The notes below the pieces were generated by a model. That model saw only the letters and a program-made list of their open reading frames with translations. It was not told the origin of the DNA and did not search any database. Positions 1 to 64,000 of a DNA stretch of 64,000 nucleotides are shown here, piece after piece. How positions within the stretch are numbered: the stretch's first letter is position 1; every line of letters begins with the position of its first letter. The DNA is from Clostridia bacterium (lineage in GTDB: Bacteria > Bacillota > Clostridia > TANB77 > CAG-465): contig JAZRSA010000050.1 in NCBI GenBank assembly GCA_045651205.1, positions 29,723-93,722 on the forward strand. The letters are read 5' to 3'. The position numbers and the translations under genes are program-made.

Positions 1-484
1 ACCAAGTTATATCTCCCTTTATATTACTTGATGTTACTGTAATATTTTTAGTAATAGGTCCATTTGTAACATCCCCAGTCAATGTGGTTGGTGCTATTGC
101 TAAAGTCGCATCAGATGTTCCTAATGAAATTACCAAATTAGATTCTCCATCTTGCATTATATTTACTACATATCCAGTTTTTGTAGTTACTGTTTTACTA
201 TAATCTGGATTTATTATTTCATTTAGTTCTATAATTCCTTTGTTTTTCAATTCCGCAATATAACTATCTACCGTTATCTCGCCAAAACTTCTACCTAACA
301 GTTGATTCTTTACTGTTATTAATCTAGTATATTCACTTTCATAATTTGTATCACTTACTACATTTTTTGAACGTCCTATTATTCCACTATCTTCTAATGC
401 AATTATTACTGCCGCTGCAAGTATTGCCATTACAAGTATAGTTATACTCAGAACTATCATTGAAATTCCTTGTTTCTTATTCAT
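1..484 (-). CDS. Pilin-like N-terminal domain protein, paralogue A. Partial: the C-terminus lies beyond the window start.
   Basis: Reverse translation from ATG (complement of 482-484) gives MNKKQGISMIVLSITILVMAILAAAVIIALEDSGIIGRSKN.... This is near-identical to the N-terminus of the 46594..47940 protein. RBS AAGAGGTAG lies upstream. The ORF runs off the window edge. Confidence 0.6.
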   Translation of the reverse strand, partial: MNKKQGISMIVLSITILVMAILAAAVIIALEDSGIIGRSKNVVSDTNYESEYTRLITVKNQLLGRSFGEITVDSYIAELKNKGIIELNEIINPDYSKTVTTKTGYVVNIMQDGESNLVISLGTSDATLAIAPTTLTGDVTNGPITKNITVTSSNIKGDITW

Positions 485-505
485 ATATCTACCTCTTAAA
501 ATATT

Positions 506-536
506 ATAAGATTAGTTTATATCAAACTAATCTTAT
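506..536. terminator. Perfect 13-bp stem hairpin (ataagattagttt / aaactaatcttat) between the thioesterase stop and the pilin-like gene start. Weak U-tract, so it may be a terminator or a regulatory hairpin.
   Basis: Inverted repeat read directly from the sequence. Confidence 0.4.
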
Positions 537-556
537 AGTCAATTAATACTTAATAT

Positions 557-1279
557 TTATATCATTTCAATTAATGCATGTACCGTTTTATCGTCTTCGC
601 TTGTTATTACTATAATATGCTTATCATCTACATTTGCATATTTACATTTTACTATTTCGCCTAATTTTATTTCTTTTTTATATGTTATTCTAACATCGTT
701 AAATAGTCTTTTTTCATATACTTCATCTGGTAAAACTTCATACGCTAAATCTAAATAATAAAGATTATGCATATGCCCTATGAAATCTATATCTTTTCTT
801 CTTACAGTATACAATATTTCGTTTGTATATGTTTCAGGAATTTTTATTTTTTCTAATTCTTCTTCAAACACTCTATTTTCTGGTTCAGATTGATACTTAG
901 ATATCATTTCTTCATCTGGTTTTACTATGCTTCCTTTTTCTGTATTTATTAACAACCATTTAGATGTTCCAATTACACAAAGTTCGCCTTTAGAATTATA
1001 CATTTTGAAATCTCTACTTGCATAGTATTTTTCTATACTTGCAGACCAAGTATCTATTGTTAGTTCTTCACCATATTCTATTCTTTTTATAGATTTTATT
1101 TTCCATTCTAAAAGTATCCAAGATAAATGTGTTTCATTGCTATTATTTAATCCATAACCAAGGCTATCTGAATGATGTCCTGCTATGTTTTCAAAAAATT
1201 TAAGAATAGCTTTATTACCCAAAATATTGTCTTTTTCTATATCTTTTAATCCAATTTTAACCGTTTCCTTAAATATCAT
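557..1279 (-). CDS. Acyl-[acyl-carrier-protein] thioesterase (double hot-dog fold, FatA/B-like)
   Basis: 240 aa with two hot-dog-like halves. Motifs NIAGHHSDSLGY and IGHMHNLYYLDLAYE resemble the acyl-ACP thioesterase family. Lies downstream of fmt. Confidence 0.6.
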   Translation of the reverse strand: MIFKETVKIGLKDIEKDNILGNKAILKFFENIAGHHSDSLGYGLNNSNETHLSWILLEWKIKSIKRIEYGEELTIDTWSASIEKYYASRDFKMYNSKGELCVIGTSKWLLINTEKGSIVKPDEEMISKYQSEPENRVFEEELEKIKIPETYTNEILYTVRRKDIDFIGHMHNLYYLDLAYEVLPDEVYEKRLFNDVRITYKKEIKLGEIVKCKYANVDDKHIIVITSEDDKTVHALIEMI

Positions 1280-2244
1280 ATGAATAGTTCTCCTGTTTGT
1301 ATTTTACCACCACGGATGTAATCTCCGCAGTTCATAAGTTTAGAACCAGCTGGTTTTATTTCCTTTAAGTTAATAAATCCATCATTACACTTTACTGCTA
1401 GTATGTTCTTTTTATCGTTTAGATATACAACTTCTCCACATTTTGCAGCACTATAATCTTCTTCTAATTCCACTCTTTCAGCAAGATATATCTTGTATGT
1501 TTTTTCTTCATCTATTAAACACCAAGCCGATGGAAATGGATTTGTTCCTCTAATTAAATTTACAAGTGTGTCTACATCTTTTGTAAAATCTAATTTTGTA
1601 TTATCTTTTTCTAACATTGGAGCCATTGTACATTCATCTGGTTGAACAGTGCTTTCAAGCACTCCATCATTTGCTAGTAATCTTTCTAAATCTTTTACAA
1701 GTGTGTTTGCGCCTAAAACCATCAATTTATCATGGAGTGTGCCATATGTATCTAACGGCTCTATTTCTACTTCTGCTTTAGTTATCATATTACCTGTATC
1801 CATACCTTCATCCATAAACATAGTAGTTACACCTGTAACTTTATCTCCATTTATTACAGACCATTGTATAGGAGCTGCTCCTCTATAGTTTGGAAGTAAT
1901 GAGCCATGTACATTTATGCATCCAAATCTAGGGAAGTCTAATACATACTTAGGAAGTATTTTTCCATATGCGACAACTACTATTAAATCCGGATTTAATG
2001 TATTTAACATCTCTTTTACTTCTTCATTATTTCTTAATTTAACTGGTTGATATACAGGTATATTATGTGACTCAGCATATTCCTTTACAGGAGGAGCCAT
2101 AAGCTTCATACCTCTGCCCTTTGGTTTATCTGGTTGGCAGAATACTCCTACAACATTAAAAGCGTTATCTACTAACGCTTCTAAACTTCCTTTTGCATAA
2201 TCCGGAGTACCCATAAATACTATTCTTAAATCTTGTTTTAACAT
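1276..2244 (-). CDS. fmt: Methionyl-tRNA formyltransferase
   Basis: N-terminal IVFMGTPDYA and the formyltransferase core (HGSLLPNYRGAAPIQW). Conserved priA-def-fmt gene order. Confidence 0.9.
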   Translation of the reverse strand: MLKQDLRIVFMGTPDYAKGSLEALVDNAFNVVGVFCQPDKPKGRGMKLMAPPVKEYAESHNIPVYQPVKLRNNEEVKEMLNTLNPDLIVVVAYGKILPKYVLDFPRFGCINVHGSLLPNYRGAAPIQWSVINGDKVTGVTTMFMDEGMDTGNMITKAEVEIEPLDTYGTLHDKLMVLGANTLVKDLERLLANDGVLESTVQPDECTMAPMLEKDNTKLDFTKDVDTLVNLIRGTNPFPSAWCLIDEEKTYKIYLAERVELEEDYSAAKCGEVVYLNDKKNILAVKCNDGFINLKEIKPAGSKLMNCGDYIRGGKIQTGELFI

Positions 2245-2256
2245 TTATGTTATATC

Positions 2257-2808
2257 CTACTTTCTTTTACATTTTTTATTTTTCTTGTTTGCCTTTTCTT
2301 GTTCTTTTCTTTCTAATTCTTCGGCTTCACGTTTTGCTGCTTCTATTTCTTCATCGCTTAATTTATATACATCATAAGCTTTGTCTAAGAAAAGCACGCC
2401 ATCTAAGTGATCAATCTCGTGGCAAAGAATGACAGCCTCTAAATCTTCTGCTTTTATTGTTTGTTTCTTGCCATCTATATCAAAATACTCAACTGTAACA
2501 GTTTTAGGTCTATCTACATTTCCAAATACATTTGGTGAACTTAGACAGCCTTCTTCACCAGTTTGTGAACCAGATTTTTTAGTAATAACTGGGTTAATTA
2601 ACACTCTTGGTCCTGTTCCTGGATCTATTACAATTATTCTTTTAAGTATTCCTACTTGTGGCGCAGCAAGTCCAACACCATCATATTTATACATAGTATC
2701 TATCATATCTAGTGCTAACTCACGTATTTTATTGTCTATTTCTTCTATTTCTCTAGAGCGTTTTCTTAAAACTTCATCTGTATCATATCTAACATTTCTA
2801 ATTGCCAT
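2257..2808 (-). CDS. def: Peptide deformylase with a Lys-rich C-terminal tail
   Basis: Motifs GVGLAAPQVG, EGCLS and HEIDHLDG. Unusual C-terminal extension ...ERKEQEKANKKNKKCKRK. Confidence 0.9.
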   Translation of the reverse strand: MAIRNVRYDTDEVLRKRSREIEEIDNKIRELALDMIDTMYKYDGVGLAAPQVGILKRIIVIDPGTGPRVLINPVITKKSGSQTGEEGCLSSPNVFGNVDRPKTVTVEYFDIDGKKQTIKAEDLEAVILCHEIDHLDGVLFLDKAYDVYKLSDEEIEAAKREAEELERKEQEKANKKNKKCKRK

Positions 2809-2833
2809 ATTTTATTCCTTCTATTCTTTTTAT

Positions 2834-5083
2834 TTATCCAAGTCTTACAGGGTTCTTTACAACTGATGCTGTAACACTTACATCTTTAATTTTATCATAA
2901 ATATCCATATTTTCAATGAGTTTGTCTAAAACTTTGTTATCTACTTTAGTTTTAATTATCATTTGTATTCTATATTTGTTATTTATTTTACTTACAAAAG
3001 GAGCTTTAGGAGAATATACTTTATACAAATTCTTCTCTTTGTTAAATATATTATATATTTTTTCACTATCCTTCATAAGCTTTGCTTTATCCTTAGATGT
3101 TAGTTCTACTACGACTATATCTACAAACGGTGGATATCCCGCCATCTGTCTAAATTTAATTTCTTGTTCGTAAAAATCTAAATATGAGTTTTCACTTACA
3201 GAACTTAAGATATAGTTTTCTGTATCGTAAGCTTGAAGAATAACTCTACCTTTTTTGTCTCCACGACCAGCACGTCCTGCTACTTGAAGCAGATTAGAAA
3301 AAGCTTTTTCTGAAACAGTATAATCATCTCCTGCCATATAGTCTGCATTAACTACACCTACAAGTGTAACATTTGCTATGTCATGGCCCTTGCTTATCAT
3401 CTGAGTACCAACAAGAACATCTACATTCTTATCCTTGAACTCATTTAATATTCTTTCGTGCGAACCTCTCTTTACAGTTGTGTCCATATCTAATCTTAAT
3501 GTAGTTATTCCTGGGAATGTTTCTAAAAGTTCTTTTTCGACTCTTTCAGTTCCCATTCCACCTTCTTCTAAAGTGTCTGCTGAACATATTGGACAAACAT
3601 CACTTAACTTTTCACAATACGAACAATAGTGACAAAGCAGCAGTCCATTCTTTCTATGGTATGTTAAATTAACATCACAATTAGGACATCTGAGTGTCTT
3701 TCCACATGTTTTACAAGTTATGTATGAAGAAAAGCCACGTCTATTTAAGAATACAAAAGCTTGCTCTTTCCTTTTTAAATTTTCTTCAATTTCCTCTTTA
3801 AGTCTTGTAGATAATATTCTAGATTTGTTTATAACTGCATCTTGTTTCATATCTACAATCTCTACTTCTGGCACTACACTTGTACCAGGTCTTGTTAGCA
3901 TAGAATAATAGTCTATCTTTTCTTCCATAGCTTTATACATCGTACATACATCTGGAGTTGCTGAACCTAATACAAGATTTGCATTATTTAGATATGCAAG
4001 TCTTGTTGCAACCTCGCGTGTATTATATTTTGGTGTAGTCTGTGATATATAGCTTGAATCGTGTTCTTCGTCTATTATTATTAATCCTAAATTCTTAAAT
4101 GGTACAAACAGTGCTGATCTTGGCCCTATTACTATTTTTGCTTTACCATTTACAATTCTTTTATATTCTGTTTGTCTTTCTAAAGCAGTCATTTTACTAT
4201 GAAGTACTGAAACTACTTCTCCAAAACGAGATATAAATCTACGTTTTGTTTGGTCTGTTAAAGATATTTCAGGTACAAGTACTATTGCATCTTTTCCTCT
4301 GTTTAAACACTCTTCAATTATTTGCAAATATACTTCTGTTTTGCCACTACCTGTAATACCATGTATTAAAGATACTTTGAAAGTTTCTAGATTTCTAATT
4401 ATTCCATCAATAGTTCTTTTTTGTTCTCTTGTTGGAATTAGTTTTTCTGTTCTTGCTATTTTAGAATAATCTTCAATTGTAGTATCTTGTTTTATAAGTT
4501 TTATATATCCTTTTTCTTGTACCGTTTTAATTATATTTCTAAAAATACCAAGTGTATTAATTATATCTTCTATTGGTATATTGTTGTTTTCTTCAAGTTC
4601 TCTTAATAGCTTAATATGTCTTGCGCTTGTTATCTTTTTACATTCTATATCTTGTTCTATTTCTTCTTTAGTTCTATCTAATGTTACAACTGTTATTTGC
4701 TTACCCACTAATTCTTTTTGTTCTAACTTTTTATTTGGCGTTGGTGGTAACATTAATTTAAATGCCGTATATACGTTACAAAAGTACATTTTAGACATCC
4801 ATTTAGCAAGGCTAAGTCTTTTCTCATCTAAATAGCTATTTTCATCTAAAATCTCTTCTATACATTTTAATTTATCTAGCTTGTCCGATTCTTCATCTTT
4901 TAATATTTTAACAATTATGCCTTCACGGCTACTTCCTTTTCCACTTCCAAAATTTACTCTTACTCTTTTTCCAATCTCTACATCTTGTTCGTGTTCAGAC
5001 TTAATTTTGTAATCATAAACCTTATTAAGTTTATGTACCGCATTATCTATTAAAATTTTAACTACCACCAAATCACCTCCCAA
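2834..5083 (-). CDS. priA: Primosomal protein N' (replication restart helicase)
   Basis: 749 aa. Walker A GITGSGKT, DEEH box (IIIDEEHD). Cys-rich zinc-binding region CKTCGKTLRCPNCDVNLTYHRKNGLLLCHYCSYCEKLSDVCPIC. Confidence 0.92.
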   Translation of the reverse strand: MGGDLVVVKILIDNAVHKLNKVYDYKIKSEHEQDVEIGKRVRVNFGSGKGSSREGIIVKILKDEESDKLDKLKCIEEILDENSYLDEKRLSLAKWMSKMYFCNVYTAFKLMLPPTPNKKLEQKELVGKQITVVTLDRTKEEIEQDIECKKITSARHIKLLRELEENNNIPIEDIINTLGIFRNIIKTVQEKGYIKLIKQDTTIEDYSKIARTEKLIPTREQKRTIDGIIRNLETFKVSLIHGITGSGKTEVYLQIIEECLNRGKDAIVLVPEISLTDQTKRRFISRFGEVVSVLHSKMTALERQTEYKRIVNGKAKIVIGPRSALFVPFKNLGLIIIDEEHDSSYISQTTPKYNTREVATRLAYLNNANLVLGSATPDVCTMYKAMEEKIDYYSMLTRPGTSVVPEVEIVDMKQDAVINKSRILSTRLKEEIEENLKRKEQAFVFLNRRGFSSYITCKTCGKTLRCPNCDVNLTYHRKNGLLLCHYCSYCEKLSDVCPICSADTLEEGGMGTERVEKELLETFPGITTLRLDMDTTVKRGSHERILNEFKDKNVDVLVGTQMISKGHDIANVTLVGVVNADYMAGDDYTVSEKAFSNLLQVAGRAGRGDKKGRVILQAYDTENYILSSVSENSYLDFYEQEIKFRQMAGYPPFVDIVVVELTSKDKAKLMKDSEKIYNIFNKEKNLYKVYSPKAPFVSKINNKYRIQMIIKTKVDNKVLDKLIENMDIYDKIKDVSVTASVVKNPVRLG

Positions 5084-5099
5084 CTATGACAAAAGAGGG

Positions 5100-5660
5100 T
5101 TATCTACCCTCCCACTTGCCATATTCTTCAATTATTCTATTTGCTGCTTCTTCTGGAGTTAAATCTGACGTATCTATTACATAATCATAATTATCTAGAT
5201 CATGTATGTCTACATCATATAACTCTAAATATCTTTGTTTTTCCGACTCTTCACGAGCAAGTATTGCATCGTGAGCATCTTCTATAGATTCATACTTTTC
5301 TTCTTTTCCTCTGCTTTTAGAAGCCTCGAAAAGTCTTTTACTTGCAACATCTAGCGTAGATGTCATGTATACTTTAAATGCGTTAGGCGCAATATAGAAA
5401 CCAAGTCTTGCATCAATTATAATTTTATTGCTAGTTTCAACTTTAGCTTTTGTATTAAGCTCTACTTGTTTATCTATATCTGGATTTTTGTCTACATAGC
5501 GACTAAATTCCACTAAACTCATATTTTTTTGTCTAGCAAGTTCTCTAAATGATGTACTTGCTTTATAAAGTTCAAATCCTAGTTTATTTGCAACTATTTT
5601 TGCAACCTCAGTTTTCCCAACAGCTATATTTCCTGTTATACATATCATCTGTTTTTTCAT
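5100..5660 (-). CDS. P-loop NTPase, cytidylate-kinase-like family. Not guanylate kinase.
   Basis: N-terminal ICITGNIAVGKTEV (Walker A). Size and overall composition resemble cytidylate-kinase-like (AAA_18/Cytidylate_kin2) proteins. Sits between rpoZ and priA, where gmk/coaBC are usually found. Confidence 0.5.
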   Translation of the reverse strand: MKKQMICITGNIAVGKTEVAKIVANKLGFELYKASTSFRELARQKNMSLVEFSRYVDKNPDIDKQVELNTKAKVETSNKIIIDARLGFYIAPNAFKVYMTSTLDVASKRLFEASKSRGKEEKYESIEDAHDAILAREESEKQRYLELYDVDIHDLDNYDYVIDTSDLTPEEAANRIIEEYGKWEGR

Positions 5661-5674
5661 ATATTTTCCTCTTA

Positions 5675-5914
5675 TTATTCAACAACATCCTCTATTATTA
5701 CGTCTGCTATTTGTTCTTGTTCGTTCATCGCTACAGTTACTTTTCCTGCATCAATTTCTTTAGTAGCTACATCTACTGGATCAGATATATCTGGATCTCC
5801 TTCTTCTACTCTTTTATTAGAAATTTGTCTTGCTCTTTTAGCAACTGCAAGTGCCACTTCGTATCTAGTTCCTACTTTTGGCATTACATCGTTTACGCTT
5901 GGTTTTGCTAACAT
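5675..5914 (-). CDS. rpoZ: DNA-directed RNA polymerase subunit omega
   Basis: 79 aa. The RYEVALAVAKRARQI motif is typical of RpoZ. Confidence 0.85.
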   Translation of the reverse strand: MLAKPSVNDVMPKVGTRYEVALAVAKRARQISNKRVEEGDPDISDPVDVATKEIDAGKVTVAMNEQEQIADVIIEDVVE

Positions 5915-6099
5915 TGTTATTCCTCCTAAATCAATACTACAAATATTTTAACATACCCTATATATTTTTGCAATAATTTCTAGTTAAATACAACATATAA
6001 AAATATTTGTTTAAAACAAACTAACTATTGTTTTTTTATTTTGTTTATTATACAATTTATGTGTAAGATTATATATTTTATATTATACGGAGGATAAAA

Positions 6100-7827
6100 A
6101 TGGGTTATTCAAATTTGGAACACTTTAAAGAAACACTTAATGCTTCAGATTATTTTGTTGGCATAACCGAATCGTTAATAGATAAATTATTAGAATATGA
6201 ATATATTTCATCATTTAAATTATCTCATTATTTACGCAAACTAACAGATAATATTGCAGAATTAAGAATAGATACAAATAATCCTTATGAATACAAAACA
6301 GGATACTATGACGCAAACAAAAAAGAAATGTACATAAAAAGCACTAGAAATGTTTCTGCTACATATCTTCGTTTGTTATATGCGCTAACAACAACAGAAG
6401 TAGATAATAATGTATATGAATCAGGATATGCAACAACAAAACTATCTACAGAAAATTATAAACTATGTCATTATAATTTTGGTATAAACCGTGCTATAAT
6501 GTCTAATTTAGTATATAAACTTTGTAACTTATTACCTTCTTCTATACAAATATCAGAAATGCAACAAACAAGCACTCATAACTTTTTAGGCTTTAAAATA
6601 GAATCACAAAACGATATGTATTTCTTAGAAGGCAAAATTTTAAGTGAATTGTGTTATGTTTTAGATTTAGATCCAGAACTATTATATCGCGGACTATTTA
6701 CTAGACATCCAATGAAAGTTTTAAATAGAGCTTTTAGAAAGAAAAAATTCAAACGTTCTGACGATTTTCTAATTGTATTAGATGGCATTAGTAGAAAATA
6801 TTCTACATATAACAAACTTGTATTCTTATCTCAAAAACTAAACGAAAACTATGTAGAATACAAGAAAAATGTCTTAACAAGCGACGTTAATGATATAAAC
6901 AATGAGAAAGCTTTAATAGAACAAGAAATCGCAGATGTTTTAGCTAAATTCAAAAGGGATACTACCCCTAAAGAAATTGTTGAATCTGACGATGAAGCAA
7001 TTATTGAAGAAGATTTAGATGAAGTTCTAGACTATACTTCTAGCCTAGCTGAAACAATTCAAAAATTATATGATGATTTAAGAGAACAAATTATATATAT
7101 ACAAGATATATTAGCAGAACAACTTATAGAAAGTTCTAAAAATTTATCTTATACATTATATGCTAGCAAGCTAAAATGTTTTAACAATATATTAATTGTT
7201 CCTAATAAAAGGCTTTCAGATAAAATCGAAGAAATTATAACATTTAAGCTTATGCCAGAATCTGAAGTTACTGGTAGCAACCTAATAGATAAAATCAAAT
7301 ATGCTCTAATCGAACAAATACTTGCAGAAAAAGATTATTCGGATATCTCTAATACCTTCTCTTTCTACAATATAGATTCATTAGAAAACGCGGAAAACGG
7401 TTCTTGTTTAATTATATTAAATTATTCTAAACCGCCATCTAAAATATTAGAAGTTTCTGGTTTAGACGAATCAGGTCATAATTATACAATTACACCTATT
7501 CCTTTAGACAATTTAAGTCATATTATGAATACTGGTTATTCCACATTCTTTGTTGGTAACATTGAAAAACTATATACAGATTTAAAGAATAATTTTAAAA
7601 AGTTTTCTAATGTTCCATTAGACCAAATATATGTTTTTGAATATAACTCTAAAAAATATTTATTGTTACAAACAAACGGAATACCACATATAGTTGCTTT
7701 CTCTACACAAGAAGTACGCAACTTTGGCATTCAACCGTTATCTGAAAAATATAAAGTATTTGGCAAATCTGTTGTTAAGACTAAAAGCAAATCAACAACA
7801 ACTCTACCTACTTTATATAAAAAATAA
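6100..7827 (+). CDS. Hypothetical 575-aa soluble protein. No recognisable domain.
   Basis: Long ORF with RBS GGAGGA 6 nt upstream of the ATG. Host-like AT-rich codon usage. No TM segments, no Walker motif. Ends at a bidirectional terminator. Confidence 0.6.
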   Translation: MGYSNLEHFKETLNASDYFVGITESLIDKLLEYEYISSFKLSHYLRKLTDNIAELRIDTNNPYEYKTGYYDANKKEMYIKSTRNVSATYLRLLYALTTTEVDNNVYESGYATTKLSTENYKLCHYNFGINRAIMSNLVYKLCNLLPSSIQISEMQQTSTHNFLGFKIESQNDMYFLEGKILSELCYVLDLDPELLYRGLFTRHPMKVLNRAFRKKKFKRSDDFLIVLDGISRKYSTYNKLVFLSQKLNENYVEYKKNVLTSDVNDINNEKALIEQEIADVLAKFKRDTTPKEIVESDDEAIIEEDLDEVLDYTSSLAETIQKLYDDLREQIIYIQDILAEQLIESSKNLSYTLYASKLKCFNNILIVPNKRLSDKIEEIITFKLMPESEVTGSNLIDKIKYALIEQILAEKDYSDISNTFSFYNIDSLENAENGSCLIILNYSKPPSKILEVSGLDESGHNYTITPIPLDNLSHIMNTGYSTFFVGNIEKLYTDLKNNFKKFSNVPLDQIYVFEYNSKKYLLLQTNGIPHIVAFSTQEVRNFGIQPLSEKYKVFGKSVVKTKSKSTTTLPTLYKK

Positions 7828-7835
7828 TAAAAGCA

Positions 7836-7861
7836 AAGAAGAGCGAAATATCGCTCTTCTT
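7836..7861. terminator. Bidirectional rho-independent terminator shared by convergent genes
   Basis: 11-bp stem aagaagagcga / tcgctcttctt with loop aata. T-runs on both strands. Confidence 0.7.
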
Positions 7862-7872
7862 TATTTGTGTAT

Positions 7873-8613
7873 TTAAATTGCTGCACACATTATCACTGTG
7901 TCTCGGCAGATTTTTTTGATGATACATTTTACATCATTGTAATAAACAGTATCACCATTTGCTACGACCGTTCCTTCGGGTCTTGGGATTTTTCTTTTGC
8001 CTCTGTTGTCATATACAGAAACATGTTTGTCAAATGCTAGCACACACTGCTTGCCCACCATTTTTGCAGGCAATTCAATGTCTTCTTTCTTATCTTCGAC
8101 TTCGTTGTTAATCGGAACTATTACAGGTCCATCATTAGTTTTAGATGCTAACCCTTTAATATGTTCGTCGATTTCAGCATATGCTGCAACTCTTGCTCTT
8201 GCTACAGGAAAAAGTTCTGTTTCAAGTTCCTTGAGTCTTGCTTTGAAATTCTGATCTCTATCGCAGGTAACAAGGCGTACAGTGTAACCTTTATCGTGGT
8301 ACTTTTCTACCGTATATACGACTTGTTCATCAACTGCCCAGCTACGAATTTCATTCGTTGCAACCTCTACGCGAAGTCTTGGATTTCGGACATTACCTTC
8401 AATGAACTTATAAATTTCTTTACAGTTTTCATTGTTTCTTCTGCCCACACTTATCTCGTGGCTCACTCCTTCCGGTATAATGAGGGTTACATCACCCTGC
8501 TGTAAGGTTTGCTTAAAAAGTTCAAAGTGGTTGCTAAGTGCAGACGTATCCCACACTTCATACTTACCTGCCCGTCTTCTGAACAGACTTAAAATAAATC
8601 TAATAGCTGCCAT
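7873..8613 (-). CDS. PIN-domain (putative ribonuclease) protein with a ~110-aa C-terminal extension. Atypical higher GC.
   Basis: N-terminal YEVWDTSAL, then LIIPEGVSHEI and LVTCDRDQNF, place Asp/Glu/Asp in the order of the PIN catalytic residues. Local G+C is visibly higher than the flanks. Confidence 0.5.
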   Translation of the reverse strand: MAAIRFILSLFRRRAGKYEVWDTSALSNHFELFKQTLQQGDVTLIIPEGVSHEISVGRRNNENCKEIYKFIEGNVRNPRLRVEVATNEIRSWAVDEQVVYTVEKYHDKGYTVRLVTCDRDQNFKARLKELETELFPVARARVAAYAEIDEHIKGLASKTNDGPVIVPINNEVEDKKEDIELPAKMVGKQCVLAFDKHVSVYDNRGKRKIPRPEGTVVANGDTVYYNDVKCIIKKICRDTVIMCAAI

Positions 8614-8756
8614 GGTTCTTTTTTTACTCCTTTTTTTAAATTTAGTTAAATTTTAAATAAACGCACGACTACAAATATATTGTAACACTTTTATGATGTT
8701 ATGTCAAGTTTTGAGCAGCTTTTACATTGTTACTGCGTATTTTTTATTCTTTCCCG

Positions 8757-8785
8757 TTGACTTTTAATATCTTTTTTAATATAAT
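8757..8785 (+). promoter_or_regulatory. Sigma-A-type promoter (TTGACT-17-TATAAT) upstream of the ttcA-like gene
   Basis: Hexamers read directly, 17-nt spacer. Lies 16 nt upstream of the 8801 start. Confidence 0.5.
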
Positions 8786-8800
8786 TCTTTTGGTGATTTT

Positions 8801-9565
8801 ATGTTACAAAAAATAATAGGAAAAACAAAAAGAGCAATAGAAGACTTTAATATGATAGATGAAGGCGACAAAATAGCTGTAGGATTATCTGGTGGAAAAG
8901 ATAGTATCACTCTACTTTATGCTTTATATTATCTACAAAAATTTTATAAAAAACATTTCACAATAATGGCAATAACTATACATACTGGAAGTAATAATTT
9001 TGATACAACCGAACTTCAAAGAATATGCGATGAATTAGGAATTGAATACCTAGTATTTAATTCTAATATAGCTGATGTTGTATTTAACATTCGTAAAGAA
9101 GAAAATCCTTGTTCTTTATGTGCTAATATGCGTAGAGGGATGCTTAATAGTTTAGCCGTTGAGCATGGCTGTACTAAGGTAGCTTTAGGCCACCATATGG
9201 ATGATGTAATGGAAACATTTATGATGTCTCTTCTTTTAAACGGAAGAATACACACTTTCGCTCCTGTTACATATCTTAGCAGAAGTAATGTTAAAACAAT
9301 ACGTCCAATGATATATGTTGAAGAAAAACTAATACGTGCAGTAGCAAGAGAAAAGAACTTCCCTGTTCATCCGAAAACTTGTCCTGCAGATGGATTTACA
9401 AAAAGAGATTATATGTCTGATTTAATACATAATCTCCAAAAAGATATACCTAGAATAAAAGAGCATATTTTTGGAGCTATTAAACGTTCTAAAATAGAAG
9501 GTTGGGTTAAAGAACCTTTAGAAGAAAATTTAGATACTATAGATTCTGAAAACGATGAAAACTAA
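8801..9565 (+). CDS. ttcA: tRNA 2-thiocytidine biosynthesis protein TtcA-like PP-loop ATPase
   Basis: PP-loop SGGKDS, conserved CSLCANMRRG and HPKTCPADGF cysteines. Confidence 0.75.
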   Translation: MLQKIIGKTKRAIEDFNMIDEGDKIAVGLSGGKDSITLLYALYYLQKFYKKHFTIMAITIHTGSNNFDTTELQRICDELGIEYLVFNSNIADVVFNIRKEENPCSLCANMRRGMLNSLAVEHGCTKVALGHHMDDVMETFMMSLLLNGRIHTFAPVTYLSRSNVKTIRPMIYVEEKLIRAVAREKNFPVHPKTCPADGFTKRDYMSDLIHNLQKDIPRIKEHIFGAIKRSKIEGWVKEPLEENLDTIDSENDEN

Positions 9566-9566
9566 A

Positions 9567-9594
9567 AAGGAAACAAGCTTATGCTTGTTTCCTT
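9567..9594. terminator. Rho-independent terminator (12-bp stem aaggaaacaagc / gcttgtttcctt plus T-run). The stop codon of the convergent 9579..10031 ORF lies in its loop.
   Basis: Hairpin read directly, followed by TTTTTCT. Confidence 0.7.
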
Positions 9595-10031
9595 TTTTCT
9601 TCCCTATACTCTTTTGCACTTATGAGTTCACTTGTATTCATATAGTAATCATGATTTGCTATAACATCTTCTATTCTACTTCTAATATCTACAATATCAT
9701 AACAATTAATTATATATCCATTAAAGTTATTTACCGCTAAGAATTTATTGACATTCGAAACAAATTTTTCATTCCCATGTACTACAAATACAAACTCCTC
9801 TTCTTCATAATTATTTAATATATTCTCATTAAGCCACTCACTATAATACATTCTTTCTTCTATCCTTTTATAGAATTTAGATATTATACTTTTTACTTTT
9901 TTAGTTTCATTCTTTTCATTAATATATATAATCTTTACATTATCCAAATTATTAGATATATAATTATTTGCAATTATACACGCATGTGTTGTATTTACTG
10001 TAAAACAACATAATTTCTTTTTCATTTGCAT
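9579..10031 (-). CDS. Hypothetical 150-aa protein
   Basis: ORF with GAGAGG RBS-like sequence upstream and host-like codon usage. No recognisable motif. Confidence 0.4.
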   Translation of the reverse strand: MQMKKKLCCFTVNTTHACIIANNYISNNLDNVKIIYINEKNETKKVKSIISKFYKRIEERMYYSEWLNENILNNYEEEEFVFVVHGNEKFVSNVNKFLAVNNFNGYIINCYDIVDIRSRIEDVIANHDYYMNTSELISAKEYREEKRKQA

Positions 10032-10100
10032 CTACCTCTCTTATATAACTATATTACCATTTATTACCATTTAAATCAACGAAATATTTTATACACTTTT

Positions 10101-10129
10101 GTATAATTTTGGTAATTTAACTCATAATA
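10101..10129 (+). promoter_or_regulatory. Candidate forespore-type (sigma-F/G-like) promoter upstream of spoIIR (GTATA-17-CATAATA)
   Basis: The elements resemble forespore sigma-factor consensus (GHATR ... CATnnTA). Consistent with spoIIR being sigma-F dependent in Bacillus. Confidence 0.3.
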
Positions 10130-10145
10130 TTTTTAGGTGAAACTT

Positions 10146-10697
10146 ATGAAAAAATTCAAATGTACATTATATATATTTATATTCCTTTTTACATTACTTA
10201 ATTTAAATCTAATACACGCTATAACTGATGCAAAAAACAATTTAGCCAATTATTTTAGATTACATGTTGTAGCTAATAGCGACAATATTAATGATCAAAT
10301 GATAAAATTAAAAGTAGCTAACGAAATTAATAAATACATATCTGTTATTACAAAAAATATTACCAACAAAACTGATTGTATAAAAACAATAGAAAACCAT
10401 ATTCCAAACATCCTAAACATATCTAAAAACGTTCTTAAGAAAAACAATTCTTCTACTCAAGTAGTCGCATATATTGGAAATATTAAATATGATGAAAAAG
10501 AATTTAATAAAGAAACTATGGCTGCTGGTACATATACATCTTTAAAGATTAGTATTGGTGAGGCTAAAGGAACTAATTGGTGGTCATTAATATCTCCTAC
10601 TATTTCTGATACTACAAATGTAAATGATATATTAGAACCTGGCGAAATAAAAATAAAATCTAAAATATTAGAATGGATAGAAGTATTATTTAAATAA
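10146..10697 (+). CDS. spoIIR: Stage II sporulation protein R (SpoIIR family)
   Basis: Signal peptide followed by FRLHVVANSDNINDQ (the SpoIIR hallmark is ...RLHV.ANSD...). Start chosen at ATG 10146 (RBS AGGTGA) rather than GTG 10137. Confidence 0.7.
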   Translation: MKKFKCTLYIFIFLFTLLNLNLIHAITDAKNNLANYFRLHVVANSDNINDQMIKLKVANEINKYISVITKNITNKTDCIKTIENHIPNILNISKNVLKKNNSSTQVVAYIGNIKYDEKEFNKETMAAGTYTSLKISIGEAKGTNWWSLISPTISDTTNVNDILEPGEIKIKSKILEWIEVLFK

Positions 10698-10701
10698 AGA
10701 A

Positions 10702-10733
10702 AAAGAGCTGTACATATATTTGTACAACTCTTT
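10702..10733. terminator. Bidirectional terminator between spoIIR and the PBP1A gene
   Basis: Hairpin aaagagctgtaca ... tgtacaactcttt with flanking T/A runs. Confidence 0.55.
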
Positions 10734-10743
10734 ATATTTATGC

Positions 10744-13350
10744 TTATACGCTATATAGCATTTCTCTTAATACTCCATAATACATTAAACTTTGTGTTGT
10801 TCCTTCACCACCGTTTTCTGGTGTTGTCGGAGTTTCTGGTGTTGTTGGTGTTTCTGGCGTAGTTGGAGTTTCCGGTGTTGTTCCTGGATTCTCTGGTGTT
10901 ACTGGATTGTTTGGAACCACAACATCTTCTGGAATTTCCGGTTCTTCAACTACTGGAGCACTTGTATGTAACTCACAAGTTTTTGTTGGTGCTATATATT
11001 TCTTATCGCTTGTCTTTGTATTTGGTTTTTCTCTAGTTATTGTAGAGATTTCTACTAATTCTTCATATAAATGGCAGAATTCTGTAGGCAATAGTTTAGA
11101 TGTATTACATACTTTTACTAAACTATGAACTGTACATTCTGCAGTTGGCACTGTGCCTGATGCAAACACTTCAGATTTTACTACATTTCTTTGATCCGCT
11201 TTACAAGCATCTGTAGCAACTAAACCAGATAATGTACATACAGTTGCTTTCACTATTCCTTTAGGTTTAGTAAACGAAGCTGCTTTAAGATTTTTATGAA
11301 TTGTTTTCATAACGTTTGTCCAAACAACTGTTGCTGTATATGGATAAGTTCCTAATGTTTTTCTAGAACCTATTGTTTTTGGATTATCGTAACCATTCCA
11401 TACAACTGCTGTATAGTATGGTGTATATCCTGCAAACCATTGGTCTTTATCATCATTTGTGTTACCAGTTTTAGCTGCTATTTGTATCTTTGTAGAGAAT
11501 TTAGCAGATGTACCTGTACCACTTGAAACAACGCTTCTTAAACAATCTGTTAGCATATATGCAGTTGTTTCGCTCATTACTTTAGTAAATTTAACTTCAT
11601 TAGTTAATATTTCTTTACCATCATGATCTAAAACTTTTGTATATAATTTAGGTTCTGTATAAACACCACCATTTGCCATAGTAGCATATGCTGCTGCCAT
11701 ATCTATAACTTTAACGTTAGCTGAACCTAATGCTAAAGATAAATTCTTATTTGCCTTTTCTGTTAATGTTGTTATTCCCATGCTTTGAGCAAATCTTAAA
11801 GCATAACCTAAATCTATAGATTTTAGTGTCTTAACTGCTGGTATATTCATTGATTGATTTATTGCTTCTCTTACAGAAACATAACCATAATAATATCCAT
11901 ACCAGTTAGTTGGTTTATATCCACCAAAGTTTACTGGAACGTCATCTATACCCATACCTGGATAAGATACTCCTAGTTCAAAAGCTGGTCCATACGCTGC
12001 TATTGGTTTAAATGTTGAACCTGGTTGCAATTTAGATTCTGTTGCTCTATTATAGTCTAATCCTGTTTTTTCTCCAACACCACCAAGCATACCTACAACG
12101 TTACCTGTTTTGTTATCTAGAACAATCATAGCACATTGCATCATACCTTTTTTCTTGTCATTGTAGAAATATTTTTCATTTTTAGCTTGTTTATCTATAG
12201 ATGCTTGTACTGTTGGATCTATTGTTGCATAAATAGTATATCCATTTGAGGCAACCATATCTCTAGCCGCTTGATATGTAATATTCATTGCTTCAGCTAG
12301 ATCTTCAGCAACGGCTTTCCATACAGCGTCTCTTGCATAAGATTGAACTGCTGATGTTGAAGCTATTTCACCTTTTTTAAATACTAATTCATATTCTAAA
12401 GCTTCGTCATATTGTTCCTTAGTTATTTTACTAATAGATAGCATTTTGTTTAATACTACTTTTTGTCTCTCGATTAATTTTTCCTTATTCTTTTCTCCAT
12501 TATATGGATTTGTTACTTCAGGTAATTGTATAGATGCTGCAAGACATGCAGACTCTGCTAGGTTAAGGTCAGCTACTGTTTTCGCGAAGAAAGTTTGTGC
12601 TGCCATTTCTATACCGTTAGCACCTTCACCAAAGTATATCTTATTTAAATATGCTTCTATAATATCTTCTTTTTCAAGGTTTTGTTCAAGCATTATTGAA
12701 CGATACCATTCTCTTATTTTTCTCTTCCAACTACCTTCATTATCTTCAGTTATGTTTTTAACTAACTGTTGAGTAATTGTACTTCCACCAAATGATGATG
12801 AACCACCATTTGTTACGAATGTAAGTACAGCAGCTGCTGTTCTTTTAATATCTACACCAAAGTGTGTCCAGAATCTTTCATCTTCAATTGCTACTACAGC
12901 ATCTACTAAATGTTTAGGTAATTCTTCATAATCTGCCATAAGTCTATTTTCACCTGAGTTTACAGTTCCTAGCTGATTACCTTTACTATCTAATATAGTA
13001 GTTGTAAGTTTAAGATTTTTAAGTTGAGAATAATCTACTGTTGATGTTTCGCTTATTATATCGTTTAAAACATATAATACTACTCCACAACCTATCACAA
13101 ACAATGCTAAGCCTATAAAGAATAGCACCTTAAAAATTTTCCAAAATAGCTTTTTCTTTTTCTTAGGTTTTTCACCATTTGTTTCTTTTTTATTCTTTTT
13201 ACCCTTATTTGCTTTCTTCTCTAATTTAGCTTTTTTCTTTTCTTCTTTTTCTTTTATTTTATCTTTATCTAATTTAACTCTTTTAAATTTTACTTTTCCA
13301 TTTTCGGGTCTAATTAGATTGTCCATTTCTTTATCTGACAACATTATCAC
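10744..13350 (-). CDS. Class A penicillin-binding protein (bifunctional transglycosylase/transpeptidase, PBP1A-type) with Lys-rich N-terminus and C-terminal TPETPTTPE linker
   Basis: 868 aa. Glycosyltransferase motifs (EDERFWTHFGVD, GGSTITQQL), transpeptidase motifs STFKP and KTG. PT-repeat tail. Confidence 0.9.
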   Translation of the reverse strand: MIMLSDKEMDNLIRPENGKVKFKRVKLDKDKIKEKEEKKKAKLEKKANKGKKNKKETNGEKPKKKKKLFWKIFKVLFFIGLALFVIGCGVVLYVLNDIISETSTVDYSQLKNLKLTTTILDSKGNQLGTVNSGENRLMADYEELPKHLVDAVVAIEDERFWTHFGVDIKRTAAAVLTFVTNGGSSSFGGSTITQQLVKNITEDNEGSWKRKIREWYRSIMLEQNLEKEDIIEAYLNKIYFGEGANGIEMAAQTFFAKTVADLNLAESACLAASIQLPEVTNPYNGEKNKEKLIERQKVVLNKMLSISKITKEQYDEALEYELVFKKGEIASTSAVQSYARDAVWKAVAEDLAEAMNITYQAARDMVASNGYTIYATIDPTVQASIDKQAKNEKYFYNDKKKGMMQCAMIVLDNKTGNVVGMLGGVGEKTGLDYNRATESKLQPGSTFKPIAAYGPAFELGVSYPGMGIDDVPVNFGGYKPTNWYGYYYGYVSVREAINQSMNIPAVKTLKSIDLGYALRFAQSMGITTLTEKANKNLSLALGSANVKVIDMAAAYATMANGGVYTEPKLYTKVLDHDGKEILTNEVKFTKVMSETTAYMLTDCLRSVVSSGTGTSAKFSTKIQIAAKTGNTNDDKDQWFAGYTPYYTAVVWNGYDNPKTIGSRKTLGTYPYTATVVWTNVMKTIHKNLKAASFTKPKGIVKATVCTLSGLVATDACKADQRNVVKSEVFASGTVPTAECTVHSLVKVCNTSKLLPTEFCHLYEELVEISTITREKPNTKTSDKKYIAPTKTCELHTSAPVVEEPEIPEDVVVPNNPVTPENPGTTPETPTTPETPTTPETPTTPENGGEGTTQSLMYYGVLREMLYSV

Positions 13351-13400
13351 CTCGATATATATTTTACTACAAATGCATACAATTTACAAGCAAAATACAC

Positions 13401-13434
13401 AAAAAGGATACCACTAATAAGTGGTATCCTTTTT
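13401..13434. terminator. Hairpin terminator (14-bp perfect stem aaaaaggataccac / gtggtatccttttt) overlapping the stop of the 13433 gene
   Basis: Read directly from the sequence. Confidence 0.6.
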
Positions 13435-13672
13435 AGCCCCAAATATGATTCCTATAAGCTCGTCTGATATATGACTTAGACAACTTCATCTCATCGACGT
13501 AAATCATCTCTTCACAATGTTTGCAACGCGTGTAGAAAGCGATCCGGCCTTTATATCCTGTCGGCATAGTTCCTAAACCGTCACACTCTTCTTCATACGA
13601 AGCTCCGCATGAACAGGAAACAGCTACAGTTTCCTTTTTGGGTTCTTTCTTTTTTCTATTCCAAAATGCCAT
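13433..13672 (-). CDS. Small Cys4 (zinc-ribbon-like) protein. Higher-GC paralogue.
   Basis: 79 aa with CSCG...C...CKHC. Strong RBS AAGGAGGTAAAAACT. Paralogous to 13790..14038 (both end ..Y(R/K)NH(I/K)W). Visibly higher G+C than the neighbours. Confidence 0.6.
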   Translation of the reverse strand: MAFWNRKKKEPKKETVAVSCSCGASYEEECDGLGTMPTGYKGRIAFYTRCKHCEEMIYVDEMKLSKSYIRRAYRNHIWG

Positions 13673-13789
13673 AGTTTTTACCTCCTTAATTAATTTGGCA
13701 CTATTTACTATCTTGCTACATTATATAACAAAAAGTCCTATTTTTCAACAAATTAAGTATAAAAAAAGACCGCTTATTAGCGGTTCTCT

Positions 13790-14038
13790 TTATGTGGTCC
13801 ATTTGTGATTTTTGTATACATCTTTTACAAAACATCTCGAAAGTTTCGATTGTTCGATAAAATTAACTCTTCCACAATTTTTACAGTAAGTATAAAAGCA
13901 CAATTCTCTTTTCTCACAGGTTTCGCTGTTAAAAATGCTTGAATAGCCTACATTATACTTTTCTCCACATTTGCAAATTACTTTTGCGGTCCTTTCCTTT
14001 CTAAAAATTTTACTAAAAAAAGTCATGATTACCTCCAT
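13790..14038 (-). CDS. Small Cys4 (zinc-ribbon-like) protein. Host-GC paralogue.
   Basis: 82 aa with CKCG...C...CKNC. RBS GGAGGTAATC. Own downstream hairpin. Confidence 0.6.
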   Translation of the reverse strand: MEVIMTFFSKIFRKERTAKVICKCGEKYNVGYSSIFNSETCEKRELCFYTYCKNCGRVNFIEQSKLSRCFVKDVYKNHKWTT

Positions 14039-14103
14039 AGTTATATTGGTATATTTTTTATTTCTTCTACCATTATACTATAAATCACGACTTTTTTCAA
14101 ATA

Positions 14104-16407
14104 TTACATAATGTTGTATCTTATACTATATTTATTTCTTATATTTTCCGGATACTTTCTCTTGTTTCTAACTATTTCAGTTATACAATCTGTATTATCT
14201 GTAACTATGTTATATTTCTTATTATATGTGTCTTCTATATAGTATTTCCCTTGTTTACATACAGCTTTACATTCATTTTTTTCTTCTGCATTTGATACGA
14301 AACTTGCCAACATACAATATCTAGTTGTCATAGCCGTAGCAAGTCCTTCTACAAGTTCTATATTTTTAACTTTAGCTATTTTATCTATATCTGTCTCTTC
14401 TGTTTCAAATATAGGAGTAACAGTATCTAACATTTCAAAATGTTCAGCTGAAAAACTATTAAATACATTTAATGTGTATTCTCCTATAAGTTCTATTCCA
14501 TATTTTTCTTTAAGCTCAATTCCTAACAGTAAATATCCAACATTTCCAATAACTAATCCTGCTATTCCCTCTTTAACAAGTCTCTCTATATTATCTCTAA
14601 TATACTTATCTAAATTCTTAAGTACAACATTTGGTATATTCATATATACTTTTGTCTTACCTATATATTTTAATATATCTTTTTCATATTCCTTAAAAGC
14701 TCTTGCTGGAACATATAACTTATCTAAATTTGTTTCGTATCTTTCTTTACAAAGGGCAATATAATCTTCTTCTGGATTATATCTATACATAAATATTCCT
14801 GTTGTTTTAGAAGAATTCTTTTTATTAGATGTTATTTGTAAATCTTTTTCTTTAACAGTTACTTCTTCTCTTTTAACAAGTCTAGCAGCTTCTATTTTTT
14901 CTACTAAAGCTCTTCTTAATTCGTTTAATTTAGAAACTGGCACAAACAATCCTTCATCCAGTTCTGTATTAATATTTATAAATATTGTTGCAGTATCTTC
15001 AGTTTTAGCAAAAGTTTCGTTAAGTTTTTCCACTGTAACACCAACGCTTTTACTTGTTTCCGGAATGTATTCTAACTCTACAGATATATCTTTATCTAAA
15101 GATTTTGCAGAAATATTTTTATCCTTTTTAATAGTTACAATTATACTTTCTTCTACCCTTTTTTGCTTTTCCTTCTTATCTAAATATTCTCTAGATTCTT
15201 TATTTAATTTATCCGACGATGTCTTGTATACAGTATCTTTGGCTTCTACTTTGCCTTTAACATCTCCAAGATAAACTATACTTCCTTTTTCTATGTTTGT
15301 ATTTAGTATGTTTCCCTTTTCGTCTTTAATACAAGTAACTACAAAAGATACCGGACCTTCAGAAGTTACTATTTCTACACCATCATGAAGATCTATATTT
15401 TCTTCTAATTTAAGTTTAATAAACCTATCTTTTTTAGCTAACACTTGTCCTAAATATATCCCTGTATTTTTAGGAGTAGTATCTGAAATACTTCTTTTAT
15501 ATCTTACTCCATTTAGATAACCATCACATCTACCACTACGATTAAATAACTGAAGTAATTCTTTTTCTGTATCATTTTCTATAACATAATTACTATCTAC
15601 AGCTTTTCTATATCTACTTACAACACCAGCCGTATATTCTACTGTTCTATTTCTTCCTTCTATTTTGAAAGATTTTACTCCCGCATTTTTAAGTGCTTCC
15701 AGTGTATCTAAACCATATATATCTTTCTTGCTTAGAATATATCTATCTTTTACTATTGCTTCTTTTTTAGATTCATTATATAACGAATATTTCATTCTAC
15801 AAGGTTGCGCGCAGCTTCCTCTATTAGCACTTCTTTCGCCTATTAATGAGCTTGCCATACATTGTCCAGATACAGAAACACATAGCGCGCCATGCACAAA
15901 TATTTCTACTTCCATAGATATATTTTTAGTTATATATTCTATTTCTTCTACACTTAATTCTCTACCCAACACGACTCTAGAAAAACCTAAAGATTCAATA
16001 TATTTCGCTTGTTCTAAATTTAATACACTCATTTGCGTACTAGCGTGAAGAGCTAAATCTGGCATTATTTTATGTATTAATGTAGCAATCCCGATATCTT
16101 GCACTATTACTGCATCAAGTCCTTCTTTATACAACGCGCAAACAATTTCTAAAGCTTCCTTAATTTCACTATCTAAAAGCAACGTGTTAAGTGTTAAATA
16201 CACCTTTACATCTCTTTTATGTGCATAATCTATAGCTGCTATATATTCTTCAATTGTTAAATTATTTGCCATAGTACGTGCATTAAATTTATTCACACCC
16301 ATATATACGGCATGAGCTCCAGCGTTAACCGCAGCTACGAACGCCTCGTAGCTACCTGCTGGAGCTAATATTTCTACTTCATTTTCCATATTATTTTTCA
16401 TACCCAT
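14104..16407 (-). CDS. U32 family peptidase (collagenase-like, large form with C-terminal extension)
   Basis: 767 aa. N-terminal U32 core (VEILAPAGSYEAF..., ...EGRNRTVEY...) characteristic of PrtC/YhbU-like proteins. Confidence 0.8.
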   Translation of the reverse strand: MGMKNNMENEVEILAPAGSYEAFVAAVNAGAHAVYMGVNKFNARTMANNLTIEEYIAAIDYAHKRDVKVYLTLNTLLLDSEIKEALEIVCALYKEGLDAVIVQDIGIATLIHKIMPDLALHASTQMSVLNLEQAKYIESLGFSRVVLGRELSVEEIEYITKNISMEVEIFVHGALCVSVSGQCMASSLIGERSANRGSCAQPCRMKYSLYNESKKEAIVKDRYILSKKDIYGLDTLEALKNAGVKSFKIEGRNRTVEYTAGVVSRYRKAVDSNYVIENDTEKELLQLFNRSGRCDGYLNGVRYKRSISDTTPKNTGIYLGQVLAKKDRFIKLKLEENIDLHDGVEIVTSEGPVSFVVTCIKDEKGNILNTNIEKGSIVYLGDVKGKVEAKDTVYKTSSDKLNKESREYLDKKEKQKRVEESIIVTIKKDKNISAKSLDKDISVELEYIPETSKSVGVTVEKLNETFAKTEDTATIFININTELDEGLFVPVSKLNELRRALVEKIEAARLVKREEVTVKEKDLQITSNKKNSSKTTGIFMYRYNPEEDYIALCKERYETNLDKLYVPARAFKEYEKDILKYIGKTKVYMNIPNVVLKNLDKYIRDNIERLVKEGIAGLVIGNVGYLLLGIELKEKYGIELIGEYTLNVFNSFSAEHFEMLDTVTPIFETEETDIDKIAKVKNIELVEGLATAMTTRYCMLASFVSNAEEKNECKAVCKQGKYYIEDTYNKKYNIVTDNTDCITEIVRNKRKYPENIRNKYSIRYNIM

Positions 16408-16413
16408 TCCCCT

Positions 16414-16692
16414 TTATTTACTCTTTATTTCTTTGTTTAATAAATAAAGTGTTTTATTGTTCAATTCATCTGTTACTATTTTATAGCATATTCCTTCTTC
16501 GTATATTTTCTTTCCTGTTTCTGTTGTCTCAATTCTTGAATTAGTAAACACTGTAGGTTTAGAATTTGTAAACATCATATAATCCGTTACAAAAAGGCAT
16601 CCCCATAAAAGTACAATTACTACCAACGTTACTAGTATTGTTGTAACCAATGTTTTTATTTTTTCTTTTCTCTCAAATTGATTTAATAACAT
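16414..16692 (-). CDS. Small single-pass membrane protein, hypothetical
   Basis: 92 aa with a TM helix (LVTTILVTLVVIVLLWGCLFV). Sits between trmB and the U32 peptidase gene in the same orientation. Confidence 0.4.
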   Translation of the reverse strand: MLLNQFERKEKIKTLVTTILVTLVVIVLLWGCLFVTDYMMFTNSKPTVFTNSRIETTETGKKIYEEGICYKIVTDELNNKTLYLLNKEIKSK

Positions 16693-16705
16693 ACCTTCTC
16701 CTATA

Positions 16706-17359
16706 CTAATTAAATTTAGCTATTAATTTATATATTGGTCCGTTTACCATAAATTTAGCTTCATACTCTGTCATTATATTTGGTTCTTCATTATCTAATT
16801 TACCACTATCTATATCCGCATGTAGGTTTAGTGTTAGATACTCAAAAAACATTCCGTATTTATTCATATTCTTTAACGAATACTCAAACAAACTTCTATT
16901 ATCTGTCTTAAACTCTATGACTGATCCTTCTTTTAATATATCCTTATATACATCTAAGAAAACATCAGATGTAAGTCTTCTTTTTTCATGTTTTTTCTTA
17001 GGCCACGGATCACTAAAGTTAAGATATATTTTATCTACTTCATGTTCTCCAAATAATTCTTTTAATTCTAATGCATTAAAATCTAAGACCTTAAGATTAT
17101 CTAACTTCTTTCCAATTTCTTCTTCATATCTTGCAATCTTTTTAGTTGCTAAAGATACAACTCCTTTATTTAATTCTATTCCTATATATAGATTTTCCGG
17201 ATGGCGATTAGCACATTCTGCTATGAATGCGCCTTTACCAATACCTATTTCTAAACATATATTTTCATATTTAGTTTTATCTAAAGATTTAATATCTTTT
17301 AAATACTTATCTGACGATGCTAATATTTCATCGCAGTTTTTTACATTTCTTTGTCTCAT
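16706..17359 (-). CDS. trmB: tRNA (guanine-N7)-methyltransferase
   Basis: FSDPWPKKKHEKRR motif and SAM-binding GIGKGAF. Start moved to the internal ATG at 17359 (MRQRNV...), which has the AGGAG RBS. The ORF-track start at 17419 lacks one. Confidence 0.85.
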   Translation of the reverse strand: MRQRNVKNCDEILASSDKYLKDIKSLDKTKYENICLEIGIGKGAFIAECANRHPENLYIGIELNKGVVSLATKKIARYEEEIGKKLDNLKVLDFNALELKELFGEHEVDKIYLNFSDPWPKKKHEKRRLTSDVFLDVYKDILKEGSVIEFKTDNRSLFEYSLKNMNKYGMFFEYLTLNLHADIDSGKLDNEEPNIMTEYEAKFMVNGPIYKLIAKFN

Positions 17360-17370
17360 ACTTACTCCTG

Positions 17371-18081
17371 TTATACAATTAATGTTTTTGCTAATGATGC
17401 TAACATTTGTAATACACAAATTATAGCTGTAATATTGATTATTTGAAATAAATCCAAGTTTACTCTCTTTTCTTCTAGAGCTTTGATTTTATCTTTTCTC
17501 TTTTTTTCTATTTCCTTCATTTTAACTTTTTTATTAGCCGCTTCATAAAATTTCATTTTTATATCCATTGAATTTTTACTCTTAACACTAGCTATTCTTT
17601 GTGAAATAGTTGCATTTCTACATATATGTATACCAAGCGCTGTTGCAGCTGCTATAAAAAGCATATTAAGAATATATGGTGTTATATAACCTAAAGTTCC
17701 TTTTAGTCTTCCTACTATAGATATATAGTTTGCAAAATATATACATTCCGCTGAAATAGAAGCTACTAAACCTATAACCGGTATATACATATATGGCACT
17801 ATACCAGCAAAAACAATTATTATTAACACTTTTGCTCGTTCAATCCATTCACCCCAAAATGTAACATTTGCTTTTTCTAATTTATACATTTCTGGAGAAT
17901 TAACAACACTCACAACAGAAAGTATTGTTATTGCTAATATTATTAGTGTTGCTTTTAAAATATTTTTCTTAATATATACACCAGTTTCTATTAAATAAGA
18001 TTTAACAGTCATTCCTGAAAATCTTTCTTTAATTAACTCCTTAAAACTTTTTTCGTCTTTTCGTTCTTTCTTTATTTTCAT
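17371..18081 (-). CDS. Hypothetical polytopic membrane protein
   Basis: 236 aa with several hydrophobic helices and a Lys-rich C-terminal tail. No recognisable motif. Confidence 0.4.
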   Translation of the reverse strand: MKIKKERKDEKSFKELIKERFSGMTVKSYLIETGVYIKKNILKATLIILAITILSVVSVVNSPEMYKLEKANVTFWGEWIERAKVLIIIVFAGIVPYMYIPVIGLVASISAECIYFANYISIVGRLKGTLGYITPYILNMLFIAAATALGIHICRNATISQRIASVKSKNSMDIKMKFYEAANKKVKMKEIEKKRKDKIKALEEKRVNLDLFQIINITAIICVLQMLASLAKTLIV

Positions 18082-18082
18082 A

Positions 18083-20227
18083 CTATCCCCTACTTAAACA
18101 AAAATCTATTTGCTTTGTGTGTTCATCAGCTCTTGCTACAATTACTTTTACTTTCTGACCAATTTCATATTTCTTTCCTGTTCTTTCACCAATTAACACC
18201 ATTTCTTTTTCATGATAAATATAGTAGTCGTCATCTAGGTTAGACATTGTAACTAAACCTTCGATTGTATTATCTAATTTAACATAGATACCAAAACCAG
18301 TTACTGAAGATATTACACCTTCATACTCATCTCCTAAATGTTTCTTCATATATTTTGCCATAAACAAATCATCAAAATCTCTTTCGATTTGCGTAGCTGT
18401 TTTTTCACATTCACTACTAGATACCGCATATTTTTCTGCTTTGTATTGTAACTTCTCTAATCTTTTACTATCTAATACATACCCATTTTCTATATATTCA
18501 GATATTACTCTATGTATAAATAAATCTGGATATCTTCTAATTGGTGATGTAAAATGACAATAATCCTTAAAGTTAAGTCCAAAATGTCCTAAGCACTCTT
18601 CTGAGTATTTAGCAAGTTTAAGCGATCTTAAAAGCATTTTAGATACTATCATATACTTTTTCTCATCATCAGCAAATGTTTCTAATGCTGTTGCTAAAGC
18701 TCTTGGATGTATTTTATTTATACCTTTAATACTTGAACCCATATTCTTAAGCATTTCGTTTAATTCTCTTAATTTTTCTAAATCTGGAGTTTCGTGTATT
18801 CTATATATGAACGGAGCTTCTAAATCTCTAAATGTCTTTGCTACTACTTTATTTGTAACAAGCATAAATTCTTCTATTATGCTGTTAGATACTCCAATTG
18901 TATATGGCATTACATCTATAGGCTCGTTATTTTCATCTAAAACAAAGTGAGTTTCTGGTATATCAAAATTAATACTACCATTCGCTACTCTCTTTTTATT
19001 TAAGATTTCATATAATTCTTTCATAAGCATAATGTCTGCTTTAAACGGAGCATATTCTTTTAACGTTTCTTCATTTTCGTTATTTAATACTTCTTCTACC
19101 TTATGGTAAGACATACGCTTTTTAGAACGTATAACAGATTTATATATTGTACTAAATATAACTTTTGCATCTTTATTTATTATCATATCAACAGATAAAG
19201 CCAAACGAGTCTCTCCTTCTGTTAGGCTACAAATTCCGTTAGATAATGTTCTAGGAAGCATCGGTATAACCTTACCAGGTGTATAAATGCTTGTCCCTCT
19301 TTTTATAGCTTCTTTATCTATTTCACTGCCTTCAGTTACATAGTGACTTACATCCGCAATATGTACAGATAATTTATATTCTTCATCCGAAATCTTTTCA
19401 ACACAGATAGCATCATCAAGATCTTTTGCATCATCACCATCTATTGTATAGATGTTTTTATCTCTTAAATCCACTCTTGAAGATATATCTTCATCAGTAA
19501 TAACTGAATTTTGTTCAGCTTCATTTATTACCGCTTTAGGGAATTTTTCATCAATTCCGTGACTCTTTAGTATTACTGCTTGTTCGATATCCTTATCTGA
19601 TTCATGCCCAATTACTTCAACGATTTTTCCTTCAGCTTTTCTATTTGCTGTTGGATATTTAGTTATTTTAATAACTACTCTATCTTTATTTTGCACTCCT
19701 TGAAGTAACTTGTATGGTACATATACATCTTCAATTACTCTTCCTTCTACACTTACAAAACCAAAAGAATCTGTTTTTTCCACAGTACCAACAAAAGTAG
19801 CTTCGCCGCGTTTAATTATTTTCTTAACAGTACCTTCTAAACTCTTACCTTCTTCTCTTTGCCCGTTAGTTTCAACTAAGATAATATCTTCATCGAAAGC
19901 ACCATTAGTACATTCGCGAGATATGTATATATCTTTAACTTCCGTATCCGTAGATAAAACGCGCGCGAAACCAAACCCTTTGGATTTGGCTTCAAATTTA
20001 CATACAAATTTATTTACATTATTAGGTAAGCATATACGTTTACTGTCGTCTATGTATATTTTACCGTTTACTTCTAGTTTATTTATTATCTTTTCGAACT
20101 CAGGCATATCTTCCTTAGGAACGCCGAAAACGACTGCAATTTGTTTTGCAGTCATTATCTTATATTCTTTAGAATTAACATACTCTAATATTCTTTTACT
20201 TCTCTCTTCAAACTCTTTCATATCCAC
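18083..20227 (-). CDS. rnr: Ribonuclease R
   Basis: 714 aa. RNB catalytic region (DGDDAKDLDDAI...), cold-shock-like N-terminus and C-terminal S1 domain. Confidence 0.9.
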   Translation of the reverse strand: MDMKEFEERSKRILEYVNSKEYKIMTAKQIAVVFGVPKEDMPEFEKIINKLEVNGKIYIDDSKRICLPNNVNKFVCKFEAKSKGFGFARVLSTDTEVKDIYISRECTNGAFDEDIILVETNGQREEGKSLEGTVKKIIKRGEATFVGTVEKTDSFGFVSVEGRVIEDVYVPYKLLQGVQNKDRVVIKITKYPTANRKAEGKIVEVIGHESDKDIEQAVILKSHGIDEKFPKAVINEAEQNSVITDEDISSRVDLRDKNIYTIDGDDAKDLDDAICVEKISDEEYKLSVHIADVSHYVTEGSEIDKEAIKRGTSIYTPGKVIPMLPRTLSNGICSLTEGETRLALSVDMIINKDAKVIFSTIYKSVIRSKKRMSYHKVEEVLNNENEETLKEYAPFKADIMLMKELYEILNKKRVANGSINFDIPETHFVLDENNEPIDVMPYTIGVSNSIIEEFMLVTNKVVAKTFRDLEAPFIYRIHETPDLEKLRELNEMLKNMGSSIKGINKIHPRALATALETFADDEKKYMIVSKMLLRSLKLAKYSEECLGHFGLNFKDYCHFTSPIRRYPDLFIHRVISEYIENGYVLDSKRLEKLQYKAEKYAVSSSECEKTATQIERDFDDLFMAKYMKKHLGDEYEGVISSVTGFGIYVKLDNTIEGLVTMSNLDDDYYIYHEKEMVLIGERTGKKYEIGQKVKVIVARADEHTKQIDFCLSRG

Positions 20228-20230
20228 CTA

Positions 20231-20467
20231 TTACTTAGTTATTGTAATTGTAGTTGCAAAGCATAATACTACGAATGCAATTCCTAAATATATAGTTAAT
20301 TTAGATAATACTCCATCTAAAGTCTTTCCTTTATTTGCACCATAGAATGTATTTCCTAATGCTGCTGAAGCTCCGTCTTTAGAACTTTGCATCATTACTA
20401 CAATTGTTAATGCAACTGCTACTATTAATGTTAATGCTATGCATATCCATGCAATCCATCCAATCAT
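20231..20467 (-). CDS. secG: Preprotein translocase subunit SecG
   Basis: MIGWIAWICIALTLIVAV... is typical of SecG. Start placed at the internal ATG, which is preceded by GGAGGGAATAAA. secG-rnr adjacency is conserved in Firmicutes. Confidence 0.8.
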   Translation of the reverse strand: MIGWIAWICIALTLIVAVALTIVVMMQSSKDGASAALGNTFYGANKGKTLDGVLSKLTIYLGIAFVVLCFATTITITK

Positions 20468-20580
20468 TTTATTCCCTCCAGTTTGTATTTTTAACACAAA
20501 GATTATACCATACATATATATAATTTACAACAAAAGAAATAAAAAGTTTGCCCGTTTTTTCAAATTTTTTAATATTTTTG

Positions 20581-20609
20581 TTGACATTAACATACAATTA
20601 TATTATACT
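20581..20609 (+). promoter_or_regulatory. Sigma-A-type promoter (TTGACA-17-TATACT) for tRNA-fMet
   Basis: Hexamers read directly. Lies 12 nt upstream of the tRNA 5' end. Confidence 0.5.
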
Positions 20610-20621
20610 AATAACATGCAT

Positions 20622-20697
20622 CGCGGGGTAGAGCAGTCGGCAGCTCGTCGGGCTCATAACCCGAAGGTCACAGGTTCAAGTCCTGTCCCCGCAACCA
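20622..20697 (+). tRNA. Initiator tRNA-fMet (anticodon CAT), CCA-encoded
   Basis: Cloverleaf folded by hand. Acceptor CGCGGGG/CCCCGCA with a C1:A72 mismatch. Anticodon stem ends in three G-C pairs (GGG/CCC). Loop CTCATAA, T-loop TTCAAGT, 3' ACCA. Confidence 0.9.
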
Positions 20698-20704
20698 TAT
20701 TAAA

Positions 20705-20730
20705 AAGAAGAGTGAATAATCACTCTTCTT
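20705..20730. terminator. Bidirectional terminator after tRNA-fMet (stem aagaagagtga / tcactcttctt plus TTTTTTG)
   Basis: Read directly. Also terminates the convergent 20737..21621 gene. Confidence 0.75.
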
Positions 20731-20736
20731 TTTTGT

Positions 20737-21621
20737 TTATTTGTTTTCTACTGCTTCAACAACTTCTTTTTTATTTTTTCCTTTAAAGTGTGGCATTTTA
20801 GGTTTTATTTCATTTACTGATATAGTTACACCAAATATTAGTTTTACAACCCATAACATTATAAACAACACTCCCATTGGTATTACACATGATGTAATTA
20901 GTAATATTGCTAACGCATTCATAAAGTTGCTTAATAAATCTTTACCTTTTTCTAGCAGTTTTTCTACAGAATTCCCAACACTAGAAACAACATTAGAAAC
21001 TGTACCTGTTATCTTGTCCCATAAGTTTGTTTCAGTTTTTTCATCCTCTTTTTCTTCAACTTTGTTATTTTGAACATCCGTAGCACTTTCAATAGTTTTA
21101 GATATTGTAGTACCATATGTGTCTTCAATAAACATACTTAGTTTCACACTAACTGGCACTATTGTAAATATAACAAGTCCAAATGCCGCCAATTTAAATG
21201 CTAAAACTTTTAACTTTTCTTTCTTTGTAAATAAATAAGTTGCACATAACACACATGCTGCTGGTATTAAAATCAAGAATGTTAATTTACCAGTAAGTGT
21301 AAGCAATATCTTTTCTAAAAATATTACTCCTAACACAATTAACAAGTATCCACTCATATCCATAAGTTGGTTTGCTATTGGTGTCGTTGCATCTCCAGGC
21401 GCTGCTGCAAGTATTGTCGCCGCTCCCGCTGTTGCTGCAGTAAGTCCAATAACTTGTCCTTCTTTTTTATTTAAGTGCTCAATAGATCCGTTATGGAATT
21501 CCGGTTCACCAAAAACTTTAGCCAAAGGGAACATTGATACTACTGCTAATATAATCAATCCTATTGCAACACCTATTTTAATTAATATTTCCTTATTGTT
21601 CATAAAAAACTCTTTGTTCAT
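20737..21621 (-). CDS. Hypothetical integral membrane protein
   Basis: 294 aa with multiple TM helices and an Ala/Gly/Thr-rich segment (GLTAATAGAATILAAAPGDATTP). No known motif recognised. Confidence 0.4.
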   Translation of the reverse strand: MNKEFFMNNKEILIKIGVAIGLIILAVVSMFPLAKVFGEPEFHNGSIEHLNKKEGQVIGLTAATAGAATILAAAPGDATTPIANQLMDMSGYLLIVLGVIFLEKILLTLTGKLTFLILIPAACVLCATYLFTKKEKLKVLAFKLAAFGLVIFTIVPVSVKLSMFIEDTYGTTISKTIESATDVQNNKVEEKEDEKTETNLWDKITGTVSNVVSSVGNSVEKLLEKGKDLLSNFMNALAILLITSCVIPMGVLFIMLWVVKLIFGVTISVNEIKPKMPHFKGKNKKEVVEAVENK

Positions 21622-21763
21622 AAATTTCTCCTTTCTAATTACAGTAAATGTAATTTACGCGAATTTATATTTACATATTATCACTCGCAAGATTCTTTTT
21701 CAACAAAATATTACATTATACGCAAAAAAGATAGAGCATTTTAAATCTCTATCTTCTTTTGTT

Positions 21764-23833
21764 TTATTCTTCTGTTCCATCTCCACCATTGTTTTCAGGC
21801 GCTGGAGTTGGAGTTGGTGTTGGCTCTGGTTCAGGCTTAGGCTCAGGTTTTGGTTCTGGCTTTGGCTCTGGTTCCGGTTCAGGATCTGGTGTCGGAGTTG
21901 GAGTCGGTGTTGGCTCTGGTTCCGGTTCAGGATCCGGTGTCGGAGTTGGAGTCGGTGTTGGCTCTGGTTCCGGTTCAGGATCTGGCGTCGGAGTCGGAGT
22001 TGGCGTTGGCTCTGGTTCCGGAGTTGGTGTTGGTTCCGGTGTTGTTCCCGGTGTTTCTGGTGTTGTTGGAGTTTCAGGAGTTGTTGTTTCTTCCTTCTTC
22101 TCTTCTTCATATACGCCTCTTGGAACAACTAGCTTATCGTTGTATTTAGATAAACTTATTGAACCACCTTCTAATAATTCACCGTCTAACACTTTATTTA
22201 TTAATACTGTTGCTTGCTTAATATTTCCAGCGTAAGGTATCATAACATATAATAATGTTTTTCCCATTGAATATGTTCTTTCTCTAGAACCTGCTCCGTT
22301 TAATGCTGTTGAAGATACTGTCCATTTTGCATTATCTGTTATTTGCATTCTTACTAGTTCAACCATTTTTTCTGTAGACATATTTGTTTGGAAACTTCCT
22401 TTTACTGAAGCTAGTATGTCATCAAACTTAGTAAGTATTGTTGTAGATGTTACTTTTTGAATTATTGCATCTATAACTGCTTGTTGATTTTTACCTCTAG
22501 TTGCATCTCCACCTGGTAATGAATATCTTTCTCTAGCAAATGCTAGTGTCTTTTTACCATTTAATTTATTTAATCCTTTTTTGATTTTGTATCCGCCTAT
22601 TTTTGTAGTAAATGCATATTCTGAGTCAACTTCTACTCCTCCTACAGCATCTACTATTTTTACAACCGAATTAAAGTTTACTCTTACATAATAGTTTATA
22701 TCTATTTTTAATAAATCTTCTAGTGTTTTTATAGATTTATCTACTCCATATATACCAGCATGTGTTAATTTGTCTCTATATCCACTTGTACCATTTAATT
22801 TTACATAGTAATCTCTAGGGATATTTACTAGTAATACGTGTTTTGTTTTAGGGTTTACAACCGCTAACATATTAACATCACTTCTAGATTTAGAAGGCAT
22901 TGTTTTAGAACGTGAATCTATACCACTTATATACACTATGAATGGTTTTTCTGTTACCGCAACATCCTTAACTACTTCTGGCATTTTATCCTCTAGGTTA
23001 AATTCATGTAAAGTTGTTATCTTTTCCCTAAAGTCTGGTATTTCCTCTTCTATAAGATCATAATATGCTTCTTCTACTAAAATAGCATCTACAGATTTGT
23101 CTATTAATTTATTTGCTAGCACATGTATATCATCCGTCTTTTCAGACATCATTACTATAGCTTCTTTTAGTTTAGCCATAGCTTCTTCTGTTTCACCCAT
23201 CTCGTTATCATAATACATTAATAGTTTATAAGATAAATCTTCTAATTTCTTGTATTCACCATCTTTAAGAACAACTAATGCATATGCTTTAGTTTCTACA
23301 ATTTCGCTATCTATTTCTTTTAATATATCTGTAGATTCACCTAAAATTGAATTTACATATATACATAAGGCTACTATCGCTGCTGCTATAACTGCAAATA
23401 TTATTTTTACTATGCTACTAAATTTCTTCCATAGTGTTAATGCTAACATAGCTACTAGCACTACTAAGCCGCCGCCAAAAGCATAATATAATATTTTCAT
23501 ATAGTTTGCTGGTATTAAATTAAGATCATTATTTAATTTAACACCCCTTACAAAAGTTATTATTAATATAACTGTCGCAACTAATGTTAGTATTCCTGTT
23601 ATTATTCTAATTGTTTTCTTGGCCTTTGTATCTTCGAAAGGCTTTTTCTCTTTTACTTTCTTTTCTTTAGGTTCTTTAACCTTTTTTTCTTTAACTTTTT
23701 TCTCTTTAATTGGAGATTCGTTAGTTTCTACATTATTTCTTTTTAAGAAAAGTTTTTTATTTTCTTCTCTTTGTAGTTTTTCTCTTCTTCTAATTTCCCT
23801 TTGTTCTTTTCTACTTTCCATTGTATTTTTCAC
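21764..23833 (-). CDS. LytR-CpsA-Psr (LCP) family cell-envelope phosphotransferase with Lys-rich N-terminus and ~100-aa PEPEPTPT repeat tail
   Basis: Core motifs [38 protein letters not shown] and ARERY. N-terminal TM anchor. C-terminal ([14 protein letters not shown])n repeats. Confidence 0.8.
21800..22095. repeat. In-frame coding tandem repeat (about 48-bp units, GGTGTCGGAGTTGGAGTCGGTGTTGGCTCTGGTTCCGGTTCAGGATC-like) encoding the PEPEPT linker of the LCP protein
   Basis: Repeats visible directly. They generate spurious ORFs in all frames (21596..22235 ORF-track entries). Confidence 0.85.
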
Positions 23834-23906
23834 CCTCGAAACACATTATACCACTAGCTAAAAGTATAATCAACAATATTATGTATATTAAATTAAATAA
23901 ATGAAA

Positions 23907-23930
23907 AAACAGCGGTTATATCCGCTGTTT
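23907..23930. terminator. Terminator hairpin (aaacagcgg / ccgctgttt) with flanking A/T runs. Downstream of the 23941 gene.
   Basis: Read directly. Confidence 0.6.
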
Positions 23931-23940
23931 TTTATATATT

Positions 23941-24678
23941 TTATATTCTTTTAACACATTTTGTTTTCTTTTTCCCACAATATTGTGTACATAATTTATC
24001 TGTACATTTCGAACATTTAAGTGCTTCATTTGTCATTTCTGAAAAACGTTCAGGATATATCATAACGCATAATTCCCAAACAAGCCAAGCTAATACAGAC
24101 ATCACAACTAACGACCAACAATAAAATCCACCAACAAAAACAAGTGGCGAAAACATCATAAGATGATCCCAGTTAAATATTCTACATGTTGTACAACATT
24201 TGTTTTTCATAAGTAGTCTAAACGGACACCATACTAAAACGCATATCAAATCACACACATAAAAGAAAACAGATATAATAAATATTCCTATTTCATTTAT
24301 TACATTACAAAAATACAAAATACCAATTATTATAATCAACAAAATCCATATAATCATAACCTTATATGCAGATTTAGTAGTGTTTACTACATATTTCTTT
24401 AAATTATCATAATTAATTTTATCTCGTATTGGTTTGAAACGATTAGCAAATAATTTTTGTGAACCCAATGCTACTTTGTTTTTTATAGGTATAATTTGTA
24501 GTATTATATCCGCAATCCAAAGCCCCCATAACAAATGTAATATATGAAATTTATTAAAGAAATTCATTCCTATTAATACATCAAAGTTTTCTTTATTAAA
24601 ACTCATTGCTATACAGCCAATAAAAATTACTATACGTCCTATCAAACGTGTAAAATATCTTTTTCTTGTAATAGACAT
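23941..24678 (-). CDS. Hypothetical polytopic membrane protein with Cys-rich C-terminal tail
   Basis: 245 aa with multiple TM helices. C-terminal CCTTC ... C..C ... CSKCTDKLCTQYCGKKKTKC cluster. Confidence 0.4.
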   Translation of the reverse strand: MSITRKRYFTRLIGRIVIFIGCIAMSFNKENFDVLIGMNFFNKFHILHLLWGLWIADIILQIIPIKNKVALGSQKLFANRFKPIRDKINYDNLKKYVVNTTKSAYKVMIIWILLIIIIGILYFCNVINEIGIFIISVFFYVCDLICVLVWCPFRLLMKNKCCTTCRIFNWDHLMMFSPLVFVGGFYCWSLVVMSVLAWLVWELCVMIYPERFSEMTNEALKCSKCTDKLCTQYCGKKKTKCVKRI

Positions 24679-24734
24679 ATTACCATCCCCTTATAAAACA
24701 AAAAACTAGATATTGCTATCTAGTTTAAGTAATG

Positions 24735-24811
24735 TGGTAGCGGCGATTGGAATCGAACCAATGACCTTTCGGGTATGAACCGAACGCTCTAGCCATCTAA
24801 GCTACGCCGCC
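24735..24811 (-). tRNA. Elongator tRNA-Met (anticodon CAT)
   Basis: Reverse complement reads GGCGGCGTAGCTTAGATGGCTAGAGCGTTCGGTTCATACCCGAAAGGTCATTGGTTCGATTCCAATCGCCGCTACCA. Standard cloverleaf. Close to Firmicutes elongator tRNA-Met. A tRNA-Ile2 (lysidine) identity is not fully excluded. Confidence 0.85.
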
Positions 24812-24918
24812 GACTACGTATATAAATATACACTAGTTAAATTAAATTGTCAATATTTTTTTCGTTTTTTATACAATTTATTTTACTAGCATTATACTAT
24901 TAAGTTAAATTAATAAAT

Positions 24919-24940
24919 AAGAGATGGTTTCCCATCTCTT
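24919..24940. terminator. Hairpin (aagagatgg tttc ccatctctt) downstream of the SDR gene
   Basis: Read directly. Modest T-tract. Confidence 0.5.
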
Positions 24941-24956
24941 ATATTATTTACAATAA

Positions 24957-25694
24957 TTAAATTACCATACCACCATTTGGGCTTATTACTTGTCCTGTAA
25001 TATATCTTGCGTTTTCTGATGCTAAGAATAATACTAGTTTAGCAACTTCTTCAGCCTCTCCAAGTCTTCCCATTGGTATATCTTTCTTAATTAATTCTAT
25101 ATCATGTTCATCATATTCTTTGAATATCATATCAGTAGCTATAGTTCCTGGCGCTACAGTGTTAACTGTTATATTGCTTGGAGCTAATTCCTTAGCTAAT
25201 CCCTTAGTTAAACCTATAACACCTGCTTTTGATGCAGAATATGCTACTTCACACGAGCTACCTGTGATTCCCCATATAGAAGATACATTTATTATAGCTC
25301 CATCTTTTTTAGATAGCATGCCTTGCTTTAATGCAGATTGAGTTACATTAAATACACCTGTAAGGTTTACATCTAATACTCTCTTCCATTCATCTTCTTC
25401 TAAATCTGTAAATAATCCAACTTGAGAAATACCAGCATTGTTTACAACAACATCTACTCCTCCAAATTCTTTTACAGCATATTCTACCATAGCATCAACT
25501 TCATCACGGTTTGTTACATCCGCTTTGAACATTTCCACTACACCATCACAACCTTCTAAATCTTTAACAATATCTTTAGCAGATTGTTCTGAACGATTAT
25601 AGTTTAGAAGAACATTATATCCTGCATTAGCAAAGGCATATACTATCGCCTTGCCGATTCCTCTAGAACCTCCTGTTACAAGTGCTGTTTTCAT
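24957..25694 (-). CDS. Short-chain dehydrogenase/reductase, 3-oxoacyl-ACP reductase (FabG)-like
   Basis: TGGSRGIGKAI Rossmann motif, NNAG, catalytic YSASKAGVIGLTK. Confidence 0.8.
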   Translation of the reverse strand: MKTALVTGGSRGIGKAIVYAFANAGYNVLLNYNRSEQSAKDIVKDLEGCDGVVEMFKADVTNRDEVDAMVEYAVKEFGGVDVVVNNAGISQVGLFTDLEEDEWKRVLDVNLTGVFNVTQSALKQGMLSKKDGAIINVSSIWGITGSSCEVAYSASKAGVIGLTKGLAKELAPSNITVNTVAPGTIATDMIFKEYDEHDIELIKKDIPMGRLGEAEEVAKLVLFLASENARYITGQVISPNGGMVI

Positions 25695-25737
25695 ATGTAT
25701 ATGCCTCCTTATTATTATTTATTTTATATTTTTATTA

Positions 25738-27450
25738 TTAACCATCGATTCCAGGTCCGTCGAAAGTATCCATTTCTACTACCTCTGAAACTGTTTTTTC
25801 TCCTACAGTTGTATCTATTTCTTCTGGTGGATATACACCAGCAGCTAAAGTATCTTTCATGTCCACAGTTCCTGGAGTTACTGTACCACCTTCAGCTACA
25901 ACTTCTGGTGTAGATTCTTTTTTAGTACTTCTTTCGCTTTCTGAAGATAATGCTGCTATTATCATTGCATCTCTTGCAACGTCAGATAATCCTTCTGTTG
26001 CTTCTCTTCCAGCTCTTTCTACACTTGATCTTACTCCATCTTCTACTGAAGTATCACGTGATGAAGCTTCAGGTAAAGATAATGATCTTCCTAATCCTGA
26101 AAACCAAGATAATGGATTTCTGCTTCTTGTTCTCTTAACTTCAGAATATGTATCTAATGCTGTTCTAAAGCCTTTCATTGTTTCTAATTCAGCAATCGCT
26201 CTATCTCTTAAAGTTACTTCGTCAGCTGTTAATTCTTCACCACTAGCAACTTTAGCTTCCGCTGCAGCTACAACTTTTTCGAAAACAGATTGTCCTCTTG
26301 TCTTAGCTTCCTTATTTCCTAAGAATCCTTTTATTCCGCTCCAACTTCTTACTTCAGAACTTGCTACAATATTTTCGCCAGTTTCTGTTTTAGCATCTAT
26401 TCCATAAGTAGCGTTGATTGCTCTTAGAGCTTCTGGATATTTTCTAGTCATTTCACTTCCCATTGCAACAAGTATTACTTTTGCTTTATTTCTAAATAAT
26501 CCAGTAGAAATTCCAAATTTTTCATAACATGTTGGGTCAGCCATTATAACTTCTAATTTTTTCATATCTTCAACACCTAAACATCTTTGTTTAGCTGCTC
26601 TATATATCTCATCAAATTCTGCATAGCTCATATCTCTTGGATCTGTTGGCGCAGCTGGTGCTACTGTCGCAGTTCCACCTGGAGCTGTTGTCGCAGTTCC
26701 ACCTGGCACTGATGTTGCAGTTCCGCCTGGAACTGTTGTTGCAGTTCCGCCTGGCACTGATGTTGTAGTTCCGCCTGGAACTGTTGTTGTAGTTCCACCT
26801 GGAACTATTGTTTCATCTTCACCTGGAGTTTCTTTTTTATCATCTCCCGGAGTTTCTTTTTTATCATCTCCTGGAGTTTCTGTTACACCTCCACCTACTT
26901 CTTCTTTTGGTCCAAAATTCTTTTTAGCTCTTTCAATTCTTTTTTCTAATTTAGTTAATGAATCTATTTCTTCTGGCGTAAATACACCTTTATCTTTGAA
27001 TATATTCATTATTGGTATTAACTTTTTATTATTTTCTTTTATTTCTCTTTTTGCTGCATTTATTGCTCTTGTAGCAAGACGCATTTCTTTTTCAATACCT
27101 TTTATTTCAGCTTGGTATATTCTTATTTTATCTTTATCTCCTGCTTCGCCTTTAGCTTCTTCTTCAGCTATTACCGCTTGTAATTCTTCTATTCTAGCTT
27201 TAGATTTTTCTAAAAACTCATTGTTAGTTGCCATTTTTTCTTCTAAACCATGAATGGCATCCATTATATCTTGTTTTGCCTTTACACCAAGTTCAACAAT
27301 ACTTTCCTCAAGGCCAGAAATTGCTTTATCAAAACCAGCAACTATATTAGCTCTTTCATCATCTGACAAATCATCTCTTCCTTCTGCAGCTGCCTTATCT
27401 GCAACAAGCTTTTGATATTGTTCTTCTAATATTTCGTAATCTTTTCCCAC
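25738..27450 (-). CDS. Hypothetical 570-aa protein. N-terminal coiled-coil domain, (ETPGDDKK)3 and (VPGGTxTT)6 repeats, unknown C-terminal domain. Higher GC.
   Basis: GTG start with strong AGGAGG RBS. No signal peptide or TM. Internal in-frame repeats. G+C visibly above the flanks. Confidence 0.6.
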   Translation of the reverse strand: MGKDYEILEEQYQKLVADKAAAEGRDDLSDDERANIVAGFDKAISGLEESIVELGVKAKQDIMDAIHGLEEKMATNNEFLEKSKARIEELQAVIAEEEAKGEAGDKDKIRIYQAEIKGIEKEMRLATRAINAAKREIKENNKKLIPIMNIFKDKGVFTPEEIDSLTKLEKRIERAKKNFGPKEEVGGGVTETPGDDKKETPGDDKKETPGEDETIVPGGTTTTVPGGTTTSVPGGTATTVPGGTATSVPGGTATTAPGGTATVAPAAPTDPRDMSYAEFDEIYRAAKQRCLGVEDMKKLEVIMADPTCYEKFGISTGLFRNKAKVILVAMGSEMTRKYPEALRAINATYGIDAKTETGENIVASSEVRSWSGIKGFLGNKEAKTRGQSVFEKVVAAAEAKVASGEELTADEVTLRDRAIAELETMKGFRTALDTYSEVKRTRSRNPLSWFSGLGRSLSLPEASSRDTSVEDGVRSSVERAGREATEGLSDVARDAMIIAALSSESERSTKKESTPEVVAEGGTVTPGTVDMKDTLAAGVYPPEEIDTTVGEKTVSEVVEMDTFDGPGIDG

Positions 27451-27462
27451 AATTATTACCTC

Positions 27463-27588
27463 CTATTTTTTAAGTTCGTCAACTTTCTTTTGAAGTTCCG
27501 CAAGTTTTTCTAAATCTTCTGTTGCCTTTTTTAGTTTTTCTACATCTACATTTATTTCTTCTTCAGTGTAGAATTTCTTTTCTTCCAT
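27463..27588 (-). CDS. Small 41-aa coiled-coil peptide (MEEKKFYTEEEINVDVEKLKKATEDLEKLAELQKKVDELKK), translationally coupled to the 570-aa gene
   Basis: Not in the ORF track (<60 aa). GGAGGT RBS 8 nt upstream of its ATG. Its TAG stop overlaps the AGGAGG RBS of the downstream gene. Confidence 0.45.
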   Translation of the reverse strand: MEEKKFYTEEEINVDVEKLKKATEDLEKLAELQKKVDELKK

Positions 27589-27603
27589 AATATATACCTC
27601 CAC

Positions 27604-27617
27604 ATGCAAATTTGCAT
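27604..27617. promoter_or_regulatory. Perfect 14-bp palindrome ATGCAAATTTGCAT (candidate operator) just downstream of the -10 of the minus-strand promoter
   Basis: Read directly. Lies between the promoter (-10 ATACTA complement at 27632-27637) and the RBS of the small ORF. Confidence 0.5.
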
Positions 27618-27631
27618 ACTCTTATATCTCA

Positions 27632-27660
27632 ATACTAACATATATAAAAAAATATGTCAA
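27632..27660 (-). promoter_or_regulatory. Sigma-A-type promoter (TTGACA-17-TAGTAT on the minus strand) driving the 41-aa + 570-aa module
   Basis: Reverse complement of 27632-27660 reads TTGACATATTTTTTTATATATGTTAGTAT. Confidence 0.5.
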
Positions 27661-27721
27661 CGCTTTTTCTTTATGTTTTTTCTGAGTATTACTAGGCTTT
27701 TTAGCATATAATATACTAAAC

Positions 27722-27750
27722 TTGACTATTTTTAAAATTTATTGTACAAT
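27722..27750 (+). promoter_or_regulatory. Sigma-A-type promoter (TTGACT-17-TACAAT) for the glmS ribozyme-glmS transcript
   Basis: Read directly. Lies ~55 nt upstream of the ribozyme core. Confidence 0.5.
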
Positions 27751-27799
27751 AGTCGTTGAAAATATTTTTAAACTCAAAGGAGTGAGTATAAAAAGTTTA

Positions 27800-27955
27800 A
27801 GAATATTAGCGCATGGTTTTGCTATTTTAGCAAATTGACGAGGATGATAGTTATCGACACATCAGCGGGTGCTATCACGGTTTAATGGGATCGACATATA
27901 GGTACAAAAGGTAAAATTCAGGAATTACTACAAAAAGCCTATAATCCAAAAGTAC
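27800..27955 (+). ncRNA. glmS ribozyme: glmS ribozyme (GlcN6P-responsive self-cleaving riboswitch) in the glmS 5' leader
   Basis: Ribozyme core elements AGCGC ... TTGACGAGGATG ... TTATCGA ... CAGCGGGTGC ... CGG and downstream P3/P4-like region match the Bacillus glmS ribozyme in order and spacing. Immediately upstream of glmS. Confidence 0.75.
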
Positions 27956-27985
27956 ATTGAAAATAGAATATGGAGGATTATTATT

Positions 27986-29782
27986 ATGTGCGGAATTATA
28001 GGATACGCTTCAAAGAATTTAGATTCTTGTAGCGTTGCATTGTCATGCTTAAAAAACTTAGAATACAGAGGTTATGATTCCTCTGGTGTCGCTACTAGCG
28101 AACAGGGAAAAATCAATATGTATAAAGCGCAAGGAAAAATCGCTAATCTAGAAGATAAAATCAAATACAATGATATATTTGCTTCTACTGCTATTGCGCA
28201 TACAAGATGGGCTACACACGGAGAGCCAAGTGAGACTAACGCTCACCCACACAAAGTTGGGCACGTTACATTAGTGCATAACGGAATCATCGAAAACTAC
28301 TCAGATATTAAACAAGATTTATTATCTAAAGGAATGAATTTTGTTTCTGAAACAGATTCTGAAGTTGCATGTGGATACATTAATTATATGTATGAAAAAA
28401 CTGGAGATAAAATGGCAAGTATAAAAGCCGCTTGTGATGAATTTAGAGGTTCTTATGCTCTACCAATTATCTTTGACGATGAGCCAAATACAATTTATTC
28501 TGTTAGAAAAAACAGTCCATTAATTGTAGGTCTTAGCGATAACGGAAACTTTGTATCTTCTGACGTTTCTGCAATACTTAATTATACAAATAAGTATATG
28601 CTATTAGATAACGATGAATATGTTAAGGTTACAAACGATTCAGTTGAGATATTTGACTCTAATCTTAATAAAATAGATAAAGCAGTAGATACAGCTACTT
28701 GGAGTGCTGTGGAATACCAAAAGAATGGTTATGACCACTTCATGTTAAAAGAAATCTATGAACAACCTAAAGTTGTTAAAAACATATTAGGCAAGTTCTA
28801 TGATGATATAGACTTCACAAAATACGATAATATACACATCGTTGCTTGTGGTAGTGCTATGCATGCTGGTATGGTTGCTAAATACCTTTTAGAAAACAAC
28901 GCTAAAATTAGAACTACAGTAGAAATTGCATCTGAATACAGATACAAAGAAAATCTAATTACACCTTCTACTCTAGTTATAATAATATCTCAATCTGGTG
29001 AAACTGCAGATACATTAGCTGCACTACGTTTAGCAAAAGAACAAGGTGCATATGTTTTAGCTATTGTTAATGTTGTTGGTTCTTCTATCGCTCGTGAAGC
29101 AGATAAAACAATATACACTTATGCAGGTCCAGAAATAGCTGTTGCTACAACTAAAGGATATTCTTCACAAGTTGCTACATTAACAAACGTAGCTCTTACA
29201 ATAATGAAACAAAAAGGATTATTACAAGATTCTGTAATGGATGCATTCTATGAAGATGTAGAAAAAATAGAAACACTTGCAGAAGATTTAATTAATTCTA
29301 GAGATATGTATAAAGCTATAGCAAACAAGTTATATACTCACGAAAATGTATTATACATTGGTCGTGGCATAGATAGTGCAAGTTGTATGGAAGGTTCTCT
29401 AAAACTTAAAGAAATCTCTTACATACACTCAGAAGCGTATGCAGCAGGCGAATTAAAACACGGTACAATATCACTTGTAGATCAAGGAACACCTGTTATA
29501 ACTATCGCTACAGTAGACAATCTATATGAAAAAACAATAAGCAATCTAAAAGAAACAAAAGCTCGTGGGGCTTATACCCTACTAATAACTACAGAAAACC
29601 AAAATGTAGAAAATATAAAAGACTCATTAGATGATGTAATTATTCTACCTAAACTTTCTGAATTTTTACAATCACTACTTGTAGTTATTGTTCTTCAATT
29701 AATTGCTTACGAAACAGCTATACTAAGAGGCGCAGATATAGACAAACCTAAAAATCTTGCTAAATCTGTTACTGTTGAATAA
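27986..29782 (+). CDS. glmS: Glutamine--fructose-6-phosphate aminotransferase (isomerising)
   Basis: N-terminal MCGIIGY (Cys2 nucleophile), two SIS domains, C-terminal ...KPKNLAKSVTVE. Confidence 0.95.
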   Translation: MCGIIGYASKNLDSCSVALSCLKNLEYRGYDSSGVATSEQGKINMYKAQGKIANLEDKIKYNDIFASTAIAHTRWATHGEPSETNAHPHKVGHVTLVHNGIIENYSDIKQDLLSKGMNFVSETDSEVACGYINYMYEKTGDKMASIKAACDEFRGSYALPIIFDDEPNTIYSVRKNSPLIVGLSDNGNFVSSDVSAILNYTNKYMLLDNDEYVKVTNDSVEIFDSNLNKIDKAVDTATWSAVEYQKNGYDHFMLKEIYEQPKVVKNILGKFYDDIDFTKYDNIHIVACGSAMHAGMVAKYLLENNAKIRTTVEIASEYRYKENLITPSTLVIIISQSGETADTLAALRLAKEQGAYVLAIVNVVGSSIAREADKTIYTYAGPEIAVATTKGYSSQVATLTNVALTIMKQKGLLQDSVMDAFYEDVEKIETLAEDLINSRDMYKAIANKLYTHENVLYIGRGIDSASCMEGSLKLKEISYIHSEAYAAGELKHGTISLVDQGTPVITIATVDNLYEKTISNLKETKARGAYTLLITTENQNVENIKDSLDDVIILPKLSEFLQSLLVVIVLQLIAYETAILRGADIDKPKNLAKSVTVE

Positions 29783-29812
29783 TCCTTTTAGTATAAAAGC
29801 TAGAATATAGTA

Positions 29813-29840
29813 AAACCGAGTAAGATATCTTACTCGGTTT
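29813..29840. terminator. Bidirectional rho-independent terminator (aaaccgagtaaga tat cttactcggttt plus T-run)
   Basis: Read directly. Confidence 0.8.
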
Positions 29841-29873
29841 TATTTTTATATTTATTAATTATATTGACTAATT

Positions 29874-30887
29874 TCATTTTATTAAAGTAAAGTCTGTTGT
29901 TGTTCCAACTTTGGCAAGTATACTTGCTTTTAAACAAATAACCGGTTGTACTTCTTTACTAGCAGTATATCCTGCGTATGCTAATTCGCTTGATGAAAAA
30001 CTCATTACTCCGCTTAAAGAAGAATATACAGGCGAAGCCATCCATACATAGTTGTTCTTTGATACATATGGTTTTTTACCATTTATTCCACCGATGCTTG
30101 CTCCACCATTTATTTTATACCCCAATGGTCCCAATGTTATTTCTATTTTAGGTTGATATCCTTTTGCATTCCATCCTGCCACTAGCAATTCTATAGTTGG
30201 TCCACCTATTGCTCCCACTACATTTTCGCCATAAGTCTCTGCATTTGCGAAATTAGAATAGTCTTTTATTAGTTTAACTACCGCCTTACTACTGTTAGCA
30301 TCATTATTACTTATTCTATCTGCTAAAATGAATTTTTCAAACTCTCCAACTCTAAATATATCATATAGTTCTTTTTCTTTTTCTGTTAAATCAGTTACTG
30401 AATAATTTGTAATCAAATCTGTATTGCCAACATTTTCTGCTGAAATTAAATATACATATTCGCTATTATGATAATATATTTCCCATTTGTCATACTTTGT
30501 TCCATCGACTGTAACAACATAATCTACTGTATCACCATAATTATCTGGTGTTATCAAAGAACCTAATGGTTGAATAGAAGTTTTATTTATAACATCTACT
30601 CCGTTTTCAGTTACTATTATATTCCATTTATCTTCTGTAACTCCTTGATTTGCAAGTTCTTGTTTTACAATTGTTGTAATATTATTTTTCTTTGCCTCAT
30701 CTAAATATGCATCCATCCATATTATTGTAGCTAATTCTTGCACCTGCTTTTCATTGTTTAAATCAACCCCTTGATTTGCTTTATTTATTATATTTGTGTT
30801 ACTTAATGTAATTACTACACTTGCTGCTAATATTATCATTACTATTATTGTTATAACTAATACTATTAACGATATTCCTCTTTTCAT
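29874..30887 (-). CDS. Pilin-like N-terminal domain protein, paralogue B (337 aa)
   Basis: N-terminus MKRGISLIVLVITIIVMIILAASVVI parallels the type IV prepilin signal (G-F-T-L-I-E-L...ILAA) but has Val at +5. The mature region is homologous to 37138..37728. Confidence 0.55.
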   Translation of the reverse strand: MKRGISLIVLVITIIVMIILAASVVITLSNTNIINKANQGVDLNNEKQVQELATIIWMDAYLDEAKKNNITTIVKQELANQGVTEDKWNIIVTENGVDVINKTSIQPLGSLITPDNYGDTVDYVVTVDGTKYDKWEIYYHNSEYVYLISAENVGNTDLITNYSVTDLTEKEKELYDIFRVGEFEKFILADRISNNDANSSKAVVKLIKDYSNFANAETYGENVVGAIGGPTIELLVAGWNAKGYQPKIEITLGPLGYKINGGASIGGINGKKPYVSKNNYVWMASPVYSSLSGVMSFSSSELAYAGYTASKEVQPVICLKASILAKVGTTTDFTLIK

Positions 30888-30960
30888 CTTTTGTTCTCCT
30901 ATAAAAAATATGTTATATACGAATAATATAACATATTTCTATTTATTTCAATATTTAATT

Positions 30961-33042
30961 TTAATACTTTACACTTGGCACTAATACTTCATTTACCTCT
31001 TTATTTACATTTTCGTTAGATATATCAAAATATTCTTCAAGTATTGGTTTTACTATATTTGCAACAGCTGTACCAGAATCTCCGTGTTCTACTATTGCTA
31101 CTACTGCTATTTGTGGGTTTTCTATTGGAGCAAATCCAACGAATACACCGTTAGGATGTCCACTAGATACTTGTGCAGTTCCTGTTTTTCCTGCTACTTC
31201 TATATCCGAATTCTTAAATACTATGTAAGATGTACCACCTTGTTCTGATGTAACAGACTTCATTCCTTCTACTACTGCATCAACATGTTTTTGATTCAAG
31301 TTTAATTTAGTAGATATGAACTTGTATCCTGTTACTTTTTCTATATGTGTAAGTAAGTCTTCAGAACTCACATATTCATCTTCTGCATTCACAACATTCT
31401 TTATCAATGTTGCTCTATTTAACGTTCCACCATTTGCAAGTGTTGCTATGTAGTTTGCAAGTTGTACAGGTGTAAACGAGTTATATGATTGTCCAATAAC
31501 TGCAGATAATGTATCTCCTAGATACCAATCCATATTTTTGTTAGCCCCTGCAATCATACCTTTGGATTCACCATAAAGTTCTACTCCAGTCTTATTTCCA
31601 AGTCCAAACATTTGGCAGTACTTAACAAGGTTATCTATTCCCATTCTTCTTCCTACTTCATAGAAGAAGCAGTTACAAGATACTTTTATTGCATCACTTA
31701 CATTTACCCAACCATGAGTTCTTCCATAGTATGAATAAACCCAACACATTGGATGGTTTGCATATTCGTATCTACCATTTGCTTTTATCTTTTCTGTTAT
31801 TGTTATTACCTTGCTATCTAATCCAGCAAGTGCACTTAACATCTTGAATGTTGAACCTGGTGAGTACGTTCCAGATATTGCCCTATTAAACATAGGCTTA
31901 CTTGTGTTGGCCATTATCTTTTTCCAAGAACTATATTTTATTCCAGATACAAATTCATTTGGATCAAACGTAGGATAACTTGCCATAGCAAGTATCTCTG
32001 AGCTATTTACATCTATAGCTACAACTACGCCAGATGTGGCATCAGATTTTTTAGAATAACCCGGTGCACCAGTTCTAATATTATCTATAATTTTCTTAAG
32101 ATTCTTTTCTGCCACTTGTTGTAATCTATAGTCTATTGTTAAAGTAACATTGTTACCAGAGTCCGCCTCTTTGTATATATACTCTCCAGCGATTTCACCT
32201 TCTGCATCAACTTCAGTTCTTTTAATACCATTGCTTCCCTTTAAGAAAGCTTCCATAGTAGTTTCTATACCCATTTTACCAATTATACTGTTATATGTGT
32301 AACCTTCATCTTTTAGATCTTTATATTCTTCACTACTAATTTTACTTACATAACCCAAAAGATGTGCTGCAATTGTTCCATATGGATAATATCTTTTAGA
32401 GTTAACATTTATCTCTATTCCTGGCAATTCACTCTTTAACTCTTCTATCATAGCCATTGAGTTATATGATATATCCTTTGCTAAAGTTACAGACCTAAAC
32501 AATGAAAATGGATTTGTTCCTATTTCATATCTTAATGCTACAAGTTTATTCTTAATCTCATTTGTTATATTTAGTTTATTTAGATCGTACTTAATGTATA
32601 AATATTCTAGAATCTCTACTGTTGTACTTTTTGAATCTATCTCATAAGTTTCGCAGATTTTTTCTTTATCTTCGTCACTATAGAATTCATTATCTTCCAT
32701 TGGAAAAGATGATGTGTATTCATCTTTATTTTGTTCTAATATATTTAATAACTTAAGTAATGTATTATTTAAATTTTCATCCCCTACTTTAAATATTTCT
32801 ACATCATATGCAAGTTTACTTGTTGCAAGAACAACGCCATTTCTATCATAAATTTCACCACGTGGCGCTTCTATTGTTGTTTCTCTTAACATTTTCTTTT
32901 CTGATTGTTCCCTATAACTTGCACCATTTATTATTTGTAAATCTACTAAACGGAAAGCAAAAACAATCCCAATAATTACTACTAGGATTTTTAATATTAA
33001 TATTCTGTTTTCAAAAAAATTAACATTAACTTTAAATTTCAC
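30961..33042 (-). CDS. Class B penicillin-binding protein (PBP2/MrdA-type peptidoglycan D,D-transpeptidase)
   Basis: N-terminal TM anchor plus dimerisation domain. Transpeptidase motifs STFK, SCN, KTGT. Immediately downstream of mreBCD. Confidence 0.9.
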   Translation of the reverse strand: MKFKVNVNFFENRILILKILVVIIGIVFAFRLVDLQIINGASYREQSEKKMLRETTIEAPRGEIYDRNGVVLATSKLAYDVEIFKVGDENLNNTLLKLLNILEQNKDEYTSSFPMEDNEFYSDEDKEKICETYEIDSKSTTVEILEYLYIKYDLNKLNITNEIKNKLVALRYEIGTNPFSLFRSVTLAKDISYNSMAMIEELKSELPGIEINVNSKRYYPYGTIAAHLLGYVSKISSEEYKDLKDEGYTYNSIIGKMGIETTMEAFLKGSNGIKRTEVDAEGEIAGEYIYKEADSGNNVTLTIDYRLQQVAEKNLKKIIDNIRTGAPGYSKKSDATSGVVVAIDVNSSEILAMASYPTFDPNEFVSGIKYSSWKKIMANTSKPMFNRAISGTYSPGSTFKMLSALAGLDSKVITITEKIKANGRYEYANHPMCWVYSYYGRTHGWVNVSDAIKVSCNCFFYEVGRRMGIDNLVKYCQMFGLGNKTGVELYGESKGMIAGANKNMDWYLGDTLSAVIGQSYNSFTPVQLANYIATLANGGTLNRATLIKNVVNAEDEYVSSEDLLTHIEKVTGYKFISTKLNLNQKHVDAVVEGMKSVTSEQGGTSYIVFKNSDIEVAGKTGTAQVSSGHPNGVFVGFAPIENPQIAVVAIVEHGDSGTAVANIVKPILEEYFDISNENVNKEVNEVLVPSVKY

Positions 33043-33047
33043 GTTTA

Positions 33048-33548
33048 TTACTCCATACCTTTATTTATTTTTGCTAGAATAAAGAACAATATATATGCTG
33101 CTAATATGTTTACTATAACAGATTTTAGCAATGCTATTAATATTGCTATTACTCCAATTGTTAACCCTGCGGTAAATATATTTATTAACAGCGTTAACAC
33201 CTCAAAAACAAGAATACCTATTGTTGTATATACAGCAACAGAAAAAGGTGTATCTTGTTTATATACATTTTTCATACTTTCTAAAATTATACTTAAAAGT
33301 ACAAATATTACTAAATATTTAGCTAGTGTATGCCCTAATAATAAATCCGAAATTATACCCGCTATCATAGACAAGTATACGTGTCTTTTAAATGAGTTTA
33401 CCATTATTGTTACTATTACAAAGCATGCGACTAAATTAAATTTAGCACCAAACAATTCTGTATTATTGAAAGTTTTAAATTGCCAAACACATATTATTAA
33501 TAATATTAATATATTTAGAATGTATGTTAATATTTTCTTTAACATCAA
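33048..33548 (-). CDS. mreD: Rod shape-determining protein MreD
   Basis: 166-aa polytopic membrane protein directly after mreC. Confidence 0.7.
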   Translation of the reverse strand: MMLKKILTYILNILILLIICVWQFKTFNNTELFGAKFNLVACFVIVTIMVNSFKRHVYLSMIAGIISDLLLGHTLAKYLVIFVLLSIILESMKNVYKQDTPFSVAVYTTIGILVFEVLTLLINIFTAGLTIGVIAILIALLKSVIVNILAAYILFFILAKINKGME

Positions 33549-33554
33549 ACTCCC

Positions 33555-34397
33555 CTACTTTACTATTATTCCTACCATATCTAGAGAATCTAAATTAACA
33601 AAAGTCTCTACTATAGCATATCTATCTATTTCATTCTTCCTATTTTTAATGCTCTTTATTATTCCTACAGGAATACCTTTTTTATATAAACCACCAATAC
33701 CTGTTGTATATACTTTCTCGCCTTCGGCAAGTTCTGTATCTATTGGTATATTTACAAGTTTTACTGTATGACTTCCTGTTAAGCTGTATTCTCCTTTTAT
33801 TAAAGCAAGTTTGTTTATATTTGAAATTTGCACACTTACAGAAGTTCCTGGCTCAAGTATAGTTGTAACTGTACTTGTTGTTTCATTTACTTCTGAAATA
33901 TATCCAACTAAACCTTGTTCTGCAATTACAGTTTGTCTTTTTTCTATTCCGTCTTTAGAACCTTTATTTATTACAAATGTTTCATTCCAAGTTTCATAAT
34001 TTCTTGAAATTATATTTGCATAAACTTTTTCAAAGTGACTATAATTTTCTTCTATTTTTAGAAGATCTCTTAAATCTTCATTTTCTACTTCTAAAGCATC
34101 TATTTCTATTTGTAATTGCTTCGCTTTAGTTAATTCTTCTTCTAATTGTGCTATCTTTTTATTTAACTTTTTAGTGTTACCAAAGAAAGAAGTTCCATCT
34201 TTAAATACTCCAGCTATAGTTCCTGTTACTCCATCTACAAACCCAACTACAGTAGATGAAACTTTAGTCATAAAAGGAACCTTAAGAATAGCTAGTAAAT
34301 AAATTGATATAATTACGCAAACACACGTAATTATACCAATTAATAGTTTATTCTTTTTTTCTTTTCTTCTTTGCTTGGCATCCCTCATGTAATTCAT
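33555..34397 (-). CDS. mreC: Rod shape-determining protein MreC
   Basis: N-terminal TM helix, coiled coil (LEEELTKAKQLQIEIDALEVENEDLRDLL), C-terminal beta-domain GLVGYISEV. Confidence 0.85.
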   Translation of the reverse strand: MNYMRDAKQRRKEKKNKLLIGIITCVCVIISIYLLAILKVPFMTKVSSTVVGFVDGVTGTIAGVFKDGTSFFGNTKKLNKKIAQLEEELTKAKQLQIEIDALEVENEDLRDLLKIEENYSHFEKVYANIISRNYETWNETFVINKGSKDGIEKRQTVIAEQGLVGYISEVNETTSTVTTILEPGTSVSVQISNINKLALIKGEYSLTGSHTVKLVNIPIDTELAEGEKVYTTGIGGLYKKGIPVGIIKSIKNRKNEIDRYAIVETFVNLDSLDMVGIIVK

Positions 34398-34408
34398 AGT
34401 TATGCTCC

Positions 34409-35425
34409 TTATTTTCTTCTTGTTTTAATAGATTTCTTTAGTACCTCTATATTTGATAATGCGCTTCCAACTCCTCTTGCAACACATTCTAAAGGATTGT
34501 TTGCAATATATACTGGAATTCCTATTCTATCTGATATATATCTATCTATATTTTTAATATATGCTCCTCCACCACAAACAGCAATACCTTTTTCCATAAT
34601 ATCTGCCGCAAGCTCTGGTGGTGTTTTTTCTAATGTTATGTTTATAACCTTTATAATTTCTTCAAGTATTCTTTTCATCGCAGTTTCAATATCTGATGTT
34701 GTTACAGTTATTGTATCTGGAAGACCTGTTGTTAAGTTTCTTCCTTTTACTTGCATTCTTTCTTCTGTCATTGATGAGAATGCAGCTCCAATTGTATTTT
34801 TAATTTCTTCTGCAACATTGTCTCCAATTAATACATCAAATTTATTTTTAACATACTCTATTATATCTTTATCTAAATCGTCTCCAGCTGTACGAATAGC
34901 ATTTGAAATTACTATTCCTCCTAAAGATATAACCGCTACTTCTGTAATTCCACCGCCAATATCTATTACCATAGCCCCTTCAGGACTATCCACTTTAATA
35001 CCAGCACCTATGGCTGCTGCCATAGCTTCTTCCATTACATATACTTCTTTAGCGCCAGAAAGATATGCTGTTTCTTCTACAGCTCTTTCTTCTACATCTG
35101 TAACTCCAGATGGTACACATATTACTACACGTGGTTTAGATAATACGCTTTTGTTTGTACATTTTTTAATGAATTCTTCAAGCATCATTCTTGTACCATA
35201 GAAGTTTGCGATTACTCCACCTTTAAGTGGTTTAACTGCAAGAATATTATCTGGTGTTCTACCAAGCATTTCTTTAGCAACATTACCAACTGCTAAAACA
35301 TCACCTGTTACATCATTAATTGCAACAACTGTTGGTTCTCTAAGCACTATCCCTTCACCTTTAACATATATTTGTGTTGTTGATGTTCCTAAATCTATTC
35401 CTATGTCTTTTGCCATCAGTTTCAT
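34409..35425 (-). CDS. mreB: Rod shape-determining protein MreB (actin homologue)
   Basis: DIGIDLGTSTTQIYVKGEGIVLREPTVVA and the remaining actin-fold motifs. Confidence 0.95.
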   Translation of the reverse strand: MKLMAKDIGIDLGTSTTQIYVKGEGIVLREPTVVAINDVTGDVLAVGNVAKEMLGRTPDNILAVKPLKGGVIANFYGTRMMLEEFIKKCTNKSVLSKPRVVICVPSGVTDVEERAVEETAYLSGAKEVYVMEEAMAAAIGAGIKVDSPEGAMVIDIGGGITEVAVISLGGIVISNAIRTAGDDLDKDIIEYVKNKFDVLIGDNVAEEIKNTIGAAFSSMTEERMQVKGRNLTTGLPDTITVTTSDIETAMKRILEEIIKVINITLEKTPPELAADIMEKGIAVCGGGAYIKNIDRYISDRIGIPVYIANNPLECVARGVGSALSNIEVLKKSIKTRRK

Positions 35426-36144
35426 AATATTCTCCCTCCTATAAATAGCTCATTATTTGTTTCTTTTATACTTGTATATCCATTAGCTCCAATTATTATA
35501 TGATCTAATACTGTAATATCAAAAAGAGACGCATAGTCTATAATCTTTCTTGTTAAAAGTATATCTTGTCTACTTGGAGTGGTGTCTCCACTCGGATGAT
35601 TATGTACTAACACTATAGAACTTGCAAGTTGTTTTATTGGTTCACTTAATATTTCTTTAGGTGATACCATAGATTTGTTAGTCGCTCCCATACTTACTGT
35701 TATTACAGATTTAACATATGCTTTAGCATCTAACAATACAACTTTAGCCATTTCGACTCTAGCTTCTTTAAGTTCAGTAGATAACATATCATATATTTGC
35801 TTTGGGCCAGTTATCTTTATTTTTGTTTCGTTTAATTTATTACTATTTATTCTTTTAGCAAGTTCTAGTACAGCTTTAATTTGTATAGCTTTTACTCTAC
35901 CAATTCCAGGAACTGTTATAAGTTCAGCTATAGAAGCTTCTTCTAAATATTTAAATCCAGCATGGCCATTCTCATGATTAGTTAAAAGAATTCTTGCTAC
36001 ATCTACCGAGTTTAAATCTTTAGTTCCAGATTTTATAATAATTGCTAAAAGCTCTGCATCCGTAAGTACTAAGCTACCATACTTTTCAAATTTCTCGTAC
36101 GGCCTGTCCTCTAGAGGTATATTCTTAATACTTAATTTATCCAC
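35422..36144 (-). CDS. radC: RadC-like JAB-domain protein (UPF0758)
   Basis: HhH N-terminus and JAMM motif HNHPSGD. radC-mreB adjacency is conserved. Confidence 0.85.
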   Translation of the reverse strand: MDKLSIKNIPLEDRPYEKFEKYGSLVLTDAELLAIIIKSGTKDLNSVDVARILLTNHENGHAGFKYLEEASIAELITVPGIGRVKAIQIKAVLELAKRINSNKLNETKIKITGPKQIYDMLSTELKEARVEMAKVVLLDAKAYVKSVITVSMGATNKSMVSPKEILSEPIKQLASSIVLVHNHPSGDTTPSRQDILLTRKIIDYASLFDITVLDHIIIGANGYTSIKETNNELFIGGRIL

Positions 36145-36147
36145 TTA

Positions 36148-36447
36148 TTACACTTTCTTTACTATAATTAGTGCAATTACAAGACCAATTATAGATGCTA
36201 TATTTAAATTCATCATAAAGCCAAAAGTTAATTCTATTATACTTAAATCTAGCTTTATTGGAGCTGTTAGTCCTAGTGATTTACCATATGATAAAAAGCT
36301 TAACGCTGGTACACTCGAAGCCAATGTTCCTAAAAATCCCCCAATAATTATCCCAGAAAAAACTATTAATGTTTTAATAAGATTTTTCATTGTTTCCTCC
36401 TTAGTTTTACACGTCATCATTATATAACGAAAACCCAAATATTTCAA
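36148..36447 (-). CDS. Small membrane protein (possibly DUF4321-like)
   Basis: 99 aa with two hydrophobic helices. Upstream of radC in the same orientation. Confidence 0.4.
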   Translation of the reverse strand: MKYLGFRYIMMTCKTKEETMKNLIKTLIVFSGIIIGGFLGTLASSVPALSFLSYGKSLGLTAPIKLDLSIIELTFGFMMNLNIASIIGLVIALIIVKKV

Positions 36448-36558
36448 CTATATTACAAAAATATGTCATTAAATTTTTAGACAAAATCTTGCACTATTCT
36501 ACATTTGCTTTTTATCTAAAATTGTAGTAAAATATTGTCATCGAAATGAGGTAATATT

Positions 36559-37080
36559 ATGGGTAAAAAAATAGATTTAGAAAAAGAACAAGAAAGATTA
36601 AAAAAGCTAAAAGAAAAAGCTGAAAAGAAATCTAAAGGCTTTATTGCAGAGTTTAAACAATTTGCTACTAAAGGCAACGTAATAGACATGGCTATTGGTG
36701 TTATTATCGGTACTGCGTTTACTAAAATAGTAAACTCGCTTGTAAACGATGTAATAACTCCATCACTATCTATCCTTACAGGAAAAATAGATTTCTCAAG
36801 CCTATTTGTTTCATTAGATGGATTAACATATGAATCTGTAGAGGCTGCTAAAGAAGCTGGCGCAACAGTAATAAATTACGGCCAATTCTTAACTAACATA
36901 GTAGACTTTTTAATGGTTGCACTATGCTTATTTATATTCTTTAAAGTATTCTTTAAAGCAAAACGCAAAAAAGAAGAAGCTCCAAAACCAGTTACTACTA
37001 AAAAATGTCCATACTGCTTAAGCGAAATACCACTAGAAGCAACACGTTGTGCACATTGTACATCTGAATTAAAAGAATAA
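36559..37080 (+). CDS. mscL: Large-conductance mechanosensitive channel with C-terminal Cys4 zinc-ribbon extension
   Basis: GNVIDMAIGVIIGTAFTKIVNSLVNDVITP matches the MscL TM1 signature. Extra C-terminal KKCPYCLSEIPLEATRCAHCTSEL. Confidence 0.85.
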   Translation: MGKKIDLEKEQERLKKLKEKAEKKSKGFIAEFKQFATKGNVIDMAIGVIIGTAFTKIVNSLVNDVITPSLSILTGKIDFSSLFVSLDGLTYESVEAAKEAGATVINYGQFLTNIVDFLMVALCLFIFFKVFFKAKRKKEEAPKPVTTKKCPYCLSEIPLEATRCAHCTSELKE

Positions 37081-37101
37081 TTAATATATAACTCATAAAA
37101 A

Positions 37102-37130
37102 AAGAATCAATCCAATAAAGATTGATTCTT
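37102..37130. terminator. Bidirectional terminator (aagaatcaatc ... gattgattctt plus TTTT)
   Basis: Read directly. Lies between convergent mscL and the pilin-like gene. Confidence 0.75.
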
Positions 37131-37137
37131 TTTACTA

Positions 37138-37728
37138 TTAAAAATCCTCAGCGGAAGCTTTTGGAACATAATTTCCAGCTACGATTTCTTCATTCATATA
37201 AAAACTTTTTTGTGTAGTTTCTTCAACCATTGGCCACCCACCCGGTGTATAAACGTTAATATTTGTATCGTCCGGACTCATTACAAATTCATATTGTAAT
37301 TTTTTCCCTTCTCCATACCATATAAAATCATACCATGTTGTTCCTTTATCGACGGTATACTCCACATTCAAAAATGTAAATGTAACTTTCTCCGCTGATG
37401 TATTATTTTTAGATGTAACCACAACACCTGTGTCAGATACTGTTATATTCCAATTTGTATCTGTTATACCTTGTGCTGCAAGAGCATCTTTAACAGCCTT
37501 TTCCATTGTATCTGTTCTAGACTCATCTAAATAAGCTTCCGCCCAAGCTAATGCCGCTAAATCTTGTACCTGCTTTTCATCTGTAAGTTGTACTGCTTGA
37601 CCAGCTCTGTCTATAATTCCATTATTACTCATAGCTATAACAACAGCCGCTGCCAATATTATCATTACTATTATTGTTATTACTAAAACTATTAAACTTA
37701 TTCCCTTTTTCATTAGTTTAACCTCCAT
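37138..37728 (-). CDS. Pilin-like N-terminal domain protein, paralogue C (196 aa)
   Basis: MKKGISLIVLVITIIVMIILAAAVVIAM, then DEKQVQDLAALAWAEAYLDES, homologous to paralogue B. Confidence 0.55.
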   Translation of the reverse strand: MEVKLMKKGISLIVLVITIIVMIILAAAVVIAMSNNGIIDRAGQAVQLTDEKQVQDLAALAWAEAYLDESRTDTMEKAVKDALAAQGITDTNWNITVSDTGVVVTSKNNTSAEKVTFTFLNVEYTVDKGTTWYDFIWYGEGKKLQYEFVMSPDDTNINVYTPGGWPMVEETTQKSFYMNEEIVAGNYVPKASAEDF

Positions 37729-37809
37729 ATATATTTAGTCTATTACAAAACATATTTTTAAGCAATACATATATAAAAAAAGCATCATTTTTTGATGCTT
37801 TTTGTTTCT

Positions 37810-38988
37810 TTATTTATCCATATACATTGTCAATTTGTTATCTGTTATGTGGCATTCTTTTAAATCTCCTGCAATATATTTTAAGAATGTTGTGGCACTC
37901 TTTGCGTTATAGTCTTCCATAAGAATAGTTTGTTTTTTAGCATTTATATATGTTGGTGTTATTTCTATTTTCTTCAGATTACCTTGTTCGTTAAATGTTA
38001 AATCAAATATACCACCTTTTTTTCCACTTTCATAACTTGTGTCATGTATTAAATACCCCAAGCTATATATTATTGGTTTATCTTTATATATTTCTATTGG
38101 ATATACACCTAATGCGTGTGATCCAAGCACTACATCAGCTCCTGCTTTTATTAAAGCCCTGTATGTATTCTTCATACCAGAAGTTACTGTGTGAGAATTT
38201 TCATTTCCTAAGTGTGCCATAACAATAACTGCTGACGCACTTTCTTTTGCTTTTTCTATTAATGTTTTTACATTATTTAAGTTATACATCATTATTCCTG
38301 CAGAAGTATATGTTTTTTCGCTACCTATTGCTTCATTACATACACCTATTATTGCAACTTTAACCCCATCTTTTTCTACATAAATTATAGAATTATTAAG
38401 ACCTATTAAATCATAGTCTTCAGATAGCATCTTTTTAGTATCATTAAATATTTCTTTACCAAAATCCATTATGTGATCTGTTGCTACATTTAATCCATCT
38501 ATTCCTAAGGCGTTAAATGCATTATCTATGTCTGCTGTAACAATATATTTTGAGTTTGTATCGCCTAAAGTTTCTAAGTCTACCATATTAGTAGCTAAGT
38601 GCGCCATTGTATAGTCTGAATCTTTAGTGTACTCAGATACATATCTAAAGGCACTCATGTAATTATATTCTACATTCTTGCCTACTTTTCCACCCATCAT
38701 TATTTCACCAAGCGCAGTTATCTTTAATTCTTTAACCGGTTCATATCCATCTTCTTCATCAAAAACATCAACGCTCGCATCCGACTCTATAATCTCACTG
38801 TTTGATTCATATATATTTTGTGCTTTTCTCTCTATAGAATTAAATAACATTTTTGCGCCTGCACCTATACTCGCGCACACAAATATTCCAGCAAGTCCAA
38901 GTGCAATAAATTTTAAGTTTATATTATATCCGCTAGCACCCTTTCTTCTTCTAGTAATTGTACGACCACGTCTTGTATTGTTCCACAT
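37810..38988 (-). CDS. CapA/PGA_cap family metallophosphatase-like capsule (poly-gamma-glutamate) biosynthesis protein. The true start is uncertain: the first 70 nt overlap mtaB.
   Basis: N-terminal TM anchor and CapA family motifs (HLGNENSH, GADVVLGSHALG). Confidence 0.65.
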   Translation of the reverse strand: MWNNTRRGRTITRRRKGASGYNINLKFIALGLAGIFVCASIGAGAKMLFNSIERKAQNIYESNSEIIESDASVDVFDEEDGYEPVKELKITALGEIMMGGKVGKNVEYNYMSAFRYVSEYTKDSDYTMAHLATNMVDLETLGDTNSKYIVTADIDNAFNALGIDGLNVATDHIMDFGKEIFNDTKKMLSEDYDLIGLNNSIIYVEKDGVKVAIIGVCNEAIGSEKTYTSAGIMMYNLNNVKTLIEKAKESASAVIVMAHLGNENSHTVTSGMKNTYRALIKAGADVVLGSHALGVYPIEIYKDKPIIYSLGYLIHDTSYESGKKGGIFDLTFNEQGNLKKIEITPTYINAKKQTILMEDYNAKSATTFLKYIAGDLKECHITDNKLTMYMDK

Positions 38989-40205
38989 AACCTCTTATCT
39001 CCTTTAACACATACCTTTATATAATTTTCTGTATACCCTAATAGGACTCCGTTTTCATAATTTTCAAAAAGGACTTTTACCTTTTTACCCAAATACATAT
39101 TTAAGAATTCTTTGTTTAATCTTTTACTTAAAGAAAGTACTACATTACTTCTTTCTTTTTTAATATTTCCATCTACTTGTTTATCCATCTTAGCAGCTCT
39201 AGTATAATTACGTTTAGAATACTTAAATACATGTATTTCTGTAAGCCCCATTTTATTTATTGTATCTATTGTATCTTCAAATTCTTCATTTGTTTCGCCA
39301 GGGAATCCAACAATTACATCAGCCGCAAGATATGGATTTACAAAGTATTTCTTAAGATTAGAACAAACCTCTATAAGCAGTTCTTTAGAATATTTTCTAT
39401 TCATTCTCTTTAACACTTCTGTATTTCCACTTTGCATTGAAATGTGAAAATGTGGACATAGTTTTTTATATTTACTTAATCTTTGTATATTTGTTTCAGT
39501 TAGAAATTTAGGCATTAAAGAACTTAATCTTATTCTTTCGATTCCTTCTATTTCTTCTAGTTTATCTATTACATCAAATAAATCTAGATTTTCTAAATCT
39601 TGACCATAAGATGCAACCTCTATACCTACTAAAATTATTTCTTTAACATTAGCAGCAGCTAAAGATTTTGCCTCTTTAACAATACTATCTAATTCTCTAC
39701 TTCTAACTCTACCCCTTACGTATGGTATTATACAATACGAACAGAAGTTATTGCAACCATCTTCTATCTTAATTTCTTCACGAATTTCATATCCGCTTTT
39801 CATTATACCAACATCTTGATATTTTTTAACAGCATTTACATCTGTAAGTATTGTTTTGTTTTCTTTATTTTTCACGCATTCTTCTACTATTTCTAATAGA
39901 TTAGATTTATCTTCATTACCTAGAATAATATCTGCTTCAAATTCCTCTAATTGTTCTTTCTTACCTTCTACACTGCAGCCTAAAACAGCAACAAGAGCCT
40001 CTTTATTTTGTTTTCTTGCTTTAGATAACATTTGTCTTGTTTTTCTATCGCTCATATTGGTAACAGAACAAGAATTTACAACATATATATCTGATTTAGA
40101 CTCAAAATCTACAATAGTATGTCCTGCTTGCTCGAATTTTTCTTTTAACAAATCTGTTTCGTAATGATTTACTTTACAGCCTAGTGTTAAAAATGCTACT
40201 TTCAT
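38919..40205 (-). CDS. mtaB: tRNA methylthiotransferase, MtaB-type (radical SAM, MiaB family)
   Basis: MKVAFLTLGCKVNHYETD N-terminus, radical SAM CNNFCSYCIIP, C-terminal TRAM-like region. Confidence 0.75.
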   Translation of the reverse strand: MKVAFLTLGCKVNHYETDLLKEKFEQAGHTIVDFESKSDIYVVNSCSVTNMSDRKTRQMLSKARKQNKEALVAVLGCSVEGKKEQLEEFEADIILGNEDKSNLLEIVEECVKNKENKTILTDVNAVKKYQDVGIMKSGYEIREEIKIEDGCNNFCSYCIIPYVRGRVRSRELDSIVKEAKSLAAANVKEIILVGIEVASYGQDLENLDLFDVIDKLEEIEGIERIRLSSLMPKFLTETNIQRLSKYKKLCPHFHISMQSGNTEVLKRMNRKYSKELLIEVCSNLKKYFVNPYLAADVIVGFPGETNEEFEDTIDTINKMGLTEIHVFKYSKRNYTRAAKMDKQVDGNIKKERSNVVLSLSKRLNKEFLNMYLGKKVKVLFENYENGVLLGYTENYIKVCVKGDKRLCGTIQDVVVQLLEEERVLADII

Positions 40206-41341
40206 TATTTACCCTCGTTATATATTCTTATTACTTCATCAACGACCGTTTTAGATGAGTTTGGTTTACCTATAACCTTACACATCTCAATCATTTGATT
40301 TACTCTCTTTTCGTTATGCATAGCTATATCCAGAACATGTTCAATTGGTTCATTTTTATATGTTCTTATAGCCGTACCGTTGTTTATAAAATAGTTTGCA
40401 TTTTGTTCTTCTTGTCCAGGTATTGGATTAATTATTACCATTGGTTTGCACATAGCTAAACATTCTGTCGATGTTAATCCACCTGGTTTAGTTATTACAA
40501 AATCACTTATTGCCATTAACTCTGGTACTTGGTTAGTATAACCTAAAACAGTTATATTTTTACCTGAAGTTGATGCAATATTTTCAAATCTATTTTTTTG
40601 TTTTTCATTTCTACCTGTTACCGCAATTAATTGTAGATCATACTTAGTATTTAATAATTCCGCAAATATTTTTTCGGATTTACCAAGTCCTAATCCGCCA
40701 CCTGCAAAGAATAATAATGTTTTCTTATTTTCTTCTAAGTTAAATTCGCGTCTTAATGCTTCTTTATCATACTCTTTGCTAAATCTTGGTGATACAGGTA
40801 TTCCTGTAACCATTATTTTAGATTCAGGTATATTATATTTTCTTATACAATCTTGTTTCATTTCAGTTGTAGCAACCATAAGTCTATCTATATGCTCATG
40901 TTCTTCAACCCACATATTGTGAATTCCATAGTCTGTCATAATACTTACTATACTTGCTCTAACTTTCCCTTTTCTTTTTAGATATGCACACATATGTGAT
41001 ACGAATGGATGCGTAGAAACTATAACATCTGGATCTGTCTTTCTTATCATCTTCTTTAAACGAATTGTAAGAGCTTTATTTACCATCTTATTAATTTCAC
41101 CAATTGTATTAAGTTCTGCTTTATCCGAACGTCTATACATTGTTCCCCATAATTTAGGCGCGTGTCTAGTTACAGATGCATATCCTTTAACTATTAATTT
41201 ATTTGTTAATGCAGAAGAATACTCAAGGCCATCTTCGTAGACAACCTCAACACCTTCGTGTGATTCTAGAACCTCTTTAACAGATTCCGCTGCTTTTAAG
41301 TGTCCATTTCCTACTTTAGCATATAACAATAATACTTTCAT
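40205..41341 (-). CDS. Monogalactosyl/diglucosyl-diacylglycerol synthase family glycosyltransferase (UgtP-like)
   Basis: MGDG_synth N-terminal domain (KVLLLYAKVGNGH...) and GT-B C-terminal domain. Start moved to the ATG at 41341, which has AAGGAG 9 nt upstream. Confidence 0.75.
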   Translation of the reverse strand: MKVLLLYAKVGNGHLKAAESVKEVLESHEGVEVVYEDGLEYSSALTNKLIVKGYASVTRHAPKLWGTMYRRSDKAELNTIGEINKMVNKALTIRLKKMIRKTDPDVIVSTHPFVSHMCAYLKRKGKVRASIVSIMTDYGIHNMWVEEHEHIDRLMVATTEMKQDCIRKYNIPESKIMVTGIPVSPRFSKEYDKEALRREFNLEENKKTLLFFAGGGLGLGKSEKIFAELLNTKYDLQLIAVTGRNEKQKNRFENIASTSGKNITVLGYTNQVPELMAISDFVITKPGGLTSTECLAMCKPMVIINPIPGQEEQNANYFINNGTAIRTYKNEPIEHVLDIAMHNEKRVNQMIEMCKVIGKPNSSKTVVDEVIRIYNEGK

Positions 41342-41506
41342 AAATTCATTTCTCCTTAATTGAAATAACAATATATTTTGTATATTCCAACACATGTGTA
41401 TTATACCACTTTATATACACATTTGCAAGAAATATACAATTAGTACATTTTGTTAAATTATATATAAAAACATCTAAACACAACTGTATTTAGATGTTAA
41501 TTTATT

Positions 41507-42445
41507 TTATTCTTTTAATTTAGAAATATCCTCATAAGATAATTCTGTTATTTCAACTATCTCATTAATTTCCATGCCTTTTTTTAATAACTTTTTAGCT
41601 ATTTCTTTTTTGCTTTCTTTCTCGCCCTGTTCAATTCCTTGCTTGATTCCTTGTTCAATTCCTTGCTTGATTCCTTGCTCAATTCCTTGCTCAATTCCTT
41701 TTTCAAGCCCAATTCTAGTTGCCTCTTCAGTTGCATATGACAAAGCTGCTTTTTCGTCACGAATATACTTTTGTTTAAGCTCAGCTATTCTTCTTATTTC
41801 ATAATCCCCACTTACACTTCTTAATTCTTCTTTTGCTTCTTTAACTCCTGTATTTTTTTCCATGATACAATCTACCTCCTTAGAATTTGGATCATCAAAA
41901 AACATCATCCATTGGCATATTCTATCTTCCTTATTTTCCAAATACAATTTCTTTGCCTTTGGTAATTCTATTATAATTAATTCAAATTTATTTGTCAATA
42001 ATTTCATACCAGTAGTGTTGTCTCTCATTTGCCATTTTGTATTTATTTTTTCAACATCTTTTAATTCATTAACTTCATGATCTACTATTACTATACTTAT
42101 ACATCTATTTATTTCTTTGTATTCTTCTCCATAATCTAATTGTCTTGAATATGTGTCTGCCAGATAATATAGAAATCTATCACATTCATTTTTATATTTC
42201 TTTATCTGTATTTCTACATTACAATTAGTGTGATCTTCTAGTTCTACTCTTAAATCCATTATTCCCAACTTTTCTTCTGCTGCTTTTATATCCATGTATC
42301 TATCTAAGTTTGCTATTATTTTTACTTTTTCTTCTAATACATCTGTTAAAAAAGCTTCTGTTAATCTGTTATTTGATTCCCTAAATAGTGCGTGAAATAC
42401 TATGTCTATTTTAGGGCTTAACAATTCTATCTCTTTATTTTCCAT
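41507..42445 (-). CDS. Rpn-family recombination-promoting nuclease / putative transposase (PD-(D/E)XK, YhgA-like) with C-terminal GIEQG repeats
   Basis: N-terminal PD-(D/E)XK-like core (IDIVFHALFRE...DLRVEL...) and (GIEQGIKQ)n tail typical of this family. Confidence 0.65.
   Translation of the reverse strand: MENKEIELLSPKIDIVFHALFRESNNRLTEAFLTDVLEEKVKIIANLDRYMDIKAAEEKLGIMDLRVELEDHTNCNVEIQIKKYKNECDRFLYYLADTYSRQLDYGEEYKEINRCISIVIVDHEVNELKDVEKINTKWQMRDNTTGMKLLTNKFELIIIELPKAKKLYLENKEDRICQWMMFFDDPNSKEVDCIMEKNTGVKEAKEELRSVSGDYEIRRIAELKQKYIRDEKAALSYATEEATRIGLEKGIEQGIEQGIKQGIEQGIKQGIEQGEKESKKEIAKKLLKKGMEINEIVEITELSYEDISKLKE
41626..41708. repeat. 15-bp in-frame tandem repeat (TTGYTCAATTCCTTG)x~5 encoding GIEQG/GIKQG units of the Rpn-like protein
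   Basis: Read directly. Confidence 0.8.
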
Positions 42446-42643
42446 TTACTTACCTCCTATTTTGAAAAAACTAATATATGATTAAATTTATTTGAATTAA
42501 AAAAACTTTGAAAATAAAATACTTTTGACTTAATACATTTGAATAAATTATATTGGAGCTAAAGTAAAGATATTATATCTCCAAAACACAGTAACTGCAA
42601 GAAAAATCGTTCGTCAAGTTTTGACTAAAATCTTCAAAAAAAG

Positions 42644-42672
42644 AAAAAAACACCTAAATATATTTTTATATT
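42644..42672. terminator. Terminator hairpin (cacctaaatata tttt tatatttagatg, one mismatch) downstream of ligA, with T-runs on both strands
   Basis: Read directly. Confidence 0.55.
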
Positions 42673-42704
42673 TAGATGTTTTCTTTTTAATCTATATTAT
42701 TTAA

Positions 42705-44744
<2,040 letters not shown>

Positions 44745-44769
44745 TTACCTCTTATAACAACCATAAATA

Positions 44770-45498
44770 TTATTGTCTAATATCTATATATTTTCCACAT
44801 TTTCTTACATAGTCTATTGTAGACCAAACTGTAAATATTACTGCACCAATTAATGAAATGCTAAATCCTACATTTAGTAGTAATTCTCCAAATCCCATCA
44901 ATCTTCCTTGTGTAGACATGAATTTAAATAATCCATTAGTATCTAATAATCCTAAAGTTATTGTTACCATTTGGAATGCAGTTTTAATTTTTCCATAAAC
45001 ACCTGCAGAAATTGTAACACCTGCTTCTGTACCGAACATTCTTATTGTATTTAATAAGAAATCTCTACATACTACTAAAACTGTTACCCATGCTGGAACT
45101 ACACCTAAACCTGTTAACATTATAAATCCTGATGCAACTAATATCTTATCTGCTAATGGATCCATAAGTTTTCCAAATCTAGTTACTATATTTTTCTTTC
45201 TTGCTATCTTTCCATCAACCCAGTCAGTTAATGATGCTAGTATAAATATACCTAATGCTATATATCTTAATCCTACCCATAAATCTTCCAATAATAATAG
45301 AACTACAAATACTGGTACTAAGCATATTCTAATTACTGTAAGTATGTTTGGTAGATTTATTTTTTCTTTCTTTACTTTTTCTTTCTTTTCCACCTTAACT
45401 TCAGCAGCTACTTCTTCTACCGCTTCAACTTTTACTTCTTCTTTAACTTCGTTTATTTCTACCTTTAATTCTTTTTCCTTTTTTGCTGATTTTTTCAT
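44770..45498 (-). CDS. pgsA: CDP-diacylglycerol--glycerol-3-phosphate 3-phosphatidyltransferase with ~50-aa Lys/Glu-rich N-terminal extension
   Basis: CDP-alcohol phosphatidyltransferase motif DWVDGKIAR...GKLMDPLADK. Preceded by NLPNILTVIRI. Confidence 0.8.
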   Translation of the reverse strand: MKKSAKKEKELKVEINEVKEEVKVEAVEEVAAEVKVEKKEKVKKEKINLPNILTVIRICLVPVFVVLLLLEDLWVGLRYIALGIFILASLTDWVDGKIARKKNIVTRFGKLMDPLADKILVASGFIMLTGLGVVPAWVTVLVVCRDFLLNTIRMFGTEAGVTISAGVYGKIKTAFQMVTITLGLLDTNGLFKFMSTQGRLMGFGELLLNVGFSISLIGAVIFTVWSTIDYVRKCGKYIDIRQ

Positions 45499-45633
45499 TT
45501 TAAATCTCCCTCTCTAATGCAATTATTATATTACATGAACACATATATTTCAAGTAGTAAACTATGTTAAATTAAAGTCTAGTAATTTATTTTAATATGG
45601 TATATAATTTAAAACAAATAAAGGAGTAAACAA

Positions 45634-45942
45634 ATGGAATACATATATTTTGGAGCATATTTTTTAATAATTAACATCATAGGATTTGTTATGATGTATT
45701 CAGATAAACAAAAAGCAAAAAAAGATCAATATAGAACGCGAGAAAAATCTTTCTTTGTTGTTTCTCTTCTTCTAGGCGGAATTGGAACATATATTGGCAT
45801 GTATAAATTTAGGCACAAAACACGTCACAATCTATTTACAATAGGAATTCCTGTTATGATAGTAATAAACATAGTTAGTATATATTTTATCCTTACAGAA
45901 GGATACCTTTTCTATATAGCTGAAATAATTAAAACAATGTAA
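45634..45942 (+). CDS. Small membrane protein, DUF1294-like
   Basis: 102 aa. The MYSDKQKAKKDQYRTREKSFFVVSLLLGGIGTYIGMYKFRHKTRH pattern resembles DUF1294. Confidence 0.5.
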   Translation: MEYIYFGAYFLIINIIGFVMMYSDKQKAKKDQYRTREKSFFVVSLLLGGIGTYIGMYKFRHKTRHNLFTIGIPVMIVINIVSIYFILTEGYLFYIAEIIKTM

Positions 45943-45998
45943 AGAAAATATATAAAAAAGAAATAATAAAATCACTTGTTATACATAATATATAACAG

Positions 45999-46559
45999 GT
46001 GATTATTTTGTTTAATTTAACTTATAAAAACGTAATTAAAATAGGATATGCAATATGCTTAGTAGCCGGCTTTCTACTTCACTTTGCATATGATTTCTTT
46101 AACGACAACTTTATTATTGGATTATTTACTCCAGTAAATGAAAGTGTTTCTGAACATCTAAAACTTATCTTCTTGCCATTTACATTATTTACAATATTCT
46201 TCTACTTCTACTCTAAAAAGAAGTTAACAAATGTATTTCTAACATCCTTCATAGCAAACATATTAGGTATACTTGCAACAACTATTTCTTTTTATATAGG
46301 AATACAATTCTTAGGAATGAACAACACTATCTTTAACATTGGCACATATATAATAGGTATGACTATATCTTTTATTACATTCTATCTAGGTCTATACATC
46401 GATACATTTCAAGATGCCACAAAAGATTCGAATGCACTTGGAATATGTACACTTCTACTTCTTACAACATTATTTATAGTTAATACATTACTACCACTCA
46501 AACTACCTATTAACAAAGATCCTGTAACAAGTACTTATGGATTGTTTAAGATAAAATAA
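45999..46559 (+). CDS. Hypothetical polytopic membrane protein
   Basis: 186 aa with ~6 hydrophobic helices. Ends at a terminator. Confidence 0.45.
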   Translation: MIILFNLTYKNVIKIGYAICLVAGFLLHFAYDFFNDNFIIGLFTPVNESVSEHLKLIFLPFTLFTIFFYFYSKKKLTNVFLTSFIANILGILATTISFYIGIQFLGMNNTIFNIGTYIIGMTISFITFYLGLYIDTFQDATKDSNALGICTLLLLTTLFIVNTLLPLKLPINKDPVTSTYGLFKIK

Positions 46560-46560
46560 A

Positions 46561-46590
46561 ACACAGAAACAAATAGTTTCTGTGTTTTTA
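46561..46590. terminator. Bidirectional terminator (acacagaaac aaata gtttctgtgt plus TTTTTA)
   Basis: Read directly. Confidence 0.75.
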
Positions 46591-46593
46591 TTA

Positions 46594-47940
46594 TTAACCA
46601 GTACATACTACGCTACTAACTTCAACTAAAGGTGAATTATAATCATACCAATATGTTCCTTTAGATACCTTGTTCCAATTAGTTGTTGTTCCTTTATATG
46701 TTATGCTTTTTAAATAACAACCTGAAAAAGCATAATTCCCTATTGAAGCTATTCCCGTATTAAATGTTAATTTTTCCAAATTTTCCGCATTTTCAAAGGC
46801 AGAACCAGCAATTGTTGTAACATTACTTGGTATTTCCACCTCTTTTAATCCCTCTGCAAAATAAAAAGCTGAACCATCTATAGTTTTTACAGTTGATGCT
46901 ATCTTTAAATCTGCTGTACTATTCCTACCTCCTATACTAGTTAAAGAAGTACATCCATAGAACATTTCAAATGGGATTTTTTCCCAACCTTCGGGTATTG
47001 TTACATTGTTTAATTTTTCACATCTCAAAAATATAGACTCTCCAAATGTTTTTATATTATTTGAAATTTCTATACTACAACCACTACCTATAGTACCAAT
47101 GCTAGTAAAATTGCAATATGCAAGAGAATAATCTCCTATCTCAGTTACACTATTAGGTATTACGATTTTTGTTATTTTATCACAATTTTCAAACATATGG
47201 TCCCCTACCACAGTTAATCCATATGGTAATGTTGCAGTTTCAAGATTTGCCGCACCATAAAACCAATAAGTAGTATAATTAGGGATAGCTCCTTCTTCAA
47301 ATACAACATCTATTATATTAGACATTTCTGAAAGCCATGGCACTTCATCATAGTAATATTCTGCCGTTTTCCATCCAGTGTACGTTTTTGTACTTCCATC
47401 ATTTTTATATAAAGTTGATATTCCATTAGCAGCAAAAACAAAAGTCCCTGCATCATATACTGTAACAGGCGGTTCTTCATCTTCTGGAATAGTCGGATTG
47501 TTGTTATTGTTATTGTTATTGTTATTGTTATTGTTATTATTGTTTGCAATACCATCAAATACTATATTTATATCATTGCCTCCATTTTGAGAAATTGTTA
47601 CATTAAAACCACTTTTTGTTGTTACTTTCTTACTTCCATCTGCATTTGTTATTACTCCAGATTCTATTATTCCTTTATTTGTTAACTCTGTAATATATGT
47701 ATCTACGGTTATTTCACCTAGATTATCTGTAAGTATTCCATTCTTTATTACTTGTAGCCTTGTATATTCTTCATTGTAATTTTGGTTACTTACTGTATTC
47801 TTTGAACGTCCTATTATTCCACTATCTTCTAATGCAATTATTACTGTCGCTGCAAGTATTGCCATTACAAGTATGGTTATACTTAATACTATTAAAGATA
47901 TTCCCTTTCGCATCTTTTGTTTCTCCTTTATTTTATACAT
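46594..47940 (-). CDS. Pilin-like N-terminus + poly-Asn linker + BspA-type leucine-rich-repeat surface protein (paralogue D, 448 aa)
   Basis: N-terminus RKGISLIVLSITILVMAILAATVIIALEDSGIIGRSKN. N16 tract. C-terminal repeats of the BspA-type LRR pattern (...VTEIGDYSLAYC.., ...IPEGWEKIPFEMFYGCTSLTSI..., ...IAGSAFENAENLEKLTF...). Confidence 0.65.
   Translation of the reverse strand: MYKIKEKQKMRKGISLIVLSITILVMAILAATVIIALEDSGIIGRSKNTVSNQNYNEEYTRLQVIKNGILTDNLGEITVDTYITELTNKGIIESGVITNADGSKKVTTKSGFNVTISQNGGNDINIVFDGIANNNNNNNNNNNNNNNNPTIPEDEEPPVTVYDAGTFVFAANGISTLYKNDGSTKTYTGWKTAEYYYDEVPWLSEMSNIIDVVFEEGAIPNYTTYWFYGAANLETATLPYGLTVVGDHMFENCDKITKIVIPNSVTEIGDYSLAYCNFTSIGTIGSGCSIEISNNIKTFGESIFLRCEKLNNVTIPEGWEKIPFEMFYGCTSLTSIGGRNSTADLKIASTVKTIDGSAFYFAEGLKEVEIPSNVTTIAGSAFENAENLEKLTFNTGIASIGNYAFSGCYLKSITYKGTTTNWNKVSKGTYWYDYNSPLVEVSSVVCTG
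47497..47544. repeat. (GTT/ATT)16 trinucleotide microsatellite encoding Asn16 within the pilin-like/LRR gene
   Basis: Read directly. In-frame, so length changes would vary the linker rather than switch the frame. Confidence 0.85.
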
Positions 47941-48012
47941 CTATACTATTACATATTTTATTTTTTGTAAATACAAAAACAACGCATTTTTTATATGCGT
48001 TGTTTATATATT

Positions 48013-49848
48013 TTAAAGTTCAAATTGTGAATTGTATAATTCTGCATAGAAGCCATTCTTTTCTATTAATGTTTCATGATTTCCTTGTTCTACAATGTTA
48101 CCATCTCTCATAACTAAGATTAAATCTGCATTTTTAATTGTAGATAATCTATGTGCTATTATGAACGATGTTCTGTTTTCTGTTAATTTATCCATTGCTT
48201 TTTGAACTAGTTCTTCTGTTCTTGTGTCTACATTAGATGTTGCTTCATCTAATATTAAGAATGGTGCATCTTCTATCATACCACGAGCAATTGTAAGTAA
48301 TTGCTTTTGACCCGCAGAGATACTTTCATTGTCTGCAAGAACTGTATCGTAGTTTTTAGGTAATGTTTTAATAAAGTGATGTAATCCAACTTCACGGCAT
48401 ACATCTTTTACTCTTTCTATATCTACATTTTCTCTATCATATACGATGTTTTCTTTTACAGTTCCTTCAAACAGCCAAGTATCTTGAAGTACCATAGTAA
48501 ATAACTCGTGTATATTTTCTCTTGTTAATTTAGAAATATCTACTCCATCTATTTTAATCTTACCTGAATCTATTTCATAGAACTTCATAAGTAGATTTAC
48601 CATAGTTGTTTTACCCGCACCAGTTGGACCAACTATTGCTATCTTTTGTCCTGGCTCTGCTGATGCTGTAAATCCTTTAATTGTTGGTTCTTCGTTTTCT
48701 TCATATTTGAACACAACGTTTTCAAATTCTATTTTACCTTTAACTTTGTTCTTATCTAATTTCTTAGTAAACTCTGACTCATCTGCCATTTCTTTTTCAT
48801 CTAAGAATTCAAATACTCTTTCACTTGCTGCAGCTGTTGTTTGTATTGATGTTAAGCTTTGAGCTATTTGTGAAAGTGGTGATGTAAACATTCTTACATA
48901 ACTAATAAACGCAACTATTATACCAAATGAAATATATCCTTTCATTGTCATTAGCGCACCCACTATACATACTGCTACGTATCCAAAGTTGCCAACAAAG
49001 TGCATTATTGGTTGCATAAGTCCAGATAAGAATTGACTCATTTTATTACATTTATATAACTTCTTATTTAACTCATCGAATGTTTCTGTTGCTTGCTTTT
49101 TACCATTATATGCTTTTACAACTAAAAGTCCTGAATATATTTCTTCTATATGACCATTTAGTTTACCTAGTTCTTCTTGACGCATTATGAAATACTTTTG
49201 AGACTTCTTAAGTATTGTACTCATAAGCACAAATCCAATTGCAGTTGTTGTTATTGCAACTAATGCTAATATCCAGTTAGTTACAAACATCATAAATAAT
49301 GTTCCTACAAACATAACTGAACAATATACAAGAGTAGACAAAGATGTGTTCATAGATTGTGCTATTGTATCTACATCGTTTGTTACAATAGATAGTATGT
49401 CTCCTGTTTGGTGTTTATCAAAAAAGCTAAGTGGTAGTTTGTTTATCTTTTTAGATATTCTACTTCTTAAACTCTTTGCAAAGTAGTTAGCAACATGTGT
49501 CATTGAAATTGCTTCCAAAAATCCACAGAATGCACTTGTAAAATAAAGTGCTGCTATTGTAATAGTTATTTTTGTTACAGCTTCCATATTCATTGGAGCT
49601 ATTAATCCTTTTTGGATTTCATTTGTTAAGTTCGCTAGTTTATCCGGTGCTGAAATAAATATTATAGAACTTATTATAGAAAACACTACACCTATTAGCA
49701 TTAATATTTTCCATTTACCTAGTTCTTTCACAAGTCTTTTTACTGCAGACTTAAAATCTTTTGCTTTTTCGCCAGGTGCCCCTGGTGGGCCTCCTGGAGG
49801 TCCAAATCTTCTAGGAGGTCTGCTTACTCTTTTTGTTTTATTATCCAT
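48013..49848 (-). CDS. ABC transporter permease/ATP-binding protein (heterodimeric multidrug-exporter type, subunit B)
   Basis: 6-TM domain plus NBD with Walker A GPTGAGKTT, signature ISAGQKQ, Walker B ILDEATS. Confidence 0.9.
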   Translation of the reverse strand: MDNKTKRVSRPPRRFGPPGGPPGAPGEKAKDFKSAVKRLVKELGKWKILMLIGVVFSIISSIIFISAPDKLANLTNEIQKGLIAPMNMEAVTKITITIAALYFTSAFCGFLEAISMTHVANYFAKSLRSRISKKINKLPLSFFDKHQTGDILSIVTNDVDTIAQSMNTSLSTLVYCSVMFVGTLFMMFVTNWILALVAITTTAIGFVLMSTILKKSQKYFIMRQEELGKLNGHIEEIYSGLLVVKAYNGKKQATETFDELNKKLYKCNKMSQFLSGLMQPIMHFVGNFGYVAVCIVGALMTMKGYISFGIIVAFISYVRMFTSPLSQIAQSLTSIQTTAAASERVFEFLDEKEMADESEFTKKLDKNKVKGKIEFENVVFKYEENEEPTIKGFTASAEPGQKIAIVGPTGAGKTTMVNLLMKFYEIDSGKIKIDGVDISKLTRENIHELFTMVLQDTWLFEGTVKENIVYDRENVDIERVKDVCREVGLHHFIKTLPKNYDTVLADNESISAGQKQLLTIARGMIEDAPFLILDEATSNVDTRTEELVQKAMDKLTENRTSFIIAHRLSTIKNADLILVMRDGNIVEQGNHETLIEKNGFYAELYNSQFEL

Positions 49849-51604
49849 TGCTTAATTCCTCCTCTGATAATTGTGAAAGTGCTATTTCTTTATACACTTC
49901 GCAGTTTTGTAATAATTCTTTATGTGTGCCTTGACCTACCATTACACCTTGATCTAGAACTATTATCTTATCTGCATTCATTATTGTACCAATTCTTTGT
50001 GCAACTATTATACTTGTTGCATCCTTTGTATATTCTTTAAGTGCTTTTCTAAGATTACTATCTGTCTTATAGTCTAGTGCTGAGAAGCTATCGTCAAAGA
50101 TGTATATTTCAGGATCACGAGCTATGGCTCTTGCTATAGATATTCTTTGTTTTTGTCCACCAGAAATATTTGTTCCACCTTGTGCTAATTCTGTTTCATA
50201 ACCTTCATCCATATTTTCTACGAAGTCTTTTGCTTGTGCTACTTCAATAGCCTCTTTAATCTTTTTAGGTTTCTTTTCGCCTTTACCATTATCTCCATAA
50301 GATACATTAAAGTTTACAGAACCATCAAATATTACAGCTTTTTGTGAAACATATCCTATTTTGTTGTTTAGGAACTCCTGTGAGTATTTTTTAACATCTA
50401 CACCATCTACTAATACAACACCTTCTGTTGCATCATAAAATCTTGGTATTAGGTTAATTAAAGTAGACTTACCACTACCAGTTGAACCAATAAATGCTAC
50501 TGTTTCTCCTTTTTCTGCTCTAAATGAAATATCTTTAAGTAGATACTCATCAGCATCTGGATATTTGAAACATACATTTTTGAATTCTACTGTTCCTCTT
50601 TCTTTAGTAGTGTTTTCTGTAAGCTCACCATCTTTTACAGTTATCTCTGTATCTAATACTTCATTTATTCTCTTAGCTGAAACTGCTGCTCTTGGTAGCA
50701 TAACAAATGTTACTGTAAGCATTAAGAATGACATTATTACTTGAGTTGCATATGTACCAAATACAACCATATCTCCAAATATACCTATCTTTCCAGCTAT
50801 AGGAGAATTCATAATTAACATTGCACCTATAAAATATATAGATAGTGTTACACCATGCATAACCATAGTCATAACTGGATCTAAGAATGCAAATGCTTTT
50901 TGGTTAGATAGTTGAAGATTTGTTAATTTTTTATTTACATCTTCAAACTTATCTTGTTGGTATTCTTCAGCATTAAATGCTCTAACAACTCTAATACCAT
51001 TTAAGTTTTCTCTTGTTACTGAATTAACTTTATCTATTAATTTTTGTACTATCTTAAATCTTGGAACTACTATAGCTATTAATATACCTATTGTTGTTAA
51101 AAGTATTGCAACTGCTACTGCTGTAGCTATACTCCATTCTGTACTCTTACCTAATATTTTAGATATTGCCCACGCAGCTGTAATTGGAGCTTTTACTATA
51201 TGCATAAGTCCAATACCAACTAACATTTGTACTTGACCAATATCGTTTGTTGTTCTAGTAATTAAGCTACTAGTTGAAAATTCTTTTATTTCATTTATAG
51301 AAAGATTACATACTTTATTAAATAATTTCTTTCTAATTTTCATTGAAAATGTTGCTGCTAAACTAGATGTTTGGTATTTAGTAAATACCATAAACATTAA
51401 ACTTCCTAATGCGCATGCAAGCATTAATGCACCATTTGTTAATATGTCTACCATCTTGCTACCTGCTGTTTGTACTAAAACAGTAACTTCAGACATATAG
51501 TCTGGCATTTTAAGATCTAAAAATACTTGACACACAACAAGCGCAATTATTAAAAATACACATATTAAATCTCTTTTATTCAAAACTTTTAATAATTTAA
51601 ACAT
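49841..51604 (-). CDS. ABC transporter permease/ATP-binding protein (heterodimeric multidrug-exporter type, subunit A)
   Basis: TMD plus NBD with GSTGSGKST, ISGGQKQR, IFDDSFSALD. Its 3' end overlaps the partner's start by 8 nt. Confidence 0.9.
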   Translation of the reverse strand: MFKLLKVLNKRDLICVFLIIALVVCQVFLDLKMPDYMSEVTVLVQTAGSKMVDILTNGALMLACALGSLMFMVFTKYQTSSLAATFSMKIRKKLFNKVCNLSINEIKEFSTSSLITRTTNDIGQVQMLVGIGLMHIVKAPITAAWAISKILGKSTEWSIATAVAVAILLTTIGILIAIVVPRFKIVQKLIDKVNSVTRENLNGIRVVRAFNAEEYQQDKFEDVNKKLTNLQLSNQKAFAFLDPVMTMVMHGVTLSIYFIGAMLIMNSPIAGKIGIFGDMVVFGTYATQVIMSFLMLTVTFVMLPRAAVSAKRINEVLDTEITVKDGELTENTTKERGTVEFKNVCFKYPDADEYLLKDISFRAEKGETVAFIGSTGSGKSTLINLIPRFYDATEGVVLVDGVDVKKYSQEFLNNKIGYVSQKAVIFDGSVNFNVSYGDNGKGEKKPKKIKEAIEVAQAKDFVENMDEGYETELAQGGTNISGGQKQRISIARAIARDPEIYIFDDSFSALDYKTDSNLRKALKEYTKDATSIIVAQRIGTIMNADKIIVLDQGVMVGQGTHKELLQNCEVYKEIALSQLSEEELSNG

Positions 51605-51730
51605 TTTTTACCCTTCCTCTTACTATTTTCAAATTATATGCTTTTAAGGTTAAAAAGTCAACGAAAACTATATGTTAAGACAATATTTCACATAAAGAAT
51701 AACCTAGTAGTTTCCTACTAGGTTATTTTA

Positions 51731-54700
51731 TTATTTTTCTGCTTCTCCATGCCATGGATTGTTTGGATTTGGATCAGTTGGATCCCAATTTCTATTTGCT
51801 ATATTATCTGATATTTTTGGCGCTGTAGGTTTTCCTAAAGGACCTGGAGTAGAACTATTATAAAATTCTACTGTAACACCTTTTTTAATGTTATCATAAA
51901 TCCATTTAGCATCTTCTACTGTAAGTCTTATACACCCCGCTGACGCTTTGGTACCAAGTTTATCATATTCCTCATACTTAAGAGTATCCGGAGATTTTTC
52001 TTTATATGGTACTGAATGAAATAATATATCTCCTGTTATTTGAGTACAATATTGTCCATATACATTGCCTACAAGTTTTAACCAATTCCATCTACTTTTT
52101 ATTGTATACTTTCCTTTTTTAGGTGTTGCAGTACCCGTAGAACAAACCATTGCTTTTATCGCTTTTAAATTAGCTGTATCTGGTCCTTTATATATAGTTA
52201 CTGTGTTAGCTTGTACGTTGATTTTTATATAATATATATCTTCTTTTATACTAAATTTTATTTCTTTTTTACCGGTATAATTTCCAATACCCGTTATTGT
52301 TATTAAGGCTGTTCCAACATTTATATTGTTACTATATGTTATGCTATAATCTACGCCTTCTACTAATTCATTACTTCCGTTTTTAATAACTAAATTAGGT
52401 TTTACTTCTTCACCTGTATACGATTGAGTATATATCACACTATATGTTAGATTAGAAACATTTCCTTTTGTTATATTATATGTTAATACTTTTTCACCTT
52501 GGAAGTTTCCTATACCTGTAACTTTAACAGTTGCTGTTCCTGGTTCAATGTTATTTTCATATGTTACAGTATAATCTGTACCAAGTTTTAATGTTTTCTT
52601 GTTATATACTAGTTTTAAACTTTGTTTTGTTTCAGAACCAGTATATGTTTTATTTACAAGTCCAGTTATTGTTGCTGAAGCTATACTTCTTGGATTTATT
52701 GTATATGTTAATATCTTAGTTCCAGTATAATTTCCTTTACCTTTTATAGTAATTGTACCAGTACCTGGATATACATTATTTTTATATGACACTGTATAGT
52801 GTGTACCATTTTTTAATGTTGTTCCATTATGTACCACCTTGACACTTGGATTTCTTGCTCCGCCTGTGTAGGCCATAGATGTTCCGTATGTTATATCTAA
52901 ATCATTTATATCTCTATCTACAATTTTGAAAGTTAATTTTTTACTTGATGTAAAATTACCTAATCCCGTTATTGTTACTGCTGCCGTTCCTGGATTTGTA
53001 TTATTTTTATATGTTAATTTATAATCCACTCCATTTTTTAATGTTATACCATTATATGTTAGTTCTAAGTTTTGTTTAATAGCTTTTCTTGTATACTCTT
53101 TATTTGCCAATCCTTCTACTATAGCCGAAACGATACTTCTTCTTACTATACTAAACTTAATCGTCTTTGTTCCAGTAAAGTTTCCAATTCCAGTGATTGT
53201 TATTGTAGCTGTTCCTGGTTTTGTGTTTTTACTATATGAAATAGTATAGTCCTTATCTTTTATTAAAGTGTAACTTCCATATGTTGCTTTTATGCTTGGC
53301 GTTATTGCTTTACCTGTATACGCATAACTTTTAATTTTATTGAACGTTACTGAACTTATACTTCTTCTATTTATTTTGTATGTTAATATTTTTTCACCCG
53401 TAAAGTTTCCTTTACCAGTTATTTTTACTGTAGCTGTTCCAATTTCAACATTATTTTCATATGTTAAAATATAATCTTTACCTTCTTTTAATGTCTTTTT
53501 ATTATATGTTAATGTTAAACTTTGCTTTCTTACACCACCTGTATATGCTTTGTCTGCAAAGCCTTTTATTGTTACTGAATTTATACTTCTTGGATTTATT
53601 GTATATGTTAAAACTTTAGTTCCGTTATAATTGCCTTTACCTTTTATTGTAATTGTACCTGTTCCAGGATATACATTATTTTTATACGATACTGTATAAT
53701 GTGTTCCGTTTTTTAATGTTGTCCCATTATGTACTACTTTAACACTTGGATTTCTTGCTCCTCCTGTATATGCCATAGAAGTTCCAGCTGTTATCTCTAA
53801 ATCGTTTATATTTCTATCTTTAATCTTAAATTCTAATTTTGTACTAGATCTAAAATTACCTTTACCTGTTACAGTTATTGTAGCTGTACCTGGTTTTGTA
53901 TTGTTTTTATATGACAATGTATAATCTACACCCTCTACAAGTTTTATTCCTTTGTACATAATTGTTAAATTTTGCTTTATACTCTTTGCGGTATAATATT
54001 TAACTTCTAATCCTGTAATTTCTGTAGATTTTATACTTCTTGCCACTATATTAAATTTAATTGTTTTTGTTCCAGAATAATCTCCTATTCCAGTTATTAT
54101 TATTTTACCAGTTCCAACTTTAATATTATTTTCATAAGATACTGTGTAGTCTACTCCTTCTACTAGAGTTTTTCCACCATATGTCGCTGTTATACTTGGT
54201 TTTATCTCAAAGCCTGTATATGCATAATCTGCAACTTTGTTATATGTAAAAGTAGTCACACTTCTTTTTACTATATTAAAATTAATTTCTTTAGTTCCAA
54301 TATAACTTCCTTTACCTGTTATAACTAAGGTAGCTACTCCTAATTCTTTGTTGTTTTTATATGTTATTGTATAGTCTACGCCATTTTTTAATGTAGTCTT
54401 TCCGTATTTTACTATTATTCCCTGCGTTATATTAGAACCAGTATATACTTTATCTACAACACCTGTAACAGTTGCATTGTTTATATCATAACCTATATTA
54501 TATGTTAATTGGGCTGTTCCTATGTATCCACCAGCAGTTTCGCTTCCTGTTCCCGTTATAGATATTGTATTAGTTCCCAGTTTGTTAGATGTAACTTGTG
54601 ACCAGTAAAAATCTTTACCCACTTCTAGTCTAATACCATTATGATAAATCCTAATATTATTTTCAGTTAAAGTGTTACCATATACAACATCTGATATTTT

Positions 54701-56245
54701 TTCAAAAGTTAAATTGTTTATATTTGTTGCTTTTATCTTATATGGTATATCTCTAACTCCAGAATAATTACCATACATTATAATAGAAACTGTTCCTGCT
54801 GCTTTTGATTCTATAACCGATGCATAATAGTTCTCGTTTTCTACTAATACTTTACCATTATGTTTTATAACTAGTTTAGGACGAATTCCGCCTTTTATAT
54901 AGTTATATTCTGTTTCTATTCCTTCTATTTCCAGTTCTGATATATCTACTGGTTCAATTTCAAAATGTTCTTCTAATGTACCAATGCAACTATTTATTCC
55001 TTTTACTGTAACATATACTGTTCCCGCATTTATATTGTCACTATATGTTAACGTATAATCTATTCCTTCTGTTAAAAGAATCTTTTCATAATCTGATTCA
55101 CCTTGATACGTATATACTTTTACTTCCTTTTTATGTTCTTCACCAGTATATTTAACAGAAGTCAAATCCACTTCCATTTTTCTTATATATACCGGATCAA
55201 TATAAAATTTAAACGCCGTTGTTCCTTCGTATTTACCAATACCTGTGTAAATTATTTCAGCAAGTCCTGCATATACATTGTTTTTATATGATACTGTATA
55301 GTCTCTACCTTCTTTTAGTGTTATATTTGTTCTAGTATATATTGGTACTTTGTATTCATGCGATTTAGTGTCATATGACACACTAGCTGGTCCTTCCCCT
55401 ATTTTAAATATACAATACTCCATATTGCCTTTTCCTAGTTCAAATGTTATTGTTCTTGTTCCAGCATAATTTCCCTTACCGGTTATCTCTATTGTCTTTG
55501 TACCAAACGATGAATTATCTATGGCACTTCCAATATAATCTACACCTTCATATATAGCAGTTCCATCTTCAAGTAATAAATAACCTTGCGTAGGGCCATC
55601 TGTAAATTCTTGCTTAGCTGCTATTTTCAAATTTTCTACATTCGAGCCTTTTATTTTAAACTCAAATACTTTAGTACCAGTGTAATTCCCCATACCATTT
55701 GCATATATATACCCATTTCCAGCATATATATTTACACCATAAGACAATTTATAATCCTTATCTTTAACAAGAACTGTATCTCCATTTTTAACAATTACTT
55801 CCGGTAGTTTTGGGTTGCCATCATATATATACTCTTCATCTTTATTTGATAATTCAACTGTAAACAATCTGCTTGCTTGACCTTGTATAATTTCAAAAGA
55901 TACATTTCTTGAACCTACATACTCTCCTATACCCACAACTCTAATTACGCCTTGTCCTACTTCAGTATTTGTTACATCTTCAATTATATAATCTTTGCCT
56001 AAAGTTAATATATTTCCATCATAACGAATACTTAATATTGGCTTAATTGCTTCTCCTGTATATTCATAACTATCTATCTTGTCTATTATTGTGTTATTAA
56101 TATCTATTAAATTTTCATATATCTCTTGCTTTGTTACTAAATATCCATATTTATTATATATACCTGCATTTACAGTATTTATACATACTACAAATGCCAT
56201 AATTAATAACAAAAATACTACCAACACTTTAGTTCTCTTTTGCAT
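51731..56245 (-). CDS. Giant surface L,D-transpeptidase: signal peptide, ~17 tandem ~75-aa Ig-like repeats, C-terminal YkuD catalytic domain
   Basis: Repeats of pattern YTG..IKP...V.Y.GKTL..G.DYT.SY.NN...GTA.V.I.G.GNY.GTK...F.I. C-terminal HSVPY...GTKASAGCIRL matches the L,D-transpeptidase His/Cys catalytic motif. Confidence 0.8.
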   Translation of the reverse strand: MQKRTKVLVVFLLLIMAFVVCINTVNAGIYNKYGYLVTKQEIYENLIDINNTIIDKIDSYEYTGEAIKPILSIRYDGNILTLGKDYIIEDVTNTEVGQGVIRVVGIGEYVGSRNVSFEIIQGQASRLFTVELSNKDEEYIYDGNPKLPEVIVKNGDTVLVKDKDYKLSYGVNIYAGNGYIYANGMGNYTGTKVFEFKIKGSNVENLKIAAKQEFTDGPTQGYLLLEDGTAIYEGVDYIGSAIDNSSFGTKTIEITGKGNYAGTRTITFELGKGNMEYCIFKIGEGPASVSYDTKSHEYKVPIYTRTNITLKEGRDYTVSYKNNVYAGLAEIIYTGIGKYEGTTAFKFYIDPVYIRKMEVDLTSVKYTGEEHKKEVKVYTYQGESDYEKILLTEGIDYTLTYSDNINAGTVYVTVKGINSCIGTLEEHFEIEPVDISELEIEGIETEYNYIKGGIRPKLVIKHNGKVLVENENYYASVIESKAAGTVSIIMYGNYSGVRDIPYKIKATNINNLTFEKISDVVYGNTLTENNIRIYHNGIRLEVGKDFYWSQVTSNKLGTNTISITGTGSETAGGYIGTAQLTYNIGYDINNATVTGVVDKVYTGSNITQGIIVKYGKTTLKNGVDYTITYKNNKELGVATLVITGKGSYIGTKEINFNIVKRSVTTFTYNKVADYAYTGFEIKPSITATYGGKTLVEGVDYTVSYENNIKVGTGKIIITGIGDYSGTKTIKFNIVARSIKSTEITGLEVKYYTAKSIKQNLTIMYKGIKLVEGVDYTLSYKNNTKPGTATITVTGKGNFRSSTKLEFKIKDRNINDLEITAGTSMAYTGGARNPSVKVVHNGTTLKNGTHYTVSYKNNVYPGTGTITIKGKGNYNGTKVLTYTINPRSINSVTIKGFADKAYTGGVRKQSLTLTYNKKTLKEGKDYILTYENNVEIGTATVKITGKGNFTGEKILTYKINRRSISSVTFNKIKSYAYTGKAITPSIKATYGSYTLIKDKDYTISYSKNTKPGTATITITGIGNFTGTKTIKFSIVRRSIVSAIVEGLANKEYTRKAIKQNLELTYNGITLKNGVDYKLTYKNNTNPGTAAVTITGLGNFTSSKKLTFKIVDRDINDLDITYGTSMAYTGGARNPSVKVVHNGTTLKNGTHYTVSYKNNVYPGTGTITIKGKGNYTGTKILTYTINPRSIASATITGLVNKTYTGSETKQSLKLVYNKKTLKLGTDYTVTYENNIEPGTATVKVTGIGNFQGEKVLTYNITKGNVSNLTYSVIYTQSYTGEEVKPNLVIKNGSNELVEGVDYSITYSNNINVGTALITITGIGNYTGKKEIKFSIKEDIYYIKINVQANTVTIYKGPDTANLKAIKAMVCSTGTATPKKGKYTIKSRWNWLKLVGNVYGQYCTQITGDILFHSVPYKEKSPDTLKYEEYDKLGTKASAGCIRLTVEDAKWIYDNIKKGVTVEFYNSSTPGPLGKPTAPKISDNIANRNWDPTDPNPNNPWHGEAEK

Positions 56246-56337
56246 ATTTTTTTCGCCCCTTTTTTCTATACAAAGATTATATCACTTTTTTATATAAATA
56301 CAAGAAAATATCTATCTATTTAATTTATATAAAAACA

Positions 56338-56366
56338 TTGAAATATATATGTTTTTGTAATATAAT
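56338..56366 (+). promoter_or_regulatory. Sigma-A-type promoter (TTGAAA-17-TATAAT) for serS
   Basis: Read directly. No T-box leader fits between it and serS. Confidence 0.5.
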
Positions 56367-56395
56367 AGATACATGAATTTTAAGGAGGAAAGATT

Positions 56396-57685
56396 ATGTT
56401 AGACATTAAATTCGTACGCGAAAATCCCGACATAGTTAGGGAAAACATTAAAAAGAAATTTCAAGATAAAAAATTACCTCTAGTTGATGAAGTAATTGAA
56501 TTGGATAAACAAGTACGTTCCTTAAAACAACAAGGCGATGAATTAAGAACAAGAAGAAATACTATTAGCCAATCTATTGGTATGCTAATGAAAGAGAAAA
56601 AGGTTGAAGAAGCCGGCTTAAGAAAAGTTGAAGTTGTTAAGATTAACGAAGAACTTGTACATATCGAAGAAGAAGAGGCTAAAGTATCCGCTATATTAAA
56701 AGAAAAAATGATGGTAATACCAAACATTATAGATGACTCTGTACCTATCGGTAAAGATGACAGCGAAAATGTTGAGGTTCAAAAATACGGCGAACCAGTT
56801 GTGCCTGCATATGAAATACCATATCACGCAGATATACTTGGTTACTTTGCAGGATTAGATAAAGAAGCTTCTGCAAGAACAAGTGGTAATGGATTCTATT
56901 ATCTTATGGGAGATATGGCAAGATTACACTCTGCTATGATTTCTTATGCAAGAGACTTTATGATAAATAAAGGATTCACATATTGCATCCCACCTTTCAT
57001 GATTAAATCTGATGTTGTAACTGGCGTTATGAGTTTTGAAGAAATGGGCGCTATGATGTATAAAATCGAAGGTGAAGATTTATACCTAATTGGTACTTCT
57101 GAACACTCTATGATTGGTAAATTCAAAAACCAAACAATTGATGAAAAAAACTTACCTTTAAACCTTACATCTTACTCTCCATGGTTTAGAAAAGAAGTTG
57201 GAGCTCACGGTATTGAAGAAAGAGGCGTATACAGAGTACACCAATTTGAAAAACAAGAAATGGTTGTGCTATGTTTACCAGAAGAATCTATGGATTGGTA
57301 TAACAAAATGTGGAGTTATACAGTAGAATTCTTTAGAAACTTAGATATCCCTGTAAGAACACTTGAATGTTGTAGCGGAGACTTAGCAGATCTTAAAGTT
57401 AAATCTTGCGATATTGAAGCTTGGTCACCAAGACAACAAAAATACTTTGAAGTTGGTTCTTGCTCTAACCTAACTGATGCACAAGCTAGACGTTTAGGAA
57501 TTCGTGCTAGAGGTGAAAATGGAAACTACTTCTTACACACATTAAACAATACAGTACTTGCTACTCCACGTGGACTTATTGCATTCGTAGAAAACAACTA
57601 TAATGAAGATGGAACTATATCTATTCCAGAAGCATTAAGACCATATATGGGAGGACAAGATAAAATTTATCCAAAGAATAAATAA
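56396..57685 (+). CDS. serS: Seryl-tRNA synthetase
   Basis: N-terminal coiled-coil arm and class II core motifs (FRKEVGAHG..., GSCSNLTDAQARRL). Confidence 0.95.
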   Translation: MLDIKFVRENPDIVRENIKKKFQDKKLPLVDEVIELDKQVRSLKQQGDELRTRRNTISQSIGMLMKEKKVEEAGLRKVEVVKINEELVHIEEEEAKVSAILKEKMMVIPNIIDDSVPIGKDDSENVEVQKYGEPVVPAYEIPYHADILGYFAGLDKEASARTSGNGFYYLMGDMARLHSAMISYARDFMINKGFTYCIPPFMIKSDVVTGVMSFEEMGAMMYKIEGEDLYLIGTSEHSMIGKFKNQTIDEKNLPLNLTSYSPWFRKEVGAHGIEERGVYRVHQFEKQEMVVLCLPEESMDWYNKMWSYTVEFFRNLDIPVRTLECCSGDLADLKVKSCDIEAWSPRQQKYFEVGSCSNLTDAQARRLGIRARGENGNYFLHTLNNTVLATPRGLIAFVENNYNEDGTISIPEALRPYMGGQDKIYPKNK

Positions 57686-57722
57686 TAACAATAATTATAC
57701 TAATATGTATTAAAGGAGATTT

Positions 57723-58304
57723 ATGGAATACTTAAAAAATGTTGAATTTGTAAAATCTGTATTTAATAAAAGTGATTTAATACGTGATGATTTACCTATC
57801 ATAGCAATGGTCGGTAAATCTAACGTTGGTAAATCTTCATTTATTAATACCCTTACAAATAATAAAAATACAGCAAAAGTTGGACAGACACCTGGTAAAA
57901 CAAAATGTTTAAATTTCTTCTTAGTAGATAAAAAATTCTACTTAGTAGACCTTCCCGGTTACGGCTACTCTACTATGTCTGAAAAAGAAAAAGAAAATAT
58001 AAACAAACTAACTAACTATTTTTTAGAGAATAACAAGAATATTAAACATATATTCTCACTAATAGACATACGCCATCTTCCATCTAAAGATGATAGAGCT
58101 ATGTATGATTGGTTAGTAGCTTTAGAAAAAGATTTTACAATAATATTAAATAAAGCAGATAAACTTTCAAATGCCAAAATTGAAGCTAGCATGAAAGATA
58201 TGACTAAAGCATTATTTGCTAAAGAAACTATGATTCCATTCTCTGCTGAAACTAAATTAAACTTAGATAAAGTATTAGATATAATTAAAGAAAAGATGAA
58301 TTAA
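57723..58304 (+). CDS. engB: Ribosome biogenesis GTP-binding protein YsxC/EngB
   Basis: G1 GKSNVGKSSFIN, G3 DLPGYG, G4 NKADK. ~190 aa. Confidence 0.85.
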   Translation: MEYLKNVEFVKSVFNKSDLIRDDLPIIAMVGKSNVGKSSFINTLTNNKNTAKVGQTPGKTKCLNFFLVDKKFYLVDLPGYGYSTMSEKEKENINKLTNYFLENNKNIKHIFSLIDIRHLPSKDDRAMYDWLVALEKDFTIILNKADKLSNAKIEASMKDMTKALFAKETMIPFSAETKLNLDKVLDIIKEKMN

Positions 58305-58448
58305 ATATGTTAAAAGCAACGGTTTAACCGTTGCTTTTACTTTAGCAATAATAAATAAAAAATGACACTCATTTGCATAAATGAGTGCACCTAATAATTT
58401 CTAGGTAGACATTCAATAAGCCAAACTGAATGTTCCCTATTATTCTTA

Positions 58449-58994
58449 TTACAAATTAATCATACCTGCCGAAAGTCTTTCATAACACTCTCTACATACA
58501 GGCATGTACCCTGCTTCTCCAACAAGAATATCTGAATCTTTTGGTCCAGAATAGTATGTATATATTGCTTCTTCACACTTACACACTTCGCATACTGATG
58601 TCATAAGCTCTATTTTATCTGCCATACACATTACTTCTCCCATTCTTCCAAATGGTTTTCTGTCAGATGTTAAGTTAAGTCCGGAAATATATATTCTCTT
58701 GTCCTTATTTGCCAGTCTGTTTATTGCTTCTAGATCTCCGTCTAAGAATTGGAATTCATCTATTACATAAACATCTGCATCATATTGTTCGATATCTTCT
58801 ATACAAGATATATTTAATGTATCTAACTCTTTTCCCGACCTTGTTACTATTTTATTATCTGCAAATCTATTATCTATTCCAGGCTTGAATACCATTATAT
58901 CTTTGCCTCTAATCTTTTGTATTGTTGCTGCTTCTATAGCTCTTTTAGTTTTGCCACACTTCATAGGTCCTGTAAATACATTAATACTTCCCAT
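58449..58994 (-). CDS. tdk: Thymidine kinase
   Basis: P-loop GPMKCGKT. C-terminal zinc-binding cysteines (CEVCKC...CRECY). Confidence 0.8.
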   Translation of the reverse strand: MGSINVFTGPMKCGKTKRAIEAATIQKIRGKDIMVFKPGIDNRFADNKIVTRSGKELDTLNISCIEDIEQYDADVYVIDEFQFLDGDLEAINRLANKDKRIYISGLNLTSDRKPFGRMGEVMCMADKIELMTSVCEVCKCEEAIYTYYSGPKDSDILVGEAGYMPVCRECYERLSAGMINL

Positions 58995-58998
58995 ATTT

Positions 58999-59727
58999 TT
59001 AACCTTCCATATCTTTATTTATATTATATTCTGTTAATACTTCATAACCATCTTGCTTGCTATATCTTAAATCGTATATTTTAAGCGCACACGTTGCAAA
59101 TCTTAATTCTGCCATTTTTTTATATGTTAAGTTTTGTAATCTCTTAGATATTAATTTAAGCGGATTTGCGTGAGTTACTATTACTATTGTGTTCTTTTCA
59201 TTTGCCGGAACAAGTATTTCATCTAAAAACTCATTAAGTCTTTTTTCTACATCAAAAATACTTTCTGAACGTGGAATAATATTCTCTAACTTCTTAATTG
59301 GCAAATTAAGCTTTTCTGAATACTCATTTAACGTTGCGCAGCGTCTTAACTCATTTTCTGGAACAAGTCTGTTTTCTAAATCTATCTTCTTCTCAGATAA
59401 TGTGTTGTATTCCGGAAACGCTTTTGCATCAGTTCTTTTCATTCCTTGAAACATACCATAATGACGTTCGTTAAGTCTTAAATCTTTTACTATTTTCCCT
59501 TTATAGTTAAGCTCGTCTGCAAATATCTTACCAGTATCATATGTTCTAGATAAATATGATGTATATACTTTATCTATTTTAACTTGACCTAGTAACATTT
59601 GTATATCTTTAGCAGCAGTAACTGGTTCTTTTCTTCCTTTAGCTGTTAAAGGATAATCTCTCCAACCATTTATTACTCCCTCTTTAATACCTTTGCAATC
59701 TGCATGTCTCATGAATATTAATCTCAC
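58999..59727 (-). CDS. Histidine phosphatase (phosphoglycerate-mutase-like) family protein, variant RHA motif
   Basis: N-terminal LIFMRHAD and C-terminal IVTHANPL. The canonical RHG is RHA here. Confidence 0.5.
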   Translation of the reverse strand: MRLIFMRHADCKGIKEGVINGWRDYPLTAKGRKEPVTAAKDIQMLLGQVKIDKVYTSYLSRTYDTGKIFADELNYKGKIVKDLRLNERHYGMFQGMKRTDAKAFPEYNTLSEKKIDLENRLVPENELRRCATLNEYSEKLNLPIKKLENIIPRSESIFDVEKRLNEFLDEILVPANEKNTIVIVTHANPLKLISKRLQNLTYKKMAELRFATCALKIYDLRYSKQDGYEVLTEYNINKDMEG

Positions 59728-59739
59728 GTTTTTTCCTCC

Positions 59740-60615
59740 TTATATTATAGAGTCCACAAATTCCTTTGCATCAAATTCCTTTATATCGTCTATTTTCTCC
59801 CCTATACCAATATACTTGATTGGTATATTTAATTCGTTTATTATTGAAAATACTACGCCACCTTTTGCAGTTGAATCAAGTTTTGTAAGTATTATTCCAT
59901 CTACACTTGTCTTATCGTAAAAAGCTTTAACTTGCTCTACAGCATTTTGTCCTGTAGTAGCATCTATTACCATTAATACTTCCGTATCAACAGCAGTAAT
60001 ATTTCTATCTATTGTTTTCTTTATTTTTTCTATTTCATCCATTAGATTTTTCTTGTTATGAAGTCTTCCTGCTGTATCACAAATTAATGTATCATATCCA
60101 CCATCTGTATACTTTTTAGAAGCATCAAATACAACTGATGCAGGATCTTGTCCATCTTTTCCTGATACACAATCTACTCCTACATTTCTTGCCCATATCT
60201 CTAATTGTTCTATAGCACCAGCTCTAAATGTATCTCCAGCTGCTAATAAAACTTTGTTGCCCATTTTCTTGTATAAATTAGATATTTTAGCTATTGAAGT
60301 TGTTTTACCAACACCATTAACACCAACAACTAATATTACATTTTTGCTTTTATCGAATTCTTTAACATCTTCTAATGTTAAAATATTTATCATTTTCTCT
60401 TTCAAAAGTTCCATAACATGTTCTTTTGATGTATCATCTTCTCTTTGCAAATCTTTTCTTAATTCATTACAAATTTCTGATGTAGTTTTCATTCCTACAT
60501 CAGAAAGTATTAATAGTTCTTCTATTTCATCTATGATTTCATCAATATCTTCATGTGATTTAAAAATGTTTGAGATTCCTTTTGAAAAAGCCTCTTTAAT
60601 CTTTGAAAATATCAT
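59740..60615 (-). CDS. ftsY: Signal recognition particle receptor FtsY (short Firmicutes form)
   Basis: SRP54-type GTPase motifs GVNGVGKTT, DTAGR, TKLD. Confidence 0.92.
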   Translation of the reverse strand: MIFSKIKEAFSKGISNIFKSHEDIDEIIDEIEELLILSDVGMKTTSEICNELRKDLQREDDTSKEHVMELLKEKMINILTLEDVKEFDKSKNVILVVGVNGVGKTTSIAKISNLYKKMGNKVLLAAGDTFRAGAIEQLEIWARNVGVDCVSGKDGQDPASVVFDASKKYTDGGYDTLICDTAGRLHNKKNLMDEIEKIKKTIDRNITAVDTEVLMVIDATTGQNAVEQVKAFYDKTSVDGIILTKLDSTAKGGVVFSIINELNIPIKYIGIGEKIDDIKEFDAKEFVDSII

Positions 60616-60645
60616 TTTTGCTCCTTATATTGTTTCGTTTATTTA

Positions 60646-61143
60646 TTAAAATTTATGTCCACATTTAGTACAGAAATTAACATCTACACCATGTACAGCT
60701 TTACATTCTGGACATACTTTTTCTGTTACAACTTCTTCTACCTTTTCCTCAGGTATTCTTACTTTCTTTTGCTTAGCTCCACAATGAGGACAGAATTTAT
60801 TTTCTATTCCTATTGTTTCTTTACATTCTTCACAAACTCTTAAATCTTTAAGATATAGTGTTTTAACATCTATTTTATCTATATCTTTATACATTTTTTC
60901 TATTCTCTTACATTCTTTTGCAAGTTCTGGTGCTACTTTTTCACCACTTTTATATTTTTCGTATACCATTACACCGATTTCGCCAAGAGTTGCAGTTATT
61001 TCGTCTTCTATATCACTTGCCTTTATTTTAAGCTTAGCTTCTTCCATAAATTTAGAAGATTTATCTGCTACAGTTTTATATATTTTTTCTGCTCCATCTC
61101 CTGCTTTATCTAATACGTCTTTTACTTTATCTTTAAATTCCAT
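60646..61143 (-). CDS. Hypothetical protein with two C-terminal zinc-ribbon motifs
   Basis: 165 aa. CEEC...CPHC and CPEC...CTKC pairs. N-terminal helical region. Confidence 0.45.
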   Translation of the reverse strand: MEFKDKVKDVLDKAGDGAEKIYKTVADKSSKFMEEAKLKIKASDIEDEITATLGEIGVMVYEKYKSGEKVAPELAKECKRIEKMYKDIDKIDVKTLYLKDLRVCEECKETIGIENKFCPHCGAKQKKVRIPEEKVEEVVTEKVCPECKAVHGVDVNFCTKCGHKF

Positions 61144-61182
61144 AATTAAACCTCCAATTATACCTTGTTTATATCACAAAAA

Positions 61183-62562
61183 TTATACAAGTTCAATGAT
61201 TTTTGATACTATATTTTCAAATTTCATTCCCCTTGATGCTTTAGCTGCAATAAGCGAATTTGGTGCTAAAAATCTTTCCATATGTTCATAGAATATTTCT
61301 TTAGTTTTATACCAATTTGTTTTTAATTGTTGTTTCTCATCTAAGCCATTATATGCTTGTTCCATATGTTCTCCAATAACAACAATATTAGTAATTTCTT
61401 TTTCTATAGCATATTCTATACAAGACTTATGACCGCTTAGAGTTTCATCTCCAAGTTCATACATATCTCCCATTATTATTGTCTTGCATTCTCTATTTGA
61501 AGCAGCCACTGTATCTATTAAAGATTTCATAGAAACCGGGTTTGCGTTATATGTATCATCTATTAAAAGAATGTTGTCTCCTACTTTCTTAACATCCATT
61601 CTCATTTTAAAGCCTTTATATGACTCTACACCTTTTATTATTTCTTCTATAGTCATATTGTATCTTAATCCAACAGCTATACCTGTTAAAGCTGCATATA
61701 CAAGATGTTTGCTAAGTCCTGGTATTCTTAATTCATATAAATTACCATCTATTAAAACTTCTGCTTTAACTACACCTTCGGTATAATCTACTACTGAATC
61801 TATAGCTTTAATGTCTGCATTTTCACTATATCCATACCAAACCTTTTCTATTGGATTTGTTATTGTAACTAACATATCATCATCTGCATTTAGTATCGCT
61901 ACTCCATCTTCAGGCATATTAGCAAAAACTTCTGTTTTAGCCTTTAATATATTTTCGCGAGTCTTTAAGTATTCTATATGTGCAATACCTATATTAGAAA
62001 TTACTGCAGTGTCTGGTTTTACAATCTTGCTTATACTATCTATTTGACCTAAATGATCCATTCCCATTTCTATTACAGCTATTTCATGATTACTATTTAA
62101 ACCAAGAACTGTAATAGGTGCTCCTATTTCGCTATTTAGATTTCCAGCCGTTTTTAATACATTATATTTTACGCTTAGAACTGAAGCTATCATTTCCTTA
62201 GTAGTTGTTTTACCAACACTACCTGTAATAGCCACTACCGGTATATTGAATTTTGTTCTATACCAAGTAGCTAAAGCTTTTAATGATTCTAGTGTATTTT
62301 CTACAAGGATATATACTATACCTTCTTCGTAATTTTCTAATTCTTTTTCAATAACCGCTGCTATAGCGCCATTTTCTTTTGCCATAGATATATAATTATG
62401 GCCGTCTGTATTTTCCCCTACAATAGCAAAAAATAGCCCATTAGTAGAAACTACTCTACTATCTGTGACTACTTCTTGTACATAGGAGTCAAGGATAGTA
62501 GTTTTACCTACTACCTTACCATTAGTTTTTGTTACTACATCTAACAATGATACGTTTTCCAT
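61183..62562 (-). CDS. murF: UDP-N-acetylmuramoyl-tripeptide--D-alanyl-D-alanine ligase
   Basis: Mur ligase P-loop GSVGKTTTKE and overall MurF architecture. Adjacent to ddl. Confidence 0.9.
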   Translation of the reverse strand: MENVSLLDVVTKTNGKVVGKTTILDSYVQEVVTDSRVVSTNGLFFAIVGENTDGHNYISMAKENGAIAAVIEKELENYEEGIVYILVENTLESLKALATWYRTKFNIPVVAITGSVGKTTTKEMIASVLSVKYNVLKTAGNLNSEIGAPITVLGLNSNHEIAVIEMGMDHLGQIDSISKIVKPDTAVISNIGIAHIEYLKTRENILKAKTEVFANMPEDGVAILNADDDMLVTITNPIEKVWYGYSENADIKAIDSVVDYTEGVVKAEVLIDGNLYELRIPGLSKHLVYAALTGIAVGLRYNMTIEEIIKGVESYKGFKMRMDVKKVGDNILLIDDTYNANPVSMKSLIDTVAASNRECKTIIMGDMYELGDETLSGHKSCIEYAIEKEITNIVVIGEHMEQAYNGLDEKQQLKTNWYKTKEIFYEHMERFLAPNSLIAAKASRGMKFENIVSKIIELV

Positions 62563-62590
62563 TGTTCCTCCTACTTTATTAATATTACAT

Positions 62591-63646
62591 TTATTGAACT
62601 TTACCGTTATATTTTTTTAAAGATATTTCTATTATCTTTTCGCATAAATCTCCATATTCTATTCCAGCAGCTTTCGCTTCTTGTGGAAGTAAGCTTGTTG
62701 GTGTCATACCAGGTAATGTATTTGCTTCTAAACAATATGACACATTATCTGGTGTAGAAAGCATAAAGTCTATTCTTGCATAAACATTTAATCCTAATGC
62801 TTTATATGCCTTTTCTGCCTCTTTTTGCATCAATGTTGTTATAAACGGATTAAGATTTGCAGGGCAAATTTCATCTGTCATACCAGCTTGATATTTATTT
62901 TTATAATCATAGAATCCTAATCTAGGTATAATCTCTATAATTGGAAGAGCATGCCCTTCCATAACACCTATTGAGAATTCTCTACCACGAATATATTCCT
63001 CAACAATTACTGTATCATCATATTTTCTTGCGTTTACTACAGCTGCTCTTAATTCTTCCATATCTGTAGCTATTGAAACACCAACGCTCGAACCACCATT
63101 AGAAGGCTTTACAACAGCTGGAACAAATAGATCCATTTTAACATCTTCATATGTTTGTTCTTTTGTTATTGTTAATCCTTTTGCCATTCTAACACCACGT
63201 GGAATTAACATTTTACGAGTAAGATCTTTGCTCATAGCAACCATACTTCCTTCATAACCTGTTCCTGTATATTTTATATCCATTAAATCGAACGCAGCTT
63301 GAACTTTACCATTTTCTCCGTTTTCACCATGTAATGCCATAAATACTATATCTGATGCTTTACAGATATCTATTACATTTGGTCCAAAGAATTCATTTGG
63401 ATTTTCTCTTAATGCTCTTAGTTCATCTATATTTGGTATTTGATGTCCTACAACAGATCTTTTAGATAATCCATTTTCACCTAACGAAAAGACTGTACTC
63501 ATATCTACATCTTTTAAACCTAAATATACGTCTAATAATACGACATTATGTCCTTTTTCTTTTAAAGCTTTACATATTAAAGTACCTGATGTTATTGAAA
63601 CATCTCTTTCTGTACTTGTTCCTCCACATAAAACTACTATTTTCAT
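62591..63646 (-). CDS. ddl: D-alanine--D-alanine ligase
   Basis: ATP-grasp motifs (KPSNGGSSVGV, EANTLPGMT), N-terminal LCGGTSTERDVS. Confidence 0.92.
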   Translation of the reverse strand: MKIVVLCGGTSTERDVSITSGTLICKALKEKGHNVVLLDVYLGLKDVDMSTVFSLGENGLSKRSVVGHQIPNIDELRALRENPNEFFGPNVIDICKASDIVFMALHGENGENGKVQAAFDLMDIKYTGTGYEGSMVAMSKDLTRKMLIPRGVRMAKGLTITKEQTYEDVKMDLFVPAVVKPSNGGSSVGVSIATDMEELRAAVVNARKYDDTVIVEEYIRGREFSIGVMEGHALPIIEIIPRLGFYDYKNKYQAGMTDEICPANLNPFITTLMQKEAEKAYKALGLNVYARIDFMLSTPDNVSYCLEANTLPGMTPTSLLPQEAKAAGIEYGDLCEKIIEISLKKYNGKVQ

Positions 63647-63722
63647 AATTATTTACTCTCCTTTGATATATTTTACATATATCCACACCATTATATCACT
63701 ATATATTTTATATTTCTACTAT

Positions 63723-64000
63723 TTAACCAATAATTTCTAGTGTTGTACCAGTTATTATTAATCTCTTCATTCCAGCTGTTTCAAATTTAATTTCTGCAAC
63801 TTTCATATCTGAATCTTCTGTAAGACTAGTTACAATACCTACACCGAATTTCTTGTGTCTTACTTTATCTCCCTCTTTAACATCTGCACCTTTATTATTA
63901 TCTTTAGCTACAACTTTACCAATATTAACATTCTTTAAGAAGCTAGATGCATCAATTCCAATTTTAGAAGGAGCTCGTCTTGGAGAATAACCACCCATAG
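63723..64000 (-). CDS. C-terminal fragment of a UvrD/PcrA-like helicase. Partial: continues past the window end.
   Basis: GDKVRHKKFGVGIVTSL......IKFETAGMKRL resembles the conserved UvrD/PcrA C-terminal domain. The ORF is open to the window edge. Confidence 0.4.
   Translation of the reverse strand, partial: MGGYSPRRAPSKIGIDASSFLKNVNIGKVVAKDNNKGADVKEGDKVRHKKFGVGIVTSLTEDSDMKVAEIKFETAGMKRLIITGTTLEIIG

Follow-up and report, generated by a model that had tools for sequence, protein, structure and literature searches.

The window, which is the whole stretch of 64,000 nucleotides analysed here, carries four genes of one family, all on the minus strand, and a six-frame scan recovered exactly four copies (Table 1). 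An earlier note on this DNA had placed the genes at these positions, each with the same type of N-terminus, and had split them into an A/D and a B/C subfamily; both observations were confirmed. The start of gene C is most likely Met6 (coordinate 37713), because database protein P0001, 191 aa in length and 100% identical, agrees with it. Behind the pilin-like module lies a domain unrelated to pilus biology, LRR_5 in gene D (Pfam, E 1.6e-40) and C-type-lectin-like in gene B, and a fold search of the full gene B model against the PDB gave matches to the C-terminal domain only. A family member is also present at the position orthologous to gene A in RGIG6332 (L077), and the gene D locus differs among congeners. 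The strong bidirectional terminators that the earlier note had drawn around every copy flank gene D on both sides, but were found only upstream of gene C and only downstream of gene B, while gene A has an AT-rich hairpin that does not pass the terminator scan. As the note had also said, pilus machinery is missing from the window, since a Pfam scan of every long ORF found no T2SSE, T2SSF, or Peptidase_A24.

Table 1. Family genes, their motifs and modules, and terminator-like hairpins in the window.
Feature	Position	Strand	Remarks
Gene A	1-484	-	partial, 161 aa seen; A/D subfamily
Gene A signal and alpha1N motif	410-469	-	GISMIVLSITILVMAILAA
Bidirectional terminator-like hairpin	29809-29844		downstream of gene B
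Gene B	29874-30887	-	337 aa; B/C subfamily
Gene B C-terminal domain	~aa 105-336		C-type-lectin-like
Gene B pilin-like N-module	30579-30887	-	~aa 1-103
Gene B motif	30819-30878	-
Gene C	37138-37713	-	191 aa from Met at 37713; ORF reaches 37728; B/C subfamily; short C-terminal part
Gene C motif	37645-37704	-	
Bidirectional terminator-like hairpin	37777-37803		upstream of gene C
Bidirectional terminator-like hairpin	46558-46588		downstream of gene D
Gene D	46594-47940	-	448 aa; A/D-type N-module; alternative start Met10 at 47913
Gene D linker of 16 Asn	47497-47544	-	followed by BspA-type leucine-rich repeats
Gene D motif	47845-47904	-
Bidirectional terminator-like hairpin	47977-48005		upstream of gene D

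In the window genes the N-terminal motif reads [KRQ]-G-I-S-[LM]-I-V-L-x-I-T-I-x-V-M-x-I-L-A-A, and this string of ~20 residues is nearly invariant across the best 120 database matches. Among 106 distinct copies from related genomes, G-1, S2, I4, V5, L6, T9, I10, V12, and M13 are invariant and their codons vary: Gly is encoded by GGA in 52 copies and GGT in 49, Val5 by GTT in 51 and GTA in 49, and the invariant Ser by both TCN and AGY codons. Fixed residues combined with free synonymous change are therefore the mark of purifying selection at the protein level, as expected for a helix that fits a machine or filament core. Freely varying synonymous sites, together with the agreement of the four window copies at only 58-81 of their first 90 positions (nt), rule out both gene conversion and a DNA-level repeat as sources of the N-terminal identity. 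Val takes the place of Glu at +5, as the note had described, in 106/106 locus copies and in 105/107 new representative hits, and given its recurrence in the best 120 matches and the 106 copies the N-terminal string is not a product of chance.

Type IV pilins are recognised by a short positive leader ending in Gly-1, ~20 hydrophobic residues, and Glu at +5, their leader is cut by an A24 prepilin peptidase, with or without N-methylation, and their lollipop fold consists of an alpha1 of ~53 residues packed against an antiparallel beta-sheet. All copies of the family have a basic leader, M-(x)-K-[KQR]-G, with Gly at -1 in 106/106, and the ~20 mostly hydrophobic residues after this Gly correspond to alpha1N (ISLIVLVITIIVMIILAASVVITL), which is predicted to be helical and unbroken to residue 62 in the gene C model. 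The AF2 model of the gene C N-module comprises helix 7-62, helix 70-80, and hairpin 88-101; the family N-module is helix-rich, with a hairpin as its sole beta element. The register with the class III signal that the earlier note had drawn position by position can be followed by eye (G-1, S/T+2, L+3, I+4, L+6, and I15-L16-A17-A18), but it is weak statistically, as PF07963 and TIGR02532 gave no match at E<=1 for the four window proteins or for the cluster pilins described below and hhalign against E. coli pseudopilins returned P=0.0037 with 9% probability. A PDB sequence search retrieved no pilin and only a weak BON-domain-like match (E 0.05). Support for the pilin reading given below comes from the genomic surroundings and not from scores of sequence or fold.

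All four window genes are members of a very large surface-protein family of uncultured gut Clostridia, which has no name. A profile search yielded 1307 cluster representatives at E<=1e-10, members in metagenomes number in the thousands, and 15-25 copies turned up in the DNA retrieved from each of five MAGs of the same genus, whose nt identity to the window is 85-97%. The four paralogues of the earlier note are thus far too few for a family with 15-25 or more copies per genome, and its statement that the family belongs to no named group is upheld, as no Pfam or NCBIfam home was found. A literature search with the motif string returned no match. Some members are already auto-annotated as 'type II secretion system protein' or 'pseudopilin PulG'. 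Modules identified among 107 members include DUF6273 (in 12), LRR_5 (8), Glug (4), and LRR_8 (3), as well as Big_2, Beta_helix, and fn3. Most family genes are scattered and monocistronic, and most have no machinery linked to them. When 1324 genes from 84 loci were clustered all against all, no conserved partner genes emerged beyond ordinary synteny.

A type IVa-like cluster encoding PilM/N-like proteins, PilB, PilT, and PilC is present in at least three congeneric genomes, and its 124-128 aa pilin (MKKGISLIVLVITIIVMIII) carries the family's own N-terminus. The gene order common to L086, L087/L088, and L091 is a pilin-like protein of 337 aa, Asp23, PilM/N-like, PilO-like, a protein of 116 aa, the 124-128 aa pilin, an A24_N_bact protein, proteins of 144 aa and 58 aa, PilB (2.5e-115 against TIGR02538), PilT (3.8e-81 against TIGR01420), and PilC (5e-55 against GspF). 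Of the four clusters read, three (L086, L091, and L034, the last of them in part only) have a modular family member immediately behind pilC, and L089 contains three small pilins with the family N-terminus in tandem. This N-terminus is found inside PilB/PilT/PilC clusters at four independent loci (L086, L087, L089, and L091). The genomes with L091 (SGB_6434) and L034 (SGB_399) show synteny to the window, at an nt identity of 87-92%, and possess 15-25 dispersed copies each in the retrieved loci. These clusters were read in congeners rather than in the window's own assembly, and it is this shared N-terminus on a small cluster pilin, together with the position of the modular members behind pilC, that bears out the earlier assignment to pilin-type proteins.

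In bacterial type IV filaments, Glu5 is regarded as having a key part in docking the subunits and neutralising charge (PMC10191384). In the system described here it is missing from essentially every pilin, the small candidate major pilins included, and the +5 residue is Val in small cluster pilins and Asn, Ser, Thr, or Ala in accessory pilins. The sole acidic +5 motif belongs to a pilin-like module fused to the PilD N-domain, and a search of 1.3 Mb of congeneric loci for a canonical G-[FY]-T-L-I-E N-terminus came up with none. A sister group has Ala in place of Glu5. The 'PilD' of the cluster consists of the methylase-type N-domain (PF06750) only, and the aspartyl protease domain (PF01478) is missing. 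The earlier note had suggested a genome-wide search for a prepilin peptidase, and the methylase-type A24 N-domain is indeed present, but no A24 catalytic domain was found in ~1.8 Mb of sampled loci (~1.4 Mb congeneric and ~0.4 Mb from metagenomic group-1 loci) either by phmmer with E. coli GspO as query or by three regular expressions of the GxGD type to which transmembrane filters were applied. As a control of the method, the same expression picked up the canonical PilD in outgroup contig L162. No enzyme can therefore be named for leader cleavage from the sampled loci.

We consider it probable, with some reservation, that the four genes encode modular type IV pilins of a lineage-specific, Glu5-independent type IVa-like system. 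Each protein consists of a short basic leader that ends in the invariant Gly, alpha1N, a ~100-residue helical 'stalk' module, and, in most members, a grafted surface module of the BspA-type LRR, C-type-lectin-like, DUF6273, GLUG, Ig-like, or beta-helix type. The N-terminal helix would insert the proteins into the membrane and the leader would be cut off after Gly. The hydrophobic alpha1N, ~24 residues long, shares 16 of its first 17 residues with the small pilin that is the candidate major subunit, and this common segment may allow extraction by the PilB/PilC machine, which would be encoded once per genome elsewhere. It is possible that the extracted members are then packed by polymerisation into or onto a filament of the small pilin, and that diverse adhesin-type modules are consequently borne beyond the cell wall, where they could act in adhesion. 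Counting against this model are the missing matches to pilin profiles, the loss of Glu5, a PilD that lacks its protease domain, the fact that the cluster is known from congeners rather than from the window's own assembly, and the many copies with no linked machinery.

The data come near to the alternative offered in the earlier note, a pilin-derived N-terminus that serves surface display. In one form of it, the N-terminus would be neither processed nor polymerised any longer and would act as an uncleaved type II membrane anchor, perhaps docked to the PilC/PilM-N platform or to other such N-termini, so as to keep adhesin modules on the cell surface, and the filament of the cluster would be made from its own small pilins only. 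The protease-less PilD of the cluster and an A24 protease domain found nowhere in the sampled loci are in line with this, as are the loss of Glu5, the dispersed monocistronic genes, and the weak fold evidence for a complete pilin domain. However, a plain anchor needs neither nine invariant residues nor an invariant Gly-1 kept despite synonymous change, and modular members lie in the operon, directly behind pilC. Small cluster pilins with the same leader and helix must also be extracted for a filament to form, and a processing route must therefore exist for them. Uncleaved anchors are thus an unlikely explanation in our judgement.

It is less plausible still that these proteins are GspK-like tip or initiator minor pilins, a possibility that the earlier note had drawn from the loss of Glu5, and that they cap a filament of canonical Glu5 pilins. 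Tip-capping subunits of type IV filaments do lack Glu5 (PMC10191384) and modular pilins are thought to be mostly tip-located (PMC8179133), but the clusters contain no canonical Glu5 major pilin, the G-[FY]-T-L-I-E N-terminus is absent from the 1.3 Mb of congeneric loci, and a genome with 15-25 or more tip subunits to choose from does not resemble the GspK pattern. Since Glu5 is absent from essentially every pilin, including the tandem pilins of L089, its loss says nothing on tip location. A separate Tad-like (type IVc) system occurs in one congener (L033), where a cluster of TraG/HerA-like, CpaE-like, CpaF-like ATPase, and TadB-like genes is located 4-9 kb upstream of a family gene. Flp pilins measure 50-80 aa, carry a G/xxxxEY motif, and are associated with a TadA/B/C/V locus. 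The peptidases of Tad systems lack the methylase domain (PMC10191384), which would fit family proteins as substrates of this system, yet the L033 cluster contains no family member, the G/xxxxEY motif is absent from the family, and the family N-terminus sits in pilin genes of PilB/PilT/PilC clusters at the four independent loci. The Tad-like cluster was therefore ranked low as the cognate machine, and we regard it as the most improbable of the explanations considered.

Modular pilins are an established concept, as exemplified by PilB and PilC of Streptococcus sanguinis (Raynaud et al. 2021, PMC8179133). Like these, the family has a leader of the class III type ahead of a hydrophobic alpha1N, followed by a linker and by a grafted module of the adhesin type, such as a lectin or LRR, and it is associated with a monoderm type IVa pilus machine. 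In contrast to the published modular pilins, it has Val for Glu5 and Ile for Phe1 and is therefore invisible to IPR012902/TIGR02532, the signature by which the published modular-pilin census was defined (PMC8179133). Its pilin module is helix-rich with a hairpin only, and its mostly dispersed monocistronic genes number in the dozens, compared with one or two modular pilins per genome. Like canonical type IVa and type II secretion systems (PilA, GspG, PilD, PilB, and PilC), the system combines PilB, PilT, PilC, PilM/N/O-like proteins, and small pilins in one cluster and has short basic leaders ending in Gly and the I15-L16-A17-A18 register, whereas its major-pilin candidates lack Glu5 and its PilD homologue is a PF06750 domain fused to a pilin-like module, with PF01478 missing. 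The tip pseudopilins GspK/PilK likewise have no Glu5 and exceed the major subunit in size; however, Glu5 is missing here from nearly all pilins, copy number is far higher, and there is neither a GspI/J/K-type set nor an alpha-domain inserted in a pilin beta-sheet.

Archaeal class III signal surface proteins (the Sulfolobus sugar-binding proteins of the bindosome and archaeal pilins) are the closest analogue of how the system may operate, as they combine a pilin-type signal lacking a conserved Glu5 with diverse surface proteins that rely on a PilB/PilC-like system encoded elsewhere (PMC3047682, PMC4371748). The present system differs in being bacterial, from Clostridia, and in having PilT and PilM/N as parts of its type IVa-like machine. 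A PibD/FlaK-type peptidase was not found in it, and the two groups of proteins are unrelated in sequence. A bolder joint reading, which we put forward tentatively and hold to be possible rather than probable, is that a clade of gut Clostridia, human-gut members included, runs a type IVa-like machine without Glu5 or the PilD aspartyl protease. Its pilins would be matured by a non-A24 route, the PilD N-domain would have taken on a new role in fusion with the sole acidic-+5 module, and the machine would have become a general pathway by which each genome displays dozens of adhesin modules that are interchangeable and turn over fast, as a bacterial counterpart of the archaeal bindosome.

Glu5 and a bifunctional PilD peptidase are regarded as near-universal in bacterial type IV filaments, and signature-based pilin censuses, those of modular pilins included, rely on a Glu5-containing motif. 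With its 1307 cluster representatives at E<=1e-10, the family is evidence that proteins by the thousand escape present censuses, and it merits its own profile model, which would put an end to the labels 'hypothetical' and 'type II secretion system protein' for its members. The substitution of Val (or Ala) for Glu5, together with a truncated or degraded protease half of PilD, represents a natural experiment on the roles of Glu5 and N-terminal processing. For uncultured Clostridia of the ruminant and human gut, the family would mean a large and fast-evolving adhesin repertoire.

The window is chromosomal, has a GC content of 30%, and encodes PriA, Def/Fmt, SpoIIR, PBPs, MreBCD, RadC, MscL, LigA, SerRS, FtsY, MurF, and Ddl, a gene set that identifies it as DNA of a spore-forming, low-GC organism of the Clostridium class. 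The four genes with a pilin-like N-terminus (A-D) described in an earlier note are present, all on the minus strand, and a six-frame scan of the window revealed no fifth copy. In each, a short Lys-rich leader ends in Gly and is followed by ISLIVL(V/S)ITI(I/L)VM(I/A)ILAA. Pairwise identity bears out the proposed subfamilies: A and D are identical at 28 of their first 30 residues and at 66% over 116 aa, and B and C at 25 of 30 and at 46% over 153 aa. The bidirectional terminators said to bracket every copy hold only for D; C has one upstream only, B one downstream only, and no hairpin flanking A passes the terminator scan. T2SSE, T2SSF, and Peptidase_A24 genes are all absent from the window, as had been noted. 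Within D, an imperfect AAC/AAT repeat encodes 16 Asn (47497-47544, minus strand) between the pilin-like and LRR modules and could be a spacer of variable length. The window also encodes a 570 aa acidic protein (25738-27450, minus strand, GTG start) that has no Pfam match and in which short peptides recur in tandem (TPGDDKKE, about three times; VPGGT[TA]T, about six times). A PD-(D/E)XK (PDDEXK_2) transposase-family gene (41507-42445, minus strand), with copies of about 70% nucleotide identity elsewhere in congeners (L037, L069), may be a mobile element.

Family genes of the window and PilD-related features of retrieved loci (L) and database proteins (P)
Feature	Position	Strand	Description
A (partial)	window 1-484	minus	family N-terminus
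B	window 29874-30887	minus	family N-terminus
C	window 37138-37728, start probably 37713	minus	family N-terminus
D	window 46594-47940	minus	family N-terminus; BspA-type leucine-rich repeats at C-terminal end
PilD N-domain::pilin-like fusion	L086:5807-6634
PilD N-domain::pilin-like fusion	L091:5807-6634
PilD N-domain::pilin-like fusion	L087:5807-6643
PilD N-domain::pilin-like fusion	L101:9977-10801
PilD N-domain::pilin-like fusion			protein P0382
Type 2 sister group	L126-L171, e.g. L129:9642-11709		gut-metagenome clusters

With C as the query, 618 proteins were retrieved at E ≤ 1e-3, and annotation pipelines call some of them "type II secretion system protein" or "pseudopilin PulG"; the best 120 all share the N-terminus and vary in their C-termini. 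A family profile run against 1.84 billion cluster representatives matched 7064 of them at E ≤ 1e-3, 1307 at 1e-10, and 396 at 1e-30; 105 of the 107 new top matches carrying the motif have Val at +5, counted from the putative cleavage site. One-genome-per-species data yielded 251 confirmed relatives, the best 80 of which all lie in five "Clostridia bacterium" MAGs (RGIG6332, RGIG6416, SGB_399, SGB_6434, and SGB_7649). All five share synteny with the window at 85-97% nucleotide identity and thus belong to the same genus, and the DNA retrieved from each holds 15-25 distinct copies. G-1, S2, I4, V5, L6, T9, I10, V12, and M13 are unchanging in 106 of 106 distinct copies, although their codons vary (Gly, GGA 52 and GGT 49; Val5, GTT 51 and GTA 49; Ser, both codon families). 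The conservation therefore reflects selection on the peptide, and concerted evolution of the DNA is ruled out as its cause.

The C-terminal modules are diverse. Among 107 members, DUF6273 occurs in 12, LRR_5 in 8, Glug in 4, and LRR_8 in 3, and Big_2, Beta_helix, fn3, and DUF285 are also represented; the majority have a C-terminal part with no Pfam match. Family genes have been gained, lost, or replaced within the genus between conserved housekeeping flanks, as seen when window 46594-47940 and 51731-56245 are compared with L036:8800-15100 and L070:5900-11642. The D locus holds an LRR member in the window, a different 357 aa member in SGB_7649, and only a terminator in SGB_399, and the gap between the ABC transporter and SerRS, occupied by a YkuD protein in the window, contains a family member in SGB_399 and is empty in SGB_7649. 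This pattern is that of a fast-evolving surface repertoire. The YkuD protein itself (51731-56245, minus strand; 1504 aa) has a Sec-type signal and a C-terminal L,D-transpeptidase domain.

None of the four window proteins matches PF07963 or TIGR02532, and no pilin appeared among the PDB sequence search matches. Alignment to E. coli pseudopilins with hhalign gave the correct register from Gly, but with a probability of only 9%. Structural evidence for pilin likeness is suggestive at best. For the isolated N-module of C, the predicted fold comprises a single helix of 56 residues, a second, short helix, and a hairpin. In B/C-type N-modules, a helix-hairpin segment at about aa 65-105 (VKxxLxxQGVTxxxWNIxVSDTGVTV; window 37399-37520 in C) shows weak similarity (E about 0.05) to the BON domain of Kbp (PDB 7pvc), a potassium-binding protein, and to EntV.

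It is genomic context, not sequence models, that decisively ties the family to type IV pili. At a contig end in SGB_399, a family member is immediately preceded by a PilC-type gene, and orthologues of this PilC-type gene belong to a conserved cluster found in L086 (GCA_054291765.1, the assembly that also holds the family member of L001), L087/L088, and L091 (SGB_6434). The cluster encodes, in order, a 337 aa pilin-like protein (KKG/ITLIN; slashes mark the putative cleavage site), Asp23, PilM/N-like and PilO-like proteins, a 116 aa protein, a 124-128 aa pilin (MKKG/ISLIVLVITIIVMIII), an A24_N_bact protein, proteins of 144 aa (KRG/ITVSS) and 58 aa (KRG/SATLA), PilB, PilT, and PilC. In L086 and L091, pilC is followed by a gene for a modular family member. 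Three small pilins with this N-terminus are encoded in tandem in L089 (24% GC), which represents a more distant relative. The dispersed proteins thus share their leader and hydrophobic N-terminal helix (alpha1N) with the small pilins of the system. Other small pilin-like proteins without Glu5 are encoded at L001:4839-5300 (KRG/ITVSTLSIAIV; adjoining an RND-adaptor-like gene), L059:20202-20654 (KRG/VTLITL) and 20655-21011 (KKG/ITMAML), and L064:16830-17444 (KRG/VSMIVLSITILVMAILAA).

None of the cluster pilins has Glu5, except for an acidic-+5 module fused to the PilD homologue. This homologue has a full A24 N-terminal domain (methylase-type, four-Cys; E 6.7e-28) and lacks Peptidase_A24, the aspartyl protease half; its C-terminal half consists of a Lys-rich linker, a prepilin-like motif with Glu or Asp at +5 (KKG/ALSSE, KSG/VFILE, KKG/VYITE), and a small pilin-like domain. 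Database homologues of this N-domain, 31 in number, match PF06750 only. A metagenome scan found three locus types. The first (34 loci, human-gut contigs included) has the PilD fusion and Val5 pilins. The second (more than 40 loci) has a colinear cluster in which a PilD of about 270 aa keeps GIDKE, with YxID replacing GxGD, and precedes a separate gene for an Asp5 pilin; the small pilins of this type have Ala5 (KG/ITLVALVVTI), one being only 76 aa. The third, a single outgroup contig (L162, 598-1905), encodes a canonical PilD (GFGDIK) and, after it, a Glu5 pilin. Judging from this gene order, the fusion looks as though the protease half of PilD had been deleted and the remainder thereby joined to the downstream acidic-+5 pilin gene, and the three types together suggest that canonical features were lost stepwise.

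The best-supported reading, which we consider probable, is that the family consists of modular pilins as Raynaud et al. (PMC8179133) understand the term. Their common alpha1N would be the handle by which a single PilB/PilC machine extracts the modular proteins from the membrane and, after putative cleavage behind Gly, incorporates them together with the small Val5 pilin; adhesin-type modules would thereby be presented outside the wall of the monoderm cell. The closest analogue for such a mode of action is the archaeal bindosome (PMC3047682). Demonstrated so far are family homology, selection acting on the N-terminus, co-location with the PilB/PilC machine, and a modular build; cleavage, polymerization, and adhesion are inferred.

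The main rival, which we regard as rather improbable, is that the N-terminus now serves as an anchor and is left uncleaved. Searches of about 1.4 Mb of congeneric loci and about 0.4 Mb of metagenomic loci of the fusion type revealed no A24 catalytic domain; because they covered retrieved loci, a peptidase unlinked to the cluster is possible. Such an arrangement has a precedent in Bacillus subtilis, where comC sits apart from the comG operon. Bacterial type IV filaments normally form a salt bridge between Glu5 and the N-terminal amine, and the tip subunit alone is without Glu5 (PMC10191384). The earlier note had proposed from the loss of Glu5 that A-D could be GspK-like tip or initiator subunits, but this reading is weak because Glu5 is lost across the whole system. 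A partnership with a separate Tad-like cluster is likewise unlikely. That cluster (L033:430-6026, RGIG6332) encodes a TraG/HerA-like ATPase and CpaE-like, CpaF-like T2SSE, and TadB-like T2SSF proteins 4-9 kb upstream of a family member, and no peptidase gene was seen in the retrieved part of L033.

A literature search found no paper containing the motif, and no Pfam or NCBIfam model covers the family. The signature on which the published modular-pilin census was built depends on Glu5. In kind, the family belongs with type IV pilins and modular pilins as a variant. What is unexpected lies at the system level, where the absence of Glu5 together with a PilD that lacks its protease half and is fused to a pilin would surprise a specialist. 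The key point is the A24 peptidase, which was not found in the loci searched. In Pseudomonas pilin, Glu5 substitutions allow cleavage and impair methylation and assembly; a natural Val5 system is therefore informative.

Follow-up and report, generated by a model that had tools for sequence, protein, structure and literature searches.

The gene at positions 7873–8613 of the window (that is, of the whole stretch of 64,000 nucleotides that was analyzed) raises two questions, namely, what kind of nuclease it encodes and whether its conspicuously high GC content is a mark of foreign origin. An earlier note, made from the sequence alone, had described the product as a PIN-domain protein of horizontal origin and had left its role open among a toxin or RNase, a defence effector, and an RNA-processing enzyme.

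Gene Organization and Domain Structure

The gene, the parts of its product, and the adjacent control elements were located as follows:

7873..8613, reverse strand: complete coding sequence, 246 aa plus stop, ATG start; PIN_4 nuclease, linker, and novel C-terminal domain (ORF list, homologues, alignment)
8566..8613, reverse strand: N-terminal hydrophobic/basic helix, residues 1–16 (MAAIRFILSLFRRRAG; pI 12) (alignment, AlphaFold, charge)
8209..8565, reverse strand: PIN_4 nuclease domain, residues 17–135 (Pfam, pLDDT, Foldseek, invariant columns)
8086..8208, reverse strand: variable and predicted-disordered linker, residues 136–176 (pLDDT 41–57, alignment)
7876..8085, reverse strand: C-terminal all-beta domain of seven strands, residues 177–246 (domain-alone model, stand-alone homologues)
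8679..8707, reverse strand: sigma-A-type promoter, TTGACA-17-TACAAT with an extended −10 TG (consensus scan, 11/12 matches plus TG)
8627..8633, reverse strand: ribosome-binding site AAAGGAG, 13 nt 5′ of the ATG, a spacing above the usual (direct reading of the sequence)
7835..7862, no strand assigned: bidirectional intrinsic terminator hairpin, common to the PIN gene and the convergent 575-aa gene (terminator scan)

The protein was modeled using AlphaFold on the family alignment, with a mean pLDDT of 79. The N-terminal helix covered residues 2–15 of the model (pLDDT 70–77), and the corresponding pattern M.II.FIK.LFR..KG was kept across the family alignment; both the length and the sequence of the linker (residues 136–176) differed among the aligned family members. 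The stem of the terminator hairpin, found by scanning both strands, was 12–13 bp. The PIN gene, located between its own promoter and terminator, was predicted to be monocistronic. According to the window ORF list, there was no same-strand ORF of 40 aa or more in either of its flanks, which agrees with the earlier remark that no antitoxin-sized partner is adjacent. No second copy of the PIN domain or of the C-terminal domain (hereafter, the C-domain) was found elsewhere in the window.

PIN Domain, Its Fold, and Putative Active Site

The search against Pfam revealed a match to the PIN_4 family (PF13638) at residues 20–133, with a score of 29.2 bits, above the gathering cutoff of 21.9 (E = 1.3e-6), which spanned profile positions 2–129 of 132. 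The same family was matched by 21 of the 26 aligned members (best E = 9e-10), and no other PIN family was matched. Searches with the PIN protein in NCBIfam, PADLOC, and PDB sequences gave no match, and those in PHROGs gave insignificant matches only.

Residues 17–135 were modeled as a PIN fold of three layers, alpha/beta/alpha (pLDDT 84–93). Comparison of this part with the PDB using Foldseek retrieved Dis3/Rrp44, an archaeal PIN-ATPase, SMG6, SMG5, AF0591, 3i8o/3ix7, and Utp24 (E = 1.6e-6 to 1e-3), with a probability of 1.0 for the PIN domains of Dis3, SMG6, AF0591, 3i8o, 3ix7, and Utp24; the archaeal PIN-ATPase (5f4h) resembled the query via its PIN part only. It should be noted that the nearest PIN structures were those of the RNA endonucleases Dis3, SMG6, and Utp24, together with 3i8o and 3ix7, the PIN domains of YacL-type PIN-TRAM proteins of Firmicutes (COG4956).

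Residues D22, E48, H52, E53, R90, W92, D95, E96, Q97, C117, D118, D120, and Q121 were kept in all 26 aligned sequences. The invariant acidic residues were located in the motifs WDTSAL (D22), IPEGVSHE (E48 and E53), VDEQ (D95-E96), and CDRD (D118 and D120), and the acidic pattern of a PIN nuclease, which had earlier been read from the N-terminal part, was thereby borne out by the PIN_4 match, by the modeled fold, and by the invariance of D22, E48/E53, and D118/D120. Four of the acidic residues, D22, E53, D95, and D118 (invariant in 26/26), form a putative metal-binding active site; judging from the order of the motifs and the alignment with SMG5, they would correspond to D1251, E1282, D1353, and D1392 of SMG6, respectively. 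By its score, fold, and catalytic residues, the protein is a member of the PIN_4 family. Since the catalytic residues and about a dozen further PIN residues were invariant (26/26) and the whole gene was under purifying selection, the nuclease appears clearly functional in the lineage of the window.

C-Terminal Domain and Size of the Family

The homologue search yielded 28 full-length proteins of ~245 aa each, all from uncultured samples; where a source named a homologue at all, it was as 'hypothetical protein [Clostridia bacterium]'. The profile search of 1.84 billion cluster representatives yielded 47 proteins, all from uncultured Clostridia, of which approximately 30 were full-length. The remaining matches belonged to two classes, namely, proteins with degenerate PIN motifs (CNHNM, CNHNQ, SNHSQ, or CRCDM instead of CDRDQ) and stand-alone C-domain proteins. 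The latter (at least nine, counted as clusters) were ~80 aa long, were aligned across the whole C-domain, and occurred in related bacteria.

The C-domain was composed of seven strands at residues 178–244 of the full-length model (pLDDT 83–87), had a pLDDT of 89.6 when modeled by itself, and was mildly basic (pI 8.8). The family alignment revealed the motif GK..(x)..VYD.RGKRKI...D.vYY in this domain, and the pattern GK..Y...G..VYD.(R/K)GKR(K/R)IGK...D.v.Y...Y.V was shared by the stand-alone proteins. No match to the C-domain was found in Pfam, even at E <= 10, or in NCBIfam, PHROGs, PADLOC, and PDB sequences, and its fold had no significant Foldseek neighbour in the PDB (best E = 0.25) or BFVD (best E = 0.12), in agreement with the earlier description of this domain as uncharacterised. 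The best PDB fold matches were FHA-like, but with E = 0.25–1.5 and TM of 0.41–0.48; the C-domain was not called FHA because the FHA signature motifs were not evident by eye.

Among the contigs with stand-alone C-domain genes, one (L019, 732 nt) had an informative context. The conserved PIN-gene promoter was located 5′ of the gene encoding its stand-alone C-domain (P0060), while the convergent sequence downstream encoded the C-terminal end of a protein homologous to the 575-aa one. The presence of the C-domain alone in the slot of the PIN gene indicates that it is an autonomous module whose function does not need the nuclease. A profile search with the C-domain alignment for further contexts of stand-alone genes gave nothing, the search with P0060 returned only P0060 itself, and a hand-made degenerate DNA motif for the C-domain gave 50 matches, all of which were due to chance. 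The C-domain is previously undescribed, and the protein represents a divergent branch of PIN_4 with a new accessory domain, limited to one narrow group of uncultured gut Clostridia that form spores.

Synteny and Inheritance of the Locus

Twelve orthologues from independent assemblies, with a protein identity of 36–100%, occupied the same chromosomal slot. The contigs compared carried relatives at 80, 54, 51, 50, 39, and 38% identity. In every one of them, the PIN gene was divergent from a PP-loop/TtcA-like gene (ttcA) and was located near a conserved 150-aa gene, spoIIR, and the gene of a class A PBP (PBP1); in most of them, it was also convergent with a ~570-aa gene, which was followed by rpoZ, a cytidylate-kinase-like gene, priA, def, and fmt. 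The convergent neighbour in the window is the 575-aa gene. A 559-aa gene in contig L007 was considered as a moved copy of this neighbour and was rejected, as there was no similarity between them. The PIN gene was also found in the same slot in five species representatives of GTDB, which were MAGs obtained from the sheep rectum and from other hosts. The divergent intergenic region was 187 bp in size and contained the promoter TTGACATAA-N17-TG-TA(C/A)AATATA, identical in all seven aligned loci.

The ttcA gene was 84–95% identical among seven genomes, which are consequently close relatives, whereas the identity of the PIN protein was 36–80%; the PIN protein diverges 4–8 times faster than the product of the adjacent gene. 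The same three groups were obtained from ttcA and from the PIN gene of these genomes. The dN/dS values were 0.04–0.09 for the PIN gene, 0.02–0.05 for ttcA, and 0.03–0.11 for the 575-aa gene, and positive or diversifying selection on the PIN gene was rejected at a dN/dS of merely 0.04–0.09.

A tblastn search of 50,697 phage and 72,556 plasmid records revealed no relative of the PIN gene, nor did a pattern scan of IMG/VR, and no flanking repeats were found around the gene. No family of PADLOC-DB 2.0 was matched at E <= 1, and the neighbouring genes were ttcA-like, spoIIR, PBP1, rpoZ, priA, def, and fmt; the protein is not one of the known defence proteins. The earlier note had proposed looking for homologues in defence islands; the relatives were found instead in a fixed, core-like slot. 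These results indicate that the gene has been passed on vertically in one lineage of uncultured, spore-forming gut Clostridia, as a part of the stable chromosome.

Nucleotide Composition and Codon Usage

The GC content of the PIN gene was 0.394 against a mean of 0.302 for the 50 window ORFs (z = 2.9, rank 1), and its GC3 was 0.320 against 0.174 (z = 3.7, rank 1), while the GC content was 0.267 and 0.305 in the neighbouring genes and 0.269 in the intergenic DNA. The hand count of the earlier note, about 40% against the upper 20s nearby, was therefore roughly right (39.4%), and the exact calculation for which it had called made a stronger case for an atypical composition than this count had. The leave-one-out CAI-like index was 0.442 against 0.700 ± 0.043 (z = −6.0), the share of rare codons was 17.8% against 5.1% ± 1.8% (z = +7), and there were 74 G/C-ending codons against 32.4 expected from the window usage (z = 8). 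ACC, ACG, CAG, ATC, GTC, and CTC were 5–25 times more frequent in the PIN gene than elsewhere. The amino acids of the PIN protein, if encoded with the background codon choice, would give a GC content of 0.329; hence, approximately one-third of the excess is due to amino acid composition and two-thirds to codon choice.

The GC3 of the PIN gene was the highest in each of the six orthologous neighbourhoods (6/6), with an excess of +0.20 in the subclade of the window, decreasing to +0.05 in the most distant relatives, and the five GTDB orthologues had a GC3 of 0.36–0.42. Between the gene of the window and its orthologue in contig L004, synonymous sites were saturated: codon identity at conserved residues, 0.42, did not exceed the chance expectation of 0.44, and G/C-ending codons coincided 16 times against 15.6 expected, with both genes having a GC3 of ~0.3–0.37. 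The persistence of the GC3 bias through synonymous saturation shows that the gene itself maintains it and that it is not left over from a foreign donor for want of amelioration.

Several candidate causes of the bias were considered. An embedded RNA or overlapping element was rejected, because Rfam gave nothing at E <= 1 and synonymous sites were conserved less than in the neighbouring genes, not more. The stability of the PIN mRNA was higher than that of dinucleotide shuffles (z = −3.6) and of synonymous-codon permutations (z = −3.5; orthologues, −1.9 to −4.5); however, the 15 control genes of the window averaged approximately −2, with a range from +1.5 to −5.0, so that the gene was not special in this respect and mRNA structure was rejected as the cause. 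A bias toward optimal codons of highly expressed genes was rejected as well, as the enriched codons ACG, ACC, CAG, GTC, GTG, CTC, and CGN were almost absent from the other genes, including rpoZ. Avoidance of self-cleavage was weakened as a cause by a single data point, the GC3 of 0.369 of the PIN-less C-domain gene in contig L019. Apart from these candidates, deeper coalescence or allelic replacement was rejected for the PIN gene, since the residual (chance-corrected) synonymous similarity of 0.16 was within the range of the neighbouring genes (0.13–0.31). The bias may stem from GC-biased gene conversion or from selection for slow translation, and it could reflect selection limiting the output of a harmful enzyme.

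Comparison with Known PIN Systems

The query shares its Pfam family, fold, and four-acidic-residue site with the PIN_4/COG1875 group (SMG6, SMG5, Swt1, and the PIN domain of PhoH2), as well as the order of the motifs 'DTxxL', 'IPxxVxxEL', 'D(D/E)xI(L/V)', and 'LVTxDxxxxxKA', although its sequence similarity to the solved members is marginal (PIN domain of SMG5, E = 0.35). It differs from this group in the lack of the PhoH ATPase, 14-3-3/TPR, or other partner domains, in its own signature (E48, H52, R90, W92, Q97, C117, D120, and Q121), and in the novel C-domain. The C-terminal PhoH-like P-loop ATPase of PhoH2 is missing from this 246-aa protein, in which no PhoH or AAA match was found; in the absence of the ATPase domain, the protein is not PhoH2.

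In general logic, the query resembles the YacL PIN-TRAM proteins: a PIN domain and a small beta-rich C-terminal module are encoded by a chromosomal, monocistronic or housekeeping-like gene without an antitoxin, and by Foldseek the PIN domains of the two are structurally close (E = 2e-5 to 3e-4). However, TRAM (PF01938) was absent from the query, with no Pfam match at E <= 10 and no TRAM among the Foldseek matches. YacL has four N-terminal transmembrane helices, whereas in the query there are 16 residues, with one predicted helix, before strand beta-1 of the PIN domain; the PIN domain of YacL belongs to PF01850 and that of the query to PIN_4; and YacL is near-universal in Firmicutes, whereas the family of the query is tiny. 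In the absence of both the TRAM domain and transmembrane helices, the query is not a YacL PIN-TRAM protein. We know of no function assigned to the widespread YacL proteins. The architecture of the query also has a parallel in Dis3, which combines PIN with S1/CSD, and in Nob1.

The PIN fold and acidic active site are shared with VapC toxins, with weaker Foldseek matches to VapC11, VapC15, and VapC2 (E ~0.005–0.01). At the same time, the query is twice as large, has an extra domain, does not match PF01850, and has no adjacent co-transcribed VapB, and the arrangement is not bicistronic. VapBC systems are patchy or mobile and often multicopy, whereas the query is present in a single copy in the window, in a fixed slot, behind a constitutive-type promoter; lacking an antitoxin and mobility, it is not a VapBC system. 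Fused toxin–antitoxin defence proteins, such as CapRel(SJ46), are encoded by prophages or defence islands and have a patchy distribution. They likewise combine, in a single polypeptide, an N-terminal RNA-targeting enzyme domain with a small C-terminal part that is a possible regulator or sensor in cis; their enzymatic fold is, however, unrelated, and the query is neither encoded by a prophage or defence island nor patchy in distribution.

Possible Function and Alternative Explanations

The reading that we place first, with about even confidence, is that of a vertically inherited, lineage-specific endoribonuclease of the PIN_4 (SMG6/PhoH2) type, whose C-domain serves as a targeting or partner-binding module. 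The characterized members of the PIN_4 group, SMG6 and PhoH2, act on and cleave single-stranded RNA (PMC5499597), and, if the query behaves like them, it is most likely an endoribonuclease too. The gene would be transcribed as a monocistronic unit from the conserved consensus sigma-A promoter, and its PIN domain, by analogy a metal-dependent endonuclease (Mg2+/Mn2+), would be tethered by the disordered linker of ~40 residues to the small basic all-beta domain. The latter may act as an independent module that brings the nuclease to an RNA, protein, or RNP substrate. In this reading, the architecture, the intact catalytic residues, the synteny, the conserved promoter, the purifying selection, and the persistent compositional anomaly are observed, while it is inferred that the substrate is RNA, that the C-domain targets the nuclease, and that the role resembles housekeeping more than conflict. 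Compared with the other functions offered by the earlier note, a role in RNA processing or RNA decay would be the better choice, whereas a classical toxin or a defence-island effector is disfavoured by the lack of a PADLOC match, the core-like slot, and the constitutive-type promoter.

Several observations stand against this reading. In the PDB and BFVD searches, the C-domain was unlike any known RNA-binding fold, and it is only mildly basic. Relatives with dead motifs or without PIN indicate that the nuclease is dispensable in some lineages, and decay of this kind is also typical of toxins. The evolution of the protein is fast relative to ttcA, and the rare-codon bias is left unexplained. Moreover, the narrowness of the family (47 proteins among 1.84 billion representatives) excludes a general housekeeping role.

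The main rival explanation, which we consider unlikely, is an autoinhibited toxin-like nuclease, either a fused toxin–antitoxin or a single-gene defence or stress effector, in which the C-domain would restrain the PIN domain or sense a phage or stress trigger and the rare codons would hold the protein level low. Among toxins, no fold is more common than the PIN domain. The bacterial PIN_4 group does include toxins of toxin–antitoxin systems (PMC5499597), and decay as in toxins is seen in the family, where some catalytic motifs are dead and a C-domain gene can be left as an orphan in this slot; the protein divergence, 4–8 times faster than that of ttcA, and the strongly de-optimized codon usage point in the same direction. 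As there is no separate antitoxin gene, the nuclease could be inhibited only in cis. On the other hand, PADLOC gave no match, the slot was fixed and core-like in all relatives and was not a variable island, and no relatives were found in phages, plasmids, or viral contigs. The conserved promoter is a consensus sigma-A promoter without an obvious operator, purifying selection was like that on the neighbouring genes (dN/dS 0.04–0.09), and the stand-alone C-domain gene was equally high in GC3, although it has no nuclease to restrain. The same stand-alone gene bears on another explanation, according to which the C-domain is the conserved functional unit, a small regulatory or structural protein, to which PIN is an accessory fusion, acquired or lost in sublineages, the main role being other than nucleolytic. 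In support of this, the C-domain of L019 has the same slot, promoter, and GC3 signature on its own, the stand-alone C-domains are about as diverse as the more distant members of the fusion family, and the PIN catalytic residues are degenerate in several relatives; nevertheless, we consider it quite improbable, as the catalytic and about a dozen other PIN residues were invariant in 26/26 full-length members and purifying selection extended across the whole gene. A further reading is that of a previously undescribed two-module system, in which a novel family of 70-residue beta-domains, working alone in some gut Clostridia, supplies in this lineage the cis regulator or sensor of a fixed, self-inhibited PIN RNase, whose translation is kept low by rare G/C-ending codons through complete synonymous turnover; this reading is, in our view, decidedly doubtful.

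A nuclease acting on DNA rather than RNA (PIN-like or FEN-like, in repair or recombination) is very unlikely: the PIN-like superfamily does contain DNA flap nucleases (PMC5499597) and priA is located a few kilobases away, but the Pfam and fold matches point to the PIN_4/VapC-like branch of RNA endonucleases and not to the FEN or 5′–3′ exonuclease families, and there is no operon with DNA-repair genes, since the PIN gene is monocistronic. Recent horizontal acquisition, with the high GC content and odd codons as an un-ameliorated donor signature, was the origin that the earlier note had read from the difference in composition, and the PIN gene is indeed the strongest compositional outlier among the 50 window ORFs. 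The results lead away from this conclusion, and we regard such an origin as extremely improbable. The slot and promoter were constant across 12 assemblies at 36–100% protein identity, the orthologues were grouped congruently with the neighbouring genes, and in orthologues with saturated synonymous sites the G/C-ending codons were located at different positions, yet GC3 remained 0.3–0.4. Furthermore, there were no mobile-element relatives or flanking repeats, and the searches found no homologues outside the clade that could have served as donors.

If the protein is indeed a vertically inherited endoribonuclease of the PIN_4 type, the poorly understood non-toxin PIN proteins of bacteria gain an uncharacterised RNase that is restricted to one lineage and carries a new accessory domain. 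Should the two-module system prove correct, the domain would be new, and the gene would be one of the few clear examples in bacteria of de-optimized codons kept by selection over long times. Since only a few uncultured Clostridia of the ruminant gut have the family and no long-standing question is touched, the practical impact is modest. The locus also calls for caution in genome scans, as the strongest GC and codon outlier in the window was not acquired horizontally; a single gene can carry an anomalous composition as a stable trait that is passed on vertically. The cause of the anomaly could be rare-codon selection, biased gene conversion, or something else. Of the features left over by the analysis, the most interesting are the rare-codon/GC3 signature, which is stably kept, and the family of autonomous C-domains.

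Convergent neighbor and the locus without the PIN domain

The gene lying convergent with the PIN-domain gene encodes a protein of 575 aa, for which no match was found in Pfam or NCBIfam:
6100–7827, forward strand: 575-aa protein gene

Its homologs (563–576 aa) were found at the same place in most of the orthologous loci and were missing from the corresponding position in two contigs carrying relatives (L007 and L008). A 575-aa-like gene also adjoined a stand-alone gene for the C-terminal domain (C-domain) of the PIN protein in contig NODE_350438 (ERZ28436078, 1–732; L019), in which the following elements were identified:
about 44–72: the conserved promoter of the PIN loci, upstream of the C-domain-only gene
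190–441: C-domain-only protein, 83 aa
562–657, reverse strand: tail of the 575-aa-like gene, convergent with the C-domain-only gene

This contig is a version of the PIN locus without the PIN domain, and the GC3 of its C-domain-only gene was likewise high (0.369). A functional connection between the 575-aa protein and the PIN/C-domain gene is possible. In four distant relatives with PIN domains (P0054, P0055, P0058, and P0059), the catalytic CDRDQ motif was degenerate (CNHNM, CRCDM, CNHNQ, and SNHSQ), which suggests loss of nuclease activity in some lineages.

Genes on the spoIIR side

The following features were located beyond the ttcA-like gene:
9579–10031, reverse strand: conserved 150-aa protein, function not assigned
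10137–10697, forward strand: spoIIR
10744–13350, reverse strand: class A PBP
10814–10914: tandem 18-nt repeats encoding the C-terminal end of the class A PBP

In the orthologous loci, the 150-aa gene, whose product had no significant Pfam match, always separated spoIIR from the ttcA-like gene. SpoIIR is a sporulation signaling protein with unusually fast evolution: the window protein had an identity of only 48% with that of related contig L001, compared with 88–97% for the neighboring genes, and its dN/dS (0.24–0.31) was far above that of every neighbor. In several loci, spoIIR had the second-highest GC3. The 18-nt repeats, the product of which is a TPETPT-type low-complexity tail on the PBP, locally raise the GC content beside the PIN-gene region.

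Folding of coding sequences and RNA genes

The native coding sequences of 15 control genes from the window were generally more stably folded than their own synonymous-codon permutations (mean z of about −2), the lowest value (−5.0) belonging to the cytidylate-kinase-like gene at 5100–5660. Greater folding stability of native sequences, as sampled by these genes, is a tendency across the genome, which should be kept in mind when reading the folding z-score of any one gene.

The following RNA elements were annotated:
20622–20697, forward strand: tRNA-Met (CAT)
24735–24811, reverse strand: tRNA-Met (CAT)
27797–27953, forward strand: glmS ribozyme/riboswitch (Rfam RF00234, 67 bits)

The mechanical ORF at 20439–20786 (forward strand), with the second-highest GC3 in the ORF table (0.30), overlaps the first tRNA-Met gene and is probably not a gene. 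The glmS element lies upstream of the ORF at 27986–29782, an ordinary arrangement.

Follow-up and report, generated by a model that had tools for sequence, protein, structure and literature searches.

A three-gene operon in a Clostridia bacterium encoding a 41-aa helical peptide, a fast-diverging orphan protein and a predicted YmfI-type reductase

The stretch of DNA analysed here, 64,000 nt from a Clostridia bacterium and referred to as the window, contains a three-gene operon, in which a sigma-A promoter is followed by an ORF of 41 aa, the gene of a 570-aa protein (called X throughout this paper), the gene of a YmfI-type SDR and a terminator (Table 1). The single-operon structure follows from one strong promoter, the lack of any internal terminator and the presence of a terminator behind the SDR gene. 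The locus had been described in an earlier note, made from the letters of the DNA, as a two-gene module; all of the sequence features listed there were found, the whole locus lying on the minus strand, but the number of genes has to be corrected to three, since the SDR gene is the third and the only terminator comes after it. The SDR gene begins 43 nt beyond the end of X with no terminator between them, and across nine subfamilies of relatives this gap ranges from 13 to 62 nt and the outer neighbours differ. Tentatively, the locus may be understood as a vertically inherited and strongly expressed sigma-A operon for a peptide, a scaffold protein X and a YmfI-type reductase, with a palindrome in its leader that would act in the mRNA.

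Table 1. Positions of the operon features within the window
Feature	Position	Strand	Description
Sigma-A-type promoter	27632..27660	-	TTGACA 27660-27655, 17-nt spacer, TAGTAT 27637-27632
14-nt perfect palindrome	27604..27617	-	ATGCAAATTTGCAT; RNA reading AUGCA-AAUU-UGCAU; ends 2 nt before the SD of the small ORF
Shine-Dalgarno (SD) GGAGG of the small ORF	27597..27601	-	8 nt before ATG
41-aa ORF, acidic amphipathic-helix peptide	27463..27588	-	MEEKKFYTEEEINVDVEKLKKATEDLEKLAELQKKVDELKK; based on translation, codon differences and relatives
AGGAGG of X	27459..27464	-	overlaps the TAG stop of the small ORF
X, N-terminal helical/coiled-coil domain	26899..27450	-	aa 1-184; only PDB matches are designed helical repeats
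X, linker 1	26650..26898	-	aa 185-267; ETPGDDKK and VPGGTxTT repeats; G+C 0.49
X, C-terminal globular all-alpha domain and conserved SW..LP segment	26010..26649	-	aa 268 to about 455 for the domain; AF2 model
X, linker 2 and conserved acidic tail	25738..26009	-	aa 481-529 (variable) and aa 530-570
FabG-like SDR, YmfI-type, third operon gene	24957..25694	-	NCBIfam equivalog
Intrinsic terminator, operon end	24917..24942	-	11-bp stem, then T-run; sole terminator

Promoter and leader palindrome

A promoter was accepted where TTGACA- and TATAAT-like hexamers stand 17 nt apart, with an extended -10 TG as an option. Both hexamers are present, the spacer ends in TGT with the TG of an extended -10 at 27640-27639, and the consensus scan gave 10/12 plus the TG. 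The promoter is 99-100% identical across five close orthologous loci, and TTGACA with a TG-extended -10 recurs in the remote loci L011, L012, L014 and L016. The sigma-A-like promoter claimed in the earlier note is upheld by the scan and by this retention in orthologs and remote loci; the transcription start near 27625 is a prediction.

The perfect 14-bp palindrome reported just downstream of the promoter is indeed there (27617-27604), at about +9 to +22 if transcription starts near 27625. Perfect palindromes of this length are not rare in the window (14, versus 8.5 in shuffled sequences), and this one is distinguished by its position and conservation, not by its mere existence. The five subfamilies with the small ORF all carry it, and the four without the ORF all lack it. 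Minimum-energy folds of all five loci contain the same hairpin and leave the SD single-stranded. The outer pair of the stem is A-U, G·U or G-C, A·C disruptions are never seen, and pairing is retained in the variants of L011, L012, L014 and L016, as tabulated by hand in a loop-anchored register that included L016. In L016 the stem has a compensatory change from U-A to C-G and one added U·G pair.

The palindrome had been regarded as a DNA operator, at which a dimeric transcription factor would bind TGCAAA/TTTGCA just past the -10 and repress the operon. Its siting between the -10 and the SD as a perfect 14-bp palindrome would suit such a site, as would the low stability of the RNA hairpin (-4 to -7 kcal/mol, z-scores -0.75 to -1.5). 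Four of the five subfamilies share one and the same 12-bp core although the rest of the UTR differs, which implies that the sequence is conserved and not the pairing alone, and the invariant GCA/UGC stem, together with only four distinct hairpin variants, leaves room for a sequence-specific DNA-binding protein. The geometry points elsewhere: the palindrome always lies 1-2 nt from the SD, whereas its separation from the -10 ranges between 14 and 18 nt, and it is lost along with the small ORF while the promoter is retained. An operator would need fixed half-site spacing, but the arms, 4 nt apart in the other four lineages, are 6 nt apart in L016, where DNA symmetry holds at 12 of 16 positions and all six RNA pairs are kept. 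Moreover, all four asymmetric positions are G or T on the sense strand. The regulator that the earlier note proposed to look for did not appear, as the 242 kb covered by the window and related loci contain neither a second palindrome site nor an adjacent regulator gene. A metagenome scan for the hairpin followed by an SD and ATGGA returned 8 loci whose ORFs and GC are both unrelated; these are taken as chance matches, and the motif is not a recurrent element there. The operator claim is therefore not supported, since the element follows the SD of the small ORF and not the promoter, tolerates G·U pairs and keeps its pairing through the spacing shift of L016. We regard an operator as doubtful, and the evidence suggests, though not decisively, an RNA stem-loop instead.

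Stem-loops near a strong SD, such as the aprE/ermC-type 5' stabilizers and those in the leaders of S-layer genes, stabilize or tune mRNAs. The leader resembles the Gram-positive 5'-UTR stabilizers in its short hairpin, its length of about 37 nt, its free and strong GGAGG directly 3' of the hairpin and its strong promoter. It differs from them in that the hairpin is weak (5-6 bp), begins some 8 nt downstream of the predicted transcription start, which is farther than in classic 5'-terminal stabilizers, and is conserved in stem and loop sequence beyond the need of pairing; the leader also has no match in Rfam at gathering or permissive thresholds. The conserved stem and loop sequence hints at a specific binder. 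In the proposed explanation, the palindrome would act in the mRNA, and not as a DNA operator, as a stem of 5-6 bp with an AAUU loop 1-2 nt 5' of the SD, where it may set translation initiation and/or leader stability and possibly serve as a protein-binding site. Two further candidates were rejected on reading the sequence, namely a CsrA-type site (no GGA in the hairpin loop) and a terminator or attenuator (no U-tract).

The 41-aa peptide and protein X

The small ORF, noted earlier as an unannotated ORF for a 41-aa helical peptide with its own ribosome-binding site, was confirmed by comparison with its relatives. Codon differences amount to 3-11 synonymous versus 0-2 nonsynonymous changes at five of six close loci, the counts being about even against L006, and the peptide is kept at loci where the identity of X falls to 24-37%. 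The excess of synonymous changes at most close loci and the conservation despite a divergent X establish, at the level of codon comparison, a real gene under purifying selection. It is also predicted by gene callers in other assemblies. Family members are 41-44 aa long, form a single predicted helix without Trp or Gly, and share the invariant residues M1, K4, Y7, E11, E17, L26 and L32; scans of Pfam, NCBIfam, PADLOC and PHROGs gave no family match. Wherever the small ORF occurs (five subfamilies), its stop codon abuts or overlaps the SD of X, which bears out the coupling proposed from the overlap of AGGAGG with TAG in the window, and by this arrangement the small ORF is translationally coupled to X. 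Peptide variants follow the type of the N-domain of X, in a weak association, and the peptide is probably a partner of X. As four of nine subfamilies lack the peptide, X does not strictly require it. That these lineages carry the peptide fused to X was ruled out, as the N-termini of X align there from residue 1.

X is encoded from a GTG start (27450-25738, minus strand) and consists of a helical N-domain, a first linker, a globular C-domain and a second linker with an acidic tail. Linker 1, which is probably disordered, contains two exact copies and one degenerate copy of ETPGDDKK and five copies plus one degenerate copy of VPGGT(T/A)T(T/S), so that the repeats described previously are present and the copy numbers given for them (three and six) stand only if degenerate units are counted. 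It is hypervariable in repeat unit and copy number and cannot be aligned among most close relatives, partial matches of 73% being found in L006 and L007 only. The C-domain carries the motif Y..GI(S/T)TG..(F/R)NK(A/S)K, and the acidic tail is conserved as ..GVYPPEEID..FDGPGIDG.

About 60 relatives of X were found among billions of proteins (14 close and 45 remote, the latter number from a profile search), all with one architecture and one homologous C-domain. Library scans agreed with the initial impression of a large protein without a recognizable family, since neither X nor 33-42 family members had a consistent match in Pfam, NCBIfam, PADLOC or PHROGs. Apart from designed helical repeats and a uS13-like stretch of 23 residues (E=0.04), sequence and profile searches of the PDB returned nothing, and no locus came up when DNA was scanned with a degenerate form of the GITTG..NK.K motif. 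Structure prediction had been recommended for the C-terminal region, in which no motif was recognized. With an alignment of 33 sequences, taken from a profile search of 1.84 billion proteins, AF2 gave an all-alpha model of the C-domain at pLDDT 89.3 and pTM 0.80, while an alignment of 10 sequences gave an unusable model (pLDDT 54). The model matched no known fold: Foldseek found no neighbor in the PDB (best E 0.55) or BFVD (0.30), with TM at most 0.36. X thus represents an orphan family whose C-domain, in a confident model, has a novel-looking fold; its newness lies in the lack of a family or fold match in the libraries searched, with no new kind of mechanism demonstrated.

The absence of an export signal, as first reported, was also verified. 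The maximum Kyte-Doolittle mean over 19 residues is 0.95, and since neither X nor 59 family members contain a hydrophobic segment, we infer that X is cytoplasmic. Judged by its architecture alone, X is probably a scaffold in the cytoplasm that has the peptide as its partner. The peptide would be made in step with X and pack on its N-terminal coiled coil; X would be a non-enzymatic scaffold or tether, whose coiled coil drives assembly, whose two disordered, length-variable spacers keep the parts separate, whose alpha-domain binds a ligand or partner via the conserved Y..GITTG..NK.K patch, and whose acidic tail serves as a docking peptide. By architecture only, and as a matter of general knowledge, X is comparable to Gram-positive scaffolds and tethers such as DivIVA, GpsB and EzrA, being acidic, cytoplasmic and coiled-coil, with disordered linkers of variable length and a short peptide conserved at the terminus, and to ZipA- or FtsZ-like layouts in which a disordered linker joins a globular domain to a docking peptide at the end of the chain; in several relatives it is encoded beside mreBCD-pbp2. 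Unlike these scaffolds, X has no sequence or profile similarity to them and no membrane-targeting element, and it evolves far faster.

A T7SSb LXG-type polymorphic toxin, with the 41-aa peptide as a Lap/WXG-like helper, had been considered in the earlier note, which saw no LXG or WXG motif. Such toxins share with X a helical N-domain (about 185 aa in X, within the range of about 185-200 aa), one or more small helical proteins encoded just upstream, here translationally coupled, and recombination at the border between an N-domain that is conserved and a C-domain that varies. The profile scans, however, agree that the motif is absent: no LXG, WXG100, DUF3130 or DUF3958 match was obtained at E<1, and the Pfam and NCBIfam matches of X at E<=1 are noise, with none in 42 family members. 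WXG100 and Lap proteins, about 100 aa long, are helix-turn-helix hairpins that carry WXG or a similar motif, and the peptide at 41-44 aa is too short for a helical hairpin. LXG systems also possess many unrelated toxin C-domains, an immunity gene that co-varies with the toxin and T7SS genes nearby, whereas the N-domain of X is never joined to a different C-domain (the variants are all homologous in the 14 close and 45 remote relatives), the gene downstream is a housekeeping SDR that is 98% conserved, and X is a single-copy gene in core synteny. No essC or esxA was found when these genes were looked for, as had been advised, in the 64-kb window and about 180 kb of related loci; a 1504-aa ORF was ruled out as EssC, being a YkuD L,D-transpeptidase protein. 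The toxin reading is already largely refuted and must be considered very improbable.

Divergence of X and its genomic setting

The genes flanking X are 94-97% identical between relatives, and X itself is a divergence hotspot with a dN 25-75 times that of the flanking genes. Its C-domain falls into two allele classes with about 41% aa identity to each other, its N-domain into two types with about 90% or 66-72% aa identity to that of the window, and the two C-domain classes recombine with the two N-domain types. Both the hotspot divergence and the recombination of X are evident from these alignments.

The locus had been noted for a G+C above its flanks. The value itself was reproduced (0.364 for the X gene versus a gene mean of 0.304, the second highest among 48 genes), but the idea of a foreign or higher-GC module was not, since the GC3 of X is 0.117, below the mean of 0.171. 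Because GC3 is below average and the excess lies in the Pro/Gly/Thr linker (0.49), the raised G+C is an effect of amino-acid composition and not of foreign DNA. A foreign island was ruled out by the low GC3, the conserved synteny and the lack of phage or plasmid matches to the locus. X is single-copy and lies in a core synteny conserved in low-GC Clostridia MAGs (mreBCD-pbp2-glmS ... LCP-secG-rnr). The neighborhood is rich in cell-envelope genes. A SpoIIR gene in the window indicates that the organism sporulates. The source is an uncultured, low-GC, spore-forming gut Clostridium.

With its dN excess, two allele classes and hypervariable linkers, X diverges in a way seen more typically in surface, antigenic or conflict proteins than in scaffolds with a housekeeping role. 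X might leave the cell by a route that needs no classical signal, or be built into the spore surface, as an exposed and antigenically variable structural protein, for which the peptide would be a chaperone or secretion partner and the Pro/Gly/Thr repeats wall-spanning or glycosylated spacers. Hotspot divergence in an otherwise 94-97% identical backbone, recombining allele classes with VNTR-like linkers, a strong promoter and SD, a sporulating organism and envelope-gene surroundings would all accord with such a protein, and flagellin and S-layer loci, which have conserved ends and a variable center, offer an analogy from general knowledge. X has, however, no signal peptide, transmembrane segment, hydrophobic-tail anchor, SLH/CWB2 or flagellin domain; its promoter is of the sigma-A type and not of a sporulation-sigma or sigma-D type; it is co-transcribed with cytoplasmic housekeeping enzymes (the YmfI-type SDR and often pyrH); and no secretion-system genes lie in the window or related loci. 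Export, including the role of the repeats as spacers, is therefore judged unlikely as a whole, and the cytoplasmic scaffold is the reading retained here.

It is likewise not likely, though worth stating, that peptide and X form a previously unrecognized system of one gut Clostridia lineage, in which a micropeptide-capped scaffold with a new alpha fold would undergo cassette-like allele exchange under diversifying selection, with a leader hairpin that is possibly autoregulatory and a tie to YmfI. If true, this system would be a new player in translation-factor modification or in host-phage or host-immune conflict, with X cytoplasmic or non-classically exported. Should the interpretations given above hold, the locus offers a compact and tractable case of a conserved micropeptide of bacteria whose large partner is obligate, of a domain that is modeled with confidence but has no known structural relatives, and of a gene whose divergence is 25-75 times faster than that of its surroundings and which swaps domain-sized cassettes within a species-level backbone, a pattern that normally means molecular conflict; should they fail, it is merely one more orphan family from uncultured gut bacteria.

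The SDR and a possible link to EF-P

The SDR of the window passes the NCBIfam model NF047420 (EF-P 5-aminopentanone reductase, YmfI) with 261.6 bits at a cutoff of 238, and the SDRs of the relatives L009, L012 and L015 score 248-267 bits, so that four of four scanned pass and share this property with YmfI of Bacillus subtilis; all of them are below the FabG equivalog cutoffs. The third gene is accordingly predicted to encode a YmfI-type reductase, an assignment that does not extend to action on EF-P. The context of ymfI in B. subtilis, ymfF-ymfH-ymfI-ymfJ, is not known to contain anything like X or the peptide. In the operon studied here, the SDR gene lies directly downstream of X in nine of nine subfamilies examined. 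This adjacency is invariable; it could be inherited synteny of one clade, considering that MreB is 70-79% identical across it. In the proposed explanation X would share a pathway with the reductase.

More specifically, X and the peptide might take part, alongside YmfI, in the pathway of EF-P modification or polyproline translation, X being either an adaptor presenting EF-P to the enzymes that modify it or a sensor that depends on EF-P and acts via its conserved C-terminal PP motif. Besides the adjacency and the YmfI scores, this would agree with the (Y/F/I)PP(E/S/K) motif near the C-terminus of X in several subfamilies and with the YbaK-type tRNA-editing gene that follows the SDR gene in L009 and L015. 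PPE is among the motifs reported to be EF-P-dependent, and the Firmicute pathway has so far been described only as GsaB, YnbB and YmfI (PMC13602936). The PP motif is, however, not universal in the X family, and X has no similarity to any EF-P-related protein. The equivalog assignment of SDRs is error-prone, as the window SDR also passes the FabG subfamily model NF009466 and its best raw score is to FabG, and a scaffold evolving 25-75 times faster than its neighbors would be an odd partner for a conserved translation factor. No efp, gsaB or ynbB was seen in the 64-kb window. Membership of X in this pathway is thus quite improbable, and a scaffold that shares some pathway with the reductase is kept as the broader proposal. 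The invariable pairing with a YmfI-type reductase nevertheless offers a testable way into the EF-P 5-aminopentanol pathway of Firmicutes, which is incompletely defined.

Operon layout and the proteins it encodes

The 570-aa protein under study, here called X, is encoded on the minus strand between a 41-codon ORF and an SDR gene, and every feature that the earlier note had listed was found where it was placed. The sigma-A promoter, near-consensus with an extended -10, and the 41-aa peptide are both real. The proposed two-gene module has to be corrected to three genes, the SDR gene being the third and lying ahead of the sole terminator; the tRNA-Met gene beyond has its own promoter. Both repeats are present, ETPGDDKK with two perfect copies and a degenerate one, VPGGTxTT with five and one, instead of three and six.

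Features of the X operon and of its surroundings
Feature	Position	Strand	Remark
-35 TTGACA	27660-27655	-	seen in sequence
-10 TAGTAT	27637-27632	-	17-nt spacer from -35, ending TGT
Perfect palindrome ATGCAAATTTGCAT	27617-27604	-	seen in sequence
GGAGG	27601-27597	-	
41-codon ORF	27588-27463	-	
AGGAGG	27464-27459	-	overlaps TAG stop of 41-codon ORF
ORF/X junction, shared frame	27448-27465	-	
X, 570 codons	27450-25738	-	GTG start
uS13-like stretch of X	26508-26576	-	aa 292-314
PP motif in X tail	25783-25815	-	aa 546-556
SDR, 245 aa	25694-24957	-	43 nt after X
Terminator	24942-24917	-	only one of the operon
245-aa membrane protein	23941-24678	-	L006 (related locus): 3039-3704
TPEP/PEPEP tail of LCP transferase	21764-22200	-	G+C peak 0.50
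TTGACT-17-TACAAT	27722-27750		promoter-like site of glmS ribozyme
glmS ribozyme RF00234	27797-27953	+	67 bits
glmS	27986-29782		
32-bp perfect palindrome TAAAACCGAGTAAGATATCTTACTCGGTTTTA	29811-29842		
337-aa ORF	29874-30887	-	
1504-aa ORF	51731-56245	-	
575-aa ORF	6100-7827	+	

Searches of Pfam, NCBIfam and PDB sequences gave no match for X, which bears out the earlier statement that it belongs to no recognised family. A profile built from its C-terminal region recovered 45 proteins among 1.84 billion representatives (24 at E<=1e-10); each is 450-620 aa long and follows one layout: an N-terminal coiled coil of variable length with the turn motif K.(S/T)(E/D)EYK.GDE, a low-complexity acidic linker, and a C-domain of ~190 aa with the motif DP..Y.K.GI(T/S)TG..FNK(S/A)K..LKA followed by W.G.K, SW and LP. 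None of the family members carries a Pfam domain or is informatively named. AF2 modelling of the C-domain reached a pLDDT of 54 from a 10-sequence alignment and of 89.3 (pTM 0.80) from a diverse 33-sequence alignment, the model being all-alpha with nine to ten helices. No new mechanism is demonstrated; the novelty of X is at the family level, as it matches nothing in the libraries searched, and provisionally, on the modelled C-domain, at the fold level. A 23-residue stretch of X weakly matched by the C-domain profile (E 0.04) resembles the segment 'LTxEExxxhxxIMxxPxxY' of the eukaryotic and archaeal ribosomal protein uS13; a structure search with the C-domain did not recover uS13, and the likeness is therefore read as probably convergent. 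No hydrophobic segment was detected in X or 59 relatives (maximum KD19 0.95), the net charge of X is about -27, and by sequence criteria X is predicted to be cytoplasmic.

Within five of six close loci the 41-codon ORF differs by 3-11 synonymous vs 0-2 nonsynonymous codon changes, comparison with L006 alone giving about even counts. It was independently predicted by gene finders in other assemblies, and a 41-44-aa version precedes X homologues just 24-37% identical to X of the window (L011, L012, L014, L016). These observations mark it as a genuine gene. Its product is acidic (net charge ~-3.5), lacks Pro and Gly, shows a heptad pattern and keeps M1, K4, Y7, E11, E17, L26 and L32 invariant. 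In all five subfamilies with the ORF its stop either overlaps the X SD or lies right beside it, 4-12 nt from the X start, so translational coupling is conserved. The ORF is absent from four other subfamilies (L009, L013, L015, L017), and the peptide would therefore be an accessory partner, not a universal one. In four of the five (the window, L011, L012 and L014, not L016) the ORF and X share a reading frame, split only by the stop and 3-4 sense codons; SD spacing probably brings this about incidentally, and stop-codon readthrough, if it occurs, would fuse peptide and X.

The palindromic leader element

Perfect palindromes of at least 14 bp are not rare in the window (14 observed vs 8.5 in shuffles), and the motif in the X leader is unique there even with two mismatches allowed. 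The element, lying between the -10 and the SD of the 41-codon ORF, is present in 5/5 subfamilies with the ORF and in 0/4 without it; a sigma-A promoter is found in 9/9. It reads AUGCA-AAUU-UGCAU in the window, GUGCA-AAUU-UGCAU in L011 and L014, GUGCA-UAUU-UGCAC in L012 and GCGCAU-AAUU-GUGCGU in L016.

Several observations favour an RNA stem-loop. The outer pair varies as A-U, G·U and G-C, and L016 shows a U-A to C-G double change along with one additional U·G pair. Its arms, read as DNA, lie 6 bp apart instead of 4, with only 12/16 positions symmetric; read as RNA, it forms 6/6 pairs. The sense strand has G or T, and never A or C, at each of the four asymmetric positions. The distance from element to SD is always 1-2 nt, and that from the -10 is 14-18 nt. 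Minimum-energy structures give the same hairpin in all five variants with the SD unpaired. No other TGCA-N4-TGCA site occurs in 242 kb of window and related loci, and in metagenomes the combination element+SD+ATGGA turned up solely at unrelated sites, apparently by chance. Against this reading stand the low stability of the hairpin (-4 to -7 kcal/mol, z-scores -0.75 to -1.5), its invariant GCA/UGC core and the small number of distinct variants, four in all. Rfam holds no family for the hairpin. On balance, the element somewhat more probably acts at the mRNA level, in control of translation or stability and possibly as a protein-binding site. The DNA operator proposed earlier is rather unlikely: the SD distance is fixed, the -10 distance varies, and L016 breaks the DNA symmetry but keeps the pairing.

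Divergence of X and its possible function

X is a divergence hotspot between conserved neighbours.

Divergence by region: DNA identity of five close loci to the window, and dN and dS by Nei-Gojobori
Region	DNA identity	dN	dS	dN/dS
SDR	94-95%	0.005-0.007	0.26-0.32	~0.02
glmS	93-97%	~0.02	0.24-0.29	~0.07
Promoter + UTR	99-100%; 95% over the part present in L006			
X N-domain	88-89% in three loci, 76-77% in two	0.05-0.23	0.42-0.82	0.09-0.33
X linkers	no alignment possible for most loci			
X C-domain	82% in one locus, elsewhere ~65-70% across part of the domain			
X C-domain, between allele classes		0.50-0.55	~0.75	0.66-0.72
X C-domain, within a class		0.156	0.517	0.30

All four combinations of two N types and two C types were seen (P0001, P0002, P0013 and the P0003 group of X relatives), which indicates recombination at the domain boundary, and at least five linker repeat types occur among otherwise near-identical alleles. 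Neutral drift in place cannot yield this pattern. The comparisons point to old allele classes swapped as cassettes, to diversifying selection, or to both; with ratios below 1 and dS near saturation, they do not prove positive selection. An exposed X, exported non-classically or assembled on the spore, would suit the hotspot divergence, the VNTR-like Pro/Gly/Thr spacers and strong expression, but its promoter is sigma-A, its operon partners are housekeeping and it has no export or anchoring feature, so that we regard this main rival as unlikely. Between tRNA-Met and the LCP gene, only the window and L006, the two loci with the 'C-A' allele of the C-domain, encode a polytopic membrane protein of 245 aa that is Cys-rich at its C-terminus and matches no family; in C-B loci the LCP gene directly follows SDR, without it. 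On this small sample of two loci vs four or five, the pattern could reflect one co-inherited recombination tract or a functional pairing.

The same FabG-like SDR gene lies directly 3' of X in nine subfamilies (gaps 13-62 nt), whose other neighbours differ (upstream: glmS, a sortase/cps cluster, a GGDEF protein, pfkA, pbp2 or spoIIR); pyrH often follows SDR, as does a YbaK-type editing-domain gene in two subfamilies. Four SDRs, that of the window and three relatives, scored 248-267 bits with the curated NCBIfam equivalog for YmfI, the EF-P 5-aminopentanone reductase, and thereby cleared its cutoff of 238; they failed all FabG equivalog cutoffs but passed one FabG subfamily model. GsaB, YnbB and YmfI are credited with EF-P modification in Firmicutes (2026 review, PMC13602936). 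The X-SDR adjacency is the sole stable functional association of X and its only functional lead; inherited synteny could also account for it, given MreB identities of 70-79% throughout the clade. Of the novel readings, a role for X in the EF-P pathway lends itself best to testing, and it is quite improbable. The C-terminal tail of X, just upstream of the YmfI-type gene, has a conserved (Y/F/I)PP(E/S/K) motif (e.g. GVYPPEEID), also present in P0016, P0017, P0023 and P0027 and not family-wide; PPE has been reported to cause EF-P-dependent stalling.

The suggested LXG/T7SS toxin with a helper peptide was not borne out: X has no LXG domain, no fused-toxin diversity and no immunity gene, its would-be helper is 41 aa, and no T7SS gene lies in the 64-kb window. 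The earlier interpretation thus stands for peptide, promoter and unknown family, not for foreign module, operator or toxin. Tentatively, at somewhat below even confidence, we propose that a strongly expressed operon yields peptide and X together; the peptide would pack onto the N-terminal coiled coil of X, a non-enzymatic cytoplasmic scaffold or tether whose conserved C-domain patch and acidic tail may bind partners and which may act jointly with the YmfI-type reductase, and the leader hairpin would tune initiation of the ORF and, via coupling, X expression. A conserved micropeptide, a confident domain without known match, cassette-like hypervariability in a conserved backbone and invariable pairing with a YmfI-type enzyme make the locus worth pursuing.

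Base composition and chromosomal setting

The G+C of the X gene (0.364) is the second highest among 48 genes, so the higher G+C reported earlier is real. The excess comes from the first two codon positions and from the Pro/Gly/Thr linker (0.49), and GC3, at 0.117, is lower than the gene mean (0.171); amino-acid composition therefore explains it, not foreign DNA. A search of 5.8 billion clustered proteins turned up only 14 close relatives (556-628 aa each). They stem without exception from uncultured "Clostridia bacterium" MAGs of human gut and sheep rectum, and all share the order mreC-mreD-pbp2, a small ORF, glmS (divergent), the 41-aa ORF, X, SDR, LCP transferase, secG, rnr. The other window genes are housekeeping and cell-wall genes (PriA, Def, Fmt, PBP1, U32 peptidase, RNase R, MreBCD, RadC, MscL, LigA, SerRS, Mur ligase, Ddl), plus SpoIIR, so that the host is a spore former. 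X had no tblastn match in phage and plasmid collections and none in PADLOC or PHROGs. The locus is core chromosomal, not a mobile module.

The glmS ribozyme, placed upstream of glmS and with its own promoter-like site, accounts for the strongly conserved block in the divergent intergenic region and is separate from the X promoter. The 337-aa ORF (no Pfam, NCBIfam or PHROGs match) fills the slot between pbp2 and glmS, which holds a 100-aa ORF in close relatives, and is therefore read as a strain-specific replacement; the 32-bp palindrome, lying where glmS and the 337-aa gene converge, probably serves as a bidirectional terminator. The 575-aa ORF (no Pfam family at E<=1e-4) adjoins a PIN-domain gene. 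In the 1504-aa ORF a C-terminal YkuD L,D-transpeptidase is the only recognisable domain, the first ~1300 residues being unannotated. The long TPEP/PEPEP repeat tail of the 689-aa LCP (CpsA-like) transferase self-aligns out of register in every relative (blastn) and forms a second hypervariable repeat region.

Follow-up and report, generated by a model that had tools for sequence, protein, structure and literature searches.

A clostridial gene that appears to join a pilin-like N-terminus, a poly-Asn spacer, and a BspA-type leucine-rich repeat (LRR) domain raises the question of how such a head would be displayed: at the tip of a type 4 pilus, as a first-pass annotation of the locus had suggested, or on a membrane anchor, which the same annotation had named in its title as the alternative. 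The gene lies on the minus strand of a 64,000-nt stretch of DNA from a Clostridia bacterium (GCA_045651205.1, JAZRSA010000050.1:29723-93722), which is referred to as the window; all positions are counted from its first letter, and features are on the minus strand unless stated otherwise. The window (30.3% GC) is plainly chromosomal Firmicute DNA. The neighbors in the window include ligA, pgsA, mreBCD, glmS, serS, ftsY, and murF, and the sporulation genes SpoIID, SpoIIID, SipL, and YunB are present in relatives.

The gene and its LRR head

The open reading frame recognized earlier (46594..47940, 448 aa) exists, but its start has to be corrected, as it was extended mechanically to an upstream ATG at 47940. 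Translation almost certainly begins at the second ATG (47913), because a ribosome-binding site (AAAGGAG, 47923..47929) is located 9 nt upstream and because an orthologous gene that conserves this site has lost the upstream ATG and encodes a protein beginning with MRKG. The corrected coding sequence (46594..47913) comprises 439 codons and the stop codon.

The orthologue (P0001), which is 87% identical and stems from assembly GCA_054291765.1, is the only one in the collections searched; the exact LRR protein was not found in the assembly index. Its locus is syntenic and shares the two ABC exporters, the LRR gene, the genes encoding DUF6512 and DUF1294 proteins, pgsA, and ligA. A diversity-generating retroelement lies approximately 4 kb from the LRR gene on the orthologous contig; it was rejected as the cause of the diverged LRR repeats, as its template repeat matches another gene and not the LRR gene.

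The LRR gene is predicted to form a transcription unit of its own, flanked by two terminator-like hairpins, because the first of these (47977..48005) closes the upstream ABC-exporter operon. The second (46558..46588), which follows the stop codon, has no strand preference and is a two-way structure common to the convergent gene at 45999..46559. The hairpin scan yielded four terminator-like sites, compared to 0.4 expected. A promoter-like element (TTTACA-17-TAGTAT, 47943..47971) is weak and matches the consensus only, in a scan whose number of sites was no higher than in shuffled sequence.

The C-terminal part of the protein (46597..47466) consists of a short beta region, eight BspA-type LRRs (residues 202–402, counted by eye), and a cap (residues 403–439). 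Pfam LRR_5 (PF13306, BspA type) matches the C-terminal 290 residues in two stretches with 138.4 bits (E=1.6e-40), at a gathering cut-off of 27.7 bits. IPR026906 is the BspA-type LRR entry of InterPro. The AlphaFold2 (AF2) model of the protein (mean pLDDT 81.7) predicts a confident solenoid, with values of ~85–97 over most of the LRR region. A Foldseek search with the model returned 4h09, 4fs7, 4gt6, 4cp6, 4fdw, and 4fd0 with a probability of 1.00 and E values of 1.7e-7 to 6e-5; 6mlx was also among the matches to the solenoid. TM-scores were low (0.2–0.35), as they are normalized on the whole two-domain query. The top matches (4h09, 4fs7, and 4gt6) are LRR_5 crystal structures of surface proteins from gut commensals, followed by PcpA and TpLRR. 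The head is thus a typical LRR_5 domain with a predicted BspA-like solenoid, and the earlier count of about eight repeats was accurate. Of the two results that the first-pass annotation had named as speaking against its reading, the one concerning the fold, namely an LRR region without such a solenoid, was not observed.

BspA-like surface proteins with LRR_5 domains, such as Tannerella BspA, Streptococcus pneumoniae PcpA, Treponema pallidum TpLRR, and the proteins of structures 4h09, 4fs7, and 4gt6, share the Pfam family and the predicted solenoid with the head described here. Their identity to it, however, is only 16–25%, and none of them possesses the N-terminal module of the present protein. 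They are anchored by other means, such as lipoprotein or Sec signals, choline-binding repeats, or T9SS domains. A motif scan of the 439-aa protein detected no C-terminal LPXTG-like motif, and the C-terminus is occupied by the LRR cap; anchoring by a sortase was rejected for want of the motif.

The N-terminal carrier module and its family

Homology searches with the LRR protein separate into two groups of matches. Those to the LRR head have identities of ~25–40%, whereas the others cover only the first ~120 residues, where they are mostly 73–82% identical (53–65% in a few) before continuing into unrelated sequence. By this comparison, the N-terminal module of ~125 aa is an unannotated carrier that the many genes of one large family combine with heads of interchangeable kinds. 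This family had escaped the first-pass annotation, and membership in it alters the meaning of the N-terminus.

The module starts with a short, basic leader (MRKG, 47902..47913), whose Gly is equivalent to position -1 of prepilins. The leader is followed by 24 uncharged residues (ISLIVLSITILVMAILAATVIIAL, 47830..47901) with Val at +5, which the AF2 models predict to form a helix that would be either a membrane anchor or the equivalent of the alpha1-N segment of pilins. The globular part (residues 29–123, 47545..47829; pLDDT ~85–93) consists of a long helix, a short helix, and a four-strand beta meander. It is 65–83% identical in most paralogues and 56–62% identical in the most divergent ones, despite their unrelated heads. 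Across the family, the aligned module opens with the leader and the hydrophobic segment SLIVLSITILVMAILAA, continues with the motif LEDSGIIGRSK, a conserved helix (EYTRLxVIKNGILTDNLG), and another helix, and closes with four strands that end in DG(Y)T. The heads that follow it are Big_2 domains, Hint/PT-HINT domains, other LRR_5 arrays, or unknown domains, and some members have almost no head at all.

A profile search with the carrier recovered 45 protein clusters (formed at 50% identity) at E<1e-30, a number that rose to 396 at E<1e-10 and to 4078 at E<1e-3; the weaker matches resemble the carrier chiefly in its first ~50 residues. With the wider “KGITLIALVITIIVLLILA” (GITLIALV) type as the seed, 6827 clusters were recovered. 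None of the carrier-family clusters contains a pilin Pfam domain, and the sole name in their sources is “hypothetical protein”. No Pfam or NCBIfam family matched over the carrier module, and a full-text literature search found no papers containing its N-terminal peptide strings. The locus encodes a pilin-like carrier that belongs to no annotated Pfam or NCBIfam family and is common to a large and diversified group of genes in uncultured gut Clostridia.

In a search of reference genomes, the module was present at 64 loci in nine species, with many copies per species; all nine are uncultured, bear the designation “Clostridia bacterium” or “Clostridium sp.”, and come from the guts of animals and humans. 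The DNA of these related MAG species that surrounds family genes (1.08 Mb from 69 sources) contains 70 members, with up to four in 20 kb. There are probably tens of carrier genes per genome, because several copies are found at single loci. In Pfam-annotated contexts, the genes lie dispersed, one by one, between genes for housekeeping and sporulation. An origin from phages or plasmids was rejected, since tblastn searches of phage and plasmid collections gave no match to the carrier.

Four paralogues with the carrier N-terminus are present in the window, which agrees with the label “paralogue D” given to the LRR gene by the first-pass annotation. Paralogue A (2..~484), which is truncated by the window edge, has the same carrier subtype as paralogue D and a Big_2-like head. 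Paralogue B (29874..30887), whose carrier is 33% identical to that of paralogue D, and paralogue C (37138..37728), a short protein, have a second subtype. Homology between the two subtypes extends over the full length of the module (116 residues, 33% identity, E=2e-11).

Purifying selection acts on the carrier, most strongly on its hydrophobic helix, as judged from 32 paralogues of the same subtype. The hydrophobic segment has a pS of 0.41 and a pN of 0.058; for the next 53 residues, the values are 0.51 and 0.19. Since synonymous differences are substantial and amino-acid differences rare, the conservation points to selection and not to recent copying.

The Asn tract and the spacer

Carrier and head are separated by a linker. 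Its first half is a tract of 16 Asn residues (47497..47544) encoded exclusively by AAC and AAT codons (GTT/ATT on the plus strand), as the first-pass annotation had stated exactly. The pure (AAY)16 has a perfect (AACAAT) core, for which Tandem Repeats Finder reports 6.3 copies of a 6-nt repeat (47501..47538). The second half is rich in Pro and Glu (PTIPEDEEPP, 47467..47496). In the AF2 model, the Asn tract and its surroundings (residues 126–141) form the one long internal stretch of low confidence (pLDDT<50), and the tract is presumably a flexible spacer.

Linkers rich in N, G, S, T, P, or E, which vary in length and composition, are located at the equivalent position in the paralogues. A spacer is, for this reason, a constant feature of the family, with the pure Asn run as its extreme form. 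Some linker between carrier and head is kept in every paralogue, which suggests that a spacer is needed.

The length of the tract varies in frame, as far as can be judged from two alleles: the orthologue has nine Asn residues instead of 16, and the difference is a single clean in-frame gap of 21 nt in DNA that is otherwise ~90% identical. A scan of metagenomes with the flanks of the tract gave one match, which was due to chance and located in an unrelated gene of the helicase/restriction type. The proposal that the spacer varies in length without switching the protein on or off agrees with this comparison of two alleles. Replication slippage in the (AAY)16 tract would alter the spacer in whole-codon steps and change its reach, leaving expression unaffected; because the repeat unit is a whole codon, slippage could not switch the gene on or off.

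In this respect, the locus resembles the simple-sequence contingency loci of host-associated bacteria, which likewise comprise a perfect coding microsatellite in a gene for a surface protein that differs in length between relatives. By contrast, phase variation at such loci involves slippage that shifts the reading frame or the promoter spacing, whereas the tract consists of whole codons here, the observed difference of 21 nt is in frame, and the length of the spacer is altered without on/off switching.

Alternatively, the tract may be a mere by-product of an AT-rich genome: a linker of low complexity, neutral in effect, that drifts in length without any tuning of function. The arguments for and against this explanation are about evenly balanced. 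The GC content of 30.3%, the assorted N/G/S/T/P-rich linkers of the paralogues, which are unlike in length and composition, and the single length difference observed are all consistent with neutrality. However, the Asn16 tract is the sole homopolymeric amino-acid run of at least six residues among all open reading frames of at least 100 aa in the window and is therefore not a product of chance, and the presence of a linker in every paralogue speaks for a need for the spacer.

Pilin-like features and proposed surface display

Taken at its most probable, the gene encodes a cell-surface binding protein of interchangeable modules that is held by its carrier; we infer its localization, processing, and ligand, and hold this explanation with moderate confidence. 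Insertion would proceed via the Sec pathway and leave the leader in the cytoplasm. The protein would then be anchored by its hydrophobic helix, which would span or lie in the membrane, with or without removal of MRKG by a prepilin-type peptidase that cuts at Gly4. The carrier module and the Asn/Pro/Glu spacer would keep the LRR head at a distance from the membrane, and the head might bind a ligand there, either for adhesion or in another protein–protein contact. The membrane-anchored alternative of the first-pass annotation fits the evidence at least as well as the pilus does.

However, two points sit uneasily with a plain membrane anchor. Such an anchor needs neither an invariant Gly-[IV]-[ST]-L boundary nor a helix that is so highly conserved; both point to a dedicated enzyme or partner and would suit a pilin as well. 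Moreover, carrier, linker, and head together would reach ~15–20 nm at most (our estimate), which may not suffice to clear a thick Gram-positive wall; a membrane-anchored head might therefore not be exposed.

Both difficulties would be eased if the protein were a modular type 4 pilin: a prepilin peptidase would cut after Gly4, the carrier would be a genuine pilin module that lacks Glu5 in the manner of GspK/PilK-type cap subunits and docks onto the tip complex of a type 4 filament, the LRR head would be located at the tip of the pilus, and the paralogues would serve as alternative tips. A plain anchor explains less well why the Gly boundary is invariant and the helix so constrained, and a pilus would also solve the problem of clearing the wall. 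Nevertheless, we consider this main rival the less probable of the two.

Part of the case for a pilin is made by the signal itself. By definition, Glu5 is “often, but not always” present in class III signals, and tip complexes are capped by a subunit that lacks it (PMC10191384). The N-terminus described here has a hydrophilic leader with Gly directly N-terminal to the hydrophobic stretch (MRK-G|ISL). Position -1 is Gly in 290 and Ala in seven of 299 relatives, although some leaders have as few as 4 residues and others as many as 40. K, R, Q, or N occupies position -2, and the [IV]-[ST]-L-I after the boundary resembles the F-T-L-I of prepilins. The hydrophobic stretch of 24 uncharged residues (family median 26) lies in the expected range of 20–25 residues and is part of a predicted helix (residues 2–30). 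The pilin-like N-terminus noted earlier is thus borne out in the Gly at -1 and the uncharged stretch but not in the positions that follow the putative cleavage site. Glu or Asp is absent from position +5, which is Val here and V, A, or T in all 299 relatives; position +1 is Ile here and is neither Phe nor Met in any of them.

Signature searches speak against a pilin. PF07963 and TIGR02532 gave no match at E values of up to 0.1, nor at up to 10 when the isolated N-terminus was searched. The PilFind rule, which demands the motif [GAS]-x4-[DE], 14 uncharged residues, and a length of at most 350 aa (PMC3244431), fails in both the motif and the length limit.

The structural evidence is divided. When modeled alone (pLDDT 83), the carrier shows the order of elements in a pilin, in which ~60 helical residues, kinked once, precede a short helix and a meander of four strands; the hydrophobic helix is its most constrained part. 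A sequence profile search of the PDB with the membrane segment returned only the type 4 pilins MshA and geopilin, both in register with the Gly, at the non-significant E values of 2 and 6.7. However, a Foldseek search with the N-terminal module yielded no pilin among its matches (best E=0.42).

No ATPase of the PilB/TadA type, PilD motif, or Glu5-containing prepilin was detected within 10 kb of the 70 family genes; at perhaps a tenth of each genome and centered on family genes, this sample places the genes outside pilus operons but does not imply that the genomes lack pili. None of these was seen in the 64-kb window either. The scans, which used regular expressions for the Walker and His boxes of GspE/PilB/TadA, the GxGD box of PilD, and Glu5 prepilins, matched only the ATPases ABC, PriA, and UvrB. 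In addition, the tens of copies implied for each genome far exceed the number of known tip pilins. With Val at +5, neither a signature nor a PilFind match, no pilin in Foldseek, and no machinery in 1.08 Mb of surrounding DNA, the proposed location at a pilus tip finds no support.

Modular type 4 pilins are nevertheless an instructive parallel. They consist of a small pilin module with a grafted binding domain that is probably located at the tip of the pilus (Raynaud et al. 2021, PMC8179133). A layout that couples a pilin to BspA LRRs has precedents, because architectures combining IPR012902 with IPR026906 (18+6 proteins) are already listed in the same survey. Like PilB and PilC of Streptococcus sanguinis (PMC8179133), the protein described here has a small carrier with a Gly-ending leader and a hydrophobic helix, a short linker, and a grafted domain that is not specific to pili. 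Modular pilins, however, are defined by the IPR012902 signature, which matches neither the LRR protein nor any other member of the carrier family, so that the layout is analogous only. Unlike modular pilins, the carrier family lacks Glu5 and Phe1, its genes are located outside and not near pil loci, and it is far larger per genome.

A second parallel exists with the Glu5-less cap pseudopilins and minor pilins of the GspK and PilK/PilX types, which are located at filament tips (PMC10191384) and can carry an extra domain. By contrast, there is only one of these per system, encoded in the operon of the machinery, whereas Glu5 is missing from all members of the present multigene family, near which no machinery was seen. 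The carrier family is best described as a pilin-like variant that may or may not belong to the type 4 pilins; it is not filed with them because it lacks the IPR012902 signature and, throughout, Glu5, has far more members per genome, and shows no linkage to pil loci. We infer a form related to type 4 pilins and do not assume that it polymerizes into filaments.

It is very improbable that the protein is an ordinary secreted one whose Sec signal peptide is removed by signal peptidase I, releasing the LRR protein or leaving it non-covalently bound to the wall: the N-terminus is basic and then hydrophobic like a signal peptide, and small residues after the helix of some paralogues (e.g., ...IAMS/NNG) could fit the -3/-1 rule of signal peptidase, but an uncharged stretch of 24 residues is long for a cleaved signal peptide, the ALEDSG that follows it here offers no acceptable -3/-1 pair, the conservation of the helix is far above that usual for signal peptides, and the invariant Gly precedes the helix rather than following it.

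Returning to a protein held at the surface by its carrier, the LRR gene itself is a fairly ordinary one for a BspA-type surface protein with a slippery Asn spacer, and the carrier is the more useful result. A possible, if tentative, extension is that the Glu5-less N-terminus ([KR]-G-[IV]-[ST]-L-I-[VA]-L... plus a small alpha/beta module) marks a large and undescribed class of carriers in gut Clostridia that derive from type 4 pilins and use a prepilin-type peptidase route to mount interchangeable heads (BspA LRRs, Big_2, and Hint/toxin-like domains, among others) as filament caps or membrane-held proteins. If so, this class would span thousands of protein clusters, probably with tens of members per genome.

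In archaea, non-pilus proteins are known to carry class III signals, such as the sugar-binding proteins of Sulfolobus that are processed by PibD. The carrier family would be the bacterial counterpart of such non-pilus surface proteins, in which a prepilin-type signal serves as a wide route of surface anchoring and not for one filament alone. However, these belong to another domain of life, and their signals are recognized by known peptidases, whereas no peptidase was identified here.

Should the carrier undergo prepilin-like processing, a major route of surface display in gut commensals would have been overlooked, because the class as a whole escapes catalogues of type 4 pilins that are based on signatures (IPR012902, PilFind). 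Were the carrier nothing more than a membrane anchor, it would still define the principal family of variable surface proteins in this clade and would provide a handle for predicting the surface proteome of its members and their repertoire for binding to hosts or particles.

Mosaic divergence of the leucine-rich repeats

Divergence between the LRR gene and its orthologue on the syntenic contig is mosaic. It is far higher in the first two to three repeats (window 47128..47313, repeats 1-3), with 0.48 synonymous (pS) and 0.18 amino-acid-changing (pN) differences per site, than in repeats 3-8 and the cap (window 46597..47127), where pS is 0.12-0.18 and pN 0.03-0.05. This pattern in the aligned sequences suggests recombination or a local diversification of the putative binding face.

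Retroelement and repeat-bearing genes

The orthologous contig (GCA_054291765.1; L001) also carries a diversity-generating retroelement, which adjoins the syntenic ABC-exporter genes. Besides bAvd and reverse-transcriptase genes, it has a template/variable repeat pair of 114 nt with 86% identity (parts at L001:240-353, 1023-1367, 1386-1497, and 1696-2658). The variable repeat lies within another, truncated gene and not in the LRR gene. The matching position in the window is occupied by a gene (51731..56245, minus strand) whose product of 1504 aa bears a YkuD L,D-transpeptidase domain at its C-terminus; the gene contains a 225-nt internal tandem repeat (53346..53773). Long coding tandem repeats are present also in two other minus-strand ORFs, with a period of 48 nt in one (ORF 21764..23833; repeat 21862..22055) and 24 nt in the other (ORF 25738..27450; repeat 26665..26827). 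The two ORFs may encode further repeat-variable envelope proteins.

Other heads of the carrier family

A fourth copy of the carrier, the pilin-like N-terminal module, is present in paralogue A (window 2..484, minus strand), which is cut by the left window edge; it is of the same subtype as that of the LRR gene and bears a Big_2-like head. Many short paralogues (P0122-P0129, P0146) are closed by a domain of ~70 residues (motif ITFTIDG..YQAEEGMTW.EW..S.YN), for which no Pfam family was reported; the same domain forms 5-9 tandem copies in other proteins that lack the carrier (among those listed, P0200, P0206, P0212, P0222, and P0226). Some family members, such as P0067 (L067:10001-11767) and P0072, join the same carrier as in the LRR gene to Big_2 repeats with a PT-HINT/Hint domain after it. 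Because this layout is typical of polymorphic toxins, the carrier may also display or deliver toxin-like heads.
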